This document shows, piece by piece, positions 1-64,000 of a stretch of 64,000 nucleotides of DNA. The translations under genes and the position numbers were made by a program. The first letter of the stretch is position 1, and each line of letters opens with the position of its first letter. The notes beneath the pieces are model-generated. The model saw nothing but the letters and a program-made list of their open reading frames with translations, made no database searches and was not told the DNA's origin. The stretch spans positions 32,001-96,000 of IMG/VR virus record IMGVR_UViG_3300027793_000063. The stretch is one strand, 5' to 3'. Source of the DNA: a virus (Duplodnaviria > Caudoviricetes).

Positions 1-1034
1 TCAGCGTCGCGCAGGATCTTCGGCGTGTCGGACCGGGTGTGGATGAGGTTGTAGAGCTGGTGCGGAGACCAGAGCTTCCCGGTGACGTCCGGCAGGCAGG
101 CGGTGTCGTAGAACACACCGTAGGCGACAGAGCCGCCGCCGGCGTATTCCTCCACAAAGTTCCGCGCCTCCTGGCGGTTGAGCTTCTTCTTGTTCGATGC
201 GCTCCTGATGCCCTCTTCCTTCAGCAGCTGCGCGATCTTTTTCCAGCGCGCACAGCGGCGCAGCACCTGGTTGCGGGCGAAGTTGACGCTGACTTCCTGC
301 CGAATGACGATCACCCCCTCGAGTCCGAATTCCGACAACGGCAGGGACTCGACAAAGACGCCCTGCTGGTAAACGTCCAGCCCGGTGCCGTTGCGGTAGC
401 GGTGTTCGACCACTTTCTTCTTGATGTAGGCGAGGTCGTTGACCACGTCCCACTTCAGCGTGGCCGGGTCCGTCGCGACACTCTTGCCGTTGACGACCAG
501 GTTGCGGTCGGTGTAGCGGCAGAACTTCGTGATCTGGTCCACGGTGTGCTGGATGTCGCGCAGGGACAACGCATCGTAGAGTTCGATCTCGACGATGCAA
601 CCGGGCTGGTCGGGGTGTCCCTCTTCGTAGTCGTAGTCGAGGCCCCATTTGTCGACGTCGGTGATCATCCTGAAGTTGGCCGAGCGCCAGGTGTTCTTTC
701 CGAACGCGAACATCTGCCCGCGTCCGATGCGGAACTTGCCGAACACGGTGTCCTTGGCGAAGCCTTCGTCGTCCATGGGGTGCGGGTTGCCGAACTCCTC
801 GAATACGTCCTTGACGATCTGCCCGGCGAAGCCCCTGCCGTCGTCCGTGATGCGGACCAGCTTGGTCGTGATGGTGACCGCGATGTTCTTCGCGGCCTGG
901 TCAATGGAGTTCATGACCCCTTCCAGAATGGCTTTGGCGATGGTGCCGGCCTGCGATTTGATGACCTGGAGGACCAGGTTGCTGTGCGCGCGCATGGTGC
1001 GGCGCTCTGTCTTAATAGGAGATGTTGCTGTCAT
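1..1034 (-). CDS. GHKL (Hsp90/MORC/MutL-like) ATPase domain protein, 3'-truncated by window edge
   Basis: Absent from the ORF track because no stop falls in the window. Manual translation from ATG at 1034 gives MTATSPIKTERR...AILEGVMNSIDQAAK (N-box)...ITDDGRGF (G1 box)...FGKFRIGRG (G2 box). AAC-rich leader upstream. Confidence 0.8.
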   Translation of the reverse strand, partial: MTATSPIKTERRTMRAHSNLVLQVIKSQAGTIAKAILEGVMNSIDQAAKNIAVTITTKLVRITDDGRGFAGQIVKDVFEEFGNPHPMDDEGFAKDTVFGKFRIGRGQMFAFGKNTWRSANFRMITDVDKWGLDYDYEEGHPDQPGCIVEIELYDALSLRDIQHTVDQITKFCRYTDRNLVVNGKSVATDPATLKWDVVNDLAYIKKKVVEHRYRNGTGLDVYQQGVFVESLPLSEFGLEGVIVIRQEVSVNFARNQVLRRCARWKKIAQLLKEEGIRSASNKKKLNRQEARNFVEEYAGGGSVAYGVFYDTACLPDVTGKLWSPHQLYNLIHTRSDTPKILRDA

Positions 1035-1085
1035 GTTGTTGTTGTTGTCGTGGTTGCTATTTTCCTCGTTGTAGGCTGTCGGCTG

Positions 1086-1562
1086 TCAGCCTTCGTCTTT
1101 TCGCGCGGCGGTCCTGTCCGCGCAGATCGGGCATTCGCCGTCCCATCCGTCCCCGTTGCCCGCGTAGGGCTCGAAGCAGGTGCGGCAGTAGTCGTCGGGA
1201 CTGTCCTGGTATCGCTGCTCCACCCACTCCAAGTATTCCAGCTTGGTCTCGCCAGCCTGCGTCTCGTGCAACCAGTCGGCCACTGGATGTCCCGGGATCT
1301 CAGCGGGGAGGCTGTAAATGACCGGCGGCCAGACAGCGCGTTCTATATCCAGCGCCTCGATGTCAGCGTCCTCGATGCTGTGCTGGTCGCCCATGAGAAC
1401 CACTTTGCTCCAGTTCTCGCACGTCTGCGCCGGACACAGTAGCGCATAGTCGTACGGCACCTTCGGCGGAGTCCCGTATGCGAGCATTAGCTTGCCGCAC
1501 TTCGGACAAGCGTGGTCAAACCACTCACACCGCTGCTGTTGCTCAATTTCGTTGCGTTTCAT
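1086..1562 (-). CDS. hypothetical protein with CxxC zinc-ribbon motifs
   Basis: 158-aa ORF with CPKC, CRTC and CPIC; fits the minus-strand gene tiling. Confidence 0.65.
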   Translation of the reverse strand: MKRNEIEQQQRCEWFDHACPKCGKLMLAYGTPPKVPYDYALLCPAQTCENWSKVVLMGDQHSIEDADIEALDIERAVWPPVIYSLPAEIPGHPVADWLHETQAGETKLEYLEWVEQRYQDSPDDYCRTCFEPYAGNGDGWDGECPICADRTAARKDEG

Positions 1563-1568
1563 ATCATA

Positions 1569-1982
1569 TCACGGAACGACCGGCGGGCCGTATCTGTCGC
1601 TCGTCAGCATATACTCCACCGTCTGGCGGAGGGCCGGCAACTGTCCGGCCTCTTCCACGGCGTCCAGGTGCGCTCCCTTGCCGTGGCTGGCCGCGACCGC
1701 GTGGAACTCCGTGCGCTTGTGATGCTCGTGGTAGACCATGACCCACATCTTGTGGAAGTCCATCCCGGTCTGGTCACACAGGACGCCGACGAGACGTTTC
1801 ACGGACCTGCGCATCTCTTTCATCTCGTCGTCCACCATGGACTTCGTCTCCGGGTTGCTGCCGTCCATGGCTTTCGCCAGTTCGGCCGTCGCTGTTTCCA
1901 GCTTCGTCATCGCCGTGGTCACCGCATCGCGGGCCTCGGTGAAGTTCATCAGCAGTTGTTTCGGCGCCGTTTTCTTTTTCAT
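1569..1982 (-). CDS. hypothetical helical protein
   Basis: Start refined to MKKKTAPKQ (ATGA overlap with upstream ORF). Confidence 0.65.
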   Translation of the reverse strand: MKKKTAPKQLLMNFTEARDAVTTAMTKLETATAELAKAMDGSNPETKSMVDDEMKEMRRSVKRLVGVLCDQTGMDFHKMWVMVYHEHHKRTEFHAVAASHGKGAHLDAVEEAGQLPALRQTVEYMLTSDRYGPPVVP

Positions 1983-2194
1983 CGTGGTGTTTTCTTTGTG
2001 GCTGCGTAGCGATCGAAGTTGTAGCCGCTTCCGTCTTTGTATTTCTTGACGCGAAGCAGCTCGCCCAGCGCCTCTCTGTTGGTATTGTGGTTCGAGCCGC
2101 GGCAGCAACCGCAGCCCTCGCTACTCATGTAACGCGCAACCGCTGCCCTTACTTCCGCCAGGTCTACCATCGGTTTCTCGTGGTGTCTTTTCAT
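1979..2194 (-). CDS. hypothetical protein
   Basis: 71-aa ORF with 4-nt overlaps at both ends. Confidence 0.6.
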   Translation of the reverse strand: MKRHHEKPMVDLAEVRAAVARYMSSEGCGCCRGSNHNTNREALGELLRVKKYKDGSGYNFDRYAATKKTPR

Positions 2195-3243
2195 TGTGTG
2201 ATCTCGATGGGTTTGACCTCTTCAGGGACGGGCTGTCCGACGCTTGCGCAGATCTCTTTCCCGCTGAAGTTGTTGATGAGCAGGACGGTCAAGTCCCTTT
2301 TGTCGGCCCACACCGGCGATTTCATTTTGCCCGTCTCCCTGTCCGACACCTGCCATAGACCGAAGCACTGCCTGTATCTGCCCGTCATCATGAACCCGTC
2401 CGGCGTTTTGACGTTGATCGTCCAGCCCGTGGCGTCCAACGGATCCTTCAGCCGCGCAAGCAGCGTCTCCAGTTGCTTCAAGACGATGCCGTCCGTCAGC
2501 TTCTTGAACGTCGCCGGTCGCTTGATTTTGTGCTCGCCCCATTCGACGAGCAATACCCATCCCTCTGTGGCGTCGCCGGACAACTTCCACCCGAAGTTGA
2601 TACTGCGTTTTCCGTGGGGTCCCTCGACGAGTGTCCACACCGTTATGCGCCCGTCGAACCCAAACGGCATGTCGACGTCGACCGACCGAGTCTTCGGATG
2701 CTTGCTGATGCACTCCGGGAACTTCGCCTTCAGCCGGCAGGTGATCTCCTGAGCGTCCACCTTGGGTTTGTCCTTCCTGGTGACGGTCTTCACCAGGACG
2801 CTCAGATGCACCCATTCGTCGACGTGCTCGGTGCTGACGAACACGTAGGGCGACAGCGCGCGGATCGCTCTGGCGTGCGCCCGCATGCTGTCGATGATCT
2901 CCGGCGCGGGCTCGTCGTCGCCGGCCCCGCGGCGGTCGGATGCTGTCAGCCGGATGGTGCCGTCGCTTCCGACTTCGTCGTCGTCGATGCCGAGCCGCGG
3001 CTTCAGGTAAGCGCGCACTTGTTCGGCGATTTTCAACTGGGTTGCGTTAGGACTGTGTGATGTTTGGATCTTCATGCTTCTGTCGGTATTTCTCATGGTT
3101 TTTGTGGGTTTGGGTTTCACTGGTCCTCCCGGGTCGTCCGCGAACGGGCTGCAGTTGCACTTCGCGCCGGCGATCTTCACCCAGTAGGCGGCGTGGCCGC
3201 AGCGGGCACACTTGTCGTGCCGCTGCGCCTCGTCCTTCGTCAT
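2191..3243 (-). CDS. hypothetical protein
   Basis: Long ORF; start uncertain (MTKDEAQ at 3243 or a later ATG near 3075-3096). Confidence 0.6.
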   Translation of the reverse strand: MTKDEAQRHDKCARCGHAAYWVKIAGAKCNCSPFADDPGGPVKPKPTKTMRNTDRSMKIQTSHSPNATQLKIAEQVRAYLKPRLGIDDDEVGSDGTIRLTASDRRGAGDDEPAPEIIDSMRAHARAIRALSPYVFVSTEHVDEWVHLSVLVKTVTRKDKPKVDAQEITCRLKAKFPECISKHPKTRSVDVDMPFGFDGRITVWTLVEGPHGKRSINFGWKLSGDATEGWVLLVEWGEHKIKRPATFKKLTDGIVLKQLETLLARLKDPLDATGWTINVKTPDGFMMTGRYRQCFGLWQVSDRETGKMKSPVWADKRDLTVLLINNFSGKEICASVGQPVPEEVKPIEITQ

Positions 3244-3260
3244 CGGTCGTGTCTGGTAGA

Positions 3261-3785
3261 TCACAGCAGTCCGAGCGCCATCATGTCCGTGTCGATGAGC
3301 CCTGCCGTCAGGTCTGCGTAGTTCGCGTCCTCGGGTTTGGCCGCCATAACTTCCTCCCGGCAAGGATCGCACATGGTCAGCGTCCCAGTGACTCGCTTTG
3401 CGTCCCGGTGACCACAGTAGTCGCACTCGTATTCCCCCGGCTTGGGCGTGCGCTTCCCATACATGCGCCTGGCGTGCTCTAAATCGCGGTTCGCTTGCTC
3501 AAAGTCGGGGTCTTGTCCGACTTTACTGTCCCGCATCAGACGCCCTAGTATGCGGTAGTGATCCTTCAGGAAGTGCAACTGCGCCAGACAGTATTCTGCC
3601 CAGAACTCTGAACCCATCGGCATCCCTTCGCGCTCGAACGCGTCCAACAGCGCGTTGAGCTGCTTATCAGCATCCACCATACGCGCCAGCCGGTAATGCG
3701 ACCTCGGGAAGAGCGCCTCGACGGTCATTGCTGCTTGTCGCCGGCAGCGTTCCTTGTCCTCGTCGTTTTTGGATTGTCGCTTCAT
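3261..3785 (-). CDS. hypothetical protein with C-terminal CxxC...CxxC
   Basis: Start refined to MKRQSKN (ATGA overlap); CDYC and CDPC motifs. Confidence 0.6.
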   Translation of the reverse strand: MKRQSKNDEDKERCRRQAAMTVEALFPRSHYRLARMVDADKQLNALLDAFEREGMPMGSEFWAEYCLAQLHFLKDHYRILGRLMRDSKVGQDPDFEQANRDLEHARRMYGKRTPKPGEYECDYCGHRDAKRVTGTLTMCDPCREEVMAAKPEDANYADLTAGLIDTDMMALGLL

Positions 3786-4018
3786 GCCACATCCTCCGCA
3801 GGGCGCGGCGATACCAGCGTCCAGTCTCGCAGGATGCTCTTGCACGACTTGACGAAAGCCATCGGCGCAAATCTCGGGTCGTCGGCATACCGATAGTAGC
3901 AAACAGCCAAGCCTTCGTCGATGTAGACGATACGGATTGTCGTGTTAGGATTGTTGTCGTCCGGGTTGCGATATCGCTGTCCGACGACGACTTCGGACGG
4001 CGCTTCCGTTTGTTTCAT
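3782..4018 (-). CDS. hypothetical protein
   Basis: 78-aa ORF overlapping both neighbours by 4 nt. Confidence 0.55.
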   Translation of the reverse strand: MKQTEAPSEVVVGQRYRNPDDNNPNTTIRIVYIDEGLAVCYYRYADDPRFAPMAFVKSCKSILRDWTLVSPRPAEDVA

Positions 4019-6129
4019 TTGTAGATGTGTTCAACTTTTGGCCACACGTTGGAGTTCTGCGAATACCACGCCAAGCCGAGGGCTCGAGACACGCCGCGGC
4101 TGACACTGTTTCCGATGGCCCTAATGATCTCAGTCTTTGTGCAATGGCTCCATTTCATATCGTCTGGAAAGCCCATCGCGCGCTGCAGCTCCAGTGGCGT
4201 CAGCATGCGATAGAACAGGTCGATCTTGATCAGCTTCCCGTCCAGTTCGATCACCGGGTAGACCAGGGCGTGCCCGGCCTTGGTGCGCACGGTCGGCAGC
4301 GGCTCGTCGATCGACTTCCCCTCCGAGCCGTTGCTGTAGTAGACGTAGATCCACGGCTTGGCGTCGACCTTGCCCCGGCGCTTCAGCTCCGCCACCAGAT
4401 GGTTGAGGAACGTGGTGGCGCGCGAGGTGTCCACGCCCTTCTCGCTGCACGCGTGAAGGAACCGGTCTGACACCACCTCGAGCTCGACCTCGATGCAGGT
4501 CTGGCTCGCCTTGGTCACGATTGTGCGGACCGGGGCGTCGACCGGGTAGGTCCCGTCGTTGCCCCTGGCGCCGCCTGTCTGGTCGATGGCGAACATGAAC
4601 GCCTCGGCGATGGCCTGGTGGCTGCCGCCGGCCGTGGAGGTGCGCAATGGATCGTCCACGCTCTTGCAGACGCCGGTGCCGCGCTGGTTGTCCGGCATGG
4701 CGATCTCGGGCTGCATCACGTAGTGCCCTTGGGACGTCGTAAGCGACGTCAGGGGGCTGTCGATGCTCTGAGCGGTGCTCTGACCCTTCAGCTGGACGAT
4801 CGACGGCTCCACGAGGCCCTCACCGGTCATGGTGGTGGTCACCGTGCTAACCGGTGTGTCGACGCCCTTCACCCAGTCCTTTTTGCTGCCGGCATGGTGC
4901 GGGATGATGTAGGCCTCTGACCTCACGACGCCGCCGGCGCCGTGGCTCGTAACCGTGGGTACCGGGTCGTCCACGCTGTGCGTCCTGGGCTCTTGGCCTG
5001 GGGCTTCGCCGAAGTTCGGCGTGATGAATTCCCCTTCAGCCTTCACCAGTCCGCGCTCACCCTTTGCGGTGAACGTCTGGAGCGGCTGGTCCACGTCGTG
5101 CACACGACGATCACAGTCCGACGCCTTCGGGCTGCCATGAGCCGAGCTGATCAGGAACTCGCGCAGTCCGTATTTCACCAACCCGATGGCCAGGCGGCGG
5201 AACGTATTGTCAGCGAGGTTTTTGTTCCTCGTAAACACGCTCAGGCCCTTCAACTCCCACTGAATGACGCTGGTCCGAGCGGTACGCCAGTCCATCGGAC
5301 GCCCGTGCCCGGTGCCGCGCTCCCCGGCGTAGGGGTCCGGCCAGACGATCTTCTTACCTGAATCCTTGCGGACGAAGTAGACGAACAGCCTCTGGCGGAT
5401 GGTGGGGTCACCGTAGTCAGCGGACTTGAGGACGCGGTAGTCGGACTCGTATCCCAGCGCCTGCATCTCGGCGATCCATGCCTGGAAGTATTCGCCGCGG
5501 CGCTCCTTGTCCGGCACCTCGTAGGGTTGGTAGCCGGCAGCCTTCATGCGCTTGCCCCAGTCTGTCTCGGTCTCTTTCGCCCGTCGGCGCTCCTTTTTCC
5601 GCAACTTTACTGGTCGGCCCTTCCGAGCCCACATGAGTTCGTCCACGATTGGTGGACCCGCCTTCTCCGGCCAACGCTTCTGGATCACAGGGCCATAGGT
5701 CAGAAATTCTCTCACGTTCTCACATATCACAGCTTCAGGACGCAAGTGGCGCACCCAATCGACTACGCTGAAGGCGTGACTTCTGCCTTGCTCAGTCACG
5801 CAGGTTGCTCCCCTGGCCACGCTGAAATGAACGCAGCTCGGACTAGCCCAAAGCAGGCTGCAATTTGTACCGTGCGGAAACACAGCGACCGGATCTAACA
5901 AAAACAGATCCTCCATGATATGCCGGTGCTCAGGGTGGTTAGCTTGGTGAATCTCAATAGCCTTGTCCCAGTGATTGACGAATGTTCCGCGCACGTCGCG
6001 TTGCAGTATGACGTTGGCATCGAGCAGGCCACCACCTGAACCACCACAGCCGCAGTAGAGGTCAACTAGGTTATCACGCCGATCGTCAACTTGCCTCTCT
6101 GACAGCACTATCAGATTGTTTTCTCGCAC
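4015..6129 (-). CDS. DNA (cytosine-5) methyltransferase with internally repeated variable region
   Basis: Motif I DLYCGCGG, catalytic ASPSC, ENV (motif VI), YGDPTIRQRLF (VIII), RMLTPLELQRAMGFP (IX), IGNSV (X). Confidence 0.92.
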   Translation of the reverse strand: MRENNLIVLSERQVDDRRDNLVDLYCGCGGSGGGLLDANVILQRDVRGTFVNHWDKAIEIHQANHPEHRHIMEDLFLLDPVAVFPHGTNCSLLWASPSCVHFSVARGATCVTEQGRSHAFSVVDWVRHLRPEAVICENVREFLTYGPVIQKRWPEKAGPPIVDELMWARKGRPVKLRKKERRRAKETETDWGKRMKAAGYQPYEVPDKERRGEYFQAWIAEMQALGYESDYRVLKSADYGDPTIRQRLFVYFVRKDSGKKIVWPDPYAGERGTGHGRPMDWRTARTSVIQWELKGLSVFTRNKNLADNTFRRLAIGLVKYGLREFLISSAHGSPKASDCDRRVHDVDQPLQTFTAKGERGLVKAEGEFITPNFGEAPGQEPRTHSVDDPVPTVTSHGAGGVVRSEAYIIPHHAGSKKDWVKGVDTPVSTVTTTMTGEGLVEPSIVQLKGQSTAQSIDSPLTSLTTSQGHYVMQPEIAMPDNQRGTGVCKSVDDPLRTSTAGGSHQAIAEAFMFAIDQTGGARGNDGTYPVDAPVRTIVTKASQTCIEVELEVVSDRFLHACSEKGVDTSRATTFLNHLVAELKRRGKVDAKPWIYVYYSNGSEGKSIDEPLPTVRTKAGHALVYPVIELDGKLIKIDLFYRMLTPLELQRAMGFPDDMKWSHCTKTEIIRAIGNSVSRGVSRALGLAWYSQNSNVWPKVEHIYK

Positions 6130-6790
6130 TTTGTAATTTCTTATGAGTTAGATACCAGCTATACGCCTCCTCCGGTGTCGCGAACTGTTGCGACTCCAGT
6201 CTCTTTCCGCTTACTAATATGCGCGCCTTATAGGCAGATCGTCTCTTTTTGACGCCTGGGTAGCCTGTTTTGTTAGACTGCGGTTTAGGCTTGAATCCGC
6301 AGCCTTTTTTAGCTTTGGGTCGCGTCGGCGTATGCAACGCTTTTTCTAGTGACCAGTTTAACGGCGCGCTCAAGCGCTTCTGCACTGCGGCGTAACTGAT
6401 TCCTGCCAATTCGCACGCTTCGGCTAAGCACATAGTCAACCCGCGGAATACTATCATGCGAGATGAGCGCCTATTGCGGGAGTTCACCTTACGACTCACC
6501 CATCTGCAGTTATGTCTGTCGTATCCTAGCTCGTTATCCCGCCTGTCGATTTCGTGTCCTGCGCTCGGCTTCCTGCCCATATCGGACAGAAAAGCGTCGA
6601 AGTCTGTCAACCATTCGGCGCACACTTTGATTCCTCGCCCTCCATAATTGTCCCACGCGGGGTCAGTGGGACGCGTGCACCGATTTACCAGCCCTCGCCA
6701 AATGCGATACTCCTGCGTGTAAGATTGTCCATGTTTGCATGCTCTTGGTGGTTGAGCTTCTGGAGGTGTGATCTCTATCATGGTCCCCAT
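6086..6790 (-). mobile_element. free-standing HNH homing endonuclease with C-terminal AP2-like DNA-binding domain
   Basis: EYRIWRGLVNRC...YGGRGIKVCAEW...F.AF.SDMG...HEIDRRDN.LGY...NCRW; C-terminal SNKTGYPGV...YKARI...FATPEEA; visibly lower GC than flanks. Confidence 0.85.
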
Positions 6791-6843
6791 TACGCATCTC
6801 GTAGCGTTAAATGCAAGAGTTATTTAATTGGGGCTCTAGTCGA

Positions 6844-7104
6844 TCATTTCGACTTCCTCCTCGCCTGACGCAGGGCCGGTAGGATTTTTCCGTTCGCGCA
6901 CATCCAGCGTCTGCCCGTGTAATTCATCGCGCGCGACATCAGCGTTCCCATGTCTACGGCACCAGCGCAAGGGTATCCTCCATCGTGGGACTTGTAGCTG
7001 AACGCGGTCGCCGGTTTACCGTTGTAAGGCTTCCAGCTGCGCCCAGTCCACATGTGGATATCCGTCGCGCCCTTCGGCGGGCGGCAGAGTTTCGACTTTT
7101 TCAC
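6844..7104 (-). CDS. hypothetical protein
   Basis: GTG start at 7104 overlapping the upstream TGA. Confidence 0.5.
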   Translation of the reverse strand: MKKSKLCRPPKGATDIHMWTGRSWKPYNGKPATAFSYKSHDGGYPCAGAVDMGTLMSRAMNYTGRRWMCANGKILPALRQARRKSK

Positions 7105-7373
7105 GGCTTCACCCCCATCCGCCGCAGGTGCATCTCCGCGTCCATCTTGGCACGCTCCCAGTCTGCCCACGCGTCTGGGTAGCCGGTCTTGTCGAAGCAC
7201 TCGTTCGCGTAGTTGACCTCCTCGATGAGGGCTTTCGACACGGTGATGAGGGCGTCGTGCGAGTCGTTCATGCGTCCGCCGCGGGCCGACCGCAGGGCAG
7301 CCTCGAACTTGTTCTTCTTGGTGGTCAGCCGGGTCTTGAGGCGGCGATACTGCGACTGGTCGAAGTCGCTCAT
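7101..7373 (-). CDS. hypothetical protein, paralog of 7370..7633
   Basis: 90 aa; shares F-x-x-TGYP...WE...AE..(L/M)R.(M/L)G with its neighbour. Confidence 0.7.
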   Translation of the reverse strand: MSDFDQSQYRRLKTRLTTKKNKFEAALRSARGGRMNDSHDALITVSKALIEEVNYANECFDKTGYPDAWADWERAKMDAEMHLRRMGVKP

Positions 7374-7633
7374 ACGGTTGCCCCCAGACTGCGCATTTGC
7401 TGCTCCGCCGTCGCCCGGCCCGTCTCCCAGCGTTCCAACTTCTCGGACGTCGGGTAGCCGGTCTCGGCGAAGGCCTCCACTGCCCGCCAGAACGCGCGAA
7501 TGAACTCTCGGGCGGCCCGTATGACGGCACGCACGGTCGCCGCGCTCCGGCTGACTGTAGTCTGATGCACAGCTTGGAGGAGCTGCGCGTGCGATGCGTT
7601 GAGACGGGATTCGATTTGTTTGTGCTTTTTCAT
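7370..7633 (-). CDS. hypothetical protein, paralog of 7101..7373
   Basis: 87 aa; preceded by a (CCAA)n leader. Confidence 0.7.
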   Translation of the reverse strand: MKKHKQIESRLNASHAQLLQAVHQTTVSRSAATVRAVIRAAREFIRAFWRAVEAFAETGYPTSEKLERWETGRATAEQQMRSLGATV

Positions 7634-7687
7634 GGTTGGTTGGTTAGTTGGCTTGGTTGGTTGGTTCCTCTTTGGTATTCATACCGG

Positions 7688-7918
7688 TCACGCGACCTCT
7701 TTCACGTAGACATTGGCGTACTCGGCCGGGCATCGCACCACGAAGGTCGACGGCACCGCCTGTCTGAACTTCTCGGGCCACACGGACGGCATCCTTACCC
7801 ACTCGTCCCGCTTCTTCGGCGAGTTAAAGTGGACTACCTCCGTCCGCATTCCGCCGCTGGTGTAGTAGCAGTCGCTCCCGAAGGGCGACTCGTAGCACCT
7901 GATGGCTTAGTATTTCAT
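7688..7918 (-). pseudogene. small gene with premature TAA at codon 4 (MKY*AIRCYESPFG...KEVA)
   Basis: The ATG at 7918 lies 4 nt after the upstream stop. The frame stays open for 72 codons after the TAA (7907-7909) and fills the intergenic gap. Confidence 0.55.
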
Positions 7919-7922
7919 AAGC

Positions 7923-8507
7923 CTAGTTTGCTGGGTCCTCTTTGTCCGGATACAGTCCGCGCTTCTCGTCGCGCCGCTGCTCCTCGATCACTGCCGCTCT
8001 GCGGTCCGCCACGTCGCGCTCGGCCTCAGCGCGGTCCGTATAGACGATCCCTCGGCAGTCGCCCTGCGTGGTCATGTAGGCCAGTTCGTTCTGCGCCTCG
8101 TCCACGCTTGTGAACGTCTCGATCACGCCGGTGCCGGCCCACACAACGTAGGCGCTCGGCTCCTCCGGATCTTCGGACAGCACGGTGTCGTAGTATTCGG
8201 TGGCATCCCACGCCAGGCCCTCCATGGATACGAGCTTCACACCGTGCCTGCGCAAGATGGTCACAAACTCCTCGTCGTTCTGCGGCTGTGCGAGGAGCAA
8301 GTCGCCGATGTTGAGATCCTCTCTGGACGTCCCCCAGACCTCCCGCCCGGCTTGGGTGTCGTCGACCCACTCGGTAATCCCGCGCTTGAACATCTCCATC
8401 GCGTCCGTGCTGGAGGCAGTCTCGTCGTCGGTCTCCAGGATAAGCACGGCGGCGTTCGTCATGCCTGCCATCCCCTGCCTGGTGAACAGAATCGTGTGCT
8501 TCTTCAT
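7923..8507 (-). CDS. hypothetical acidic protein
   Basis: Start refined to MKKHTIL (ATGA overlap). Confidence 0.65.
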   Translation of the reverse strand: MKKHTILFTRQGMAGMTNAAVLILETDDETASSTDAMEMFKRGITEWVDDTQAGREVWGTSREDLNIGDLLLAQPQNDEEFVTILRRHGVKLVSMEGLAWDATEYYDTVLSEDPEEPSAYVVWAGTGVIETFTSVDEAQNELAYMTTQGDCRGIVYTDRAEAERDVADRRAAVIEEQRRDEKRGLYPDKEDPAN

Positions 8508-8827
8508 GATTTGTTCGGTTTCGGCAGCTTCTGCAGCAGCACATCGGACGCCGCCGCGAGCCTTGCCATCTGGCCCATAGTCCTCGCATTGGCGAAGCCC
8601 CGGAGAAGTCGCAGCATCTTCGGGATCGCCAGGATCAGCTTGATGTTCGCGCGGTCCTCGTTCGTCATGACGCGCTCGTCCATGTTTCCATCCGCCCGCC
8701 CGGACGCCACATGGGCAGCGCACACGTCCAGCTTGACGTTTCCGATGTCCACGCCGGCCAGGTTGCCGTCGTCGTCGCGCACCTCGACAGCCTTCCATGG
8801 GAACGGAGTGTGTCCGGAGCGGCTCAT
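8504..8827 (-). CDS. hypothetical phage protein
   Basis: HTPFPW...ANIKLILAIPKML resembles a common small phage protein pattern (HTPGPW...ANARLIAAAP). Confidence 0.7.
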   Translation of the reverse strand: MSRSGHTPFPWKAVEVRDDDGNLAGVDIGNVKLDVCAAHVASGRADGNMDERVMTNEDRANIKLILAIPKMLRLLRGFANARTMGQMARLAAASDVLLQKLPKPNKS

Positions 8828-9000
8828 TTCGAGTCCTCCACGTTCCAGTCGGTTACTTGGAAGTCCTCGACGCTGGCTTTATCCCCGCAGTTCAGTTCCA
8901 GGTGCAGCTCCGCTGAATCCATGACCTCAGACACTTCGACACCTTCGTCGACGCGCAGCTTCAGGGTGGTCGACACCGTGAGAAAGACGTCGCGCGTCAT
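8824..9000 (-). CDS. hypothetical protein
   Basis: 58 aa, ATGA overlaps. Confidence 0.55.
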   Translation of the reverse strand: MTRDVFLTVSTTLKLRVDEGVEVSEVMDSAELHLELNCGDKASVEDFQVTDWNVEDSK

Positions 9001-10100
9001 TTCGAGTCCTCCTCGGCCGGGTGCAGATCCACGGTGATGTGGCCCTGGTCGTCGCACACGTATGCCGTGCGTCCGTCGTCGTGCCGATACCAGTGTTCGG
9101 TGCCCACGCCGGTCGAGGGGCCGTCAGTCGGCGTCCACTCATCCGAGTTGGTGCCCGTTTCCGTGCACAACTTCCGCATGTGCGCAGGCAGACTCTCGTA
9201 GTCGCCCTGCGCGTCGTCGGCCTCCTCGTCGCCGATGAACACGACGCGCAGCTCGGCGACGCGGCGGCCCCAATCTTTGTCTCCCACATACCTTGCGGTC
9301 ACTGGATAGACCCCATCCCCGAATCCAGTGCGGGTGACCACGCCCGCTCCCGCATGCCCCTTCGTGTAGTTCAACTGCCCTCCATGGAGCTTGTGATCGT
9401 CGGTCGCAGCGCAAGCTCCAGAGTAGGAGAACTCGCCCGGGTTTTTGCGGATTGCTGGTATCGCGTAAACGACGCGTTCCTCGGCCATCTGGTTCATCGT
9501 CTTGCCGTATTTCTCAACCACGGCAGCGTATGAATCGAACCCGATTGCGTCCTTCTGCGGAGCGGCCCCGTGCAACGTGCAATACAGGATGGTGCCGTCC
9601 TTGTGCCGGTAAGCCGGCGCTACCATTCTCGTTTCCGCATCTGCTTTCTTCCACTCGTCCTCGATGTAGCACGGGTCACATAGCATGAGCTGCCCGGAGT
9701 CCACGCCGACCACGCCGACCTCCATCCACTCATCGTCCTTGGGTGGCGTGTCGATGATCATCTCGTTGTCGCACTCCTCGCTGTTGACGAACTCGATGAA
9801 GCTCAGCGGCGTCCAGCCTTCGCTCTCGATTCGTTCCAGGTTGTCGTTGACATACTTGGTGTATGCCTGGGTGGCCGTCATGCGCGCCGGCACGACACGC
9901 ACGGACAGATTGTCCGTGACCCACTCCAGCGTCTGGCTTACGCCATTCGCGTCCAGGTAATGTCCCTGACCGCAGTGACGATGTAGGAACCTTGCAGCCG
10001 CGCAGACCAGTTCGTCCAGCGTGGGATACGGATACGGGAATAGCGGACGGTTGTCAGGTCCGATGAGTAGGTAGCCCTCCGGCTTAGGTTGTTTGCTCAT
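8997..10100 (-). CDS. DUF4241-like domain protein
   Basis: GVVGVDSGQLMLCDP...TGFGDGVYPV pattern. Confidence 0.6.
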   Translation of the reverse strand: MSKQPKPEGYLLIGPDNRPLFPYPYPTLDELVCAAARFLHRHCGQGHYLDANGVSQTLEWVTDNLSVRVVPARMTATQAYTKYVNDNLERIESEGWTPLSFIEFVNSEECDNEMIIDTPPKDDEWMEVGVVGVDSGQLMLCDPCYIEDEWKKADAETRMVAPAYRHKDGTILYCTLHGAAPQKDAIGFDSYAAVVEKYGKTMNQMAEERVVYAIPAIRKNPGEFSYSGACAATDDHKLHGGQLNYTKGHAGAGVVTRTGFGDGVYPVTARYVGDKDWGRRVAELRVVFIGDEEADDAQGDYESLPAHMRKLCTETGTNSDEWTPTDGPSTGVGTEHWYRHDDGRTAYVCDDQGHITVDLHPAEEDSK

Positions 10101-10101
10101 G

Positions 10102-10644
10102 CTATTTGTGGTGTTTTGTGAATTGTTCCAGCGCGAAGCGCGGATGGAAGATGCCTTCCAGTTTTCCTGTGTTGCGGTTGATGGCGCGACGGATGCCGTT
10201 CACGTCGTGGACGAACTCCTCGTCGGATGCATCCCGCAGTTCCGCCAGCTTTAGCTGGCAGCCGTTGGCGTGGCAGGCGGTGATGTCCATATCCCACTGC
10301 AAGACGCTGGCGACCGGCAGCAGTCCCATGTCACCAAGTGTTTGCGCACGCTTCGCGATGCTGTTGATGAGGCTGTCCTCGTAGCGACTGACCGTCAGGT
10401 TCAGCTTTTCGTCTGTCACTTCTGTATGCTCGCGGACTTCCTGGCGTCTCACTACTTCGGGTTCGTATCGCACCCCCTCCTCGCTGTATTGCGTGTAATC
10501 AGTGTTGGCCGCCTCGGTAAGGGCTGACTCTATTGCAACTTCCTCTGCGCGCTCTGGGTCCGTGTAATAACTTGCGATTTCAAGAGGAAACGTCGCACGA
10601 CGATAGGAGTGTCTGGTGACTTCAATATCAAACTGTATGCTCAT
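10102..10644 (-). CDS. hypothetical protein
   Basis: Start refined to MSIQFDI; C-terminal MDITACH...FVHDVNGIRR...F.PRFA looks like a conserved domain. Confidence 0.65.
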   Translation of the reverse strand: MSIQFDIEVTRHSYRRATFPLEIASYYTDPERAEEVAIESALTEAANTDYTQYSEEGVRYEPEVVRRQEVREHTEVTDEKLNLTVSRYEDSLINSIAKRAQTLGDMGLLPVASVLQWDMDITACHANGCQLKLAELRDASDEEFVHDVNGIRRAINRNTGKLEGIFHPRFALEQFTKHHK

Positions 10645-10646
10645 GA

Positions 10647-11687
10647 TTATGTTTCGGCGAGTAGTGTCCCCAGGGCTGGATACGACACGAAGAACCGCGG
10701 CACCGGTGTGTGCTCGTCCTTCAGCTTGTGCTCGCGTATCAGCTCCGCGGCGCGCTGACCTCCCAGCTTCCCCCACTCGAGCGCACCATCCCCGTTCAGG
10801 ACGACCCCCGCCGTGTGGGGATAATACCGGTGCCCGCTTTTGACCATGTAGACGCCACTCACATAAGGCCCGTGCGGCGCGGCCAGTTGCAGGAGCTTTG
10901 AGCCGAAGACGATCTCCGCAGGCAGGCAGCCATACACGCCGATCATGATGGAGTCCGGGTGCGTCCTCAGCCCGATGTTGCGGGCCCGAGCCAGGTAGTC
11001 CCGGACGTCGTCGAAGCCATTCTTGATCCCTGGTGCACCCAGTGTCATCAGCGGTAGCGACAGGAACCCGCGACCTTTGGCGTCGCGCAGCAGGTCGAAC
11101 TTCTTGTCCTCGTCACGCTCACGCTTGGCGGTGATGTCCCACTTCCCTTTTCGGTCGTAGGACACACTAACCCACGTCGGGTGATCGGCGGCCTCGATGG
11201 CCATGAACAGCAGATTCGCGCGGGCATGTCCCCAGGTGGCTACGGTCATCGGATGTCCGCCGCCTTCGTATTCTTTGCCTGCCGCCTTCATCGCCTTCTT
11301 CCTGGCACGAGTCCACACAGCCTCCTCCGCGGCCTCTGCCGCCCAGATCTTCTCGTGCGCGGGAAGGTCGATGAGTTTAGCCAGCCGCTCAGCGTCGATG
11401 TAGTCGCCCACGTTGGACGGTATGTCGAAGCACTCGACCTTCCACTTCTTGCGGGCCTCGATCAGGATGTCGACGTAGCGGTTGCATTCGTCATCCTCCA
11501 GCGCGCTCAGTTTGATCTGCCCTGTGCCCAGCGGCATGAAGTCGGGGGAGCCACGCTCCCCTTTCTCACGCTCGATTTTCTGGTCCGCTTCGTCCCATAA
11601 CCCGAGGGCTTTGGACTGTTTCTTTAACCAGGCGTCTGCCCGATGCCGCTTGTCGTCAGGCGCGCGGAATTTCAGGTATGTTCCCAT
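10647..11687 (-). CDS. hypothetical protein
   Basis: 346-aa ORF with typical codon usage. Confidence 0.7.
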   Translation of the reverse strand: MGTYLKFRAPDDKRHRADAWLKKQSKALGLWDEADQKIEREKGERGSPDFMPLGTGQIKLSALEDDECNRYVDILIEARKKWKVECFDIPSNVGDYIDAERLAKLIDLPAHEKIWAAEAAEEAVWTRARKKAMKAAGKEYEGGGHPMTVATWGHARANLLFMAIEAADHPTWVSVSYDRKGKWDITAKRERDEDKKFDLLRDAKGRGFLSLPLMTLGAPGIKNGFDDVRDYLARARNIGLRTHPDSIMIGVYGCLPAEIVFGSKLLQLAAPHGPYVSGVYMVKSGHRYYPHTAGVVLNGDGALEWGKLGGQRAAELIREHKLKDEHTPVPRFFVSYPALGTLLAET

Positions 11688-11705
11688 GTGTTTACGGTTT
11701 CAGTT

Positions 11706-12557
11706 TCACGCCATCAGCGACATCTTCCCGAGCGCCTCCTCCATGTTGAAGTCGCGCCCGTCGAAGTGCAGGTCGCGCTCGGCCGGCATCTTAAACCGGG
11801 GGCCGCGGATGGTCTCCAGTTCCTTGAGGCTCACCGTGCCATACTCGACGCATCCGAGGCCGAGGTCGCAGACAGCCCACAACGTGTCTCCGTCGTCCTC
11901 GATGCTGCACAGCAGCCACGTCGCCGAGCCCTCCGGCAGGAAGATCTTGTAGATCGGCTGCGGCTCCTTGCCGACGGCCGCACGCAGCTTCGCCTTCATC
12001 GCATCGGTCAGCAGCGACTTGCGCTCCGGTTCTTTCGGCGCCGCGCGCTCCATCTCCACGGGCTGCCCCAGTGCCGTCAGCAGCTTCTTCTTGAAGTCGT
12101 GGTCGGCAATCGCCCGTGTGTTCCTGACGCTGTCCTTCTTCTCGACGAGCAGCGTCAGGGTGTGACTCCACCCCAGCGTATGCAGCACCAAGTGCTTCTT
12201 GAGGTAGTCGATCAGCGCATCGGTGCCCTCCTCGTTGTAGTCGATGAAGCGTCCGCCCTTGCCGTCCATGACGAGCGACCGGAATCCGCCTTCGGCGCGC
12301 GCGTGGGACTCGAAGATGGGGCGCGACTCCTCGTGACCGCGCAGCACGATGGCGCCGGCCCTCAGGACTCCCTCCAGTCCGTAGATCTTGCGACCGCGCG
12401 GCTCGGAGTAGCACAGCTTCTCGCCTTGCGACGTCTCAAGCCAGCCTTTGGACACGATGGGTTTGCGGACGTCGCAGCCAAACATCCCACCGCCGACAAC
12501 CAGCAGGGTGAATTTGGACTTTGGCTTGGATAGGATTTCGAGTGCAGGATTTCTCAT
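11706..12557 (-). CDS. protein with C-terminal DUF2958-like domain
   Basis: KIFLPEGSATWLL...CDLGLGCVEYGTVSLKEL...ERDLHF. Confidence 0.7.
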   Translation of the reverse strand: MRNPALEILSKPKSKFTLLVVGGGMFGCDVRKPIVSKGWLETSQGEKLCYSEPRGRKIYGLEGVLRAGAIVLRGHEESRPIFESHARAEGGFRSLVMDGKGGRFIDYNEEGTDALIDYLKKHLVLHTLGWSHTLTLLVEKKDSVRNTRAIADHDFKKKLLTALGQPVEMERAAPKEPERKSLLTDAMKAKLRAAVGKEPQPIYKIFLPEGSATWLLCSIEDDGDTLWAVCDLGLGCVEYGTVSLKELETIRGPRFKMPAERDLHFDGRDFNMEEALGKMSLMA

Positions 12558-12832
12558 GGGATTTTGATGAATAGTGTTTTCTGGTATTCCTCGGTGCGTC
12601 GGAACGGGTCCGACAGGTCTCCTTCGTCTGACTGCACCAGGCACCGTTTGCCTTTGTAGGTGCAGAACACCGGATTGAAGTTGCCGATCTGCTCAGCGCG
12701 CAGCACGCACTTGATCGTCTCCACCTTCTCGTGGTGTCCGTAGTTGCCGGTGATGGCGCCCATGGATTCACTGCCGTAATCCGTCTGGCCGGGCAGGTAG
12801 CGTCGGACCTCGACGGTGTGTTTCTTCTTCAT
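12554..12832 (-). CDS. hypothetical protein
   Basis: ATGA overlaps on both sides. Confidence 0.6.
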   Translation of the reverse strand: MKKKHTVEVRRYLPGQTDYGSESMGAITGNYGHHEKVETIKCVLRAEQIGNFNPVFCTYKGKRCLVQSDEGDLSDPFRRTEEYQKTLFIKIP

Positions 12833-13440
12833 GTCAGATTGCTGACCCACACCAGCACCTCCTCGTTCCAGCCGTATTTTTCAGCCACCAGGATCTCCAG
12901 ATACCTCCAGATTTCTTCCGGGATACCGGGGCGGTCGGGAATCGACGGGTAGTCCGAACCTTCGCCTTGGCAGAAGGTGAAGAACACGTCCGAAAACGCG
13001 TTCGGCTCCTCGCCCTGGTGCCACGTCGCCGTGCCCTTGTGCGTGAGCCATCGGAAGAAGTCCGGATTCTCGAACCAGGCCGGCGCGTTGATGCGCAGCA
13101 GTTTCATGGAGCCGCTGTAGGAGTCGACCTTGAGCGCCTCGTCGTCGCACGACTTGTAGCGAGCCAGTCTGCGCGCGAGCGCCAGTAGAACCTGCGCGTC
13201 GCTTTCGAGGCCCGCAGAATCCGGTATCGTGTCAAACATCTGCAGACCAAACGCCGGCAGTAGATCGAATATATCCGTGAATGCCTGCGTCACGCACAGG
13301 TAGCGCGCGGCTCGCGCCTTGCCATCCATGGGCGACGCCAACGGCGACCTCTGTATGGCGTCCTCGATGATCGTCGACACCTCGGGCGACACCTGCGCCC
13401 ATATCTCGTCGAACTCCTGCGGAGTGAGTAGTGCGCTCAT
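12829..13440 (-). CDS. hypothetical protein
   Basis: 203-aa ORF fitting the gene tiling. Confidence 0.65.
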   Translation of the reverse strand: MSALLTPQEFDEIWAQVSPEVSTIIEDAIQRSPLASPMDGKARAARYLCVTQAFTDIFDLLPAFGLQMFDTIPDSAGLESDAQVLLALARRLARYKSCDDEALKVDSYSGSMKLLRINAPAWFENPDFFRWLTHKGTATWHQGEEPNAFSDVFFTFCQGEGSDYPSIPDRPGIPEEIWRYLEILVAEKYGWNEEVLVWVSNLT

Positions 13441-14201
13441 ACGAGTTCAAGCCATCCCGGCTCGGGTATCTGACCGCCCCACAGCCCGCCGATGACGGGA
13501 GAGAAGAGCGCGTCATTGCATATCCAATTGCCGTCCGCGTCCAGCCACTTGACCGCCGGTACGCCGTCGCCGTGGGTCATCGAACTGCCCGCGCATGTCA
13601 GGATACGTCCGACATCGAGGTGCTCGAAGTGTCCCTGGCTTGCGTATGGCGCTATCGGCTTCATGCCGCTGATGTAAGCGCCTTTCTTGATCACTCGGAA
13701 CTTCGCACCCTTGATGAACAGATCGCGGTAAGCTTGCAACTCCATTGGTTCAGCTTTTCGGTTGGTCTCGTCCTTCATCGCGCCGCACGCGAGGCGGGCG
13801 ATCAGTTCGCGGCTTACCGAGCTTCCAGGCCAGTCGGTGTCGTAGCGCTTCTGTACCGCCTGCAGGAAATCCTCCGGCCCGCTGAACTCAGGCGCGAAGT
13901 CGATGGCGTCCACGTAGCGCAGGTCGACCCGCGCTCCAGTGGTCCGCGGGTCGCGATCCGGCGGCGGAACAAACCCGGGCGGATCTCCGATGTTGAACTG
14001 GCTGCCAAACAGATGGTCGGTCTCCACCTCCACCCATTTGCCGGCGGCGAAGTCCATGACGGCGAACCAGCCCTGCATCGTCGGCTGCTGCCGGCTATGC
14101 GCGGCGAAGGACTTGTAGTCCGCGCCAGTCTTCAGCCCTTGCCCTTTCGCCATGCTTGCCGCGTAGCTGCCGTCAATGTCCTTGGTGATCTTAATTCGCA
14201 T
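13437..14201 (-). CDS. hypothetical protein
   Basis: Start refined to MRIKITK. Confidence 0.6.
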   Translation of the reverse strand: MRIKITKDIDGSYAASMAKGQGLKTGADYKSFAAHSRQQPTMQGWFAVMDFAAGKWVEVETDHLFGSQFNIGDPPGFVPPPDRDPRTTGARVDLRYVDAIDFAPEFSGPEDFLQAVQKRYDTDWPGSSVSRELIARLACGAMKDETNRKAEPMELQAYRDLFIKGAKFRVIKKGAYISGMKPIAPYASQGHFEHLDVGRILTCAGSSMTHGDGVPAVKWLDADGNWICNDALFSPVIGGLWGGQIPEPGWLELV

Positions 14202-14484
14202 TTGCAGCCTCGTGGATGTTACGACGCGCAGCCTCGGACAGTTTGGGCCAGGCGGCCGCAAGGTCCGAGTCGTATTCCCCGGACGTGACGACGGGCTCCT
14301 CGATAGTGCCGTCGCTGCCGTCACCGCCTAGCGGCTTGGCGTTTCCGGCCTTGTGTGCCTCCTCCAGGATAGCCCACAGTTCGCTGTAGGTGGCGTCCGT
14401 GAGTCCGGAGACGCACTCGGCGACTTCGTCGACGGAGAGATGTCGGAGTTTCCCGGGCGGTTGCGTGATGTCGATGTTGTTCAT
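14191..14484 (-). CDS. hypothetical protein
   Basis: 97 aa, AC-rich leader. Confidence 0.6.
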   Translation of the reverse strand: MNNIDITQPPGKLRHLSVDEVAECVSGLTDATYSELWAILEEAHKAGNAKPLGGDGSDGTIEEPVVTSGEYDSDLAAAWPKLSEAARRNIHEAANAN

Positions 14485-14493
14485 GCTTGTTGG

Positions 14494-14682
14494 TTAGTTG
14501 TGCGTAATGATGATGTTGCTCCCGTAGTGTTCGTAAGCTTTCGCTTTCGCCCTCTCCAGGTCGGTGTCCTGCAGGTTTGTCCAGATGACGCGGTTGCCGA
14601 CAAGCTCACCAATGAGGTAAGCGTTGCGGCGCGGATGATACTCGATATGGATATCCTTACGGGGTTTAGTTGTTGCGCTCAT
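14494..14682 (-). CDS. hypothetical protein
   Basis: Start refined to MSATTKP. Confidence 0.5.
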   Translation of the reverse strand: MSATTKPRKDIHIEYHPRRNAYLIGELVGNRVIWTNLQDTDLERAKAKAYEHYGSNIIITHN

Positions 14683-15104
14683 CCGCCGACCCCCTGAGCC
14701 TGCAGCCATTGCGAGGTGTTGAATGTCCGCACCTCCGTCGCCGTGATGTATGCCGCGCCGCCGCCGTAGGCATCCACGCGCGGGTTGGAGCAGTCGTATG
14801 ACCACTCGAACGAGACCGGCTCGGTCATGTCGAACTTCTGCATGAGATGCTGGATGAGCTTTATGATCTCGTCGATGCCCCCGCTGTCGCTGTGAATCCA
14901 GATATCGCTGCCTTCATCCTTCTCGACGTCGAAGTTCCAGTTTTCGTCCTCGGCGTCCTTCTCCCAGCCTTTGGGTATGTCCGTTTCCGGCTTGTCGCCG
15001 TTCGCGCAATCAGCCATCGCCTGCGCTAGTTCGACGGCATACTGGACAGCTTCCGCAGACGGAAGCGCCAGTTCCATGCTCACCTTTGTGTAATAATCAG
15101 CCAT
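14679..15104 (-). CDS. hypothetical protein
   Basis: 141 aa; MADYYT...EWSYDCSNPRVDAYGGGA looks like a conserved mobile-element family. Confidence 0.7.
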   Translation of the reverse strand: MADYYTKVSMELALPSAEAVQYAVELAQAMADCANGDKPETDIPKGWEKDAEDENWNFDVEKDEGSDIWIHSDSGGIDEIIKLIQHLMQKFDMTEPVSFEWSYDCSNPRVDAYGGGAAYITATEVRTFNTSQWLQAQGVGG

Positions 15105-15105
15105 T

Positions 15106-15852
15106 TTATGTTTCGCGCAAAAGCACGATTTGAAGTTGGGGTTGAACCTGGTACGACAATCCGGTGGACGAGTAGTAAACGCTGGCCATCAGCGGTCGCA
15201 TATCGACATCGAAATAATCCTTCGCGTAGTTCTGCACCCAGTGAGGAATGCCGCGCACCTTCAGATTGCTGGTATACTTGTCCTCGCCCCTGGCGTCGTA
15301 AAACGCCAACGGAAGGTCGTAGGACAGATCCGTCAATTCGTCCATGGTCTCCGGCCGTCCGCGACGCAATGAGACGGTCAGCAGCAGCATGCCGCCGACT
15401 GCCAGAAGTTCGTTGCGAAACATGGCGGCGAGGTCTTCCTTCTTCTCCTTGGACCAGGTTCCCATCCAGTCCAGGTAGATAACGTCATAAGGCCGGCGCC
15501 TGGTCGTCAGGTCCGCGAAGCTGCGGAAGTCAACCGGACCAGCGGTCATCTTGAAGTGTTGCGGCAGAGCCTCGCCGAACTTGGCGGTATTCTTGTAAAT
15601 CCTCGGATCCCGCTCGAGCCCGAGGAATTCCATCTTAACGTCCGGGAAGTCACTTGCCAGCGCCTGCTCCCACACCCATGTCTGCGCAGGGAAGGACAGT
15701 ATCCGCAGTCGCTTCTTCATTCGGCGATACTGTCGCATCAAATCAAACGCCATGGCCCGATACAGCATGGCGTCTGCCAATCGCTTGGAGGTGTTCAGTC
15801 CCCATGCTATACGGTTGGGGTCGACGGTCTCTTTCTGTAGCTTCGGCTTCAT
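15106..15852 (-). CDS. class I SAM-dependent methyltransferase-like fold protein
   Basis: RILSFPA (degenerate motif I), FLGLERDP (motif II), YDVIYLDWMG (motif IV), LLAVGGMLLLT. Confidence 0.5.
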   Translation of the reverse strand: MKPKLQKETVDPNRIAWGLNTSKRLADAMLYRAMAFDLMRQYRRMKKRLRILSFPAQTWVWEQALASDFPDVKMEFLGLERDPRIYKNTAKFGEALPQHFKMTAGPVDFRSFADLTTRRRPYDVIYLDWMGTWSKEKKEDLAAMFRNELLAVGGMLLLTVSLRRGRPETMDELTDLSYDLPLAFYDARGEDKYTSNLKVRGIPHWVQNYAKDYFDVDMRPLMASVYYSSTGLSYQVQPQLQIVLLRET

Positions 15853-16826
15853 GCGTTGGTTGGGTCGAGCAGATACACCTCGTAGTCGCCCTCGCGGATG
15901 CAGTCGTGCTGCTGCAGAGTCTCCCGCAAGGATGCCTCGGCCGTCGCCCGGTCCTCTGGCTCCGTCAGGATTGGTCCATACGTGTTCTCGATGGCGCACT
16001 GCACAGCGTGCTCCAGCGCCGCCTCTGCGGTCGGATGAACGCTGACCCATGGTCTCTGGCAGATGACCTCGCAGACGATGTGCTGCCCTGCGCCCTCGAA
16101 CCAGCCCTCCAGCAGCATGCGCCAGGCGGTCCGATCGGCGCGAATGAACGGCTTCAGCTGGCAGCCCAGTTTCTCGGTGAAGTATTCCAGCATGAACTTA
16201 GGCACAGACACTGCGCAGTCGGCGTGATGCTGATCCACTTTCCGCGGGTCAACGCCGGCTTTGTATGCCTCGCCCAGCATCTTGACATACTCCGTCATCA
16301 CGCCGCACCACTCGATCACGGAATGGATGCCGCACTGGGCGCCCAGTGCGTAATAGGAAGATGCCAGATCCCTCGCGCGCTGAAGCGCCTCCTCCGCTGA
16401 GGTAGGCGACACCCCGGAGTTGCTCCAGGCCGGCGCGCGAAACACGAACGGTTCCATCAGTCCGGTCGCCGCGCGCGGCGTGGCTGGCTCGGCGTGGTCC
16501 AAGTAGTTCCGCAGGCGCTCCTGCAGCCTGGCGAGATATTCCTCGCGCAGATCCAGCACGTTGGACAGACGTCCGCGCATGCCCAGATCCCGCAGCGCCA
16601 CGCTGGCAATCTCCATCAGCTCGTTCAGCTCCGTGTCCGTGAACGGCGGAATCTCCGGCAGTTTCTCCTGCGCGCAGTTCAGCCGCTCACACAGGTCTCC
16701 GATTTCGTCCTCCGTGGGCAGCGGCAGTCTGCCGCTGTCGGTGGCGATGTCGTCGACATCACGATGGTTGCCGACAGTCGACTGGTAGCTGCGCAAGGCT
16801 GCCAGGATGGTGTGGATGTGGTTCAC
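15849..16826 (-). CDS. hypothetical multidomain protein
   Basis: GTG start at 16826 overlaps the upstream TGA; the ORF-track extension to 17345 overlaps other genes. Confidence 0.6.
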   Translation of the reverse strand: MNHIHTILAALRSYQSTVGNHRDVDDIATDSGRLPLPTEDEIGDLCERLNCAQEKLPEIPPFTDTELNELMEIASVALRDLGMRGRLSNVLDLREEYLARLQERLRNYLDHAEPATPRAATGLMEPFVFRAPAWSNSGVSPTSAEEALQRARDLASSYYALGAQCGIHSVIEWCGVMTEYVKMLGEAYKAGVDPRKVDQHHADCAVSVPKFMLEYFTEKLGCQLKPFIRADRTAWRMLLEGWFEGAGQHIVCEVICQRPWVSVHPTAEAALEHAVQCAIENTYGPILTEPEDRATAEASLRETLQQHDCIREGDYEVYLLDPTNA

Positions 16827-17044
16827 TTGAACGAGATGGTGGTGCGGTTGCCGATTGTGCACATGTTGAACTCGCCCTTGGCTGCCCGTCTGCCAATGGT
16901 GTCGATCTGCTCCTGTGACCAGACGGTGTCCTCGGTGCCAATGAGTTTGCACACTTCCTGCACCTGCCGCAGATCCCTGGCCACGTAGGCCGGGTGGTGC
17001 GGCAGGTCGACTGACGATATTCTGATGATTTCGATGTTGCTCAT
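16823..17044 (-). CDS. hypothetical protein
   Basis: Start MSNIEII, ATGA overlap. Confidence 0.55.
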   Translation of the reverse strand: MSNIEIIRISSVDLPHHPAYVARDLRQVQEVCKLIGTEDTVWSQEQIDTIGRRAAKGEFNMCTIGNRTTISFK

Positions 17045-18198
17045 GAGTTGGTGAATGTTGTGTCGTCCTCGGCCGTGTAGATTTCCGCCCCGGTGTTGCC
17101 CAACGGCATCGCCTTCCAGTCCTTGTCCGACTCCTTCGGTGTCCGCCATTGGGACGGCATCTTGGGAATCGTCTGGATGATGGCGCCATCGAACTTCGGA
17201 TCGGGCTGCCAGTCGTTCCTGATGGCTTTCTCGGCCAGGGCCTTGATGCGCTTGGGCGGCTCACCCTCCTCCCACTGGATGTCGCCCCAGACGTTGGCGA
17301 CCACCCATTCATCATCGTCCGTGCGGACGCGATACCAGGAGGCATTATCTCGTTTCCAGTAGTAGGCGGTCTCCGCCTTCATGTGCTCGATGTCGCGGTC
17401 GAAGTCGGCCGTCCAGAACGGGAACAGGTGGGTGAACGGGCCGGAGCAGACCTCCGAGCCTTCGACGATCGAGCCGAACTTGATGCCGCAGCATTTCGCC
17501 GGGTCCAGTGTGGCGGTACCGCGCCCGAGGTCCTCGTAGTAGACCTCCCGGTAGTCGGCGCCTACATGCTCCGTGCTGGCCGGCTGCCGCAGATGAAGCG
17601 CGGTCCTCGTCTTCCGGACCAGCTCCAGCGTGCGTCCAGTGCGCTTCTGCTTGGCCTCGTCCGCCATGTAGGCGCGGACGAGCTCGCAGTAGTGCGCCCA
17701 GGTGCGCTCCTTGCGGTCCAGCCCGTCCTTGTCGAGCCCGAGGAACTGGACGAACTTCGGGTCCAGCTCGCCGGCGTTGACGAGCCTGGCGCGGTTCCGG
17801 ACGCAGCGCACGACCGCCACCTTGGAAGGATGCTCGATGTCCTGCGCCGGCGTCACCAGCTCCAGGAACTGAGCCCAGGGCCCGCAGTCGGTGTACTTGT
17901 AAAAAGCACGCGCCCACTGATACGGGCTGTCGCCGCAGCCGCGCCATTCCAGGAACTCAGCGAGGTTACGGATCAGTCGACCTTTCGTGCATGGCGGTTT
18001 GTTGAACCAGTCGAACTTGACGCACACGTTGTATGCGGCTCGCTCGACGGATTCTCCTTTCTCCGGCACGTAGATCTCCGACACATAATCCTCGCCTCGT
18101 TCCGCTCCGAATCGGAGCTGGAAGGCGCGGTCTCTTTTCGTTTCGCCGACGCGCTCGATGGAGCAGCCGGCAGGTAGTTTCAGTTGTTTCTTACTCAT
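17041..18198 (-). CDS. hypothetical protein
   Basis: Start refined to MSKKQLK after an AC-rich leader; YKYTDCG and GSIVEGS motifs. Confidence 0.7.
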   Translation of the reverse strand: MSKKQLKLPAGCSIERVGETKRDRAFQLRFGAERGEDYVSEIYVPEKGESVERAAYNVCVKFDWFNKPPCTKGRLIRNLAEFLEWRGCGDSPYQWARAFYKYTDCGPWAQFLELVTPAQDIEHPSKVAVVRCVRNRARLVNAGELDPKFVQFLGLDKDGLDRKERTWAHYCELVRAYMADEAKQKRTGRTLELVRKTRTALHLRQPASTEHVGADYREVYYEDLGRGTATLDPAKCCGIKFGSIVEGSEVCSGPFTHLFPFWTADFDRDIEHMKAETAYYWKRDNASWYRVRTDDDEWVVANVWGDIQWEEGEPPKRIKALAEKAIRNDWQPDPKFDGAIIQTIPKMPSQWRTPKESDKDWKAMPLGNTGAEIYTAEDDTTFTNS

Positions 18199-18346
18199 GT
18201 TTGGTTTGGGGTTGTGCCCCCGCCAAACGGTGAGTCCCCGGCATCTCGCCCGGGATGGACGTGCATAGCCCAAAGGCCGAATGTCCCTGATGTGCGGCAG
18301 GCCCAGGCCTGCGTGGTGTCAGCGCCCCGTCGCTGGGGCGAAAGAA

Positions 18347-18805
18347 TCAGCTACCGCATGGCGCATCCATGACCCAGAGGATTTCCTCCAGGCGAACGTC
18401 CACGCCGCGGTCGGCGGGATAGGGCAGACCAGGCACTTCGCGCAATTTGCGGTCGTCGTCGTCGCTGCCGTCAATGATGCCGCCCAACGTGAGCCACCCG
18501 TTACCGTGCCACGTCGCCTCTTGAAACCGGATTACCTCGCCCGATTTCAGCTTCAGCGCGTAATCGAAAGAGTCCGTGCACGCTTTGGCCAAGGCATGCG
18601 ACCCGAGATCCTTCTCAAGTTTGCGCAGCTCTTCTTCGTCACGCTTTCGCCTGGCTGCGTCATACGCGACCAGACGTGCCTCTTCTTCCCGCTTTGCTTC
18701 TTCTCCGTGTTCGCCGCGGAGCGCCTCCTCCGAGCGCTCTATAGCGCGGTCAATTTCGTCATCTTCGATTTCCTGGTCGGTGGGACCATTGTTGCTAACA
18801 CTCAT
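18347..18805 (-). CDS. hypothetical protein
   Basis: 152 aa, AC-rich leader. Confidence 0.65.
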   Translation of the reverse strand: MSVSNNGPTDQEIEDDEIDRAIERSEEALRGEHGEEAKREEEARLVAYDAARRKRDEEELRKLEKDLGSHALAKACTDSFDYALKLKSGEVIRFQEATWHGNGWLTLGGIIDGSDDDDRKLREVPGLPYPADRGVDVRLEEILWVMDAPCGS

Positions 18806-18885
18806 TTTTGGTTGTTGGGGTTGTTGTTGCGGTTATTCGGTGGTCCTCAGATTGGTGCATTAGATGGTGAGCCATCTACTCGATC

Positions 18886-19152
18886 TCATAGCTTCTCCGG
18901 GTCCGGCACGTAGCCGCATCCTTCCATGGCGCCGTCGATGCCCTTGGCGCGCAGTGCCTTCTTGATGCCGCCCTCCTTCGCTGAGCACTCCAGGCAGATG
19001 GTGTCATTGTTGAACCACGACATGATGCGTGCGATCAGTTCGTTTGGACACCGAGCGCACTTGTTCGCGGCGAAGAACGGGTCCGGCGTCGTGCTGCTGG
19101 GCAGTCGCGGCGCGCGGTCAGATCTGAATTGTTGACCTGCTGTTAAGCGCAT
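18886..19152 (-). CDS. small zinc-binding hypothetical protein
   Basis: CARC...RIMSWFNNDTICLEC. Confidence 0.6.
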   Translation of the reverse strand: MRLTAGQQFRSDRAPRLPSSTTPDPFFAANKCARCPNELIARIMSWFNNDTICLECSAKEGGIKKALRAKGIDGAMEGCGYVPDPEKL

Positions 19153-19985
19153 TGGGTTGATGTGTGTTTGCTAAATTCCTCCAGGATCTGCAGCGCCGGA
19201 AGATGCCGGTATTTCTCGAAGCCTTTCGCCTCCAGCTGCTCTACGCCGGGTCGATGGTCCATGGAAGACTGCAAGTCAGCAGCATCGCCGCCGGCGGCAA
19301 TCACGGCAGAACGCAGCCCGGCGCCGAAGCCTGCGATCATCAGATCCCACTCGGCTATCTCGCCCACCAGCGCCTGCAGGTCACGATCATCCCAGTAGCC
19401 AGACTCGTCGCTGACGCGTGCCAGAATTCCAAGTTCCTTGGCCTTGTCCAGAATGGCGATGACGCACAGATGGCACTCGAGGAAGTGCTTCAGCCCGCCG
19501 CAGCGGGGGTCGTTGGCATACTGCGTCTTGCAGAATGAATTCCACCGCCAGGTCGCACCTTCCGCCTTCAGCTTCTTTCCGTTGAAAATCCTCGATCTGG
19601 GAAACCGCACCAGACCGAAGTTGGCAGCCTCGCAGCCTTCGCCCGGCCACGTGCTGAACCCATGGAACTCCTGCGCGTGGATGTCGACCGATCGCCTGTA
19701 GCCCGACGCCTTCTCGCGCGGCGTGGTCACATCCACCGAGTCGCGCAAGCCCTGAATTGCCCGCCAGCGAAAGGACTCTGCGTCCATGTCGTCAGGCAGT
19801 GCCGGATACGTCTCTGCCTTGTTGTAGTCCACGTCGGCGCCTCCGCTGAACACGCCGGAGACGGTTTCGAACGGAAGGTCCATCGCGAACGATCTCAGCG
19901 CCGTAATTGCTTCGAGCGCTTTCTTGCTCCCTGCTTTTGTTGCCGGCGCTTCGAGCGCCAGGTCGTAGTGTATGGTAAGTCCCAT
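19143..19985 (-). CDS. conserved hypothetical protein
   Basis: Start refined to MGLTIHY; FCKTQYA...H...ILD...VSDESGYW motifs. Confidence 0.7.
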   Translation of the reverse strand: MGLTIHYDLALEAPATKAGSKKALEAITALRSFAMDLPFETVSGVFSGGADVDYNKAETYPALPDDMDAESFRWRAIQGLRDSVDVTTPREKASGYRRSVDIHAQEFHGFSTWPGEGCEAANFGLVRFPRSRIFNGKKLKAEGATWRWNSFCKTQYANDPRCGGLKHFLECHLCVIAILDKAKELGILARVSDESGYWDDRDLQALVGEIAEWDLMIAGFGAGLRSAVIAAGGDAADLQSSMDHRPGVEQLEAKGFEKYRHLPALQILEEFSKHTSTQCA

Positions 19986-19986
19986 G

Positions 19987-21048
19987 TCAGTATAGTTGTT
20001 GGTGTTTGATATCCCACAGTTCTTGGTATCGCTGCCGCACAGTGCTCTCGTCGAGGTAAGGACTCTCCCACTCGTAGAACGCGCAGATCGACCGGCGCAT
20101 CTCTGCGAGCTTCCTACTCTCCTCCGCGGTCGGCACGCAGTGCGGCCAGCCCTTGGTGAACTGCAGATGCTTGGGCACCCAGCCCTGCGCTTTGTTCCGA
20201 TGTGCTGCCAGACTCTGCGCGGTGCCCAATCGTTCGAGCCCATTCGGGACCAGGTCCGGCGCCAGCGACGTGAGCCAGCGGCTGCCCTGGAACGCGAAGC
20301 CGCTCGCCAGTTCGAGGTCGCACATCCGGACGTAGATCGCCGCGGCGGCCGGGTCCTTCAGGCTGGCGCGCAGGTCCGCCTCGTTGGCGAGGATGCAGAA
20401 CCGACACGACACGCGGGATGACCCGAACAGCGAGTATGCCTCATGGGGTTTGATGCCTGACGCGGCAATCTCCGCCCACACGTCTTCCTCCGTCCAGTGA
20501 TGAATAGGGCGCCATGCTAGGCTGCCGGGCGGAAGCTTGGCAACAGGCGCGCAGACGGGCTGCTTGGAGCGTGCAGCGCTCTCCTCCCCGCGCACGCCGG
20601 TGACGTTGAGCACCGGAACCTTGCCGAAGCGTCGCTTGATCAGGGAGGTGATGGGAGCGACCTTCAGCTCTGACTGACAAAAGCGCATGGCCGGCGTGCT
20701 CCACGGCAGCACGACAGTCACAGTCTCCATCGCGCAGTAGCGACGCTTGGAAGACGCCCACCTAGACTCCCAGCGCTCCATCATGCCCCCGGCTGGGCGC
20801 GTGCAGGATGCCAGTTCCCACCCCGTGCGCTCAGCGATGCGCTGGCAGCTAGGCCAAGAGTCGAGCCACTCGGTGGATCCCAAATCTGCATGCAGAAGCA
20901 GCTTCGGGCCGGCGTAGTCGAGAAGAGCCTGAGACACTGCCCAGGCGACGGCCGTGGAATCCTTTCCGCCGGAAAGGCCGATCACCACAGGAGCCTGCGC
21001 GTTCAGCAGGCGTTGCACTTCGGGAGGTATCAGGATGTTTCTGCTCAT
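19987..21048 (-). CDS. PAPS reductase family (PP-loop, CysH/DndC-like) protein
   Basis: GLSGGKDS PP-loop, RFCQSELK, GVRGEES..R, RPIHHW, RVSCRFC. Confidence 0.88.
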   Translation of the reverse strand: MSRNILIPPEVQRLLNAQAPVVIGLSGGKDSTAVAWAVSQALLDYAGPKLLLHADLGSTEWLDSWPSCQRIAERTGWELASCTRPAGGMMERWESRWASSKRRYCAMETVTVVLPWSTPAMRFCQSELKVAPITSLIKRRFGKVPVLNVTGVRGEESAARSKQPVCAPVAKLPPGSLAWRPIHHWTEEDVWAEIAASGIKPHEAYSLFGSSRVSCRFCILANEADLRASLKDPAAAAIYVRMCDLELASGFAFQGSRWLTSLAPDLVPNGLERLGTAQSLAAHRNKAQGWVPKHLQFTKGWPHCVPTAEESRKLAEMRRSICAFYEWESPYLDESTVRQRYQELWDIKHQQLY

Positions 21049-21055
21049 GGCGTGG

Positions 21056-21343
21056 TCACCAGCATTCGATGAGCGGTTGAATGTCCTCGCGGTAGATACG
21101 GTCGCAGATGTCCTCGTATTTCAGCGATGTGTCCGGTCTGCCTCGTCGGCGACATAGCACAGCCGCGCGCTTGTCGCAGGCGTAGTTCATGAGGCCGTTG
21201 GCCGCCCGCTTGCACTGCGACCCTCGGAACCCCAGCCGGCGGGCCAGGGAGACGCCGCGCCACGGCTCATACTCCCGCAGAAACTCATCGAGTTCGGCCT
21301 CGTCGTCCAGGTTGATGTCCAGTGCGAAAGGTTTGTCGCTCAT
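21056..21343 (-). CDS. hypothetical protein
   Basis: Start refined to MSDKPFA. Confidence 0.55.
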   Translation of the reverse strand: MSDKPFALDINLDDEAELDEFLREYEPWRGVSLARRLGFRGSQCKRAANGLMNYACDKRAAVLCRRRGRPDTSLKYEDICDRIYREDIQPLIECW

Positions 21344-22047
21344 GACCTCACCGCCTTGCATGTCGCCATAGCCTCGTCGCGCAGCTTGTGCAGCTCGCGG
21401 ACGGTCGCCTGGTAGCGAGCCTCGGCGGCCTGGCTCGGCTTCCATTTCAGCAGCGTTTCCACCTGCTTCGCGACGCCCTCGCCGTATTTCTCCACGAGCC
21501 ATTCCCTGGGAGACTGATCCACCTCGGCAGTCCACTTGTCGAAGTTCACCCCGTGCTGGCGCATCAGGGACTTCAGCAGGCCCATCATGTCCAGACTCCA
21601 CGGGCCGCCCATCATGTAGGACAACGCTTCGCCGCAGCTGAGTGGATCGACGCCGAGCACGTGCTTCAGCCCGACCGTCAGCTCGTCCGGTGGATACCGA
21701 TCGTGCTGCGTGTAATACGTCAGCGCTACCTGCTGTAGCGAGTAGTCGCAGCACATCAGCCCGCACGCCGCCAGCGGCAGGCCGTATTCTTTCGCGTAGG
21801 CCATCCACTCAGCATACCAAGCGTCCCACGCTTTCAACTCGCAGAAGCGATTGTCCGGTTCTTTCGGCGGCTCCGGGACCTCCAGCTTCGTCCACGCCTG
21901 CTTCCCTGTGAGCTTGTAGCTGAACGAGCCGCGTCCGATCCAGAATATCCGCTTTTTCCCTTTTCCTTCGTCGTAGCTGCTCACGCTGATCGGCCAGCGC
22001 GAGTAGGGGATCGTGTAGCCGTTGAAGGCTCTGAGTGCGTTCATCAT
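21340..22047 (-). CDS. hypothetical protein
   Basis: 235-aa ORF fitting the gene tiling. Confidence 0.65.
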   Translation of the reverse strand: MMNALRAFNGYTIPYSRWPISVSSYDEGKGKKRIFWIGRGSFSYKLTGKQAWTKLEVPEPPKEPDNRFCELKAWDAWYAEWMAYAKEYGLPLAACGLMCCDYSLQQVALTYYTQHDRYPPDELTVGLKHVLGVDPLSCGEALSYMMGGPWSLDMMGLLKSLMRQHGVNFDKWTAEVDQSPREWLVEKYGEGVAKQVETLLKWKPSQAAEARYQATVRELHKLRDEAMATCKAVRS

Positions 22048-22250
22048 GGTCGTGTTATTACGGCGCTCAACTCACGCGTCCTCTTCACCACCGTGGCGAT
22101 ATCAACGCCGGCCGCGAACATTGGCGGATTGTCCTGCAGCGCGTGTACTATCGGATTGTTCGCACTACGGACGGTTCCTCCGCCGAAGCTGGGGAATTCG
22201 TGCGCGAGAATGGCGACGATGTCGTCTTCGTTTTCAGGTATAATTTTCAT
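22044..22250 (-). CDS. hypothetical protein
   Basis: 68 aa. Confidence 0.55.
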   Translation of the reverse strand: MKIIPENEDDIVAILAHEFPSFGGGTVRSANNPIVHALQDNPPMFAAGVDIATVVKRTRELSAVITRP

Positions 22251-22274
22251 GGTCGAATTTGATTTTCAGTTTAG

Positions 22275-23174
22275 CTACTCGGTCGGACCGTCCTCATCCA
22301 GCGCCAGGCGCAGCCCGGACAGATCAGTCTCTCCGGCCGCGATCCGCTTCACGCCGAGCAGGATTTGCTCCAGGAGCGGCTCACCGCCGGCCGCCTGCAG
22401 ACGCATGGCGGTAGCGGACATGTCGAGTTCCTTGATCATCTGCGGCAGCTCCTCGAGGTCATGCTCCGCTTTTGCGAGCTTCTGCTCGGCTGCGAGCATC
22501 TGCTTCATCGGCTCAACGAAAGTCATCCGCGCGTCCTGCAACTCGCTCGTGCACGTGACGGTCAGTGTGCGGGTGAACTCCAGCGAATCTTCGTTCTCAG
22601 CGTCGCCTTTGCTGATCACGATCTCAACTCCAATCTCGAGGTCGTAACTGAGATCCGGGTCGTCCAGCGGCTCGTCGTAGTCGAGTAGCGTGATGTTGAG
22701 TGCCAACTCGCGACCGCCGCTGCCGCCGAGATGGCAGCGGCCTCCGTCGATCTCAATGATCCCCATCTGGCGTCCCAGTGCTTCGTTCGCTTTCGGGCTG
22801 CACACGAAGAAATCGTGACGGAGGCCGAGCGTCACGGTGACCGAAGAATACTCGACTTCGTGTTCGTCGTCCGTCTCCTTTTCATCAGTGGTCGGAAACA
22901 GGCGGTTCATGACTTGGAACGAGTGACGCAAGTCGCTGATCAGCGCGCCTGCGACGGGCTTGACACATTCGACCACTGCCTTGTTGTAGGCGTCGCGCAA
23001 CGGTAGGGTGGAGTCCCACGCTGCTGCGACCTCCAGTTTGGATTCCTTGATGCGAGCTTTGAAGGTTTTCTCCAGCTCGTGTTTTCCGAGCTTGAGCGCG
23101 TCGCCGGTCAGTGCGCGCTGATCTTCGAGGCTCTGCCTTATGATGGGTTCGGTGATGGTTGGTTTGATTTTCAT
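22275..23174 (-). CDS. hypothetical coiled-coil protein
   Basis: Start refined to MKIKPTI. Confidence 0.65.
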   Translation of the reverse strand: MKIKPTITEPIIRQSLEDQRALTGDALKLGKHELEKTFKARIKESKLEVAAAWDSTLPLRDAYNKAVVECVKPVAGALISDLRHSFQVMNRLFPTTDEKETDDEHEVEYSSVTVTLGLRHDFFVCSPKANEALGRQMGIIEIDGGRCHLGGSGGRELALNITLLDYDEPLDDPDLSYDLEIGVEIVISKGDAENEDSLEFTRTLTVTCTSELQDARMTFVEPMKQMLAAEQKLAKAEHDLEELPQMIKELDMSATAMRLQAAGGEPLLEQILLGVKRIAAGETDLSGLRLALDEDGPTE

Positions 23175-23187
23175 GATGGCGTTGGTG

Positions 23188-23673
23188 TTAAACCGGCTTG
23201 CCGGACTGTAATAGAGTGATGCCCCGCAGATGATCGTGCTCGTGCTGAAACACACGGGCCGGCAGACCTGTCAGCTTCTTGTCCGTGATCTTGTGCCCCT
23301 GCTCGTTGGTCCAGGACGCCAGGATGACGTATTCGCGTTCGACGTTGAACTGCCGTCCGGGTAGGGACAAGCAGCCTTCGACGTCGGTGACCTTGACCGA
23401 CTTGGGCCCGGGGCGCCAACTCGGGTTGACGCACAGATGCGCGACGCTCGAATTGACGTTACCAGCGGACGTGACCCTGGCACTCGCCGCGAGGAAGAAG
23501 AAATTCTCCCGCAGGCCGACCTGGTTCGCGGCGATGCCGCATGCGGACTTCTCACGGGCGAGCCGCATCAGGTCCGGGCGGTAAGCGCGTATTGCCGCTG
23601 GGTCCGACTGGATGCCTGTGAGATCCTCGTTGAGAATGTTATCGCGCGTGTTGATCAGTTTTATGGTTAGCAT
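23188..23673 (-). CDS. def: peptide deformylase
   Basis: All three PDF motifs: CGIAANQVG, EGCLS, QHEHDHLRG. Confidence 0.93.
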   Translation of the reverse strand: MLTIKLINTRDNILNEDLTGIQSDPAAIRAYRPDLMRLAREKSACGIAANQVGLRENFFFLAASARVTSAGNVNSSVAHLCVNPSWRPGPKSVKVTDVEGCLSLPGRQFNVEREYVILASWTNEQGHKITDKKLTGLPARVFQHEHDHLRGITLLQSGKPV

Positions 23674-23684
23674 GGGTACAGCAA

Positions 23685-23714
23685 AAGGCGTCCACGTGTA
23701 CACGTGGACGCCTT
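23685..23714 (-). terminator. perfect 30-bp palindrome, probable intrinsic terminator
   Basis: aaggcgtccacgtgtacacgtggacgcctt, with a short T run on the minus strand; intergenic. Confidence 0.6.
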
Positions 23715-23740
23715 CTGAAAGAGGGTGAGTTGTGGTCCGA

Positions 23741-23962
23741 CTAGACGGCCTGAGCGATGCTCGCTTCGGCTTCCTCGATCATCAGACCGGTGCCGAGCAT
23801 GCGAGCGAGGGTCGCAACCTTCGTCAGCTGCTCGTCTTCGCGCGGCCAGCCGGCGGCGAGGAGCTCTTGCTGCTGCGGCGAGGCCGAGGCAGATTTTTCC
23901 ATGGTGGAGAATCCGGAACGAACAACAGCCCCGGTGATTTGGAGAAGCGCGAGATTAGTCAT
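23741..23962 (-). CDS. hypothetical protein
   Basis: 73 aa with its own upstream promoter and downstream hairpin. Confidence 0.6.
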   Translation of the reverse strand: MTNLALLQITGAVVRSGFSTMEKSASASPQQQELLAAGWPREDEQLTKVATLARMLGTGLMIEEAEASIAQAV

Positions 23963-23968
23963 GGCGGA

Positions 23969-23997
23969 ATCCTACGCCAGCCGGTCTCGCAGCTCAA
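23969..23997 (-). promoter_or_regulatory. sigma70-like promoter, near-leaderless
   Basis: TTGAGC-17nt-TAGGAT, then 6 nt to ATG 23962. Confidence 0.5.
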
Positions 23998-24040
23998 GCT
24001 ATTTCTTCGTGCCGGTCGGCGCAGGATTCCGCCGTCGGCG

Positions 24041-24220
24041 CTACGGCTTCGTCCAGTATGGCATGGTCGTGCCGACGCCCTGCTTTTGGACGAGACCTGC
24101 CTTGATCGCCTCGCGTTCGAGTTCGATGCTGTAAACCTCGTGGCACCCGCCGAGCGCGGCCGCCATCACGATTGCGATTGCAACGATTATCGTGAGGCAA
24201 GTTTTTGTGTCTTCGTTCAT
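24041..24220 (-). CDS. small membrane or lipoprotein-like protein
   Basis: Manual translation MNEDTKTCLTIIVAIAIVMAAALGGCHEV...KP*; hydrophobic segment ending in LGGC. Confidence 0.5.
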   Translation of the reverse strand: MNEDTKTCLTIIVAIAIVMAAALGGCHEVYSIELEREAIKAGLVQKQGVGTTMPYWTKP

Positions 24221-24274
24221 CTTTTCTTTTTTGGTTGCGCCCGATGTTCGAGCGTGTGTTTGAGTTCCGCCGAT

Positions 24275-26188
24275 CTATTTCTGCATGACGTCCGCCAGCG
24301 GCACACGCCCAGCGAGGACGTCCTCGAGCTGCTGCTTCGTCAGTCCCAGCATCGTGCGTGCGGCGTCCTCCATCGCTGGATTGAGGATGGGCCGCGGCAG
24401 ACGAATGCGGCCCCACCGCTCCCCATTCAGCAGCCGGTTGTCGAAAAGGCCACCGGGGATCGGTGTCAGGTCGCGAAGATTCACCATCTCGCCGTTTTCG
24501 ACGTCGATCGGATCGCGCTCGTCCAGGTCGCCGTCCGTGAATGGCGCGAGGCGATACTTGCCCTTGCCGGAGTTGCGCGTGTTGATGCCGGCGCCCGCCA
24601 GCAGCGCGCGGAACTTGTGCCAGACAAACGGCTCGCCGATCTTTGGCAGCGTCTTGTCCGTGCGCAGTGCCATCCAGAAGTCGTGATTCTTCTGCCCGCG
24701 GATTGTGGCATTCTCCCGCATCAGCGAGTAGGCCCCGCTGGACAGTGTTGCAAAATTCTCGAGACCCGAGAAGCGCTTGGCCTGCGCGAATTCGCCGCCG
24801 CCGCGCGTCGGCTGCTGATTTTGGTCATAACTGCCTGTGCCACGGGCACTTACCTTCCCTTCACTTGTATGGTGCAGCTTGTGCACGAAGCCGTAACCCA
24901 CCGTCACCGGCGCGTCCAGCATCCGGCCTTCCTCCGGATCGTAGACCATCTCCTGTGACTGCACGCCGTTCTCGCGTTCCAGCTGGTCAATGTAGTCGTT
25001 CCAGTTCTGCCCTTTCGGCAGGTAGCTGGGCAGCTTCAGCGCGCGCCCCAGCTTCTTGGCAACCTTGCCGAGCCGCAGTTCGTGCTGTGACGCCGGGTTC
25101 GCCCGGGAGACTAGGGACAGCGGATTGAGCAGCGCATCCAGCGGCTGTCCGTCCTCCGTCCGCGGCATCTGGTCGTCGGGAATGATCTTCGAGACGGTCG
25201 CCTTGGCGCCCTGCCGCAGCACGATCTTGTCTCCGACTTCCGTCGGCTTTAGAAATTTCAGGACTACCTTGTAGCCGTTCTTGGTCGCGCGCGCGGCGAT
25301 GACCTGGGCCGGCTGCTGTCCGTGCCACACCTGAGCGGCGTCGCGGCGCTGCTGCCTCAGCGCCTTGCTGAGGCGCCCGATGTTTGCGCCGTCTGACGAC
25401 AGCGTGCGAGGCATCGTCGCGAGCATGACGGGGTCACCAGGCTCCAGCACGGTGCCAGGTCGCACCAGCCCGTGTTCGTCAAAATTTTCCAGCTTCTCCT
25501 TGGTGAAGCGGTTCGGGAAGAGGGCGCGGTAGTGGCTGAGACCTGTCTTCAGATTGTCCGAGCGGTCCTGGTGCATCACCTTGTATTGGACGGCGGACAG
25601 GCGCTTGGCGAACGACTCGCTGACAGGCATGGCGTCGTCCATTCCGAAGCCCTTGAATGGCACCAGAGCGATGCGGGCGTTCAGCCCCATGTTTTGCACG
25701 CCGTTGTCGTCCGTGTAGGACGATGCTGCCATCATCTGCCCGGGTTTGAAGGTGTCACCTTTCTTGAGCAGTGCACGAGAGGAAATTCCCGATTTCTGAT
25801 TGAAATACTGCTCGTTGTATAGGTCGACGTCCGCCGTCTCGCCGTCATCGTAGGAGACGCGGATGTAATCCGGCGTGACGCTGATGACGCGCCCGGCGCG
25901 CTTGGCGCGGACGGCGCCCATGTTCTCGCCGACGATTTCGTCAAAGCTGCGCCCTTCGGGGTCGGACGTGTCCAAGTTCTGGATCAGCGGAGCTTCGCCC
26001 TTGTCGATCGCCAGCGCCTGGTTCGCGAACCGCGCGCCGTAGAACAGCCGCGGCGCTTGCACTGCGCCGGCCAGCGGAATCATGTTGGTGTGCGACCCAA
26101 ACTGCTGCGAGGGCGAGGACAGCTCGTAATCGACATCCGGATCGTCATCCGGCACCTCTTCGAGGCGGTTGTTGCGTACGACGTGCAT
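24275..26188 (-). CDS. rpoB: RNA polymerase beta subunit C-terminal part fused to beta-prime N-terminal segment
   Basis: SPSQQFG...IP...RLFYGARFANQA (cf. NRALMGANMQRQA), GFGMDDA (cf. GYNFEDS), VGDKIVLRQGAK (cf. GDKMAGRHGNK), DQMP...LNPLSLVSR, KLHH...KVSARGTG.Y...QQP...KRF. The tail GEMVNLRDLTPIPGGLFD...ERWGRIRL matches the RpoC N-terminus. Confidence 0.92.
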   Translation of the reverse strand: MHVVRNNRLEEVPDDDPDVDYELSSPSQQFGSHTNMIPLAGAVQAPRLFYGARFANQALAIDKGEAPLIQNLDTSDPEGRSFDEIVGENMGAVRAKRAGRVISVTPDYIRVSYDDGETADVDLYNEQYFNQKSGISSRALLKKGDTFKPGQMMAASSYTDDNGVQNMGLNARIALVPFKGFGMDDAMPVSESFAKRLSAVQYKVMHQDRSDNLKTGLSHYRALFPNRFTKEKLENFDEHGLVRPGTVLEPGDPVMLATMPRTLSSDGANIGRLSKALRQQRRDAAQVWHGQQPAQVIAARATKNGYKVVLKFLKPTEVGDKIVLRQGAKATVSKIIPDDQMPRTEDGQPLDALLNPLSLVSRANPASQHELRLGKVAKKLGRALKLPSYLPKGQNWNDYIDQLERENGVQSQEMVYDPEEGRMLDAPVTVGYGFVHKLHHTSEGKVSARGTGSYDQNQQPTRGGGEFAQAKRFSGLENFATLSSGAYSLMRENATIRGQKNHDFWMALRTDKTLPKIGEPFVWHKFRALLAGAGINTRNSGKGKYRLAPFTDGDLDERDPIDVENGEMVNLRDLTPIPGGLFDNRLLNGERWGRIRLPRPILNPAMEDAARTMLGLTKQQLEDVLAGRVPLADVMQK

Positions 26189-26191
26189 GCG

Positions 26192-28294
26192 CTAGGACTG
26201 AGCCGCGGCGAGTCGCGGATCGGTTGTGATCTGGTTGCCGTAGATCTGACTGATGATCCCCATCCGATCGGGTGAGTTTACCATGTCGGACTCGCGCATG
26301 TAGCGCGGTGGCTGAGGCGTAGTGAGACGCTTCTTCAGCATCCAATCGAACATCGTGTCTCCAAGCGCTCCGTAGGATGCGCGATAGAGTCCAAGCCGCG
26401 GAAACAGCGCGTTGGCGCCGGCGTGATTGTTGAGCATCTGCCCTGATTCGGGCGCGAGATGCCGGAAAGGCTTCGGCGCGGTCCGTCCGGTCTCCGGGTC
26501 GATCGAGCCGGGCACACCGGCGGTGCCAGTGATGTAACTATCGTTGCCGTTGACCTGCAGACGCCCAGGCGCGGGCGGTCCTGTCATTGGCGGCGGCGGA
26601 CTTGCGACTTCGGGCGGCTCAGGCGGCATGCCGGTGGTGTAGCTCTGCCCGTTGACCTGCAGGCGCCCAGGCGCGGCCGTCTTGATTTGACCGACACGCT
26701 TCTGCAGCCGATCGATGCGGTTGCCGATCAGCCGTCCGGCGATCGTGTTCTCGCTGGCGCTCGCGGACGCCGCGCCGTCCGCCTGGGCCTTGCCCATCGC
26801 GGCCGTCATTTTCGCCTGCTCCTTCTGCACTGCGGACGTGGCCTTTGCCTGCTCCTTCTGCAGTGCAGCCGTGGCCTTTGCCGTCTCGAGCTGCAGTTTC
26901 AGCACTTCTTTTTCCTGCTGCTGCTTGCCCAGCTCCTGCTGAAAGCGCTGCTCCTGCTCCATCTGCGCCTGCATGGCTGCCTGCTCCGTCTGGCCCTGCT
27001 GCTGTGCAGCGGCCTGCTCGGCCTGCATGGCTTTTTGTTCGGCCTGCATCACCGCAGGGTTTGCGGCAGGCGGTGGCGTGATGGAGTTGGCAGTCGCCTG
27101 CTGCTGATTCTGCATCCGCAGCGCCGGGTTCTGTCCGAGCTGCGGCGGCACTGGGACGGCGCCAGCCGGCGCAGGCGCTGGTCCTAGCGCATACTTGGTG
27201 AGTTCGGCGACGAGACCCACCAGCGACGCAGCGGACTTCTCCACAGGCTGCGGCTGCTTCTCGTTGCGATGCTTCGTGCGCGCGCGAGTTTCCGTACGCA
27301 GGCGGCGGCGTGTATCGCGCCCCAGGTTCTGGATGAGCCGGTTCGAAAGTTGCAGGTCACCGATGGGCAGCTTGATCTGCGTCTCGATGTCGCCGGGATG
27401 AGCGGTCGGCAGCGTGACGCTGGCGGTTCCTGCTGCCTCCAGTGCAAGGCGCTTCTGCTCCAGGTCGCTTTTCTGTTTCGCCTTGTAGAGCAGAATGCCC
27501 AACGCGCCCAGGCCGAGCCCGCCGGCCCCCAACCAGACTTCCTTCGGGATGGATTTGATCGGGTTCTCGGCTGGCGGTTTCGCGCGGTCGTGTGCAAAGG
27601 ATTTCGCCGCCTCGGTCGCCGCGTTGTCGACGTTGTAGAGAGTGCCGACTCCTTTCATCGCGAGATCTTTGGTCGGCGCGAGCGCGATAGCACCGAGCCC
27701 GGTGAGGACGTTCTTGCTAGCGATCTGATGTCCGCCGACGGCCCCGAGCAGGGCGTTCAGCCCGCCCATCAGCGTGCGCTCCTTGTCCCACTTCCACGGT
27801 TGGAAGGTGCTGCCGATCGGACGCTTCGTGTCGGCCGCCTGGTCGAAGAACGCGGTCGTGCCGAGTGCTCCGAGAACGCTGCCCAGCGCCTGGATTTTGG
27901 CGTTCGCACACTTCTCGACGACCTCGATGTTCAGACTGCGCGCCAGGGCCCTGGACGGCGAGTTGTGCCGCATGATCATGGCCTTCACGTCATCGCAATG
28001 ATCGCGGACTTCCCGGATGACCTGTGCGACGGCCGACTTCGCGAAGCCGCGCTCGCGGTATGCCGGCAGAATGCCGACCGCGTAGTATCCGACTTTTTTT
28101 TCGCCCTCGTCGAACTTCTGCCAGCCGACAAAACCCACCGGGTCCGCGGTGGCAGATTCTTTCACGAGATACAGCCCGCCGTTGAACTGATTGGTCTTCA
28201 GTCCGTGCGGCCAGTAGGACGGATCCTCGTGCAGGATTCGACTCATGATGCCTTCGACGATGGGCAGCTCGGAGGCCGCGGCAACTTTGATCAT
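26192..28294 (-). CDS. multidomain probable virion protein: N-terminal GNAT acetyltransferase, glycine-zipper segments, Q/A-rich coiled coil
   Basis: GNAT: VGYYAVGILPAYRERGFAK...HNSPSRALARSL; GxxxG-rich hydrophobic helices; start refined to MIKVAA at 28294. Confidence 0.7.
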   Translation of the reverse strand: MIKVAAASELPIVEGIMSRILHEDPSYWPHGLKTNQFNGGLYLVKESATADPVGFVGWQKFDEGEKKVGYYAVGILPAYRERGFAKSAVAQVIREVRDHCDDVKAMIMRHNSPSRALARSLNIEVVEKCANAKIQALGSVLGALGTTAFFDQAADTKRPIGSTFQPWKWDKERTLMGGLNALLGAVGGHQIASKNVLTGLGAIALAPTKDLAMKGVGTLYNVDNAATEAAKSFAHDRAKPPAENPIKSIPKEVWLGAGGLGLGALGILLYKAKQKSDLEQKRLALEAAGTASVTLPTAHPGDIETQIKLPIGDLQLSNRLIQNLGRDTRRRLRTETRARTKHRNEKQPQPVEKSAASLVGLVAELTKYALGPAPAPAGAVPVPPQLGQNPALRMQNQQQATANSITPPPAANPAVMQAEQKAMQAEQAAAQQQGQTEQAAMQAQMEQEQRFQQELGKQQQEKEVLKLQLETAKATAALQKEQAKATSAVQKEQAKMTAAMGKAQADGAASASASENTIAGRLIGNRIDRLQKRVGQIKTAAPGRLQVNGQSYTTGMPPEPPEVASPPPPMTGPPAPGRLQVNGNDSYITGTAGVPGSIDPETGRTAPKPFRHLAPESGQMLNNHAGANALFPRLGLYRASYGALGDTMFDWMLKKRLTTPQPPRYMRESDMVNSPDRMGIISQIYGNQITTDPRLAAAQS
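26545..26677 (-). repeat. intragenic duplicated motif (APGRLQVNG x2)
   Basis: ccgttgacctgcag(a/g)cgcccaggcgcgg occurs twice about 100 bp apart. Confidence 0.7.
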
Positions 28295-28299
28295 GCGGA

Positions 28300-28328
28300 A
28301 TGCTACCGCACTTTCCGTCGCAGGTAAA
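28300..28328 (-). promoter_or_regulatory. sigma70-like promoter, near-leaderless
   Basis: TTTACC-17nt-TAGCAT, then 5 nt to ATG 28294. Confidence 0.45.
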
Positions 28329-28334
28329 GAGGAA

Positions 28335-28370
28335 GCAGCCGCCGCCACCGGTGAGGGTGGCGGCGGCTGC
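28335..28370 (-). terminator. intrinsic terminator-like hairpin
   Basis: 15-bp perfect stem gcagccgccgccacc / ggtggcggcggctgc followed by TTCCTCTTT on the minus strand. Confidence 0.7.
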
Positions 28371-28402
28371 GACGATTTTTCCTTGTAGTGGTTGCGCGCG
28401 GC

Positions 28403-29365
28403 TTACGCCGCGCCGTCCTGGTTCATTGCGGCAATTTGCGCAGGCGTCAGTTCCAGCCGCTTGTGCGCGACATCGAACGCCGCAGATACGCTGCCGCTGC
28501 TGCAGTAGTCCGCGAACAGATCCGGGTCGCTTGATCCTCCGGCGTAGCGCGCAGCCCGAGCCGCCGCGATGCTCGCCTTCTTCGCGTTGCGCTGCTTTGT
28601 TTCACTGTCGTTTTGCTGCTTCAGTATGTTGCAGCTCCCGAGCTTGCCAAACTTGGGGAGCTTGCTGAAGCCGCCGAACATGTGGCACATGACAATCGTG
28701 ACGTCCCACGCCGAGACGAGGGTCTCGGCGTAGGCTTCCGCCTCCGGCGCAAGACGCGCCAGGAGATCGTTACTGCCGCTGCCTGGGACGGCTCCGGCAT
28801 CCCGCATGTCCTGCCAACTGCGCGGATCGACATAGATCTCGGAATTAGTTCCATTGGGGAGGTGTCCGATGAAGTGCTTGTCCGATCCCGGCGCGACGCG
28901 CAATATGCCCCACCCGGCTGCGGTGGGCATCAGATGTCCGAGTCTTGCCGACAGCCACGGTATCTCCGTCATGTTCACGGTGTAATCACCGCGGGCGGCG
29001 TCTCCAGTCAGCGTGATCAGTTCAGGCTCCGGCTGCTTGCCTGCCTGCATCCCGGCGAGGATCATTTCCGGGGTGATGAGTATCACCGCGTCCGTGTTCT
29101 CCGCCTCCTTGCGCCGGAATGCGGCGCCCCCAAAATACAGGATTTTACCGACGCCGTCGTAGGCAGCGAGGGCAAATCCGCACATGCGCCGCACGAATCC
29201 GCGGCGGAAGCGTCGCCCTGGTCTGGTGGTTATTCTGTTTGGGTTCGCCTGTGCCGGCTCTTTGGCCGCTTCGAACTCTTCGGGCGTGGCGCGCAGCCCG
29301 CAGAGTTCGGTTACTAATCCTTGCATGTCCTCGAGAGGGCTGAATGGGAGTTTGCTGATGTGCAT
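28403..29365 (-). CDS. hypothetical protein (self-contained promoter-gene-terminator unit)
   Basis: 320 aa; long AC-rich leader. Confidence 0.7.
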   Translation of the reverse strand: MHISKLPFSPLEDMQGLVTELCGLRATPEEFEAAKEPAQANPNRITTRPGRRFRRGFVRRMCGFALAAYDGVGKILYFGGAAFRRKEAENTDAVILITPEMILAGMQAGKQPEPELITLTGDAARGDYTVNMTEIPWLSARLGHLMPTAAGWGILRVAPGSDKHFIGHLPNGTNSEIYVDPRSWQDMRDAGAVPGSGSNDLLARLAPEAEAYAETLVSAWDVTIVMCHMFGGFSKLPKFGKLGSCNILKQQNDSETKQRNAKKASIAAARAARYAGGSSDPDLFADYCSSGSVSAAFDVAHKRLELTPAQIAAMNQDGAA

Positions 29366-29434
29366 GTTTGTTGGTGTTTGTTGTTTTTGTTGGTTGGTTG
29401 GTGTTCGTTATGCGAACGGCATGAATTGCCGCTA

Positions 29435-29470
29435 GCAATGTATTATGACGCAATCCGCGTCATTTTTGCA
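29435..29470 (-). promoter_or_regulatory. conserved promoter motif, copy 1
   Basis: TGCAAAA-N14-GTCATAATACATTGC; near-identical arrangement at 51644-51679. Confidence 0.6.
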
Positions 29471-29868
29471 TGGAGCGCCGCGTGCTCCTGAACACTCACC
29501 TGCACCGTCATCGGCGGTTTTCCGCGCAGCTTCGAGCTATACAACCCCAGAATCCGCCGTGCCTTACCCTCCAGGCGACCGTTGATGTCCCGCGGACGCA
29601 ACGTCCAGCCGATTACCGGCAGTCCTTTGAGATTCCATTTGAGCACCCGGATGAAATAAATGCGGGCCGGCTGTCCGGGTAGTCGCAGCTGATCCAGCGC
29701 TCCTATCAGTTTTCCGTAACGGTCGATGCGGTAGATCACCGACGGGTAGCATGGGATCTCGGCCAGGCTGTAAATCAAGCTGATGGCCCGCTTCGTGTCG
29801 CGTATCCCATACACGACCACTGAGTCCAGCGGTTTGCTTACGGCGTCCGGTGTCGGAGCATCAGCCAC
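29443..29868 (-). CDS. hypothetical protein
   Basis: Probable GTG start at 29868. Confidence 0.45.
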   Translation of the reverse strand: MADAPTPDAVSKPLDSVVVYGIRDTKRAISLIYSLAEIPCYPSVIYRIDRYGKLIGALDQLRLPGQPARIYFIRVLKWNLKGLPVIGWTLRPRDINGRLEGKARRILGLYSSKLRGKPPMTVQVSVQEHAALHAKMTRIAS

Positions 29869-30454
29869 GTGGGTAGAGCACCTGCACCGCCAGCCGGCGC
29901 GTGAGGTTGACAGACACCCCGTCGCGTCCTGGCGGAATGTCGGCGGAGCAGTCGGCTGCGTCGAACGGCACATCGAACACCTGCACGTCGTAGCGTCGGT
30001 TCCCTTTCCCGGCGACGATACAGACCTGCTTGCCGCTTTCGATGGCGTGGATGACGCCTTCGATTTCCGCCTTCGCCTCTTCGGTCCCCATCAGCGAGCC
30101 GATGCTCTTGAACAGCGACGCACGAGCCGGCGTGGACAACCGCAGCGCCGGGACTGCCGGAACTTCCGGAACTTCCGATCGTAGATGCTCAACGGTGGCG
30201 CTCGTCACCGCGGCGAGATCAGCGTCAGTCACCGCGGATGGGGTAACGACAACGGACAGGTCGCTCGCGGCGGTTGGCTGAGTCGGAATGGCGATGTCGA
30301 TATGCGCATCCAAGCAGTCCACGATCCGCCTGGAAATCTCGGCTCGCGTGCCTTCCGTATCGAGTCCCATGGATTCCGCGATGGCAATCACATCCGTTTT
30401 GCGGGGCAGTTCGGCAAGTGATTCGATGGTGTGAGGCGTAGCGGATTCGTTCAT
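29861..30454 (-). CDS. hypothetical protein with short N-terminal helical (SAP/HeH-like) motif
   Basis: LAELPRKTDVIAIAESMGLDTEGTRAEI..RI pattern. Confidence 0.6.
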   Translation of the reverse strand: MNESATPHTIESLAELPRKTDVIAIAESMGLDTEGTRAEISRRIVDCLDAHIDIAIPTQPTAASDLSVVVTPSAVTDADLAAVTSATVEHLRSEVPEVPAVPALRLSTPARASLFKSIGSLMGTEEAKAEIEGVIHAIESGKQVCIVAGKGNRRYDVQVFDVPFDAADCSADIPPGRDGVSVNLTRRLAVQVLYPRG

Positions 30455-30467
30455 GGTGTCGGGTTGG

Positions 30468-31061
30468 TTATCGGATTTTGACGTTGAGACCATCTTGGAA
30501 GTCGGTCACTTTCTGGAGCATGACATCCTGGTCCATGCAGGTAAAGGCGAAAGGATACTCCGGGTCGCCTGCGCACCTGTTCTTCCGCTTGCGCACGTCC
30601 CTCCAGTGCGCGTCGAACGTCGAGTCGGAGATCGGCTCCGCTACCACGCCGTCGTCCACCTTCGGATAAACCTCCCGCAGGTCCTCGAACACGAACTCAG
30701 GACGCGGTGGGCGCTCCCATCGTTGCCACAAGCGCAGGGCCAGTTCCGCGGCTTTCTGCACCTCCATGGGCGCGTAGACGAAATACTCACGATGCGTCGG
30801 CGCGATATCGAACTTGCTGTGGTAGACCAGCAGTGTCACGATGTAAGGCACCTGCGCGCGCACAAGCGACTCGCGGATCGGATCTCCGGACTGTCCGCGA
30901 TCGTCGAACTTGCCGACGCGAGCCATCCCCTGGATGTAGTAGGTCCGCATCTGCTTGGCGGACAGCACCGCGCCGTGCTTCGGATTATCCACGGGACGCC
31001 CGAGATGATCCCGCAACTGCACATTCTTGAAAATCTGCGCGTGTCTGGCTGTGTTTTCCAT
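30468..31061 (-). CDS. hypothetical protein
   Basis: Start refined to MENTARH directly behind a promoter. Confidence 0.65.
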   Translation of the reverse strand: MENTARHAQIFKNVQLRDHLGRPVDNPKHGAVLSAKQMRTYYIQGMARVGKFDDRGQSGDPIRESLVRAQVPYIVTLLVYHSKFDIAPTHREYFVYAPMEVQKAAELALRLWQRWERPPRPEFVFEDLREVYPKVDDGVVAEPISDSTFDAHWRDVRKRKNRCAGDPEYPFAFTCMDQDVMLQKVTDFQDGLNVKIR

Positions 31062-31067
31062 ACCCCA

Positions 31068-31096
31068 GTAATGCGTCGCCGCCCGGATTCCGTCAA
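31068..31096 (-). promoter_or_regulatory. sigma70-like promoter, near-leaderless
   Basis: TTGACG-17nt-CATTAC, then 6 nt to ATG 31061. Confidence 0.45.
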
Positions 31097-31130
31097 CCCG
31101 TTTCTCTCTAAGCAAAATACGTTTCGCGCC

Positions 31131-31297
31131 GGGTATCATGGGTCGGTGCAGTGTATTTGACAATCCGTGATACCCTGGTCTCGTGCGCGGCGCCCCCGAA
31201 CGCGTTGAGCTGCCGCGTCTTACAGATTTCACTTCGAGTATCATTTTGCCTCTTTTGAACTTCCCGCTCGAGTATCATTTAGCCGTTTGCATGATAC
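31131..31297. repeat. cluster of five GTATCA/TGATAC boxes in intergenic DNA
   Basis: GTATCA at 31133, 31238 and 31272; TGATAC at 31168 and 31292; 13-bp direct repeat tcgagtatcattt at 31234 and 31268. Confidence 0.7.
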
Positions 31298-31311
31298 CTT
31301 TCTTCTGGGTC

Positions 31312-31926
31312 CTATAATGCTGGCGGCAAAACCACCTCGCGCGTGATGCGCAGAGTCTCGAACTTTCCAGACTCCAATTTCAGCGTGTGGATGTAGTATC
31401 GGGTCGGCAGATTCAGCCATCGCGTCAGTTCCTGTTTCGCCCGTGGAACACTGCCCTTGGCCGGCTTCGGCATGCCTGGCTCTTGCAGGGATTTCAACCG
31501 CATCAGGTAGAGTGCGGTGTCTGACGTCGGCAGCGTGGCGAGGTTCGGCGTCAGCATGTGATACTCTGCGCCCCTGGAGCCGCCGCTGCCCTCTTCGCGC
31601 GTCTGCGTGGACTTCTCGCGAGACTCGATCAGCTGCGCTCGTGCCGCGATCAGATCGACCGTCTGCAGGTCGCCGCGATCGGACGCCGGCCAGTCCTGCA
31701 CGCTCACTTTCCCTTCCCGCAGCCGCTTCAGATCTTCGGCTTGCATCGCGGCGTATGCTTCCAAGGACAGAAGCTCCACCTGGATGTCTTTTGCGACGCC
31801 TTCGGAATCGCGGTAGTTGAGGATCTCGATCGTGGTGCCTGGCGCTGCGCTCAGTAGCGCGGCTTTGATTTGTGTGATGTCGTTCATGATGTGATGGTTG
31901 TTGATGTACGCAAAAAGCCCGGTCAC
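31312..31926 (-). CDS. hypothetical protein
   Basis: About 190-200 aa; start may be MNDITQI near 31887. Confidence 0.65.
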   Translation of the reverse strand: MTGLFAYINNHHIMNDITQIKAALLSAAPGTTIEILNYRDSEGVAKDIQVELLSLEAYAAMQAEDLKRLREGKVSVQDWPASDRGDLQTVDLIAARAQLIESREKSTQTREEGSGGSRGAEYHMLTPNLATLPTSDTALYLMRLKSLQEPGMPKPAKGSVPRAKQELTRWLNLPTRYYIHTLKLESGKFETLRITREVVLPPAL

Positions 31927-31967
31927 CGCACTGGGCGATGACCGGGCAGATGAACCGCAAAGAAATT

Positions 31968-33389
31968 CTACATTTTGTCCGGCGCGCTGGCCACGGCGTC
32001 CGACGCAACCGCCGGCTCGAGAATCGGAGACTGCTCCTGCTTCCTCGCCATGAACCGATCGACAGGGTCCGGGTTGTTCGGCTGCAACCGTTCGCCCTGC
32101 TCCTGCATCATGTCGCCGCCCTCGGCATCCTCGCTCATGCCGCCTGCAGAGTCGGACGTGAGTTCCTCCTGCATGGCGTCGCTGATTGCCGGGTCTGCTG
32201 CCATCATCTGTTCGAGCTCTGCCGCGAGCCGCGTGTCCGCCGCGGTCTTTTCCAGAATCTGCGGGCGGAAATAAGTCAGCTGCAGCAGGGTGGCAATTCC
32301 GGCGAATTTTTCGATCTGCTCTTCGCCGTGCGACAGGACCTCGTCGTACAGACTCGGCACGAGATCGGCGAACTCCGCAGCGGCCAGCGCTGCGACAACG
32401 GGCCGGAGCCTGGCGGACTTGCAGATCGCGACCGCCGCAAGCGCGCGCTCTGGTAGCGGCAGCGGCTCATCCGATGCGCCGCGGGCGAACTCCACCAACG
32501 CTTCCATTCCGCCGTCGCGCTGGGTCTGCACCATCCCGGCGATACCATCCCGGGCTGCCTTGTGCAGCAAGTCCGAGGTGACACACACCGACGCCGATTT
32601 TTCGTGGGCCATCTGATCCACAGCCAGCATCAGGAATTCCTGGGCCGCAGCTTCACAGTCCGCCTCCGCCCACAACGTCGCGGCCGACTTCAGCTGCTCT
32701 TCCTCGCCGACTGCCGGTTCGCTCAGGTGACCGTCAGCAGCCACCTGGCGCACGCGCTTCGGGTATCTGGACTTCGGTGTCTGGACCGCCGGAAAGGCTT
32801 TGCGCAGCGTTGCGAAAGTGACCCCGCCGGCCGCGAGCGCGGCCAGCAGCGGCAGCGCCACAGGCGTCGCCGAGATCAGGTCATACAGATTCATCTTGGC
32901 ATCCACTGCCGGAGCCGCCGCAGCACGTTTCGACACCTCGAGGTCCGCGGCGAGAAGCGCCTCGCCCTGCGCTTCGTCCAGCAGCTTCTGCTTGTGCTTT
33001 TTCTGCAGGTAATTGTAGACGGCCTGGGTCAGCGCGTAAGCGCCGCCGGCGCCCAGAATGCCGCCCGTGACAGCCAACCCGGGCGCGATCCACCGATTCA
33101 CGTCTGACGCCGACTTCTGCTGCGGGTGCGGGGATGAGATGTAGAGCGTGTCGTCGTTCAGGCGCGATTTGTCCGCGAGCTCGTTCTCCTCGCGCAGCGA
33201 CTTCAGATAGTTCAGCAGCGCCACGACCGCGCTGGCGCCGGCCCCCAGGGCCATGCCGCCGACGGCCATGTTGCGTACGAGACTTGTTCCGCGCGCGTCT
33301 TGCGCGGCGGCTACATCCGGCGAGTTGACCGTGCCGGTGAGTTTACCGGCGGCTCCTCTTGCTACAGTTTCGATCAGGTTGGTTGGCAT
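31968..33389 (-). CDS. probable internal virion protein with glycine-zipper helices and multiple KxA motifs
   Basis: GGMALGAGA and GGILGAGGA segments; eight K-x-A sites. Confidence 0.6.
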   Translation of the reverse strand: MPTNLIETVARGAAGKLTGTVNSPDVAAAQDARGTSLVRNMAVGGMALGAGASAVVALLNYLKSLREENELADKSRLNDDTLYISSPHPQQKSASDVNRWIAPGLAVTGGILGAGGAYALTQAVYNYLQKKHKQKLLDEAQGEALLAADLEVSKRAAAAPAVDAKMNLYDLISATPVALPLLAALAAGGVTFATLRKAFPAVQTPKSRYPKRVRQVAADGHLSEPAVGEEEQLKSAATLWAEADCEAAAQEFLMLAVDQMAHEKSASVCVTSDLLHKAARDGIAGMVQTQRDGGMEALVEFARGASDEPLPLPERALAAVAICKSARLRPVVAALAAAEFADLVPSLYDEVLSHGEEQIEKFAGIATLLQLTYFRPQILEKTAADTRLAAELEQMMAADPAISDAMQEELTSDSAGGMSEDAEGGDMMQEQGERLQPNNPDPVDRFMARKQEQSPILEPAVASDAVASAPDKM

Positions 33390-33393
33390 GGTG

Positions 33394-33873
33394 TCAGAAC
33401 TGCATGTATTGGACTTCTTGGTAAGTGATGAACACGACCCAGGAGCCTTCGTAGGGTTGCTTTTCCAGCACGGAGATCGCCAGCGTCGGCGCCTCCGGGT
33501 CTGCGGATGCTTTCAGCAGGCGGTTGTACTCGGCCAGGTCCGCCGGTTTCGATAGTGTGAGTATTTTGGTCTCGGGGTTGACGAGTCGCACGGATGACGG
33601 CTGCTCCGCCATCTGCCCGCGGATGGACGGTTTGCTTCCCCACCTGGTATCGGTCGGTCGCGTCGGCGTTTCGTCGTCATCCTTGGTTGCGTCCTTGTCG
33701 TCCGGACCCGCGGGCGGACGGTCTTCAAACCGATCCGCATCGACTTTCACGAACTTCTCCTGGTCCTCCGCCGAAAGCGCGGAGGCGGATTTTTCAAACG
33801 TCTCTTCAGCGCTATCCATCAGCGCGGCTTCCTGCTCTGCGGGCGTTGAGCGTTTTGTTTTCGCGTCAGACAT
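33394..33873 (-). CDS. hypothetical protein (structural module)
   Basis: 159 aa; EKSAS. Confidence 0.6.
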   Translation of the reverse strand: MSDAKTKRSTPAEQEAALMDSAEETFEKSASALSAEDQEKFVKVDADRFEDRPPAGPDDKDATKDDDETPTRPTDTRWGSKPSIRGQMAEQPSSVRLVNPETKILTLSKPADLAEYNRLLKASADPEAPTLAISVLEKQPYEGSWVVFITYQEVQYMQF

Positions 33874-34450
33874 TGTAGCGCGAGCGTGTTATTTTTGCGG
33901 CGGGTTGAACTTCGTTCGCCATGTCCTCCTCGATGTCGTTCTTCAGCTTTCGATACGCCTTGACCTTCTCCATAATGATCGCGTTCTCCGCCGATGACTG
34001 CTCGGCGTTGCGTGACAGCAGAAACGCGAGCGAACCCAGTGCAGTTCCGGTGAGCGCACCGCCGGCTGTGAGTGTCTTGAGGATGTTCCCGCCGATGCTG
34101 TCATGCAACGCCGCGGCGGCCGGCAGCAAGGCAGCCCCAGCCTCCTTGCGCAGATCCTCCTGGTTTGCGAGCGCGCGACGGACACTGTCCGTGAAGCGTC
34201 GGTAAGAGGCGTGCCACGTCGCAGTTTTTTCGAGGTTGCGGAAGAGAATGCATACCGGCGAATGCGCGTCGCCGAGCCCTTCGAAGAGATCTGCGGCCAG
34301 CTTGCACAACTGGCGCTCGAAGGGGATACCTTCTTCGCTGGTCATGACGCGCTGTCTGCCCTGCCGACGCAGCATCTCGTTGCGTCCGATTCCGAACGTG
34401 GAAGCGGCCAGTCCTTGTCCAAACGCGAATCCCGCAGCGGTTGCATTCAT
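33866..34450 (-). CDS. probable virion protein with glycine zipper
   Basis: AGGALTGTALGSLAF; KLAA, KTAT, KEAG. Confidence 0.6.
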   Translation of the reverse strand: MNATAAGFAFGQGLAASTFGIGRNEMLRRQGRQRVMTSEEGIPFERQLCKLAADLFEGLGDAHSPVCILFRNLEKTATWHASYRRFTDSVRRALANQEDLRKEAGAALLPAAAALHDSIGGNILKTLTAGGALTGTALGSLAFLLSRNAEQSSAENAIIMEKVKAYRKLKNDIEEDMANEVQPAAKITRSRYNV

Positions 34451-34455
34451 AAATG

Positions 34456-35319
34456 TTACAGATAGTCGGTGATTAAAACTTGTCCCAGAATATTGCGGCG
34501 CGGACCGGCGTCGTAGCCGTGTCCCAGCGCGCCGCCCAATATACCACCCGCGATCATGGGTAGCAAGCCTTTGGAACCCAGAAAGCGCACCGCGAGGGCG
34601 CCGATGCCCGCACCAGTCGCAGTGCGTAGCAGGCGATAGAGATCCTCCTGATCAGAAGATCTGGCACTTGCGAGGGCGCGCAAGATCAGCGCGCGCTGTC
34701 CGGAGTTGATCGACGGATCGCTGTTCAACAGTTGAATGACGAGGGGCAGCCAGTCCGTCGCTGCCTGCTTTGAAAGCCACGCCTCGCGGCGGTTGTGCTT
34801 GCTCTGCGCCCATGCAGTGCCGGCCGCGCCAACACCGCCGGCAAGCAGCGCAGCCAGGAGCGCGCGCTTGATCGGACTCCCGCCCTCCCGCCTACTGGGT
34901 CCCCACAGATAACCACCCACTCCGCCGGCCAACGCCGACAGCAGCCCGGCCGTGCCGACGGCCTTGCCCTGCGACGAACCCCCCCAGTCGAGCGCTTTGC
35001 CGATGCCGCTGGCAATCGAATCGTTCCACTGTCGCGCGGGGGTTTTCGGAATGCGCTGCAGCGGCGCATACCCGTTGTTGGCCGCTTCTTGCAGATGCAT
35101 CATCCGGTAGGCCGGATCGAAACTCAGCTTGTACTCGTCGGGAGTCATATACACCCGGGAGTCGTCCGGTGAGAGCCCAATGGAAGCCTTCGGATGTTGG
35201 AACGAAATTTTACCGTCAGGTTCGTTCCGAAAATCCCACACCTCGCCCTGTAGGTGGTGCGGAATGGACTTCGGAACCGCGCCGTGCGGCGTGAGCGGAT
35301 TGGTGATCTCCTCGGTCAT
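34456..35319 (-). CDS. probable virion protein with glycine zippers
   Basis: AGGVGGYLWG, AGGVGAAG, GGILGGALG; SKQAA between domains. Confidence 0.6.
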   Translation of the reverse strand: MTEEITNPLTPHGAVPKSIPHHLQGEVWDFRNEPDGKISFQHPKASIGLSPDDSRVYMTPDEYKLSFDPAYRMMHLQEAANNGYAPLQRIPKTPARQWNDSIASGIGKALDWGGSSQGKAVGTAGLLSALAGGVGGYLWGPSRREGGSPIKRALLAALLAGGVGAAGTAWAQSKHNRREAWLSKQAATDWLPLVIQLLNSDPSINSGQRALILRALASARSSDQEDLYRLLRTATGAGIGALAVRFLGSKGLLPMIAGGILGGALGHGYDAGPRRNILGQVLITDYL

Positions 35320-35555
35320 CGTAGTCCTCCGCTTCCGTTCCCGACGTGCGGGGAGTTCTGTCCTGGATACTTTGCCACCCAGTTCTCCGAGTCAAACCGG
35401 TCCGCTGCGTCTGTCGCACTTCCACGCGGAGTCGCCGCGTGATCGTGGTCGAAACTCAGTTCGCCTTCCGTCAACTTCTTGGACGCGGCTGCGGCAACTT
35501 CCTGCACCGCCGCCTCGCGGAGTTTTCGTGGGTATTGGGATTTCTGGTGAGACAT
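35316..35555 (-). CDS. hypothetical protein
   Basis: 79 aa behind a promoter. Confidence 0.55.
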   Translation of the reverse strand: MSHQKSQYPRKLREAAVQEVAAAASKKLTEGELSFDHDHAATPRGSATDAADRFDSENWVAKYPGQNSPHVGNGSGGLR

Positions 35556-35564
35556 CGCATCGAG

Positions 35565-35593
35565 ACTATACGATTATTGCTGCTGTCCGGCAA
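35565..35593 (-). promoter_or_regulatory. sigma70-like promoter
   Basis: TTGCCG-17nt-TATAGT, 9 nt before ATG 35555. Confidence 0.5.
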
Positions 35594-37436
35594 GCATTTG
35601 CCCGACTTGGGCACGCCCTTGCGAACCAGCCTGCGCGCGCATCTTTTCCATGGCGTCTTTCGCCGCGGCATAAAGCGTCGGATTGATTGCCTCGGCCCGC
35701 TGCATCTCCTTGCGGTGCGAATTCGGCTGCTGCGTGTGCATCTGGATCCACTGCTGGGCGATCTCCTGCGCGCGCTGCTGCACCATGGTCGGGTCGGCAT
35801 TTGTATCGACGGCGTAATCCAACGGAGCAGCGGGGGCGCCGGCCGCCGCACCAGCCCCGCCCTGGGCGGCCTGCTGCATGGACTGCTCGGCCGCTGCCAT
35901 TGCAAGATCGGCCATGGAACCCTGCGTGCGTTCCTTCTCGTAATTCTTCGCAAGCTCTTCGGCTCCACGCTGAATCTCCTGATCCTCCTCGATGGCCCGA
36001 ATGTTCGCGGCCTCCGGGTCGGTGACCCCGATGTCCGGGTAGACATCCTTTCGGGGAATCTCGCGGTTTGCGGCGAGCTGCATACGCAGTTGCATCCACT
36101 CGGCGTTGTATGCCATGACCGGACGCTTGAGTCGCACCTCCATCTCCTTCGATTCGAAGGCTCGCTGCACCGTGCGCGCGATAAATTTGAGCAGCCCGTC
36201 GAGTTCTGCGTAGAGCCACTCATACTGCCGCTCGAACATGCGAATGGCATTCGGCAGCTGCTCCGGATTCAACGTGCCACGGAATAATTCACGCGGGAAT
36301 CCAAGCCCGTCGAACAGCTGGTCGGTGTATGCCTCCACGACGTCATACAGCACCATGGCCTTGCCTCCGCCGTCGAAGGTCTGCATCTCGATCGGGAACG
36401 GCACCGCGTGGATCGATGTGGCGTCCCTCCGGCGCGCGGCGATCATGTTCTGCATCTCCGAGCGCCAGCGCGACATCAGTGTGGTGAGCACGGCGTCGCC
36501 GATGTTTCCACCGAAGTTCGGACTCAGCACTCTCGTCGGATGCAGGAACTCCTGCGCGACGGCGAAATCCGCCTTCCGGTAAATCGCCAGTTGGTAGAGC
36601 GCATCGTAGTGCATCAGCACTTCCGGCACTGCCCATCCGGAATCGGAGACTCCGCACGGCGTCGGCGATCGAAAATGATGCACCTCGCCCTTGCGGAATC
36701 GATAGTCCTTGTTCTTCGAGATCGCCTCCAGCAGACCGCGCGGCGTGTTGTTGATCTCGTGCAGCTTGTTGTGCTTGACCCTGGCCTCCATGTCCGGAGG
36801 AATCCGGTAGATGTATTCCGTCGTGTCCGCGTGGTGCGGCGAGTCCAGATCCACGTAGCGCGGGTCCAGGAAGATGATGGAGAAGCGGTCAGGCGCAGCA
36901 GACGGCTTGTCGCGGAATTCCAACCTCACAGTCGGCAGATCGGCCATCTTGCGCTTTTGTTTCGGCAGCTTCGCCGCCGCTGCCATGTCCGGCACCTCGT
37001 AAACCATATCGGCCCAGTGATACTTCACCAAATGTTCCGGAAATATGTCCAACGAAATGGCGCGCTGGAGTCCGTCGCGGTTGTCGATGAGCCAGCGATC
37101 GAACGGCTCGACGCAGCGGACGAACGCCTGTCCGTAGATGGCCCACTCTGCGCCGGCCTTCTGCATCTTCGAGAAGACGCGCAGCGTTTCCAACAGCAGC
37201 CGCTCCAGCTTCTTCTGTTCGTCCTTGTCGCCCGCGTCGACGAATTCGATCCCGGTGATGAAGTAGGAAATTACCCGGTTGCATACTGCTCCATACAGAC
37301 GGTTGGTCCGGTAGAGATAGAGACACAAGTCGAACGTGGACTTGATGTCGCTCGGGAATGAATCTGTCGACGGAAGCAGGAATGGATCTCCAAACTTTTT
37401 GGAACCGTTCAGAAAGGAGTTGGAGATGACGGCCAT
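35574..37436 (-). CDS. probable phage portal protein
   Basis: 620 aa with portal-like layout: YLYRTNRLYGAVCNRVISYFIT, AIYGQAFV, VHHFRSP...GWAVP, LFDGLGFPRELF; Q/A-rich tail. Confidence 0.65.
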   Translation of the reverse strand: MAVISNSFLNGSKKFGDPFLLPSTDSFPSDIKSTFDLCLYLYRTNRLYGAVCNRVISYFITGIEFVDAGDKDEQKKLERLLLETLRVFSKMQKAGAEWAIYGQAFVRCVEPFDRWLIDNRDGLQRAISLDIFPEHLVKYHWADMVYEVPDMAAAAKLPKQKRKMADLPTVRLEFRDKPSAAPDRFSIIFLDPRYVDLDSPHHADTTEYIYRIPPDMEARVKHNKLHEINNTPRGLLEAISKNKDYRFRKGEVHHFRSPTPCGVSDSGWAVPEVLMHYDALYQLAIYRKADFAVAQEFLHPTRVLSPNFGGNIGDAVLTTLMSRWRSEMQNMIAARRRDATSIHAVPFPIEMQTFDGGGKAMVLYDVVEAYTDQLFDGLGFPRELFRGTLNPEQLPNAIRMFERQYEWLYAELDGLLKFIARTVQRAFESKEMEVRLKRPVMAYNAEWMQLRMQLAANREIPRKDVYPDIGVTDPEAANIRAIEEDQEIQRGAEELAKNYEKERTQGSMADLAMAAAEQSMQQAAQGGAGAAAGAPAAPLDYAVDTNADPTMVQQRAQEIAQQWIQMHTQQPNSHRKEMQRAEAINPTLYAAAKDAMEKMRAQAGSQGRAQVGQMLAGQQQ

Positions 37437-37449
37437 CGGTTAAAGCGTG

Positions 37450-38256
37450 TCAGTTTTCGCGCGGACGATCGAAGTCCAGCCTGGCGACCCCGGCGACATT
37501 AGCGACGGACTTGCCGACCTCCGGGAACCGCGCGCTGGCGCTCTTCTCGCCGTCCACAATGGGCTCGCCGGTTTCGTCGTCAACGCGATCGCTCGGTCGT
37601 CCGGAAACGACCGAAGGAACTCCGTCATGTAATACGCCTTGTTTTTCCACGCTGGCAGACTGAGGCAAAAAGCAGAGCAAGTCAATCCCAACCCCAGGAT
37701 AAAGCTGCATCGGCGGCGCCAGGCACAGCACGCGCACGCGCGGGGAATCGCGGTGCTCCAGAAAGCTGATCTCCAGTTCTGATCCCGGGTGTGGCGCAAA
37801 CATTGACTCCGAAGATCTCACCATGATCAGCAGCAGGTGCTTGACGCGGTGCAGATGCATCGGCTCGGCGCTGCTCCACGCGACCGGTGATTTGACGTCA
37901 CCGATCGGCGTGTGGAACACCAGCGTGAGTTTCTTCCTGGTGCGGTCGCTCAGGCATTTGGCCACGGCCAGCAACTCACTCTCTGCCTCGGTGCCGAGCA
38001 ATTGCACAAGCACCGGTGGTATGCGTAATCCCGCTTCGTGAACCGCGACGATGGGCGAGTCCGGAATGTCATACTTCGGCGCCGGGACCGCAGGAATGCG
38101 AATTGTGGCCTGCTCGATTTCGTCCGCTTCGATGACCTCGCTCAGGTCTCCGCTGCGCATTCTCGCCACCAGCGCGTCGGTGGCGTCACCTGGGTTCGGG
38201 GGTCTGGATCCGGACTTCGCGCTCGAGTCCGGCGGCATGGTGGGTTGTGAGTGCAT
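37450..38256 (-). CDS. hypothetical protein
   Basis: 268 aa; EKSAS near the C-terminus; start uncertain. Confidence 0.6.
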   Translation of the reverse strand: MHSQPTMPPDSSAKSGSRPPNPGDATDALVARMRSGDLSEVIEADEIEQATIRIPAVPAPKYDIPDSPIVAVHEAGLRIPPVLVQLLGTEAESELLAVAKCLSDRTRKKLTLVFHTPIGDVKSPVAWSSAEPMHLHRVKHLLLIMVRSSESMFAPHPGSELEISFLEHRDSPRVRVLCLAPPMQLYPGVGIDLLCFLPQSASVEKQGVLHDGVPSVVSGRPSDRVDDETGEPIVDGEKSASARFPEVGKSVANVAGVARLDFDRPREN

Positions 38257-38902
38257 TGATTCTGGTAATGTGACGTTCGACTAGGTCGTAGGTCATGGGT
38301 TGCTTGTCGATTCTGCCGTCTATTTTGTGGTGCCGGCTGACGAACATACGGCGCTGTCCATCTGCGCACCGCTCCATCGTCACGACGATTCGGTGCGGTG
38401 CGAATTTGTCAGCCAGCGGTATCAGCTCCGGGTGCTGCGTCAGGGAGACGTCCACGCTCGTCGGCCAGCCGGCGTCGTAGCGCAGCGTGAACCATCCGCG
38501 CAGCCCGAACGCGTTGAACGCGAGGACGCAGATCGACAGCGCGCAATCGGTGGCCAGCTGCATCGCTTCTGAGAAAGTTGCCGCCGACGCCCATCCCACC
38601 ATGGCCTCCACGCAGGTGCGCGTTACCCTCGCGGGTGCCACGCTGCTCAGCGGCTGGCCGACGACGTCGCAGATGCGCGCAGCCCGCCCGGTTCGCATCC
38701 GTCCGCGATACGGCTTGCTTTTGGAAAGCAGCCGCTTGGCAGTAATCTGCGAGCAGTTCAGCAGCTTCGCAACCGCAGCGCAGCGGTTCGGGAAGCCGTC
38801 GGCATACGAGGACAGGTATTGCATCAGCAGCGGAGTCGACTCCGCTGGCAGCAGACGGTTCTCCGCCCTGCCGATGACACCACCGGCCGGTCCCGCTGAC
38901 AT
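38186..38902 (-). CDS. hypothetical protein, possible HTH
   Basis: AVAKLLNCSQITAKRLL is HTH-like. Confidence 0.5.
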   Translation of the reverse strand: MSAGPAGGVIGRAENRLLPAESTPLLMQYLSSYADGFPNRCAAVAKLLNCSQITAKRLLSKSKPYRGRMRTGRAARICDVVGQPLSSVAPARVTRTCVEAMVGWASAATFSEAMQLATDCALSICVLAFNAFGLRGWFTLRYDAGWPTSVDVSLTQHPELIPLADKFAPHRIVVTMERCADGQRRMFVSRHHKIDGRIDKQPMTYDLVERHITRINALTTHHAAGLEREVRIQTPEPR

Positions 38903-39088
38903 TTACTTCGCGCCCATGACCGTCTTGAAGAATCCGGACACGTTGCGCTCGCGCCGCGTGTCCTGCTTCACATAACTCGCATTCAGCGCGCTGCGGCGGG
39001 GCTCCGCAATGATCGCTGTGCTGTGGTCGAAACCTTGACGGCGGGCGTTGCGGATCTGCTCTTGTGTGGGTTGGGATTGGCTCATGGA
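38903..39088 (-). CDS. small hypothetical protein
   Basis: MSQSQPTQEQIRNARR...MGAK; starts just after the upstream stop. Confidence 0.5.
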   Translation of the reverse strand, partial: SMSQSQPTQEQIRNARRQGFDHSTAIIAEPRRSALNASYVKQDTRRERNVSGFFKTVMGAK

Positions 39089-39089
39089 A

Positions 39090-41927
39090 TTAGTCGGGTA
39101 GTTTGAGGGTCTTCCCCCGCAGGTTGCTGGGGCTGACCCACTCCTTCTTACCCGTGCGCCGGTTGACGAGCAACTGATAAATTCGACCGTCAGATCCGAC
39201 ACGGGCGCCGTGCGCCAGTCGGACGTCGATGCCGGCTTTTTCAGAATTGCCAGTCCAGTAGCCAGAAGTCCCTTTTTTGCCGCGCACATGCAACTGACCG
39301 CCCGGGACAGTGGCGCAGTAGACCAGCCCGCTGTGCGGCTGTCGGGACCAGTGCGCCTTTGAAATCTTCCGATCTTCGCGGCGCCAGATTCTCACATTGA
39401 AATATGGACGTCCGGCTGTTGTCTCGCCAACCTGCTTCGTGTAGGCCGAGTATCCCAATCCCATCGCCAACCGCTCTACGGATGCTGCAAGTCGCGCAGA
39501 GACAGTGCAGTATTTGAAACACTTGCTGGTATCAGTTCCGTCGCCGCGGATCAACGCATCAAGCATGCGCTGACGCGCTAGCAACGGCGCGGAGAATAGC
39601 GCATCCGGGATGTGTTTGTCGAAGCAGCCGCAGTCCCACTGTCGAAAATAATCGACGAACTGCAGGCCGGTGACGACGAGCGATGTCCCAGTCCCCGCAG
39701 CTCCCGGCAGTCCCATACGCCTGAACAGCGTAGAAATGCGCCGACGATTATCTGGATTTGCGACAGGACATTGGGTGATCGCCACTCGCTGTGTGCGGTG
39801 TCCATTTTTTCTTACGCCGTCAAACAGCGATCCTTCAGAAAGCCACCACCCCATGAATTCGCACCAGTCGCCGATGGTAAACGGCCCATAATGCTTCTGC
39901 GCGCTATACTTGCTCAACTTCTCGACCTCTGGCAGCTCAAAGTGCGTCATACTGGGATCCCCGATTTCCGGCTCGTGACGCGCTGGAATCCATAATGACG
40001 CGCCTTCTACTTCGTCCGCAGTCGCTACGCTGAAATCCCTGGTGTAGAAGTCGCGCTTGTGGATCACCCTGTGCTGCGGTGTCAGTGCCATACGCAATGT
40101 CTTGTGCTCTGCCACGATGAGATCCCCCTCGTAGTGTTCACGCACAATTCGCTCCGCGGGATGCCACTCGAGTCGACCGTCTATTTTACAGGCAAAAACC
40201 TCGTCGTCCGTGACCGCATCCCAACGCACCCATCCGCGGCGTGTATAAACCTCGTGATCGGCGGGAATGCATTCCGGCCCCGCGATCGGATCCACGAAGC
40301 CGAACTGCGTGGCGCTGACTGCCGTCATGTCGTCCGTGATGGCATTCGGGTCGCCGATGCCGCCGGGTCCCATTTTGGTGATGCGACGCTTCTGCTCGAG
40401 GATGTGCATCGGGTTGATCTCCTCCAGCGCTGTGACCAGCGGATTGGACTTGAGGTAGCCCATCGTGTATCCGCCGAACGCGTCCGGGCCCACAGGGTCC
40501 AGTGTACGTATGCGGCTCAGCCGTCCCATCATCGCGCGCAGGGTATGTCCGTGGTCGAGCTTGACACGCTCGGCCATCAGGCGGTCCACCGTGTGGACGC
40601 GGTCGTTCGGCAGGCTGTCGCGGTCGTCCGTCTCAGCCAGGCCGCGGTTCACGGCCAGCAGCTTCTCGGTGGCAGCCAGCAGGCCGTCGATACCCACCGG
40701 CGCATACTTCTCGTGCTCGTCGTCGTCCGCCAGGTAGCGGTGATGCGCCATGGGCGACTTCATCGGTGCTTTCGGCATCGGCTTCGGAACTCCGATCGGG
40801 ACGTAGGTCGATGCCGCCTTCGCAAACGCAGTCGGGCCATAATCCTGCGGATTGGCAAGCTGGTCCTCGTAAATGGGCACCTCACCCATCAATTGCCGAA
40901 GAGCGCGCGCCGTCACATTGCCGTGCAGCGCGTTATCCCGATGGGTCAGGTTGAACCGATCCGCCACCCACTTCCGACGATCGTCAGGCGTCTTGTCGAA
41001 ATTCCTGATGAAGCCCTGCCGGGTGTTGAACGTCATGACGTCATCATCCACCAGCTCCACCCGATGCAGCGGCTCATCCTCCTCTGGCTCGATCTCGGGA
41101 TGTTCCAGCCCCTGCGCGACGAGGTAGGCGCGCAATTTCTCCAGTGCGACATCAGCGTGCTTGTCCTCCACCGAGGCATGCACATCCCCGGTGTGAGCGT
41201 CATTCACGGCCAGGCCCGAAGCTTGCAGCTCCTTGAGGATCGCGTGCCAGTTCTTCCGCAGCCCCACGCCCTGCAGCTTGTCGCCGGACAGCCGGAAAGT
41301 CTTCGCCATCTTTTCCATCGGAAACTCCAGATACTTCGGATCGATCTTCCCCGTCGGATGGATGATCTGGACGTGCGGCACATCGCCGGCATACCGGCCG
41401 TGCCCGGGCTCGAAGTGCTTCCACAGTTCCTTCGGATTCTTCGCGCGCTCGATGAGCTGCTTGATCTCATCGATCTTCAGGTCGTGATGACGCTGGGCGA
41501 GGATCGGCTCTTTCTCTTCGTCCGACATGGCGTCCCACTCCTCGTCGCTCAGATGTCCCCACAGTTCCTTCCCTGGGGCCAGCTCGACGCCGTGGAGGCG
41601 CGTGTCCGGTGCGTCCCGCAGCAGGGCTTCGAGATCGATCTGCAGCGGCACAGACTTCCGCTGGTTCATCGGGTGTGTCGCGTCACCCTTGATGCGGTCC
41701 GTGTCGGGCTGCCCGAAGAATGCGGACGGGCCGGCGAACGACGCCTTCCACGGCTCGTCCTTCAGCTTCTGCTCCCGGAATGCCAGCCACTCGTCGGCCG
41801 CCTTGCCGGGGCGTGCGAGTTCCAGCAGGTGCCGGTTCTCGGGCTGCGCCAGGACGTCGCCGGACAGCAGCCCGTGCTCGCGGACTGAGTCCAGCGTTTC
41901 TTCAGGGATGTAGGACAGGAGCTTCAT
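39090..41927 (-). CDS. rpoB: polyprotein: ART-like domain + acylphosphatase-like domain + RNA polymerase beta middle segment with intein
   Basis: DDRDSLPNDRVHTV (cf. DDIDHLGNRRIRSV), INPMHILEQKRRITKMGPGG (cf. [19 protein letters not shown]), QFGFVDPIAGPE|SEKAG (cf. HYGRVCPIETPEGPNIG); LSGDKLQGVGLR is acylphosphatase-like. Confidence 0.85.
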   Translation of the reverse strand: MKLLSYIPEETLDSVREHGLLSGDVLAQPENRHLLELARPGKAADEWLAFREQKLKDEPWKASFAGPSAFFGQPDTDRIKGDATHPMNQRKSVPLQIDLEALLRDAPDTRLHGVELAPGKELWGHLSDEEWDAMSDEEKEPILAQRHHDLKIDEIKQLIERAKNPKELWKHFEPGHGRYAGDVPHVQIIHPTGKIDPKYLEFPMEKMAKTFRLSGDKLQGVGLRKNWHAILKELQASGLAVNDAHTGDVHASVEDKHADVALEKLRAYLVAQGLEHPEIEPEEDEPLHRVELVDDDVMTFNTRQGFIRNFDKTPDDRRKWVADRFNLTHRDNALHGNVTARALRQLMGEVPIYEDQLANPQDYGPTAFAKAASTYVPIGVPKPMPKAPMKSPMAHHRYLADDDEHEKYAPVGIDGLLAATEKLLAVNRGLAETDDRDSLPNDRVHTVDRLMAERVKLDHGHTLRAMMGRLSRIRTLDPVGPDAFGGYTMGYLKSNPLVTALEEINPMHILEQKRRITKMGPGGIGDPNAITDDMTAVSATQFGFVDPIAGPECIPADHEVYTRRGWVRWDAVTDDEVFACKIDGRLEWHPAERIVREHYEGDLIVAEHKTLRMALTPQHRVIHKRDFYTRDFSVATADEVEGASLWIPARHEPEIGDPSMTHFELPEVEKLSKYSAQKHYGPFTIGDWCEFMGWWLSEGSLFDGVRKNGHRTQRVAITQCPVANPDNRRRISTLFRRMGLPGAAGTGTSLVVTGLQFVDYFRQWDCGCFDKHIPDALFSAPLLARQRMLDALIRGDGTDTSKCFKYCTVSARLAASVERLAMGLGYSAYTKQVGETTAGRPYFNVRIWRREDRKISKAHWSRQPHSGLVYCATVPGGQLHVRGKKGTSGYWTGNSEKAGIDVRLAHGARVGSDGRIYQLLVNRRTGKKEWVSPSNLRGKTLKLPD
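39246..40271 (-). mobile_element. intein (342 aa) with LAGLIDADG homing endonuclease
   Basis: Starts CIPADHEVYTRRGW, block B LTPQHRV, DOD motifs FMGWWLSEGS and LDALIRGDG, block F VYCATV, ends GN followed by Ser+1; removal restores the RpoB motif; lower GC. Confidence 0.92.
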
Positions 41928-42226
41928 AACGTCGCGCAGGTTGGTTGCGGCATGCTGCGTATCCAGACTGCCTCCACCCCGTGCTCGATCCCGCTCATGC
42001 CCAAAGGAGGGCGATGAGTAGTGACGTATTCAAGCGTTCCGCGCATGAGATCAGTCACCGCCTTGATTTGAGCATCGCACGTGTCTGACAATTCTTGCGT
42101 CAGAGTCCCGTCGCCGGGCAGAGAGATTACCATGAACCACATGTCTTCGTCCGCCGCCTTGCGTATCTCGAAAGGCAGAGCGAAAACTCCCAGCGCCTCA
42201 TAGCCTCCACGTTGTGATTGTGTCAT
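41924..42226 (-). CDS. hypothetical protein between RNAP fragments
   Basis: 100 aa, lower GC. Confidence 0.5.
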   Translation of the reverse strand: MTQSQRGGYEALGVFALPFEIRKAADEDMWFMVISLPGDGTLTQELSDTCDAQIKAVTDLMRGTLEYVTTHRPPLGMSGIEHGVEAVWIRSMPQPTCATL

Positions 42227-42227
42227 T

Positions 42228-43715
42228 TTATTGTAGATCCTCCGGTTTGATGTGTCCCTCCAGCGCCAGCGTCATCAGCTCCCCAGGTCCGGGAGCGTCG
42301 TCGGTCTTGGCACCGCGGCCGCGCGCCAGCTTGGCTAGGCGTTCGCGCTCGGAGTCGTCGAAGTCGTGCCGCTGCATGTAGTGGCGGACATACTCCTTAC
42401 GGCGGTAGCCTTCCATCTCCTCCTTGAAGTCTTCCCGCTGCTTAGCGGGCAGCAGCTTCAGCGGGTCGATGCCCCAGTTGACCAGGGCGAACGCGCGGCG
42501 TGGTGTCGGCTTGGCCTCGAACTGCGCGCCGGTCCGAGCCTTGAAACTTTTCCACCTGGCGATCTGCTTCTCGTCTGTCTCGCCGCGGCGACCGGTGTGG
42601 TAGTTCTCATACCACTGCAGCCAGCCCTGCTTGTCGGTGTCGTCCAGCCAGTGCTCCGGCCACGCGCGCATGGACGCAAGGCGCGGACCTTTGCCGCCGT
42701 AGATCGCGTTGTAGGACTCCTTGAGTTCGTCCGGCGTGAAGTCCGGGGAGAACGCCGCGCGCTTGGTCAGCGGCACGTCGAACGATTCCCACTGTCCCCA
42801 TATCTGTTCGGGCGTGAAGTCAGGATCGAACGGGACGGCTGCCGCCTTGGTCATGCGGTCGGCTGCGTCGATCGCGGCCCCCGCCATCCTCCAGCTTGCC
42901 GCCTTCTCGTGGCTGTAAAGGTTCGGCAGGTTCTGCTTGAGAATCGACTCCGCCACCTGGGCGCGGTCCAGCGCCGCCCGGATGTCCTTCACGCGGTCCT
43001 CCGGCGCGCGCGCTGGGTCGCGCTCCCACTTCGGGATCACCTTGTTGTACACGCGGTCCAGCGTGTGCCTCGAATACTTCGCCCGGTTGGCTTCGAGAAT
43101 CTCCGGCCCCCACCGGCGCGCGAGCTCCTCGTCCGTCACCCCGAGGTCCTTGAACACCGAGTAGGCGTGCAGGTCCGACGATCCCACCTTGAGACGATAC
43201 TGCGCCGTGCGCGGGTCGAACGACACCCGCATGGCCGAGCCGGTGCCGGGGCGCACGTTCAGATGCGTCTCGAGTTCGCCATTGTCCCGGCGTCGCGTGT
43301 AGGCCCCAGGCAGCAGGCGCGACTGCATGGCTGGGGCATACTCGGATCCGTTCTCGATGAACGTCCCGCGCTCCGTCAGGTAAGGCACTCGGGCCAGCGT
43401 CACATTCTTGCGCTCGTCGAGCACCTCGTTGGTCACGTCGTCCACGAGCCGCATCGTTCCGCGCAGCCGGCGCACGAGCGACTTGTCGTCCAGCAGCGCC
43501 TCGCGTTGCTCGGCTTTGGTGAACCTCGCCGGACCGACATACTTCATGTCTTTCAGCTCCAGCCGGACTCCGCCGTAGGCGTAGCCGTTGACGTAGCGCT
43601 GCATGGACTGCATCACAGAGGTATCGATCGCCTCCCGCGTGGCGTCGGAATCTTCCGGGTCGCGAAGCGTGACGCCTTCTGGCGGCTCAGGGATGTCGGA
43701 GGATGGGTTCGGCAC
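42228..43715 (-). CDS. rpoB: RNA polymerase beta N-terminal segment fused to a Trp-rich domain of unknown function
   Basis: RRLRGTMRL...NVTLARVPYLTERGTFIENGSEYAPAMQSRLLPGAY (cf. [36 protein letters not shown]); C-terminal GWLQWYENYHTGRR...QIARW. Confidence 0.85.
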   Translation of the reverse strand: MPNPSSDIPEPPEGVTLRDPEDSDATREAIDTSVMQSMQRYVNGYAYGGVRLELKDMKYVGPARFTKAEQREALLDDKSLVRRLRGTMRLVDDVTNEVLDERKNVTLARVPYLTERGTFIENGSEYAPAMQSRLLPGAYTRRRDNGELETHLNVRPGTGSAMRVSFDPRTAQYRLKVGSSDLHAYSVFKDLGVTDEELARRWGPEILEANRAKYSRHTLDRVYNKVIPKWERDPARAPEDRVKDIRAALDRAQVAESILKQNLPNLYSHEKAASWRMAGAAIDAADRMTKAAAVPFDPDFTPEQIWGQWESFDVPLTKRAAFSPDFTPDELKESYNAIYGGKGPRLASMRAWPEHWLDDTDKQGWLQWYENYHTGRRGETDEKQIARWKSFKARTGAQFEAKPTPRRAFALVNWGIDPLKLLPAKQREDFKEEMEGYRRKEYVRHYMQRHDFDDSERERLAKLARGRGAKTDDAPGPGELMTLALEGHIKPEDLQ

Positions 43716-43721
43716 GTTGTG

Positions 43722-43750
43722 GTTCTACCCTGTTTGTGCGCCCGATGCAA
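43722..43750 (-). promoter_or_regulatory. sigma70-like promoter, near-leaderless
   Basis: TTGCAT-17nt-TAGAAC, then 6 nt to GTG 43715. Confidence 0.45.
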
Positions 43751-43751
43751 T

Positions 43752-44396
43752 CTACGGATTTATCCGATCTCGCGCATCTTCGCCAATTGTTGCGGACGCG
43801 GGCGCTCTCACGAGCGGGGACCTGTTCGCCTCGTCCTGTTTTCGCTTCTTCTCGAGTGACAGATACGCCGCCACTTGGTGCGCGTTCTCATCCATCCACT
43901 CGATGCACTTCATCGCCGGCGCGTGCCAGCACTTGCAGTCGATCACGTATTCCACGCCGCCGAAGATCACGGTGCCGATCGACCACTGGCGCGCGACGGC
44001 GTCCGGATCCGCTTCCAGCGCTTCGAGCTCTCCCTCGTTCCAGTCGTAGCCGGTGTCCGGGGCGTAGAACTGCCGACCGCACGCGCACTCACGGCGACAG
44101 CCGGCGGTGCGACTGGTGAATGCCTGCTCGAAGTTCTGAAGCTTCGGAGGCAGCTCGTCCCACGTGGCGACGCCGCTCCATTTTTTGACTTCAGACGCCG
44201 TCGCGCTGTCGGAACGACCCATTTTGTCGAGCCACAGCACAGTGATGCGTCCACCGCCGGATGAACCAACGGACCCGATCACGACGTCTGACTTGAACAG
44301 GAATCCCTTATCCAACGTCAGGCTCAACGATTCGGCGTCGTCGCAACTCTCCATCGCTTTACGCAGATCGCCTACGGTATGAATTTTAGCACTCAT
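43752..44396 (-). CDS. hypothetical protein
   Basis: 214 aa; CACG and CKC motifs. Confidence 0.6.
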   Translation of the reverse strand: MSAKIHTVGDLRKAMESCDDAESLSLTLDKGFLFKSDVVIGSVGSSGGGRITVLWLDKMGRSDSATASEVKKWSGVATWDELPPKLQNFEQAFTSRTAGCRRECACGRQFYAPDTGYDWNEGELEALEADPDAVARQWSIGTVIFGGVEYVIDCKCWHAPAMKCIEWMDENAHQVAAYLSLEKKRKQDEANRSPLVRAPASATIGEDARDRINP

Positions 44397-44402
44397 CGGT
44401 TA

Positions 44403-44615
44403 TCAGACGCTCCCTTCTGTCCCCAGTTCGGCTCCCAGTTCAGCTGCTCTGCGCGCGACAGCAACCCACGAGTCGCTCTGCTTTTGCTTCCGCGGGTCTG
44501 CGCGGAACTCTGTCCATTTCGGAAGCGGCTCGCCGTTGTAGGCGACTCCTCCAACATGCAGACAAAGCTCTTCGTAGAGGATGCCTGCGAGCGTTTCGAT
44601 TTCGGTATCTTTCAT
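44403..44615 (-). CDS. hypothetical protein
   Basis: 70 aa. Confidence 0.55.
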   Translation of the reverse strand: MKDTEIETLAGILYEELCLHVGGVAYNGEPLPKWTEFRADPRKQKQSDSWVAVARRAAELGAELGTEGSV

Positions 44616-44623
44616 GTTTGTGT

Positions 44624-46351
44624 TTATCGGTTCAGGTGTTTCTCCAGGAAGTCATGCTTCGCATCGTCCGCCTCGTTCGTGTAGTCCAGCACCAGCTCCA
44701 GGTCCGCATTCGCGCGCGCAGACTTCTCGTGCAGTCGGTCGAACGACTCCTTCGGAATTTCGTCAGGACGCCGCAAGATCTGCAGCGGCTTGCGCGTGGT
44801 GGACCGCACCCATTCCAGGATGTTCTTGTCGTGCATCTTTCGCATGCGCGACATCACCGTGACCGGCTCGGCGCCGCACTGCTCCGCCAGCGCATCCACG
44901 TCGAACTGCCACCAGCCGTCCTTCTCCACGCCGACGTCGAAGATCGCGTCGCGCGTTTCCGATTCCTTCTTCGTCATGGTCGGAATGACTTCCTCAAACC
45001 GGATGCGATGCTGCCGCGCGGCGTCTGCGTCGTGCGCGAAGATTCGCTCACCCAGGCAGAACGACATGATGGCCTGGGTCGCGAACGGATCGATCGAAGC
45101 CCGCTTGCATATCTCATCGCGCGACGCCGTGATCGCCCCGTTGGCGCCCTCACGCATCTGACTTGCCGCCTTGAAGAACGCCTTGATGTCCTCCGGCGTT
45201 GGATTGCCGCAGCGGATGAAGTGCTTCCGCGTGCGAATGCCCTCAGGAGTCGGAATGATCGTGCAGTAGGAGTCGAGACCGTCTCTGCCTGCGCGACCCA
45301 CTTCTTGCGCCAAAGCCACCAGAGTGCCCGGGATGTCGAAGTGCACCACGTGTCTGATATTGCCTTTATCCACGCCCATGCCGAACGCGTTCGTGGCCAC
45401 GATGACTGCCTCGGGGTCCGCCATGAACTTGTCCTGGTTGAACCGACGATCCGGCTGCAGCATTCCGCCGTGGTAGAAGTAGACCGGGCGGTTGGTGTAG
45501 CGGCTGATGGCCGCCGCGTATTCCTCCACCCTCTTACGCGTGGAAGCGTAGACGATGGTCGGCCCCTCGCAGTTCGCAGCCACCCAGGGTGCGGCCTCCG
45601 ACATGCGGTCCAGGAACAGGGACGCCAGATGCAGATTCGTGCGGCGCGGGTAGTGGTAGATCAGCTTGGCCTTGAGGATGCCCAGACCGCTCCGCACCTC
45701 CGCCTCAGCCTCCTCGGACAGCGTCGCAGAGAACGCCGCCACCACTTTCGGCTGCACCTTCTGGATGAACTCCCCGGCGAACTTGTAGCCGGGACGGAAG
45801 GTGTCCGCCCAGTCATGGAACGTATGTGCTTCGTCCATCGCCACAAAATCAGGCGGGAACTGCGACACCACGTTCGACCACTCCGGATTCGAGAAGCGCT
45901 CCGGGCTGACCAGCATGAACTGCAGCGTGCCTGACGCCCAGTCCCGCAGCACCGAGGCGTTGTGTCCGTCTGTCTCCTGGCTGGAGATGGACGCCGCAGC
46001 AAGCCCCTTGCGCTGCATGGACGTGGCCTGGTCACGCATGAGCGCGATCAGCGGGTAGATGACGATGGTGCGCCAGCCCATGCACAGCGTCGGCACAACG
46101 AAGCATGCACTTTTCCCAGACCCGGTTGGCAGGATCGTGATCGTGTCCCGCTGCGCCATGATGGACTTCACCGATCGGTCCTGCCCCTCCCGGAGCGTGC
46201 TGAACCCCAGGCTGTTCAGGACCGCCGGCATCTTCTTCATTCCCTGCATCAGCGCCTGTATTTCGGCGGTGGTTGTTACGGCTTTCCGCGCTTCGATCGG
46301 AGGACTTTCAGTTTCGGATTCTTCGGGTTTCGGTTTGGTCAGAGTCGACAT
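44624..46351 (-). CDS. recQ: RecQ-family DNA helicase
   Basis: LPTGSGKS, PLIALMRDQ, SPER, DEAH...W...FRP.Y, SAT, YHGGM, VATNAFGMGVDK, QEVGRAGRDG. Confidence 0.93.
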   Translation of the reverse strand: MSTLTKPKPEESETESPPIEARKAVTTTAEIQALMQGMKKMPAVLNSLGFSTLREGQDRSVKSIMAQRDTITILPTGSGKSACFVVPTLCMGWRTIVIYPLIALMRDQATSMQRKGLAAASISSQETDGHNASVLRDWASGTLQFMLVSPERFSNPEWSNVVSQFPPDFVAMDEAHTFHDWADTFRPGYKFAGEFIQKVQPKVVAAFSATLSEEAEAEVRSGLGILKAKLIYHYPRRTNLHLASLFLDRMSEAAPWVAANCEGPTIVYASTRKRVEEYAAAISRYTNRPVYFYHGGMLQPDRRFNQDKFMADPEAVIVATNAFGMGVDKGNIRHVVHFDIPGTLVALAQEVGRAGRDGLDSYCTIIPTPEGIRTRKHFIRCGNPTPEDIKAFFKAASQMREGANGAITASRDEICKRASIDPFATQAIMSFCLGERIFAHDADAARQHRIRFEEVIPTMTKKESETRDAIFDVGVEKDGWWQFDVDALAEQCGAEPVTVMSRMRKMHDKNILEWVRSTTRKPLQILRRPDEIPKESFDRLHEKSARANADLELVLDYTNEADDAKHDFLEKHLNR

Positions 46352-46788
46352 GATGATAGTTGCACGGCGATGATCATGGAGAGGTCATCGCCGACTTTGA
46401 ATGTGTGGAATAAACCTCGACATCTCATGCGTTGCAGCGCCGCCAGCATGTCCGCCCACGGATCGGCGACAGCCAGCCATAACGACTCCGGGCCGGATGC
46501 GGTCGTGTCCTTCACCACATACATCGACCCCGGCGTCGACAGCAGATGTTCCGCAAGCGGCGTCGACTCCTCGTTCATGATGTCCGCCGCGACGGCCGCC
46601 ACCCACGGATACAACCCGTGGGTGGCGACGATCAACAGCCGCAAGGGTGAGTCGGCCGGCAGGCTGTCCACTGCCGCGGTCTTGACATCGTCGAGAGCGT
46701 CAGACGCCGGCACTCCCAGCAGCTTCGCCAGCATGCGGCTGACGACCGAGTCCGATGCCTTCACCGGCGACGGTGCGTGACGCTTCAC
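46339..46788 (-). CDS. hypothetical protein
   Basis: 149 aa. Confidence 0.5.
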   Translation of the reverse strand: MKRHAPSPVKASDSVVSRMLAKLLGVPASDALDDVKTAAVDSLPADSPLRLLIVATHGLYPWVAAVAADIMNEESTPLAEHLLSTPGSMYVVKDTTASGPESLWLAVADPWADMLAALQRMRCRGLFHTFKVGDDLSMIIAVQLSSCRL

Positions 46789-48224
46789 GGCACCACCTCC
46801 GGCTCGGCGCCGTCATCCTCGTCCTCGTCATCAGCGGCGTCGTTCTCGGCGGGTATGATATGTTTGATCGCCCGCGCGTAACCTTCGATGTCCAGCTGAC
46901 CGCCGATATACTCGATGTGCTCAGGGTGCGTATGCAGCGCGCGCATCAGCTCCTCGGGCTTCACAGCCACGCAGCCCAGCGCATCGCAGGTGTAGAGGTC
47001 CTTCTCGACAGTCGTACCGAGGAACTTGTTGGTCACCATCCAGGTAGCGGTCCGGTCTGCGTAGGTGAACGCGGGTGCCTGATAATCCTCAGTGTCCTCA
47101 TGGCGGTCGAAGAACAGCGTCATGTCGCATGTCCTGCCCCTTGGTCCATAGGAGTTTTTCAGCAGCATCATACGCAGGACTTGCCCGTAAACCTCCTTGT
47201 TGCCGTCCTTCGCGCGAATGTCCGTCGTCGACATCATGGTCATCCGATAGGCGCACAGGCGCTTCATCGCCCGACCGCCGACACGCGTGTCGTTCTTCAG
47301 CGGGCTCGGCGCCATATAGGACGGCAAGGGCTTGGCGGCCATGTCGACCTTGTCGTTCTGCTTGTTGATGAACACCACCGTGGTGTTGTTCTTCTCCATG
47401 AACGCCGGCAACCAGCGCGCCATTCCCTGCGCATGCTTCGAGTGTCCGAAGTTGGATCCGTCCACCGTGTCCTTGGGCGCTTCCTTCTTCGCGTTGGCGG
47501 CCAGACCCCAGTCCGTATTGCCTACGGCCTCGCTCTTCGACATCAACCCGCTCCACGGATCTGCGAAGAAGAAGATCGGATTGCCTTTCGTTTCGGGATC
47601 GCTGTCGCACCTCTTGCGCAGATCTTCGACCGTCTTCCGGAGCGTGTCGTCGAACTGCGGCAGCGACCTGGCTTCAGTGTATTCGATCGAGTTGACCTTG
47701 ATGACCGCCAGCTTCGGGTCGCGGTCCATGATGCGCTTGATGCGCTTGTCGGACATCTGCTTGCCCTCGCACTCGCAGTAGATGGCGTAACAGCCCATAT
47801 CCAGCAACCTGCTGATCCAGTCGAACACGAACGTCGTGCTGCCGACGCCCTCCTGTGCGATGATCTCGATGGCCAACGGGTAGCGGAAACCGATCGAACC
47901 CAGCATGTTCTGGAACTGCAGTTCGCCGTATGGAATCATGTTTCTGCGCAGCATGGCCGGGGTGAACAGGCGGATGGGTCGCTGCTTCGATCGCTCATGC
48001 AAGACGTCGATGCTCTTGCGGATGTTCTCGGTCATCTTACTGAGGACCTTCACCCTATTACCGGCGTCGACACGCGGCTTGAGCAGCAGCGGCTGGAACT
48101 TGTCCGGGTCTTCGATCTGGAGCTCGGCGGGCGTTTTGGTTGGTCTCCGCGCGACTTTCTTGGGGGCGGGTTTTGCAGCCGGCACAACGGGCTGCTTCTT
48201 GGGTGTGCGTTTTTTAGCGGGCAT
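46785..48224 (-). CDS. recA: RecA/UvsX-like protein with degenerate Walker A
   Basis: IEIIAQEGVGSTT, AIYCECE, FFFADPW, VVFINK, GGRAMKRLCAYRM, LKNSYGP. Confidence 0.8.
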   Translation of the reverse strand: MPAKKRTPKKQPVVPAAKPAPKKVARRPTKTPAELQIEDPDKFQPLLLKPRVDAGNRVKVLSKMTENIRKSIDVLHERSKQRPIRLFTPAMLRRNMIPYGELQFQNMLGSIGFRYPLAIEIIAQEGVGSTTFVFDWISRLLDMGCYAIYCECEGKQMSDKRIKRIMDRDPKLAVIKVNSIEYTEARSLPQFDDTLRKTVEDLRKRCDSDPETKGNPIFFFADPWSGLMSKSEAVGNTDWGLAANAKKEAPKDTVDGSNFGHSKHAQGMARWLPAFMEKNNTTVVFINKQNDKVDMAAKPLPSYMAPSPLKNDTRVGGRAMKRLCAYRMTMMSTTDIRAKDGNKEVYGQVLRMMLLKNSYGPRGRTCDMTLFFDRHEDTEDYQAPAFTYADRTATWMVTNKFLGTTVEKDLYTCDALGCVAVKPEELMRALHTHPEHIEYIGGQLDIEGYARAIKHIIPAENDAADDEDEDDGAEPEVVP

Positions 48225-48245
48225 AAATAGGTAAAGGAACAGAGA

Positions 48246-48271
48246 CACCGGGGAGGACGACCTCCCCGGTG
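48246..48271 (-). terminator. hairpin, probable terminator
   Basis: caccggggagg-4nt-cctccccggtg, followed by pyrimidine-rich TCTCTGTTCCTTT on the minus strand. Confidence 0.6.
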
Positions 48272-48299
48272 CTCAAGTTACTGTTGGTGTGGGTGTCGT

Positions 48300-50012
48300 T
48301 TAGTCGAGCAGTTCCATCAAGCCGGAGACCACGTCATCCGGCAGTTCCGTGCCGCGGCCTTTGTCGGTGGCGTGCCACGCGCGTTCGACCAAGACTTTGG
48401 CCTTCTTCTGCTTGTCGGCAGGGAGCCGCTTGAAGCTTTCGGCGTCAGGAAACAGACGCGCATGCATGTCCTCCAGTGTCACCTCGCCCGCTGCTGAACC
48501 AGCGGGCACCGTGGGCGGTTCCTCGTCGGCCGGCACCGTGGGCGGTTCCTCGTCGGCCGGCACCGTGGGCGGTTCCTCGTCGGCCGGCAGAGTGACCAAC
48601 CCGGACTCCGCCAGGCTGACCCACGTGTTCGGCCTGATCATGACTTTGACGCCTTCGATCTGTCCGGCGTCTGTCATCGCCTGGAGTTCCGCCAGCGTTT
48701 TCTTCGCCGGTTTAACGCCTGACGCGCCCGCCCAGAACGGCGAGGCGAGGTCGCCCGCCTTCGCGATCGGTGCGTCAGCAGGCGCGCGCTCCTTCGGAGG
48801 GGCCGTGCGTTCTGGCATCGGCGGCTTCGCGTTGGTCGGAGCGAGACGCGAAGCAGCAGGGCCTCCGCCGGTCACAGCGGCGACTGGATCGCCGTCGTCC
48901 GGCGCGGCTTCGCGCGACGTACGGCTCGCGCGCGGCGCGTGAGTCTCGGCGCGATCCGGCGACTCTCCGTCCGGCGTGCGCGAGGCGGCTCCCGCTGTGA
49001 GGCGGACATACTCAGGACGGTCTGCGGGCAGTTCCCCGCTGTAGCGCTGCGCGCAGGCGCCGCGAATCATTTCCATCGTGACGGCCGCGTCGTAGGTCTT
49101 GATCATGTGATCCACCTGCTCCTCGTAGGTGGGGATGTTCCAGTTCGCCGGGTCCGGCAGCAGGAAGCGGCTGGCCAGCACCTCCGCGCTGATCTTGTGG
49201 ATCTTCGGCTTTTCGTCGAGGATCTCGGCCTGGTCCGTGAAGCAGATCACGTTGGTGTCATACGGGTCCTTCGGGTCCAGATTGACCTTGTCAACGTACC
49301 ATTCCAGCGCACCGGCCGGGTCGGTCGGATCGCCCAGCAGGTAGTGCGGCCAGTTGGGATCGCGCGCCGGCCCTTCATCCGAGCGGTGCGCCCATCGCAT
49401 CTGCTCGATGCAGTAGGAATACGCCGCCTGTGTGATGGCGACGACAGCGTTGTGCCAGCCGTGTTCCTTGTCCGCGCAGCGCGCCAGCGCGAAGAAACGC
49501 AGCGAGCGTCCGGGCACCAGGGCGTCTTCCTTCATGGACGGGGCCTTCAGGTAGAAGTCCTTCTTGGAATCGCTGAACGCCTTGTTCCGGCGAATCCAGC
49601 GATTGAGGTCATCGAACGCGTCCGCGACATCATCGTTGCTGAGGGTCTCGCCTCCGATCATGTTGCGACGATTCGACGGTGAGAGCCAGTGCTCCTTCTT
49701 CTCGCCGAGGAACGGGTAGCACGTCAGCGGCAGCGCAAACGCGTTCGGCGTGAAGTGCCGCGGCAGACGCTTGTCGGGCGTGTCGCTCCAGCATGGTGCG
49801 ACCGAGGCGGCGAACGCCTTGTCGTCGAAGGAGAGCGTCCAGTCGTAGGACGGCAGCAGGAAGCCGCGGAGTTTGGCGTCGATCGACTGCTTGCCGATCA
49901 TGTAGAGCTTGAATGCGTCTCCGCTGCGCGGCGCAGCGCCCAGCAGTGGGCGCCAATCGCCCTCTCCGTAAGCGGCATCGGCATCGACAACAGGTGTGAA
50001 TTTCTTGGGCAT
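48300..50012 (-). CDS. hypothetical protein, possibly ssDNA-binding or recombination accessory, with low-complexity linker
   Basis: 570 aa; aromatic-rich N-terminal domain and Pro/Ala/acidic tail; adjacent to the recA-like gene. Function is inference from context only. Confidence 0.6.
   Translation of the reverse strand: MPKKFTPVVDADAAYGEGDWRPLLGAAPRSGDAFKLYMIGKQSIDAKLRGFLLPSYDWTLSFDDKAFAASVAPCWSDTPDKRLPRHFTPNAFALPLTCYPFLGEKKEHWLSPSNRRNMIGGETLSNDDVADAFDDLNRWIRRNKAFSDSKKDFYLKAPSMKEDALVPGRSLRFFALARCADKEHGWHNAVVAITQAAYSYCIEQMRWAHRSDEGPARDPNWPHYLLGDPTDPAGALEWYVDKVNLDPKDPYDTNVICFTDQAEILDEKPKIHKISAEVLASRFLLPDPANWNIPTYEEQVDHMIKTYDAAVTMEMIRGACAQRYSGELPADRPEYVRLTAGAASRTPDGESPDRAETHAPRASRTSREAAPDDGDPVAAVTGGGPAASRLAPTNAKPPMPERTAPPKERAPADAPIAKAGDLASPFWAGASGVKPAKKTLAELQAMTDAGQIEGVKVMIRPNTWVSLAESGLVTLPADEEPPTVPADEEPPTVPADEEPPTVPAGSAAGEVTLEDMHARLFPDAESFKRLPADKQKKAKVLVERAWHATDKGRGTELPDDVVSGLMELLD
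48505..48589. repeat. 27-bp tandem repeat x3 (PADEEPPTV)
   Basis: ggcaccgtgggcggttcctcgtcggcc in three perfect copies. Confidence 0.95.
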
Positions 50013-50045
50013 AGGTATTTTGGTTTCTGCGTAGTTTCTGAGTGC

Positions 50046-50075
50046 GCAAAGGCGGACCGAATGGTCCGCCTTTGC
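50046..50075. terminator. intergenic 13-bp-stem hairpin
   Basis: gcaaaggcggacc-gaat-ggtccgcctttgc; no U tail, so possibly an mRNA stabiliser or processing site. Confidence 0.45.
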
Positions 50076-50106
50076 AGTGATTGATCCTCGTGTGTGTGTC
50101 GGTGAG

Positions 50107-50754
50107 TTAAGCGCTCTGAACTTCGGTCGCTTCCTCTTCGCCTTCCTCATCAATGGCGTCGGGGTCCATCTTGCTGTCGGACGGCTTCGTCGCTTCGCGG
50201 CGGCTCGCCGCGTTCAGCTTGATCTCGACTGAGTTTTCCGTCGTGTTGACGACCCGCCCGAGATTGCCAAGCCGCGTCGATGTCTCAACCGGCTTGCCAG
50301 ACGCGAACAGCCTGTCCAGCTCGAGGATGATCGCGGCTGACTGCTCGAAGCGCACGTTGAACGGACGCTGGGTCACCCGGGCGACCGCTCCGTCCAGATC
50401 GTATTGCACGATCATGGTGGTGACGCCGTCCTGCGACTTGGGCACGACTCCCGACCGGTAGAGCCGGTTCGGGATGATGTCGAGCCCGACTGCCTTGCCG
50501 GCGTCGTTGGTGTGCACGATGAACTGGTGGTTCTGCAGTCTGTCCAGTCCATCCGGGACCTCGCCAACTTCGTTGGTGCCTGCTGCGTAGAGGAACAGTG
50601 CTTTCGTGGTCGGGCTGTGCTGCTGGTAGCTGCTGCCGTCAATGTAGGAGAGAAGGACGATGTTCTTCCCTGTGTTCGGGTCGAGCCGCGTTTCAGGTGC
50701 GGTGATCCGTTTGGCGATGGTTCTGGTGGCGGTTGCGCGTGATTTGATTTTCAT
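50107..50754 (-). CDS. hypothetical protein
   Basis: 215 aa, acidic tail. Confidence 0.65.
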   Translation of the reverse strand: MKIKSRATATRTIAKRITAPETRLDPNTGKNIVLLSYIDGSSYQQHSPTTKALFLYAAGTNEVGEVPDGLDRLQNHQFIVHTNDAGKAVGLDIIPNRLYRSGVVPKSQDGVTTMIVQYDLDGAVARVTQRPFNVRFEQSAAIILELDRLFASGKPVETSTRLGNLGRVVNTTENSVEIKLNAASRREATKPSDSKMDPDAIDEEGEEEATEVQSA

Positions 50755-51296
50755 GTTTTAGCGGAGCGTTCATACTCCGTGCGCAATTTAGCCGCCTCGT
50801 TCTCCGCCTGCAAGGTTTTTTGTTCAATCTCTTGAAGCAAGTCCGGATTGGTCGTCGTCTGAATCCGGCGCTGCTGACAGAACTGCTCGTGCTCGATCAC
50901 CGGCGTGCTGAAGGATGCCGGCTTGCACTTCGGGCAGGACGCGATGTGGTAGTGCCGCCCGTTCTCAAACACGAAACCCGTTGCCTGCTTGCCAGGCTTG
51001 TAGAACCCCATCAGCGACCGGCACCCCAGACAGACGATGCGCGGCCAGTTCTTGAACTCCTTCCGGCAATCCTCACACAGCAGGTCCGTGTAGTTGATGC
51101 CGGGCGCGATCATCACGCCCTTGCAGAACCGTCCGCTGTGCCACTTCACTTCCCACGCGATCACGTCCAGCAGCTTGCCGCAGAGGCACGGCTCGTAGCG
51201 CGTCAGCTTCAGATCTGATGCCGACTGAGTCGAGACGCCTCGCAGCATCTCCAGCATCGCGGGCGTGAGCTTGAAATCGTCAGGCTGGTCAGTCAT
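50751..51296 (-). CDS. Cys-rich zinc-binding protein
   Basis: CLC, CEDC, CLGC, CPKC. Confidence 0.65.
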   Translation of the reverse strand: MTDQPDDFKLTPAMLEMLRGVSTQSASDLKLTRYEPCLCGKLLDVIAWEVKWHSGRFCKGVMIAPGINYTDLLCEDCRKEFKNWPRIVCLGCRSLMGFYKPGKQATGFVFENGRHYHIASCPKCKPASFSTPVIEHEQFCQQRRIQTTTNPDLLQEIEQKTLQAENEAAKLRTEYERSAKT

Positions 51297-51361
51297 GGCG
51301 GCAGTCGAGCAGCACACGCCGATGCAGTCCATCGGAATTTCGTCAGCCAGGTAAAGAAGAT

Positions 51362-51392
51362 GAAGAGCCGGGGACCATGTCCCCGGCTCTTC
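51362..51392 (-). terminator. intrinsic terminator-like hairpin
   Basis: gaagagccggggac-cat-gtccccggctcttc, followed by ATCTTCTTT on the minus strand. Confidence 0.65.
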
Positions 51393-51434
51393 CCTCTTAA
51401 CGTCGTTCCACGCTTATGCCCCGCGGCTCAGGTG

Positions 51435-51641
51435 TTACCCTTTGCCGTATCCTATGCGGGAGGCGGCATAAGCCGCGCCTCCCAAGCAGGCGAGTGCCGG
51501 TATCGCCAAGACGATACCGTTACCAAGACCTTTCAGCACCGCCACGACGGCGGCAGCTGAGAAGCCTATGCCTGCCAGGATCGCCACCGCGCAAGCGGCA
51601 GCACCCAGAGCACCGATGATCATTTTTAGGAGTTCATTCAT
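51435..51641 (-). CDS. small hydrophobic membrane protein (own promoter and terminator)
   Basis: MNELLKMIIGALGAAACAVAILAGIGF...; about two TM segments. Confidence 0.6.
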   Translation of the reverse strand: MNELLKMIIGALGAAACAVAILAGIGFSAAAVVAVLKGLGNGIVLAIPALACLGGAAYAASRIGYGKG

Positions 51642-51643
51642 GT

Positions 51644-51680
51644 GCAATATATTATGACACGGCAGGCTGCGCTTTTGCAA
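51644..51680 (-). promoter_or_regulatory. conserved promoter motif, copy 2
   Basis: TTGCAA-18nt-(TGn)CATAAT; TGCAAAA-N14-GTCATAATATATTGC. Confidence 0.6.
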
Positions 51681-51828
51681 GGAGCGTGCCGTCGCCGCGG
51701 ATGTCGCCGAACTGGAGGGCATACACGCCCACGAAATATGGGTCCGTGGTGCCGTAGCTGCTCTGGCACGCCTCGGCCCCTGCCTCGCGCAGCATGATGT
51801 TGCCGAGCTCGATCAAGGTCTTGTTCAT
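51652..51828 (-). CDS. hypothetical protein
   Basis: MNKTLIE..., ATGA overlap with the polymerase stop. Confidence 0.45.
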   Translation of the reverse strand: MNKTLIELGNIMLREAGAEACQSSYGTTDPYFVGVYALQFGDIRGDGTLLAKAQPAVS

Positions 51829-54800
51829 GGGTTCTTCGGTTGATGCAGTCCAGCGAGCGTCAGCAACTGCGGATGCGTCTCCAGGAAACTCCACTTGGAT
51901 GTCGCCGGGTGCCACGTGCGATCGTCCAACTGCTTTTGCTCGTCCCTGCTCGGACGCGTGGACCAGCGGTAGTTGAACTCGTTGTCGATGGAGTATTTCA
52001 ACGTCCGCTTGCCCTGCTCGTCATCGTAGTCCCAGGTGTTGATCTCCGACATGCAGAGCGTGTGCAGTCGAGCTGCGAGGAACCGCTCTTCCAGCGGCGC
52101 CAGCGTCACCACCGAGTCGTAGAGACAGATCATCGGTCGGGACCTCATGCCGAGCCGGCGGTAGGCCTTCAGCAGCCAGTTGCACGCTCGCGCCGAGGTG
52201 CTTCCGACGGATTCTTGCATCGGAAAGTTCTTTAATTCACGTCCCAGGGCGCTGTCGATCGAGTTGCGCGTGCGCCAGCCTACGCCGCTGCCGGCCGAGT
52301 GCGTGAGGCAATGACGGATGCGCCCGGACGCCGCCCGATACATCCCGCGCTCCTTCGGCACCCTGGCCATCTCTTCCAGGAACTCCGTCGCCCGCGGTTG
52401 ACGCTCACGGATTGCCTCCAGTCCGCGCTCACCGGTGCCAGGCTCCGGCTTGACGCCGGTGACGGCCTCGATCTGTCGCTCCAGGGAATTTTCAGAGGCG
52501 CCGTATGCGCTGCTGAAATTTATGACTTTTCCAGCATTTCTATGAATTTTAGCTTTCATAGTTTCCCGGTAACGCCCGTAGGTGCTCTCGACCAGCGACC
52601 AGTGGATGTCGTAGCGCGTGTGAACTACGGCGCCGCTCTCGTCCCGCAGCAGATCGCTCTCTTCGACCTTGCCGAGACACACACCATCGGCCCACGCGCG
52701 CATCAGAAAGTCCGGGTTCTGTGCGCTCTCCGGAATGCCGGAGGTCTTTGCGTCAGTGAACGCCACGCGCACCACAGTCGCTCCGTGCATCTTGCTCTTC
52801 AGCTTCGCCCACTCTGGATCCGGATCGAACAGGATGCGCATCAGATCCTTGTCCCCGGAGATCATCGCCAGCGCGACCATCTCGGCCGTGACGTAATCGC
52901 TCTCGACCAGTATGTAGCCTTCCGGAGCCCGCACGCACGACCGTATCGACGGCAAGTCGTCTGCGTCCTTGTCGACCCATCGCAGCAGATTCTCCGGCAG
53001 GTCGCCTTCCTCGTGGGTTTCTTTCACGCATCGCGCCACGGACACCGCGATGCGCTTGTTCACGAAGCTCGGCCAGTTGAGGACGTTTGGGAAAAACGTA
53101 CGCGGCCGGCCTGTCTCCGTCGATGAGGTCTGCGGATGGATGCAGCCGTCGCTCTGCAGCCACAGGTGCAAGCCGTTCTCCTCGATGACTTCCTCCCCGG
53201 TGTCCTCGTCGATCTCGATGGTCGGCTCCTTCAGGAACGCCTTCGACAAGTTGCCGACGGCGTTCAGGTTCAGAAGCTCGTCGATGGCGGGCAGCCGCTC
53301 CGAGAGAATCGCGAGCGTCTGCTTGTCCACCGCGGGCTTGTAAAGCGACTGGCGGTCCTCAGGCAGCTCCAGCACTTTCTCCCACGCCATGGACGGCAGG
53401 CCCTTGGCCTTCTGGTTGGTGGACTTGATCGGGACGAGCTCCTCGAAGTCGAACAACCAGCGCACCATCTGGTCGGGAGACCGGATGTTGAACGCCGGGG
53501 AATCCTCCCAGTGGGCGATCCATTTGTTCCACTTCGGCACCTCTGCGAGCTTGCCGGCGTCGAGCAGCATCTGCTTCACCTGCGTGCGCAGCAGCTCGCC
53601 GTCACGCGCCACGATCGCCGGCAGGCACAGCTTGGTCGCCGCGACACCGAACGCCTTAATGAGCTTCGACTTGAGCTTTGACTCCGCCTCCGCAGCCACC
53701 CGTCGCTTGAACGTCTTGTCCAGACGCAGCTTCGCAAAGGTGAACAGGTGACGCAGGTCGTCCATCATCGAGATGTCCATCGGCAGCCCGGTCATGCAGA
53801 ACTCGACGAACACGTCCGAGGAGAACGGACCGAACATGTCGCGGTAGTAGGCCCACAGCCGCTGCGCCTCCAGCTGCCGCTTGATCAGCGGGTAGGCACG
53901 ATACGGCGTGATGACGTCAGCCGCAGCGTAGGGATGCAGGATGGCGCTCGGGATGAAGCCGTAGCCGCCCTTGCAGAGATCCTTATTCTCGCGCTTCCAC
54001 ATGACGAGCTCTTGGTCGTATCGACCCAGGCTCGTGTATTGCATCGCGATGCGCTCCAACCCGAGGTCCGAGCTTTCGTCGGAAACCTGCTGCGCGAACT
54101 CCGTGTCCATCTCCAGCTTCCCGTAGGTCTCCATCCCGAGCCAGTGCTGCATCCACGGAGCATCCGCCGGGAAGTGGTGGCCGATGTAGCGGACGCCGAT
54201 CTTCGTGAAGGTGCTCTCGATCGGTCTGCCGACGGCAGCGTAGCGGGACCTGTCGAAACAAGCGACGAGGAGATCGTCCTTAATCTTGTGCTGCAGCGCG
54301 GGAGTGCACGCCTGTCCGATATATTTCTTCAGCGTTGCCTTCATCGCGTCGGGATCGAATGAATCACCGTTGCGGTTGGTGCCGAGATGCTCACACCGAT
54401 CTTTTCCGCATATGACGCACGGGTCTGTCCTGAGCCTGAACATTAGCGACACGGCGTCGCGAGCACCTCCCGGCGTGCCTGGGTCGTATCCGATCAGCTC
54501 TGGCGCACCAGTCTCGAAGCTCCACTCACCCTTCTCGTCCCGGAACTCGATCACCACGGCTTCGGTTTCCGACCAGGCGAACTGGATGGTGCGCAGCTTG
54601 CCGTCGATGTGCGTCTTGCCGTGCCACTCCGCGTCCACCGACACGAGCGGGTTGCCGTGCTCGTCCTTGAGTCCCGGCCAGCGGTCCTCCTCGACAAGCG
54701 TCTCCAGGTGGCTGAGCCAGTCCTCCAGTTCGTCCATGTTGCGAATCACCTGATGCGTGAAGGTCTGGCCGACGATGTTACCGCCGTTGTCCAGGATCTC

Positions 54801-55442
54801 CTTGCGCCGGGCCACCTCCTTGAAGTCGATGCGGAACATCTCGTAATACTCCGGCTTGCCGACCAGAAGCGACGGCGCATACATCACGTAGAGGTGCGCC
54901 TGGTGATCCTCTGACCAGAACCAGCAGCCGTGGGCGTCATCGAAGCTGATCTTCTGCGGGCTGAGCATGTCGAACACGTGCTTGCCCAGGCAGACGATGA
55001 TCTTCGGTTTCACGCGGGCGATCTCGTCCTCGAGGATCGGCATCCCCCACTTCATGATCTTCTTCGCCGGCTTCGACCGCTGCGCGCGCGGCAGCAGCCA
55101 CTTGCAGCACGCGGTGTAGTAGCACCGCTCCATGTCGATTCCGGCCCGCAGCGCCACGTCCTTGATGATGCCCGTGGACCCTTTCAGATACTCGGCCGGC
55201 TGCGGGATTCGCATGCCGAACACCGAGGTGGCCGCGGTCGCCGCCTCGTCCTCCTCAAGGGAGGACGTGACGAACATGATGTCGTATTCCTCCTGCTTGT
55301 CCACCAGTGCCCGGCCTGCGACGTAGAGCACGCCGTCGATGTGCCGAGTCTTGGTCAGTGTCCGTGGGCACTTCGCAGCTTCGTCGTAGGGAGGCTGCAG
55401 CTCCTCCAGTGTCCGCCCGCGGCGGGATGGTGTGTCGCTCAT
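51825..55442 (-). CDS. polA: family A DNA polymerase with N-terminal uracil-DNA-glycosylase-like domain and 3'-5' exonuclease
   Basis: UDG-like YYTACCK...EDEIARVKPKIIVCLG; Exo SVDAE, GHHFPAD, YAAADV; TETGR; motif A ESDYVTAEM; motif B RNAGKVINFSSAYG; NFPMQ; motif C CLYDS. Confidence 0.92.
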   Translation of the reverse strand: MSDTPSRRGRTLEELQPPYDEAAKCPRTLTKTRHIDGVLYVAGRALVDKQEEYDIMFVTSSLEEDEAATAATSVFGMRIPQPAEYLKGSTGIIKDVALRAGIDMERCYYTACCKWLLPRAQRSKPAKKIMKWGMPILEDEIARVKPKIIVCLGKHVFDMLSPQKISFDDAHGCWFWSEDHQAHLYVMYAPSLLVGKPEYYEMFRIDFKEVARRKEILDNGGNIVGQTFTHQVIRNMDELEDWLSHLETLVEEDRWPGLKDEHGNPLVSVDAEWHGKTHIDGKLRTIQFAWSETEAVVIEFRDEKGEWSFETGAPELIGYDPGTPGGARDAVSLMFRLRTDPCVICGKDRCEHLGTNRNGDSFDPDAMKATLKKYIGQACTPALQHKIKDDLLVACFDRSRYAAVGRPIESTFTKIGVRYIGHHFPADAPWMQHWLGMETYGKLEMDTEFAQQVSDESSDLGLERIAMQYTSLGRYDQELVMWKRENKDLCKGGYGFIPSAILHPYAAADVITPYRAYPLIKRQLEAQRLWAYYRDMFGPFSSDVFVEFCMTGLPMDISMMDDLRHLFTFAKLRLDKTFKRRVAAEAESKLKSKLIKAFGVAATKLCLPAIVARDGELLRTQVKQMLLDAGKLAEVPKWNKWIAHWEDSPAFNIRSPDQMVRWLFDFEELVPIKSTNQKAKGLPSMAWEKVLELPEDRQSLYKPAVDKQTLAILSERLPAIDELLNLNAVGNLSKAFLKEPTIEIDEDTGEEVIEENGLHLWLQSDGCIHPQTSSTETGRPRTFFPNVLNWPSFVNKRIAVSVARCVKETHEEGDLPENLLRWVDKDADDLPSIRSCVRAPEGYILVESDYVTAEMVALAMISGDKDLMRILFDPDPEWAKLKSKMHGATVVRVAFTDAKTSGIPESAQNPDFLMRAWADGVCLGKVEESDLLRDESGAVVHTRYDIHWSLVESTYGRYRETMKAKIHRNAGKVINFSSAYGASENSLERQIEAVTGVKPEPGTGERGLEAIRERQPRATEFLEEMARVPKERGMYRAASGRIRHCLTHSAGSGVGWRTRNSIDSALGRELKNFPMQESVGSTSARACNWLLKAYRRLGMRSRPMICLYDSVVTLAPLEERFLAARLHTLCMSEINTWDYDDEQGKRTLKYSIDNEFNYRWSTRPSRDEQKQLDDRTWHPATSKWSFLETHPQLLTLAGLHQPKNP

Positions 55443-55744
55443 ACTGGTTTGATCTCCGGCTGGCTCGCCTGGAACTGGCGCCTGGCTTCGAGCAGCGTGT
55501 CCAAGGATTTCCGATCCCATGCGCCGTGCGTGGCCTCGATCTCGTTTTCGTGCCACTGAATAGCATCGTCGATATGCAGATACATCGTCTCGGATTTCCC
55601 GAACAACGCGATCGGGATGCCGTCAACCAGGAGACTGAGAATGTGCATCCCCGCATACTTAGCCTTCACGTAGAGTTTTCCCTCGCATTGCGTGTATGGT
55701 GTTCTTCTTGATCTGGATTTTGTATTCGTAGGTCGGTTACTCAT
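55439..55744 (-). CDS. hypothetical protein
   Basis: 101 aa. Confidence 0.55.
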   Translation of the reverse strand: MSNRPTNTKSRSRRTPYTQCEGKLYVKAKYAGMHILSLLVDGIPIALFGKSETMYLHIDDAIQWHENEIEATHGAWDRKSLDTLLEARRQFQASQPEIKPV

Positions 55745-55980
55745 GGTTTTTGGTGTTTCGCGTTAGCCTCCAGCCACGCCTTGCCTTCGTCGGCGGTGAT
55801 TCTCTTGGCGTGCCTGTATTCTCGGAAGTCGCTCCACGTTCCGTCCTGCTCTCCGATGATGTAGGATTCGCCGCGTTTGTCCGTGATGATTCGCGCAACG
55901 AATCCGACGCGCCATGGGTCTTGCGGATCACGGTCGGAGTATTTGGTTGCCAGCACGTAGTCGCCGAGGTTCATGCTCAT
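55741..55980 (-). CDS. hypothetical protein
   Basis: GDYVLATKYSD.DP.DPW.VGF. Confidence 0.6.
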   Translation of the reverse strand: MSMNLGDYVLATKYSDRDPQDPWRVGFVARIITDKRGESYIIGEQDGTWSDFREYRHAKRITADEGKAWLEANAKHQKP

Positions 55981-55985
55981 CTGGT

Positions 55986-56180
55986 TCAGTAGGTAGGCGG
56001 CCCGGCTTCGAGCCGCAGCAGTCGCCTGTGGATGTCCAGCAGCTTCTCGTCGGTGGTCTTCGCCATCCAAGCAGCCATCACTTCGCGGCGCTCCCGCTCG
56101 CTGCAGTGGTCACACTTGCCGTTGGTGTGCTGCATGAACCGCGCGCACTCGTTGCAGTATTGAGTTATTACGAGGGCCAT
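55986..56180 (-). CDS. small zinc-ribbon protein
   Basis: CNEC...H...CDHC. Confidence 0.55.
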   Translation of the reverse strand: MALVITQYCNECARFMQHTNGKCDHCSERERREVMAAWMAKTTDEKLLDIHRRLLRLEAGPPTY

Positions 56181-56183
56181 AGT

Positions 56184-56711
56184 TCAGGGTTCCTTGCTGC
56201 TTGCGGCGATGTCCTCCGGTGTTGTTCTGTTCAGCGCGTCGCACCCATCGGCCGGTGTCGTGTGCGGCGTTCTGCCCAACGCGTCGCAGGCCGCCAGATA
56301 GACGTCCGCCAGGTCCATCCAATCCGGATCGCCGACGCAGCCGGAGATTGTCCCGCTGCTTTCCTCGATGACTCCTCCTGTGCTTTCGATGACCTGCGTC
56401 AGTCGCTTCAGCACCGCCTTGTAGGCGAACTCTGTTTCGCTCGGCAGCCGGTAGTCAGGATTCCACTCGTCGTAGACGCATTCTCCGTCCTCCCCGCCGA
56501 GATGCACGCTGGCATACACCAGCCGCTCGCTCATCTCGCCGGCAACGCGGAAGAGCTCACTCAGGACGTGCTTCACCTGCTGTTTGGCAGACAGATAGTT
56601 CGGCGCGCGCCGGTCTGCCGACCATCCGGTAATGTGCTGCGTCTTGCCTCTGCATTTCTCGACGGCCATCCGGTCGTAGCCGAGGATTGTGTATTTGGAG
56701 TCTGAGTTCAT
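56184..56711 (-). CDS. hypothetical protein
   Basis: Start MNSDSKY lies within the 43-bp repeat. Confidence 0.6.
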   Translation of the reverse strand: MNSDSKYTILGYDRMAVEKCRGKTQHITGWSADRRAPNYLSAKQQVKHVLSELFRVAGEMSERLVYASVHLGGEDGECVYDEWNPDYRLPSETEFAYKAVLKRLTQVIESTGGVIEESSGTISGCVGDPDWMDLADVYLAACDALGRTPHTTPADGCDALNRTTPEDIAASSKEP

Positions 56712-57064
56712 ACGATTGCGCACGGCGTCGGGACTCTTCGGCGGATGATCCGGAATGATGACATCGTCGAGTCGGTACCGCAGGCGACGTAAATCGGATC
56801 TTTGACACCCAACAATTCTGCGGCGGTGTGCAGCAGCGCGACGATCTTCCCTTCGTCGATGTCATCCGGCAGGTGCATGTCGATTTGCGCAACTTTCACG
56901 AACTCGCGGTCGTTGCTGATGATGATAAGCTGACTGCCTTTGTTAGCGGCTTCTTGTATGCTATTGAGGTTCATATGGTTTCAGTCGTTGTTATTCGTAG
57001 GGGATTCCTAACTCATCGAGCTCCGGTCGTAGCCGAGGATTGTGTATTTGGAGTCTGAGTTCAT
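56669..57064. repeat. 43-bp perfect direct repeat (56669-56711 and 57022-57064) flanking a 310-bp insert
   Basis: tccggtcgtagccgaggattgtgtatttggagtctgagttcat occurs twice. Confidence 0.95.
56708..56974 (-). CDS. hypothetical protein on the inserted segment
   Basis: 88 aa, AC-rich leader. Confidence 0.55.
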   Translation of the reverse strand: MNLNSIQEAANKGSQLIIISNDREFVKVAQIDMHLPDDIDEGKIVALLHTAAELLGVKDPIYVACGTDSTMSSFRIIRRRVPTPCAIV

Positions 57065-57068
57065 GTGA

Positions 57069-57332
57069 TTACTGGCCGGAGACAACCGGCGCGCTGAAGA
57101 CTTCGATCGTCAGCGAAGCAGCGTGCTTGTGCACGTGCGCCGCTGCTTCGCGTCCGCCGACCGCCAAGGCCAGCGCACGTATAGAGTTACCCAGCGCAGA
57201 AGGGTCTACGCTCGATGCATTGTTAATTAGAATATCCGCGAGCTTGGTCCGCCCACGCATATCTATCTTGTTGATTCGCAGTCCTTCATTGGCCGCTCTT
57301 TCGACAGCGGCGTGAACAGATGTTTGATTCAT
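57069..57332 (-). CDS. hypothetical protein
   Basis: 87 aa. Confidence 0.55.
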   Translation of the reverse strand: MNQTSVHAAVERAANEGLRINKIDMRGRTKLADILINNASSVDPSALGNSIRALALAVGGREAAAHVHKHAASLTIEVFSAPVVSGQ

Positions 57333-57352
57333 ATGATTTTCAGTTGTTGTTA

Positions 57353-58387
57353 TTAGTAAGGTATCCTCAGCTCGTCGAGCACTGCGCGGTATCCCCAGTC
57401 ATCAAGCGCCGCTGCGTGCATTTTCGGGTTCCGGGTCTTCAGGTCCTGCATGGTGTTCAGCGTTCCTTCCTGTGCGCGTGACCTATTTCCGAACATACAA
57501 GTCACGCAGCCCGAGCCGCCGCTGAGGGTGTCGGGCCGGATGACGTCGATGCCGCGGGTCTTCAGATAGGTCGCGACGTCGTCGTCAGTCCAGAAGGCCA
57601 GCGGATTGGAAATCCACAAGCCGCCGAGCTTCGACGCCTGGTAGAGCGCGCCGCACGTGATCCACGCCAGGCGGCGCGCGCGGGACTCTGCGCAGCGCAC
57701 GCCGGTGAAGTGACCGTGCACGCCGACCTCCTCGTCCCACTTCTTCATCGGCTTCTTCTTGAGGTAGTCGCAGCACTTCTCGGTGATCTTCAACCCCTTC
57801 TCCTTGGCGCGTCGGAACTGCTCATGCAGATCTTCCGGGACGTGCGCGGGTATCTTGTCGCTCTTGGACGCTGCGAACTTCCGATACTTGTAGGCGAGCA
57901 GCTTGCTCCAGAGCGGTACGCCGATCTTCGGCCACAGGTCCTTCGGTCGGATGTCGGGGAACACCTGGTGACACTCGACGCCGCGCTCCGCCAGCCACTC
58001 CTTCCACTTCTTGAACATCTGCAGCGTCTCCGGATACTCCATGCGCGTGTTGCTCATGACGTGCGGGATGTGCCGGATACCCATGTCCTCGACCATCAAG
58101 TGTGACAGCGCCGTGCTGTCCCGCCCGGCGGAATAGCTGACGGCCCACTTGAGATCGGGGTGATTGGCCAAGGACAGCTTGATAACCTTGCGGGCGTGCA
58201 TCAGCTTGTCCTTGAAGGGCCGGTTGATGCCGGCCTGCAGTGTCTGGGCGCGATCGATGATGTGCGCCTTCTGCTCAGGCGTCTTGCTGGAGTTGTTCCA
58301 GAACGCCATCCTGGGCAGCGTCACCAGTTCGCAGTCCGTGGCGTCGCGCACCTTGAGCAGGACTTCGATCAGTTCGTTATCGATCAT
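57353..58387 (-). CDS. PAPS reductase family (PP-loop) protein, second copy
   Basis: SYSAGRDS, NTRMEYPET, KCCDYLKKKP, GVRCAES..R, PLAFWT, SGCVTC. Confidence 0.85.
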   Translation of the reverse strand: MIDNELIEVLLKVRDATDCELVTLPRMAFWNNSSKTPEQKAHIIDRAQTLQAGINRPFKDKLMHARKVIKLSLANHPDLKWAVSYSAGRDSTALSHLMVEDMGIRHIPHVMSNTRMEYPETLQMFKKWKEWLAERGVECHQVFPDIRPKDLWPKIGVPLWSKLLAYKYRKFAASKSDKIPAHVPEDLHEQFRRAKEKGLKITEKCCDYLKKKPMKKWDEEVGVHGHFTGVRCAESRARRLAWITCGALYQASKLGGLWISNPLAFWTDDDVATYLKTRGIDVIRPDTLSGGSGCVTCMFGNRSRAQEGTLNTMQDLKTRNPKMHAAALDDWGYRAVLDELRIPY

Positions 58388-58390
58388 GCG

Positions 58391-60112
58391 TCACGGTACG
58401 ATGTTCGGCGGTTCGGCGTCAGCATTGCCCTCGCGGATGCTGCGGTAATACCGCATAACGTGCGGGTCCACCTTCGCCACGAAGTCGTCCTCGGCGAGTA
58501 TCAAACCCTCCGGCGACCGCAAGCGGGACAGTCCCACGTAAACGTGTCCGGATGCAAACGTGCGGGAAAGCGCCAGGATCGCGCTGTCCATCGAAAGGCC
58601 TTGCGATTTGTGGATTGTGATCGAGGTAGCCGGGATGAGCGGGAACTGCCGTGCCGTCGGATACAGGCTAATCTCCGGCGGCAGCTTCGGGTTGTCGGGG
58701 TTCGCATACCATTCAGGCGGGACAACAACTGATTCCTTCGGGTCCTGCTCGCGCGTCCGTGTGTAGCGGTGACGATATAGCGTCACAAGCCGTTCCTCGT
58801 CCTCCGGTTTGCGGCCTGGGACGCCGATGACTACATTGTCCGCGTCGTAACTCCCTTCGCTGCGCTGAAAGATGTTGATCTCGCGTACAAAGCCGCGTGT
58901 GCCATTCACGAATCTGCCGTCGGGGTCGTTGACTGTGAACATTACAGGATACCCGACGCGCACAAACGTCCGCTTGTCCAGCAGGCGTCGCTGCAACGCT
59001 TTAGTCAATTCATCCTTCACGCCTTCGATGTTCTTGGTCTCCCAGTCCTTCATCTGTTGCACCCCGGGCACGATGCAGAACTCTGCGTCGAGTGGTTGCG
59101 TGGGGGCCGGATAGTGTTCCAGCGCCTGCGCGTTGATCGCTTTCGCCTGTTTGTTGGTCGGCACCAGAAACGTGTAGAACCGCGTCTCCTCCAGCGTCAT
59201 GCCCTTGCGTACAAACCTTCGCGCGTATTCCCGGTCGTCCTGCGTCGTGATACCCACGCGAATGTTATTAAGGAACCCGACAAACCGATGGTCGCCCTGC
59301 CGAAACACCTTCGTCAGCTCAATCGGCTTTACACGTGCGTCGTCCCATGCGCGCGCCAGGAATGCCCAGTCGGGACGATCGTCGTTCATGCCCTCCTCGA
59401 CCGGAGGCAACTGCGCGAAGTCGCCGATGAATACCATCTGCAGCCCGCCGAACGGCTGCTCGTTGCCGCGGATACGCTTCAGCATGAAGTCCAGGTAGCC
59501 GAGCATGGCAGCGCCGGAGAGCATGGAGACTTCGTCGAGCAGCAGCACCTCGTGAGCGCGCAGCCGCGCCAGCACGCCGTGGCGCATGAACGGCTTGATC
59601 TTCGGATCAGTCATCCAGCGCTCGTAGAACATCTCATACCACGCGTCCAACTCCTCCTTGCTCATGTCCGCCGCCCGCGGCACATCGGCGCCTGGCCGCA
59701 CGTCCGCCAGGAACTCGCACATTTTCTTCGGGTAGCACGGCGGCCAGTCCGGCCCCAGGCCAATCCCAAAGAACGAGTGCATGGTCTTGCCGTCCAGATG
59801 GCTGCCGGCGATGCCGGTCGTAGCTGTGACTGACCAATGCATGTTGCGATAATCCAGCTCAGGCATCACCACAGCCTTCACGAACGTCGTCTTGCCGACG
59901 CCAGCACCTCCGGTGATCAGAACGTGCCGGTGCTCGGTGAAGATGGACACGAGAGCATCCAGATGTTCTTCCGTGCCCTCGAACCCCGGAGTGTTCTTCT
60001 CGTAGTATTTCAACCGGGCTGCGAGTTCGGCGCGCTCGACGCGTTTGCGACGATTCGGCGCCTCGGCGAACGGGTCTTCCGCCGTCTGTTTCAGGAATAC
60101 GTTCAGGTCCAT
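58391..60112 (-). CDS. PIF1-family (SF1B) DNA helicase
   Basis: TGGAGVGKT, ATTGIAG...GKTMHSFFG, DEVSM, PFGGLQMVFIGDFAQLPPV, VFRQ, QFPL...TIHKSQG, YVGLSR. Confidence 0.92.
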   Translation of the reverse strand: MDLNVFLKQTAEDPFAEAPNRRKRVERAELAARLKYYEKNTPGFEGTEEHLDALVSIFTEHRHVLITGGAGVGKTTFVKAVVMPELDYRNMHWSVTATTGIAGSHLDGKTMHSFFGIGLGPDWPPCYPKKMCEFLADVRPGADVPRAADMSKEELDAWYEMFYERWMTDPKIKPFMRHGVLARLRAHEVLLLDEVSMLSGAAMLGYLDFMLKRIRGNEQPFGGLQMVFIGDFAQLPPVEEGMNDDRPDWAFLARAWDDARVKPIELTKVFRQGDHRFVGFLNNIRVGITTQDDREYARRFVRKGMTLEETRFYTFLVPTNKQAKAINAQALEHYPAPTQPLDAEFCIVPGVQQMKDWETKNIEGVKDELTKALQRRLLDKRTFVRVGYPVMFTVNDPDGRFVNGTRGFVREINIFQRSEGSYDADNVVIGVPGRKPEDEERLVTLYRHRYTRTREQDPKESVVVPPEWYANPDNPKLPPEISLYPTARQFPLIPATSITIHKSQGLSMDSAILALSRTFASGHVYVGLSRLRSPEGLILAEDDFVAKVDPHVMRYYRSIREGNADAEPPNIVP

Positions 60113-60772
60113 TTACTCGCCCTCCTTTTTGTCGGCGCGCGCCTGCGCTGCGGCGTCGGAATACGTCCCAGTCTTGTAGCGGGCGTTCGGTCCTCGCTCA
60201 AGCTTCACGATGTTGAGTTCGCGCAAGCGGTCTTCGTCGATTTCCAGCAGCCCCGCCATCTCACGCACGACCCAGCAATCCTGCAGCAGCAGATCCCTGA
60301 GTTTGTCCCGGTCCAAATCTTTGCGATAGAACACGTGCTTCTTGATGACGTCCAGGATGTGACCCGCCAATACGGAGTGCATGCTGATGAGGTTGCAGAG
60401 AGCTTCACTCGGATACGGGCAGTATGAAGGACTCCACGGCATCGCCCACGACGCCGGCATTGACAACTCGGCCTCGTCTAGCTGCACAAGACCCGTGACG
60501 ATTCGCAACGCGCCCTCGTAGAACAGATGGTCGCCCAGCTCCTCGATGATATTTTCGACATCCAACTTCGGATGCAAGCCAAACCACTTGAGGTCGGACA
60601 TTCTGATTCCGATCACTGCCATTTCAAGTTCCGCCGCCTCGGTGGCGATGCCTACGGCGGCGTGCAGCATCGAGAGTGCGTCTGTGGTGATCCCCATGAT
60701 GATCTGATCGCCGCCCTTGAAGAGGCGCGCGATCAGGTCGCGGTGTGCGGGTGGAATAGTGAGTGGGTTCAT
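60113..60772 (-). CDS. MazG-like nucleotide pyrophosphohydrolase fold protein
   Basis: HAAVGIATEAAEL...EELGD.LFY, DVIKK..FY.K.LD, N..KL...RY..GTYSD..A..RAD. Confidence 0.75.
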   Translation of the reverse strand: MNPLTIPPAHRDLIARLFKGGDQIIMGITTDALSMLHAAVGIATEAAELEMAVIGIRMSDLKWFGLHPKLDVENIIEELGDHLFYEGALRIVTGLVQLDEAELSMPASWAMPWSPSYCPYPSEALCNLISMHSVLAGHILDVIKKHVFYRKDLDRDKLRDLLLQDCWVVREMAGLLEIDEDRLRELNIVKLERGPNARYKTGTYSDAAAQARADKKEGE

Positions 60773-61557
60773 CGTTTGAGTGTAATGGATTTGTTCTTGT
60801 TGTAGGAGAACTGGACGTTCTCCCGCTTGAGCCGTTTGATCGCGTCCGAGCCTGTCGAGCCAGCTTTCTGCGCGCCGTGAAGAAGTAACGCGAAGTCATG
60901 TCCGTCGTCCGCCCTCGCGTGACTGTCGTCGTGGTCAATCTCCAGCCCGAGCCGCTCGGCCTCATCCGGGTGGAAGACTATCCGGGCGCTGCGCAGCTTG
61001 TTCGGTTCGATCAGGCTGTCCCACTTTCCTCCCCATGAAGCAGTCAGCACGAAGTTCTTCGGTACCTTCTTGCGGTGGGCGATCCAGATCGGAAGGCTTT
61101 TGGTGTAGGCATAGAACCACCGGTTCGGGTTGCTGCGCGCCGCCGCCATCCAGGCCAGAAAATAATCCTGGTGGTAGAAATCCCCGTCCACGTGCACCCG
61201 CACGTTGTGCAGCCATGCCGCGGGCAGGGACAGGTCGATGATGTTCGTCATCCGTTCCGTGGTGCGCGCCTCCTGCAGGATGGCCAGATTGCGATCCACA
61301 GACGCGCGCAGCGACGGTGTGTAAGCCTCCATCGAGGCGGCGAAGCAGCGGTGCTCTGACTTCGGCCCGTCGACGAGTCGTTTTTCCTTGCGGTCGAACC
61401 ACGCCAGACACTTCTCGGCGCCGGGGCATGTGTAGCCGGCCGGCAGCGAGAAGGTGGCAGTGCCTTCGATTTTTGCATTGCCTATACCGAAGAAGAGCGT
61501 GCGGCGCTCTTCAGGATACGGAGGCTTGAGTTTATTGAATGGTGAGTAGGTAGGCAT
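60769..61557 (-). CDS. GP88-family protein
   Basis: GNAK...FSLPAGYTCPGA..C...CFA, VRVHVDGDFY, FYAYTK, NFVLTAS. Confidence 0.8.
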   Translation of the reverse strand: MPTYSPFNKLKPPYPEERRTLFFGIGNAKIEGTATFSLPAGYTCPGAEKCLAWFDRKEKRLVDGPKSEHRCFAASMEAYTPSLRASVDRNLAILQEARTTERMTNIIDLSLPAAWLHNVRVHVDGDFYHQDYFLAWMAAARSNPNRWFYAYTKSLPIWIAHRKKVPKNFVLTASWGGKWDSLIEPNKLRSARIVFHPDEAERLGLEIDHDDSHARADDGHDFALLLHGAQKAGSTGSDAIKRLKRENVQFSYNKNKSITLKR

Positions 61558-63026
61558 TAAAGGCTGCGTTTTAAGCGCTTGAGCGCTCGGTTAAAGATCC
61601 TCTGGTATTCTTCTGGCGTCAGGTCGCCCAGGTCCTTCCCTGCTGGGAGTTCCAGTTTGGCGAGCGCCAACATGATCTGCTCCTTGTGCTGCGTGGACCC
61701 CAACAGCTTGGCAATCTTCTCCGTCGCCTCGCGGCCAGCGACGTCGTCGTCGAACGCCAAGAACACCAGGTGAAAGTGTCTTACCACCTTTGCGGCGTTC
61801 TCCAGGCTGATGGACGAGCCGGTGACGGGGAGGACACCGGGGCCTCCGCGCCCGCCGTCCAGTGGTCCTTCGGTGAGCACCACCCACTTGAGATCGTCCG
61901 GATCGCTCTTCGCGCGCGCGATCGCCGCGTCCCACCCCATCAGCTGCCGCTGTGAGTATTTCGCGGTGCGATACTTCGACGGTCGGAACTTGAGCACGCC
62001 GTCCTTGACTTCGTCGTAAGGCGGTATCGGCTGCCACGCCGCCTTGGGGTTCGCTCGGGTGTGCGTGTGGCTCCAGACGCACAGCCAGTAGCCGCCTCGC
62101 TGCTCGTCTCGCACCATCCGCATCTGGTCTCCCGGTCCGCCCGACTTGAACGATGCCCTGTGCGATCTGGCGATCGTCGATAAGTCGAACCCGCGGTAGA
62201 AGCCGCCGCCGTATGGATGCAGCATGTAGCGGTTGAGGCCATCCTCGGACTCCCTCTCGATGACACGCGCCTGCCAGCCCAGTGGCACTCCGTCCACCGT
62301 CGCCTTGAAGATGATGCGGTGCTGCGGCGTGTCCTTCCAGCCGCCTGGCATCTTCCGGTAGAATATCTGCTTCTCGCCGTAGGGATATTCCTTCACGCAA
62401 AACCCAACGTCGAACTGCCGCACGAGTGCCGCGATGTCGTAGCGCCGGTTGACCAGATACCGGACGGCCGGATGCTCAGCGGGCAGCGTGTCCAGCCCCA
62501 CCACCTCGCCAGGCGGTGGTGGGGCCATCTCGCCGCTCTTCGGGTCCATCTCCCACATCTCCTTGATGTCGTCCGCGGCGGCCCCGCCGCGCATGTCCGC
62601 GCGGGTGGCGATGTCGGGGAACCGCTCGGAGACGGTCCCCATGTTCAGCAGATCGTCCAGCGGGATCATGTGCGGCTGCCGGGACGACCTCGTGCGCATG
62701 CAGATGCCGGCGCCGTATTCCTGCTTCTTGCGCAGCTCCTCCCGCTCCTCGAACATGCCCGGTCGCCAGGCTTGCCCCGCGGTGGTATCGCGGTAATCGC
62801 CGAGCCCGGCCAGCACGCTCAGGTTGATCGCGTATTTCGGATCGTCCAGCTCGCGGCGACCGTGATCCTCCAGACACTTCGGACATGGGATGTAGAGGTG
62901 GTAGCCGCTGACCTCGCGCGCGAGCACCGTGGGGCACCCTTGCACCTCCGTGATCCTCTGCGCCCATTTTCGAACCTCCTCGGGCGCGTGGGCCGCGCTG
63001 TCGTTTGTGTGGATGTCGTTGCTCAT
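61557..63026 (-). CDS. dnaG: DnaG-type DNA primase (Toprim)
   Basis: N-terminal CPKC, AVRYLVNR, HRIIF...GWQAR, VLTEGPLD, LAFDDDVAG, GKDLGD. Confidence 0.85.
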   Translation of the reverse strand: MSNDIHTNDSAAHAPEEVRKWAQRITEVQGCPTVLAREVSGYHLYIPCPKCLEDHGRRELDDPKYAINLSVLAGLGDYRDTTAGQAWRPGMFEEREELRKKQEYGAGICMRTRSSRQPHMIPLDDLLNMGTVSERFPDIATRADMRGGAAADDIKEMWEMDPKSGEMAPPPPGEVVGLDTLPAEHPAVRYLVNRRYDIAALVRQFDVGFCVKEYPYGEKQIFYRKMPGGWKDTPQHRIIFKATVDGVPLGWQARVIERESEDGLNRYMLHPYGGGFYRGFDLSTIARSHRASFKSGGPGDQMRMVRDEQRGGYWLCVWSHTHTRANPKAAWQPIPPYDEVKDGVLKFRPSKYRTAKYSQRQLMGWDAAIARAKSDPDDLKWVVLTEGPLDGGRGGPGVLPVTGSSISLENAAKVVRHFHLVFLAFDDDVAGREATEKIAKLLGSTQHKEQIMLALAKLELPAGKDLGDLTPEEYQRIFNRALKRLKRSL

Positions 63027-63032
63027 TTGTCG

Positions 63033-63632
63033 TCATTGTCTGTGTTCGTCTGCTGTCATGGCATCGAGTTTCGCAAACAGCGGATGAGTTGGATTCTTGC
63101 CGCGCTTGCGGTTATAGAAGCATTCGAGGTTTTCTGGTTGGCACTGATTCGGAATCGTCGTCACCGCATGCCCGTCGCGTCTGCACGTCCCTCGGAATTT
63201 CTTATATCCCGACTGCTCCTCCATCGCGCCGCGCTCGAAATAGAGACAGTCATTGCAGGCCGTATCCGCCTCCTGCCAGAAGATCGTTTCACACATCTCA
63301 CCGTCTGCCCTGCAAGCTTTGTGCGATGGATACCAGTCGCCAGCCGGGCTGCCGAGATGGTAACCGTATGTGATCGTAATTTGTTCTCTCTCGATCGGCT
63401 GCGAGCAGTAACGGCATTTATCTGATGGGTGCCAAACTCCGCGTCGCATCAACCCATGAAACGTCTCGCGTAGTGTTGCTACAGGCGCAACAATCTCACT
63501 ATCGGCAGCGGCGCGACCGTCGCTAATTCCTTGTCGATAATCGGCGAGTCTGTGTCGCGCGACAGCGGCAGCGATATAAGTCCACGGATCCGCTTCCAGA
63601 CAGGCGGCTAGAAATATCTCCTGGTCAGACAT
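63033..63632 (-). CDS. Cys-rich hypothetical protein
   Basis: CRYC, HKAC, CNDCLYF. Confidence 0.6.
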   Translation of the reverse strand: MSDQEIFLAACLEADPWTYIAAAVARHRLADYRQGISDGRAAADSEIVAPVATLRETFHGLMRRGVWHPSDKCRYCSQPIEREQITITYGYHLGSPAGDWYPSHKACRADGEMCETIFWQEADTACNDCLYFERGAMEEQSGYKKFRGTCRRDGHAVTTIPNQCQPENLECFYNRKRGKNPTHPLFAKLDAMTADEHRQ

Positions 63633-63867
63633 ACGTTATCCTTTCGCGAGCGAGTGTCTGCGCGTTTAGTGCCGCGGTAGCTGCCTCCTCCAACGTGTCG
63701 CCGAACCCCAATGCGTCGCCGGTCATCCCATCCTTGAAAATGTATTGCCGCTTGTCGATCACTGCGCTCTTGCCCGGGAGTCGGACGAGCCACTTATTGA
63801 CGCAGTTCGGCGAGTATTCCACGCAGAAGGTTTTCTCCAGCAACCAGTCCGGTATGCGCATGCTCAT
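63625..63867 (-). CDS. hypothetical protein
   Basis: 80 aa. Confidence 0.55.
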   Translation of the reverse strand: MSMRIPDWLLEKTFCVEYSPNCVNKWLVRLPGKSAVIDKRQYIFKDGMTGDALGFGDTLEEAATAALNAQTLARERITYV

Positions 63868-64000
63868 GCGCAGGCCTCCAGTGCGCGCATGGCGTCCTCA
63901 GCAAGCAACTTCATCCATCCGCGTCCGCTGTATTTTCCGCGCTGATTGACCTGACCAACACCCAGCCTGAAGCTTCTCATCACAGGATCCACAGTCACGT
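63864..64000 (-). CDS. 3' end of a gene entering from beyond the window
   Basis: Open frame ...GKYSGRGWMKLLAEDAMRALEACA* whose TGA overlaps the ATG at 63867. Confidence 0.4.
   Translation of the reverse strand, partial: VTVDPVMRSFRLGVGQVNQRGKYSGRGWMKLLAEDAMRALEACA

Follow-up and report, generated by a model that had tools for sequence, protein, structure and literature searches.

Within the 64,000-nucleotide stretch of phage DNA analysed here (the window; positions 32,001 to 96,000 of IMG/VR record IMGVR_UViG_3300027793_000063, Caudoviricetes), three dispersed genes resemble parts of a bacterial RNA polymerase beta subunit. This raises the question of whether the pieces belong to a working enzyme and how they came to be separated and extended. 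Taken as a whole, the most probable answer (about 80%) is a five-gene bacterial-type RNA polymerase with a derived split, decorated with additional domains and packaged in the virion. The source contig, a fragment of 126,971 bp, is 68% complete. It was compared with two complete relatives, G001 and G002 (184 and 200 kb); G001 has terminal repeats and is 100% complete. The virus itself would be an uncultured phage of about 184 kb and a distant relative of Salmonella phage Arash, and the window would hold three of the five genes for a single two-barrel enzyme.

The beta subunit in three ORFs

An earlier note on this DNA had read three ORFs as the N-terminal, middle and C-terminal parts of one beta subunit; their coordinates are right, all lie on the minus strand and none has an internal stop (Table 1). 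Three kinds of search agree that they are colinear parts of one bacterial-type beta. In PHROG 24349 (1191 positions), residues 67-173 of P0001, 411-553 of P0002 and 15-501 of P0003 match profile positions 75-181, 380-526 and 608-1099. By tblastn, residues 49-235, 270-469 and 496-1112 of Arash gp206 fall on the P0001, P0002 and P0003 ORFs in the same order. In phmmer searches of PDB, the three proteins match bacterial beta at E=3.8e-6 (residues 81-209, within the beta-N core, with residues 119-220 of the E. coli chain), E=1.7e-7 (the beta-mid N-extein with E. coli beta 419-565) and E=2.9e-45. Pfam Rpb2_6 matches P0003 (E=3.9e-45), Rpb2_3 falls below threshold on P0002 (19.3 bits; cut-off 21) and P0001 has no Pfam match. 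The 60 PDB matches listed are, without exception, subunits of cellular or plastid enzymes, led by bacterial beta, in line with the closeness to cellular RpoB previously seen by eye.

The end of beta-mid and the start of beta-C adjoin, at gp206 positions 469 and 496 (tblastn); in PDB alignments this cut falls around residue 500-515 of Thermus beta, just past the fork domain. P0003 retains the catalytic residues MDDA at 183, GDK at 319 and GAK at 327. The beta subunit split into three ORFs looks functional.

Table 1. Features of the RNA polymerase locus, in window coordinates
Feature	Coordinates	Strand	Description
beta-N (P0001 ORF)	42228-43715	-	beta piece 1
beta-N core (P0001 residues 1-265)	42921-43715	-	N-terminal protrusion and first part of lobe
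Helical tail of beta-N (P0001 residues 266-495 + stop codon)	42228-42920	-	add-on domain at lobe insertion/split site
orf100	41924-42226	-	100 aa, between beta-N and beta-mid
beta-mid (P0002 ORF)	39090-41927	-	beta piece 2, 945 aa
Module A (P0002 residues 1-203)	41319-41927	-	predicted ADP-ribosyltransferase-fold domain, nearest DarT and Tpt1/KptA
Module B (P0002 residues 204-383)	40779-41318	-	acylphosphatase-like domain, then helical stretch
beta-mid N-extein (P0002 residues 384-552)	40272-40778	-	lobe/protrusion end and fork domain including Rif-pocket region
LAGLIDADG intein (P0002 residues 553-894, 342 aa)	39246-40271	-	homing-endonuclease domain, after 'GPE' of fork motif
beta-mid C-extein (P0002 residues 895-945 + stop codon)	39090-39245	-	aligns to Arash gp206 residues 416-469
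Portal gene	35574-37436	-	between beta-mid and beta-C; Arash gp204 by tblastn
GNAT protein	26192-28348	-	718 aa; N-terminal acetyltransferase domain; ends 3 nt before beta-C start
beta-C (P0003 ORF)	24275-26188	-	beta piece 3
beta-C (P0003 residues 1-536)	24581-26188	-	beta C-terminal to fork; hybrid-binding catalytic region with two lysines
Probable beta' start (P0003 residues 537-637 + stop codon)	24275-24580	-	first ~100 residues of beta', fused in frame to beta end

Pieces 2 and 3 lie 13 kb apart, with the portal gene and about ten further genes between them. The portal and glycine-zipper genes that had been noted there are present. The portal ORF has no Pfam or PHROG match and is recognised by its similarity to Arash gp204 (24.7% identity over 267 aa, E=5e-25); the glycine-zipper ORF (34456-35319) has three GxxxGxxxG motifs. 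In the 718-aa GNAT protein, residues 52-137 match Pfam Acetyltransf_1 (E=1.6e-7), and PHROG 1249 (acetyltransferase) matches as well.

The C piece extends beyond beta. The end of P0003 is colinear with the beta-beta' fusion protein gp206 as far as residue 1112. In the homologue P0368, the same stretch continues unbroken into Pfam Rpb1_1 (profile positions 175-259) and Rpb1_2. A PDB sequence search with the beta' stretch of P0003 gave no direct match; by colinearity, the C piece is assigned as a beta-beta' fusion fragment.

Five genes and the origin of the split

The beta' piece with the NADFDGD motif lies outside the window, as the earlier note had said; the whole contig has no DxDGD motif in any frame and no PF00623 match. 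Both complete relatives hold the NADFDGD piece and a beta' C-terminal piece, with open reading frames, so the enzyme consists of five ORFs. The description of RpoB in three genes therefore stands for beta, while the entire enzyme is in five pieces. Arash gp206 and gp216 together map onto these five ORFs, all on one strand, in G001 and G002. The window's own phage presumably has the beta' genes too: in a relative about 95-97% identical in DNA, the beta'-mid gene starts about 1.1 kb past the point where the contig ends. An assembly artefact is ruled out by recurrence of the layout in G001 and G002 and of the beta-N-to-beta-mid segment in three further loci (L029-L031). Neither complete relative has an alpha-subunit homologue (PF01000) or a match to sigma region 2 (PF04542) at cut-off, and the contig has no homologue of the Arash sigma factor gp196.

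The nearest relatives found for the C piece are Arash gp206/gp216 and the same pair in Vibrio phages D69, D181 and D148, which are about 30% identical to P0003 along 92-97% of that protein. The Arash pair and the window share a colinear beta running into beta' and a portal gene nearby. In contrast to the five genes here, Arash and D69 use two, and they lack the helical tail, modules A and B, and an intein at the aligned positions. The two-gene layout in these closest cultured relatives indicates that the fragmentation here is derived and supports its independence from phiKZ/AR9-type splitting, as previously proposed. The ancestral layout would have been two genes, one joining beta to the N-terminal half of beta' and the other encoding the C-terminal half of beta'. 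Three further cuts would then have been made: inside the beta lobe, after the fork domain and about 100 residues into beta'. The genes would have dispersed afterwards, the two beta' genes now lying elsewhere in the genome, past the contig end.

Natural splits of cellular RNA polymerases include archaeal B''/B' and rpoC1/rpoC2 of cyanobacteria and plastids. The second cut presumably lies at about the euryarchaeal B'' end and B' start. To our knowledge, the cellular splits have neither the first and third cuts, nor gene dispersal, nor a covalent beta-beta' link.

Bacterial-looking beta and beta' are also found in the mReC group of uncultured Caudovirales, in which the subunits align readily to cellular ones and fall near Bacteria in trees (Weinheimer and Aylward 2020, PMC7481178). 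In the available text of that study, a bit-score filter left out fragmented subunits, and the words 'split', 'intein' and 'sigma' appear nowhere in the main text (PMC7481178). Jumbo phages of the phiKZ and AR9 types likewise encode beta and beta' as several polypeptides; in the virion enzyme, beta is in three parts (PMC7824862). Their enzymes are much further from cellular RNA polymerase than the window's, and the cuts differ, giving an N part, a catalytic-barrel part and a C-terminal extension (PMC7824862). They are argued, in the available part of that paper (PMC7824862), to be primitively split, whereas the split here derives from a fused form.

Additions to the N-terminal and middle pieces

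The helical tail of beta-N is inserted at the beta-lobe site and is found in 113 of the 120 beta-N homologues listed, which are metagenomic: 112 consist of core and tail with an identical end point, and one (P0119) is unsplit, with the tail internal between core and middle piece. In the other 7, the core is joined straight to beta-mid; Arash gp206 has no counterpart of the tail either. The AlphaFold model is helical throughout (pLDDT 80.7) and matches no fold in Foldseek against PDB (best E=1.6), VIA (best Z 4.6) or BFVD (best E=0.036). Downstream, orf100 is translationally coupled, with its ATG 2 nt past the beta-N stop and an ATGA overlap with the beta-mid start. Each of the 4 near-identical loci carries it; searches with it gave no Pfam or NCBIfam match and nothing credible in G002 (best E=1.2).

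The middle piece had been described as fused to cargo. Extra domains are indeed present; they do not form a single block, being two N-terminal modules and an intein. The intein, about 36% of the ORF (342/945 aa), is mobile rather than cargo. The N-terminal cargo is a recent, strain-variable addition: G002, an 84%-related genome, is without it, and P0004, which is 94% identical, has no module B.

DarT is an ssDNA ADP-ribosyltransferase and Tpt1/KptA an NAD-dependent RNA 2'-phosphotransferase; these are the best structural matches of module A, at a sequence identity of only 7-18%. The module has no sequence-family match in Pfam or NCBIfam, and its AlphaFold model is confident (pLDDT 95, pTM 0.90). 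In VIA, the best four matches are all DarT (Z 8.5, 7.4, 7.2 and 7.2; 130-150 aa aligned), followed by Tpt1 (Z 5.4-6.7) and then mainly other ART-fold proteins; Foldseek gives DarT at probability 0.92-0.95 (E=0.02-0.03). From these moderate scores, module A is predicted to have a DarT/Tpt1-like ART fold and may have ADP-ribosyltransferase activity. No DarG-like partner was identified for it. Module B resembles acylphosphatase in sequence and may share its enzymatic activity. It aligns with the Pfam Acylphosphatase part of P0005 (88-142, E=2.2e-6), and P0009 and P0137 also match that family; the window's own copy has no Pfam match at E<=1.

Among 152 proteins bearing module A or B, 15 have an RNA polymerase segment of this type (beta'-mid 8, beta-mid 5, beta-N 2, beta'-C 1; one protein counts under both beta-N and beta-mid). 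The modules also occur free-standing, at about 200 aa, or beside NUDIX, MazG, InPase (all three by Pfam) and kinase domains. Domains of the InPase, NUDIX, MazG and ART types, found beside module A in homologues, also occur in polyvalent proteins, which join diverse effector domains to a polymerase delivered by the virion (Iyer et al. 2017, PMC5512222). There the polymerase module is of the single-subunit N4 type, whereas the carriers here are fragments of a multisubunit enzyme; 'acylphosphatase' and 'intein' are absent from the available text of that paper (PMC5512222). The lobe break point would be a hot spot for added domains: the N piece carries the conserved tail there, and the middle piece of this strain group carries modules A and B.

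The remaining insert in the middle piece is, judging by its motifs and its presence or absence among strains, a mobile cis intein. It is an in-frame insertion of 1026 bp with Cys at position 1, a TPQH block, two LAGLIDADG-like motifs and the end ...TGN followed by Ser; Gly, not His, precedes the terminal Asn. Pfam gives no match at E<=1, and NCBIfam gives only sub-threshold matches, to intein-containing proteins. Exact intein-free versions (...AGPE|SEKAG...) occur in G001, L029, L031, G002, P0004, P0007 and P0130, and the C-extein is 100% identical to G001 across 51 aa. Two of five near-identical strains, the window included, carry the intein, and three of the four others are precisely without it. 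The L030 allele at the identical site is 355 aa long and 46.7% identical, between exteins that are 99-100% identical; in P0141 this site holds a shortened copy. Inteins in the second-largest RNA polymerase subunits of eukaryotes and giant viruses likewise interrupt strongly conserved positions close to the active centre (Goodwin et al. 2006, PMC1635734). The fork domain is the location in Ddi RPC2 and Bde RPB2, and some of those inteins, like this one, finish with TGN; the carriers in the available text are eukaryotic or NCLDV genes, in contrast to the phage gene here (PMC1635734).

Selection, assembly and packaging

All pieces are under purifying selection. Relaxed selection, which the earlier note had named as evidence against its reading, is not seen: dN/dS is 0.05-0.23 in every segment. 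Against G002 it is 0.146 for the beta-N core, 0.233 for the tail and 0.147 for the beta-mid N-extein; values are 0.116 for beta-C, 0.128 for the beta' start of P0003, 0.13 for module A and 0.05 for module B. These values and the intact catalytic motifs make it very improbable that the ORFs are decaying remnants of a formerly intact rpoB-like gene with no working enzyme, as might be supposed from a gene in fragments, a selfish element in one of them and a beta' piece missing from the contig. The piece boundaries are moreover shared by 112 of the 120 beta-N homologues listed, down to about 40% identity, and recur in most of 91 beta-C homologues; both complete relatives have open beta' pieces. 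Rejoining into one beta chain, by split inteins or by trans-splicing of RNA, is equally improbable. These genes often hold inteins (8 of the 91 beta-C homologues have intein or LAGLIDADG Pfam domains, and the window and G001 have one intein each), yet the window's is a complete cis element, and the piece ends lack the cis-intein blocks (starting Cys, TxxH, ...GN then Ser): P0002 ends in ...KLPD, P0003 starts with MHVV... and P0001 ends in a helical domain. Independent genes also fill the 13 kb between pieces 2 and 3. The five polypeptides would instead form one enzyme by non-covalent assembly, and the middle piece would first have to excise its 342-aa intein, because this breaks the conserved fork motif beside the active centre.

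It is doubtful, though the least improbable of the alternatives, that the tail and modules are lineage-specific, non-enzymatic structural insertions in the lobe, much like the sequence insertions known from bacterial beta, with module A a decayed ART fold. The site does tolerate inserts, which are internal in P0141 and P0119, and the window's module B falls below the Pfam model. However, ten positions of module A (G66, H85, G113, E115, P118, W169, Y179, V183, P184 and H185) are invariant across 29 sequences, to 30% identity; the low dN/dS of both modules and their free-standing occurrence also argue against this. The abundance of Arash gp206 and gp216 in virions makes the packaging proposed in the earlier note plausible: gp206 is the most-detected virion protein, with 3516 spectra, and gp216 has 1210, in the available part of that report (PMC10585845). 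A real and split enzyme could instead stay out of the virion and transcribe middle or late genes inside the cell, its modules never delivered by the virion; this is unlikely, a little more so than purely structural insertions. The phage is known here from genes alone, phiKZ-type phages have both virion and non-virion sets (PMC7824862), and the Arash authors say that abundant enzymes may ride along in purified particles (PMC10585845). Against this, there is a single catalytic set per genome (one PF00562 match in the contig; one PF00623 match in each of the two complete relatives), the Arash homologues top the virion protein detections (PMC10585845), the neighbours are structural, for example the portal, and the fused domains belong to the types reported from polyvalent proteins that virions deliver (PMC5512222).

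On the strength of the Arash virion proteomics, the structural-gene neighbourhood and the polyvalent-protein type of the added domains, the five-gene enzyme would be packaged in the virion and enter the cell with the DNA, carrying the modules along. This split RNA polymerase shows which sites for cuts and decorations are tolerated in an enzyme that is probably still working.

Beta pieces and their nearest relatives

The window has a G+C content of about 61% and nearly all of its genes lie on the minus strand; it spans positions 32001-96000 of a 126,971-bp IMG/VR virus contig, which is 68% complete according to CheckV. Three ORFs that the earlier note had read by eye as the N-terminal, middle and C-terminal parts of a bacterial-type RNA polymerase (RNAP) beta subunit are open frames and lie where they had been placed (P0001, P0002 and P0003, here beta-N, beta-mid and beta-C; see table). 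Their colinearity as parts of one beta was borne out by their order in PHROG 24349, by their order along gp206 of Salmonella phage Arash and by matches to bacterial beta in the PDB. The PHROG profile (1191 positions) is matched in turn by P0001 residues 67-173 (profile positions 75-181), P0002 411-553 (380-526) and P0003 15-501 (608-1099).

In phmmer searches of PDB sequences, P0001 81-209 matches bacterial beta (E=3.8e-6), so that the N-terminal protrusion and lobe are present, and P0002 410-552 matches E. coli beta 419-565 (E=1.7e-7), the fork and Rif-pocket region. P0003 6-528 matches bacterial beta with E=2.9e-45. The 60 PDB matches listed for P0003 are all cellular or plastid, with bacterial beta to about 1e-29, plastid beta and archaeal B at about 1e-23 and eukaryotic second-largest subunits at 1e-15 to 1e-17; none of these 60 is a phage structure. 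Among Pfam families, Rpb2_6 is found in P0003 residues 125-463 (E=3.9e-45, 155 bits, cut-off 23.4) and Rpb2_3 in P0002 at 19.3 bits, under the 21-bit cut-off; P0001 has no Pfam match. The motifs quoted for P0003 are present (MDDA at 183, GDK at 319, GAK at 327); we take the acidic pair and the two lysines to be the equivalents of E. coli active-site residues.

The three ORFs are, judged by sequence, pieces of one beta subunit. A single continuous beta polypeptide is absent: 13 kb separate the second piece from the third, and the subunit is likewise in three ORFs in two complete relatives, G001 and G002.

Coordinates of the features discussed (window positions unless another contig is named)
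Feature	Contig	Positions	Strand	Length
C5 cytosine DNA methyltransferase	window	4015-6129	-	704 aa
beta-C (P0003)	window	24275-26188	-	637 aa
GNAT protein	window	26192-28348	-	718 aa
Two ORFs of high third-position G+C	window	38295-38975	+	61 and 162 aa
beta-mid (P0002)	window	39090-41927	-	945 aa
Intein (P0002 residues 553-894)	window	39246-40271		1026 bp
orf100	window	41924-42226	-	100 aa
beta-N (P0001)	window	42228-43715	-	495 aa
Glycosylase-exonuclease-polymerase ORF	window	51825-55556	-	1243 aa
PAPS-reductase-like protein	window	57353-58387	-	
Dda-like helicase	window	58391-60112	-	
Primase-like protein	window	61557-63026		
Second intein allele in beta-mid	L030	7657-8721		355 aa
beta'-mid, with PF00623 match	G001	178250-181384		1044 aa

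A tblastn search of 50,697 phage records matched 22. Four of these, each about 30% identical, cover at least 80% of P0003: Salmonella phage Arash and three Vibrio phages, D69, D181 and D148. A megablast search with 20 kb against the same records gave no match. YerA41-like and other jumbo-phage subunits match 50-61% of P0003 (E=6e-7 to 5e-14). The closest CHARACTERISED relatives (Arash, D69) are not split. In Arash, the portal gene and then a 92-aa ORF precede gp206 (1525 aa), which carries a DYDGD motif near its C-terminus and is therefore beta plus the N-terminal half of beta', the remaining beta' being gp216 (606 aa). D69 has the same layout, with ORFs of 1527 and 609 aa.

The five-piece enzyme

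No DxDGD motif is found in any frame of the window's contig, and PF00623 has no match there. A search with P0003 found two related IMG/VR contigs: G001 (184,016 bp, terminal repeats, 100% complete; protein identity 99%) and G002 (200,158 bp, 100% complete; protein identity 84%). Positions 177128 down to 67716 of G001 are colinear with the window's contig. Each complete genome has one PF00623 match, which in G001 lies in an ORF about 1.1 kb past the end of the window's contig and in G002 in a 386-aa open frame. In both genomes, Arash gp206 and gp216 together match five same-strand ORFs: beta-N, beta-mid, beta-C, beta'-mid (with NADFDGD) and beta'-C. There is one catalytic set per genome, and the enzyme is encoded in five pieces.

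The earlier note had counted the lack of a DFDGD-bearing fragment in the genome against a split polymerase. This test does not apply here because the contig is a fragment, and both complete relatives carry the NADFDGD ORF. Other, independent contigs show the same layout: G001 and G002 have all five genes, and the near-identical strain loci L029-L031 have the segment from beta-N to beta-mid. Misassembly is therefore ruled out. The phiKZ/AR9-type polymerases are not the closest in sequence, as the best phage matches of P0003 are Arash and the Vibrio phages. The Arash type, which PHROG 24349 represents, is colinear with the pieces over the whole of beta, but its unbroken run from beta to NADFDGD is absent here.

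The third piece extends beyond beta. With tblastn, gp206 matches P0001 (gp206 residues 49-235), P0002 (270-422 and 416-469) and P0003 (496-1112) in the window's contig and nothing past residue 1112, which lies beyond the end of beta. In P0368, a metagenomic protein, a stretch homologous to P0003 386-628 runs unbroken into matches to two Pfam families, Rpb1_1 (from profile position 175 to 259) and Rpb1_2. The last approximately 100 residues of P0003 match nothing relevant among PDB sequences; by position and colinearity alone they are assigned to the start of beta', because P0003 is colinear with gp206 and P0368 continues into Rpb1_1 and Rpb1_2. P0003 would thus end about 100 residues into beta'; in G001 and G002 an ORF of its own encodes the NADFDGD region.

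Neither complete genome has an alpha subunit (PF01000) or sigma region 2 (PF04542) match above cut-off. The five chains would assemble into one two-barrel enzyme, and the covalent beta-beta' link in P0003 may aid assembly without an alpha homologue.

The gene next to beta-C encodes an N-terminal GNAT acetyltransferase domain followed by about 570 other residues. Its stop codon lies 3 nt before the beta-C start; because of this spacing, the two are probably co-translated. Among 18 neighbouring ORFs compared with Pfam and PHROG, this protein was the only match, apart from a sub-threshold SAP_new25 on a 210-aa ORF.

The Pfam and PHROG matches of the window's C5 cytosine DNA methyltransferase are discontinuous (671 residues over 283 positions of PHROG 116), which suggests a large internal insertion; the protein has the same length in G001. 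Elsewhere, a uracil-DNA-glycosylase-superfamily domain is found in one ORF together with a 3'-5' exonuclease and a family A DNA polymerase. A PAPS-reductase-like protein adjoins a Dda-like helicase and, with the primase-like protein, may form a DNA-modification or replication module.

Inteins and intein-like insertions beside the catalytic centres

The earlier note described the middle piece as fused to unrelated cargo. This holds for two modules in its 383 N-terminal residues (see below); a further 342 aa are an intein. The intein appears as a single-point gap when the contig is aligned with G001. The insertion is exact and in frame, and the same 1026 bp are missing from G001, L029, L031 and G002. 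The empty site, ...AGPE/SEKAGIDVRL... (slash, intein site), is read straight through in these four and in the metagenomic proteins P0004, P0007 and P0130.

The intein begins with Cys553 and ends ...YWTGN, with Asn894 last and Ser895 at +1; the penultimate residue is Gly, not His. It contains a TPQH block (TxxH, Block B) and two LAGLIDADG-like motifs, of the MGWWLSEG and LDALIRGDG types, recognised by eye from the alignment. In database searches there is no Pfam match at E<=1 and nothing significant among PDB sequences, while NCBIfam gives only sub-threshold matches to intein-containing helicase, gyrase and Tes proteins (E=0.003-0.12).

An intein is present at this site in two of five near-identical strains, the window included. 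The other, L030, has a different allele at the identical beta-mid site; the two inteins are 46.7% identical while the exteins are 99-100% identical. Cys553, Asn894 and Ser895 are all kept in the L030 allele. P0141, a metagenomic protein, has a copy at the same site which keeps the Cys and Ser and has lost the first endonuclease motif. The presence/absence and allele pattern is that expected of a homing intein, and splicing itself is predicted.

By alignment, the insertion site falls where the PIETPE stretch of E. coli ends, near residue 565. Because this is a fork position beside the Rif pocket, the intein would have to be excised for the enzyme to work. Fork-domain inteins, some of them likewise ending in TGN, are known in eukaryotic second-largest subunits (PMC1635734).

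Intein or LAGLIDADG Pfam domains occur in eight of 91 beta-C homologues (P0284, P0300, P0304, P0310, P0312, P0331, P0348 and P0367). Fourteen of the 91 are at least 979 aa long, and six of about 1000 aa have no annotated intein domain. The polymerase family seems unusually intein-rich. In the beta'-mid of G001, NADFDGD is immediately followed by an insert of about 630 aa with two LAGLIDADG-like motifs; G002 lacks it and reads NADFDGD/TMSVHVP at the site. The first residue of the insert is Glu, not Cys or Ser, and it ends ...VILSN followed by Thr. Either this is an intein of non-canonical type, or the catalytic loop carries an insertion that does not splice.

Additions at the lobe site and their meaning

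The homology of P0001 to Arash and bacterial beta stops near residue 265, and the next approximately 230 residues have no counterpart there. This tail is predicted to be helical, with a mean pLDDT of 80.7 in a 296-residue model (P0001 200-495) and about 90 over the last 140 residues. Fold searches of the tail (Foldseek PDB, VIA PDB, BFVD) gave nothing convincing; ESM Atlas gave only a lead to Rpb2_2 clusters at a score of 0.76, under the tool's trust level.

Among the best 120 of 170 beta-N homologues, 112 consist of core and tail and end there, seven have the core joined to beta-mid without a tail, and one (P0119) has core, tail and beta-mid in one chain. Some beta-N homologues have 2H-phosphoesterase or NUDIX domains. 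The tail is old. Since unsplit, tail-less fused and core-plus-tail forms coexist among homologues, the tail would first have been an insertion at the lobe site, a break point inside the beta lobe, and the gene would have split behind it later.

On the other side of the break, beta-mid of G002 is just 220 aa and starts in an ATGA overlap with beta-N. The window, G001, L029, L030 and L031 instead have orf100 and 383 extra N-terminal beta-mid residues, which hold modules A and B. The two modules are rearranged in other proteins: P0004 (94% identical) has module A alone, while P0005 has both free-standing in reversed order. As order varies between proteins, a joint alignment was unworkable and module A was aligned alone.

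Module A (P0002 1-203) was modelled with a pLDDT of 95. When VIA compared it with 48,161 chains, DarT took the first four places (Z 8.5-7.2, rmsd 3.5-4.1, 130-150 aa aligned), followed by Tpt1/KptA and then mostly by ADP-ribosyltransferase-fold (ART-fold) proteins; Foldseek agrees. Ten positions, including His, Glu, Tyr and His, are invariant across 29 sequences. There is no Pfam or NCBIfam family of the DarT/Tpt1 kind at E<=1, ESM Atlas gave no usable match with P0002 1-385, and a locus search with a single protein as query found near-identical strains only. Module A is predicted from its model to have an ART fold, with the DarT/Tpt1 branch closest.

The window's module B has no Pfam match of its own at E<=1; it aligns to a stretch of P0005 that passes Pfam Acylphosphatase (PF00708, cut-off 22.5 bits). 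The scores are 28.3 bits for P0005, 29.8 for P0009 and 28.4 for P0137.

Orf100 is wedged between beta-N and beta-mid, with stop and start codons overlapping or abutting. It is confined to strains with modules A and B, and has neither a family match nor a credible match in G002. Two ORFs without a family match, the only opposite-strand genes in this set, sit between beta-mid and a 268-aa ORF upstream of the portal gene.

Selection was measured as dN/dS (Nei-Gojobori), leaving out the 51 post-intein residues, which are misplaced in the global alignment. Between the window and G002 the values are 0.146 for the beta-N core, 0.233 for the tail, 0.147 for the beta-mid core, 0.116 for beta-C and 0.128 for the beta' tip. 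Between the window and G001, module A gives 0.131 and module B 0.050.

Similar additions recur on other polymerase fragments. An exhaustive search with P0002 1-400 returned 251 cluster representatives, from free proteins of about 200 aa to one of 2577 aa. Among 152 proteins (150 listed of the 251, plus P0004 and P0005), 15 have an RNAP segment of this type and the other 137 have none. The segment is beta'-mid in eight, beta-mid in five, beta-N in two and beta'-C in one, P0141 being counted under both beta-N and beta-mid; in this unsplit chain module A is internal, between the beta-N core and beta-mid. Of six large proteins searched with Pfam, three have Rpb1_2 or Rpb1_5 together with inteins and two have no match; InPase, NUDIX, MazG, Acylphosphatase and AAA_33 domains are found across those with matches.

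The virion-delivered polyvalent proteins in the available text of Iyer et al. (PMC5512222) draw on the same repertoire of domains; there, the RNAP carrier described is of the single-subunit N4 type only. A tentative reading, which we put at roughly three chances in ten, is that the break points, above all the lobe site, are docking positions for interchangeable effector enzymes, that the fragments carry this cargo into the host, and that fission is a device creating free termini for it. Candidate effectors would be DarT/Tpt1-like ADP-ribosyltransferase, acylphosphatase-like, NUDIX, MazG, InPase, 2H-phosphoesterase and kinase modules. Given the position of the lobe next to the transcription bubble, some might act during transcription on exposed ssDNA or the nascent RNA 5' end, for example by NAD-dependent ADP-ribosylation, RNA-end repair or capping. 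If docking is the true explanation, nucleic-acid modification or counter-defence would be built into the polymerase itself.

In Arash virions, gp206 is the most-detected protein (3516 spectra), gp216 has 1210 spectra and a sigma factor is also present (PMC10585845). We infer that the pieces studied here are probably packaged as well, because gp206 and gp216 are in Arash virions, the genes are portal-adjacent and the cargo is of this kind.

Among phages, cell-like multisubunit RNAPs are already known from Arash and the uncultured mReC clade (PMC7481178), and split ones from the phiKZ/AR9 type (PMC7824862, PMC7598289); RNAP-gene inteins are known in eukaryotes and giant viruses (PMC1635734). In the openly available literature, no description was found of this split pattern, of a phage-beta intein or of an ART-type domain on multisubunit RNAP fragments. 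New here are the dispersed five-way split of a cell-like RNAP, clearly derived from the two-gene form; the variable docking of ART-fold and other enzyme-like modules at the lobe site; and polymorphism between strains, for an intein in the fork and for a possible one that a relative carries at NADFDGD.

The system is a natural experiment on a polymerase still alignable to the bacterial enzyme. Four tolerated cuts (the Arash-layout cut included), the covalent joining of beta to beta' and the lack of a detectable alpha subunit bear on the assembly of two-barrel RNAPs and on the engineering of split versions. As unsplit, half-split and fully split forms occur in one clade, it can be worked out in which order insertion, fission and the gain of cargo took place. 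The polymorphic inteins or intein-like insertions beside both catalytic centres are a mark of active gene flow among uncultured phages, and provide natural intein/endonuclease pairs with known empty sites. If the modules are active and virion-delivered, fragments of multisubunit RNAPs would take a place beside MuF and N4-type proteins among the carriers of injected effectors.
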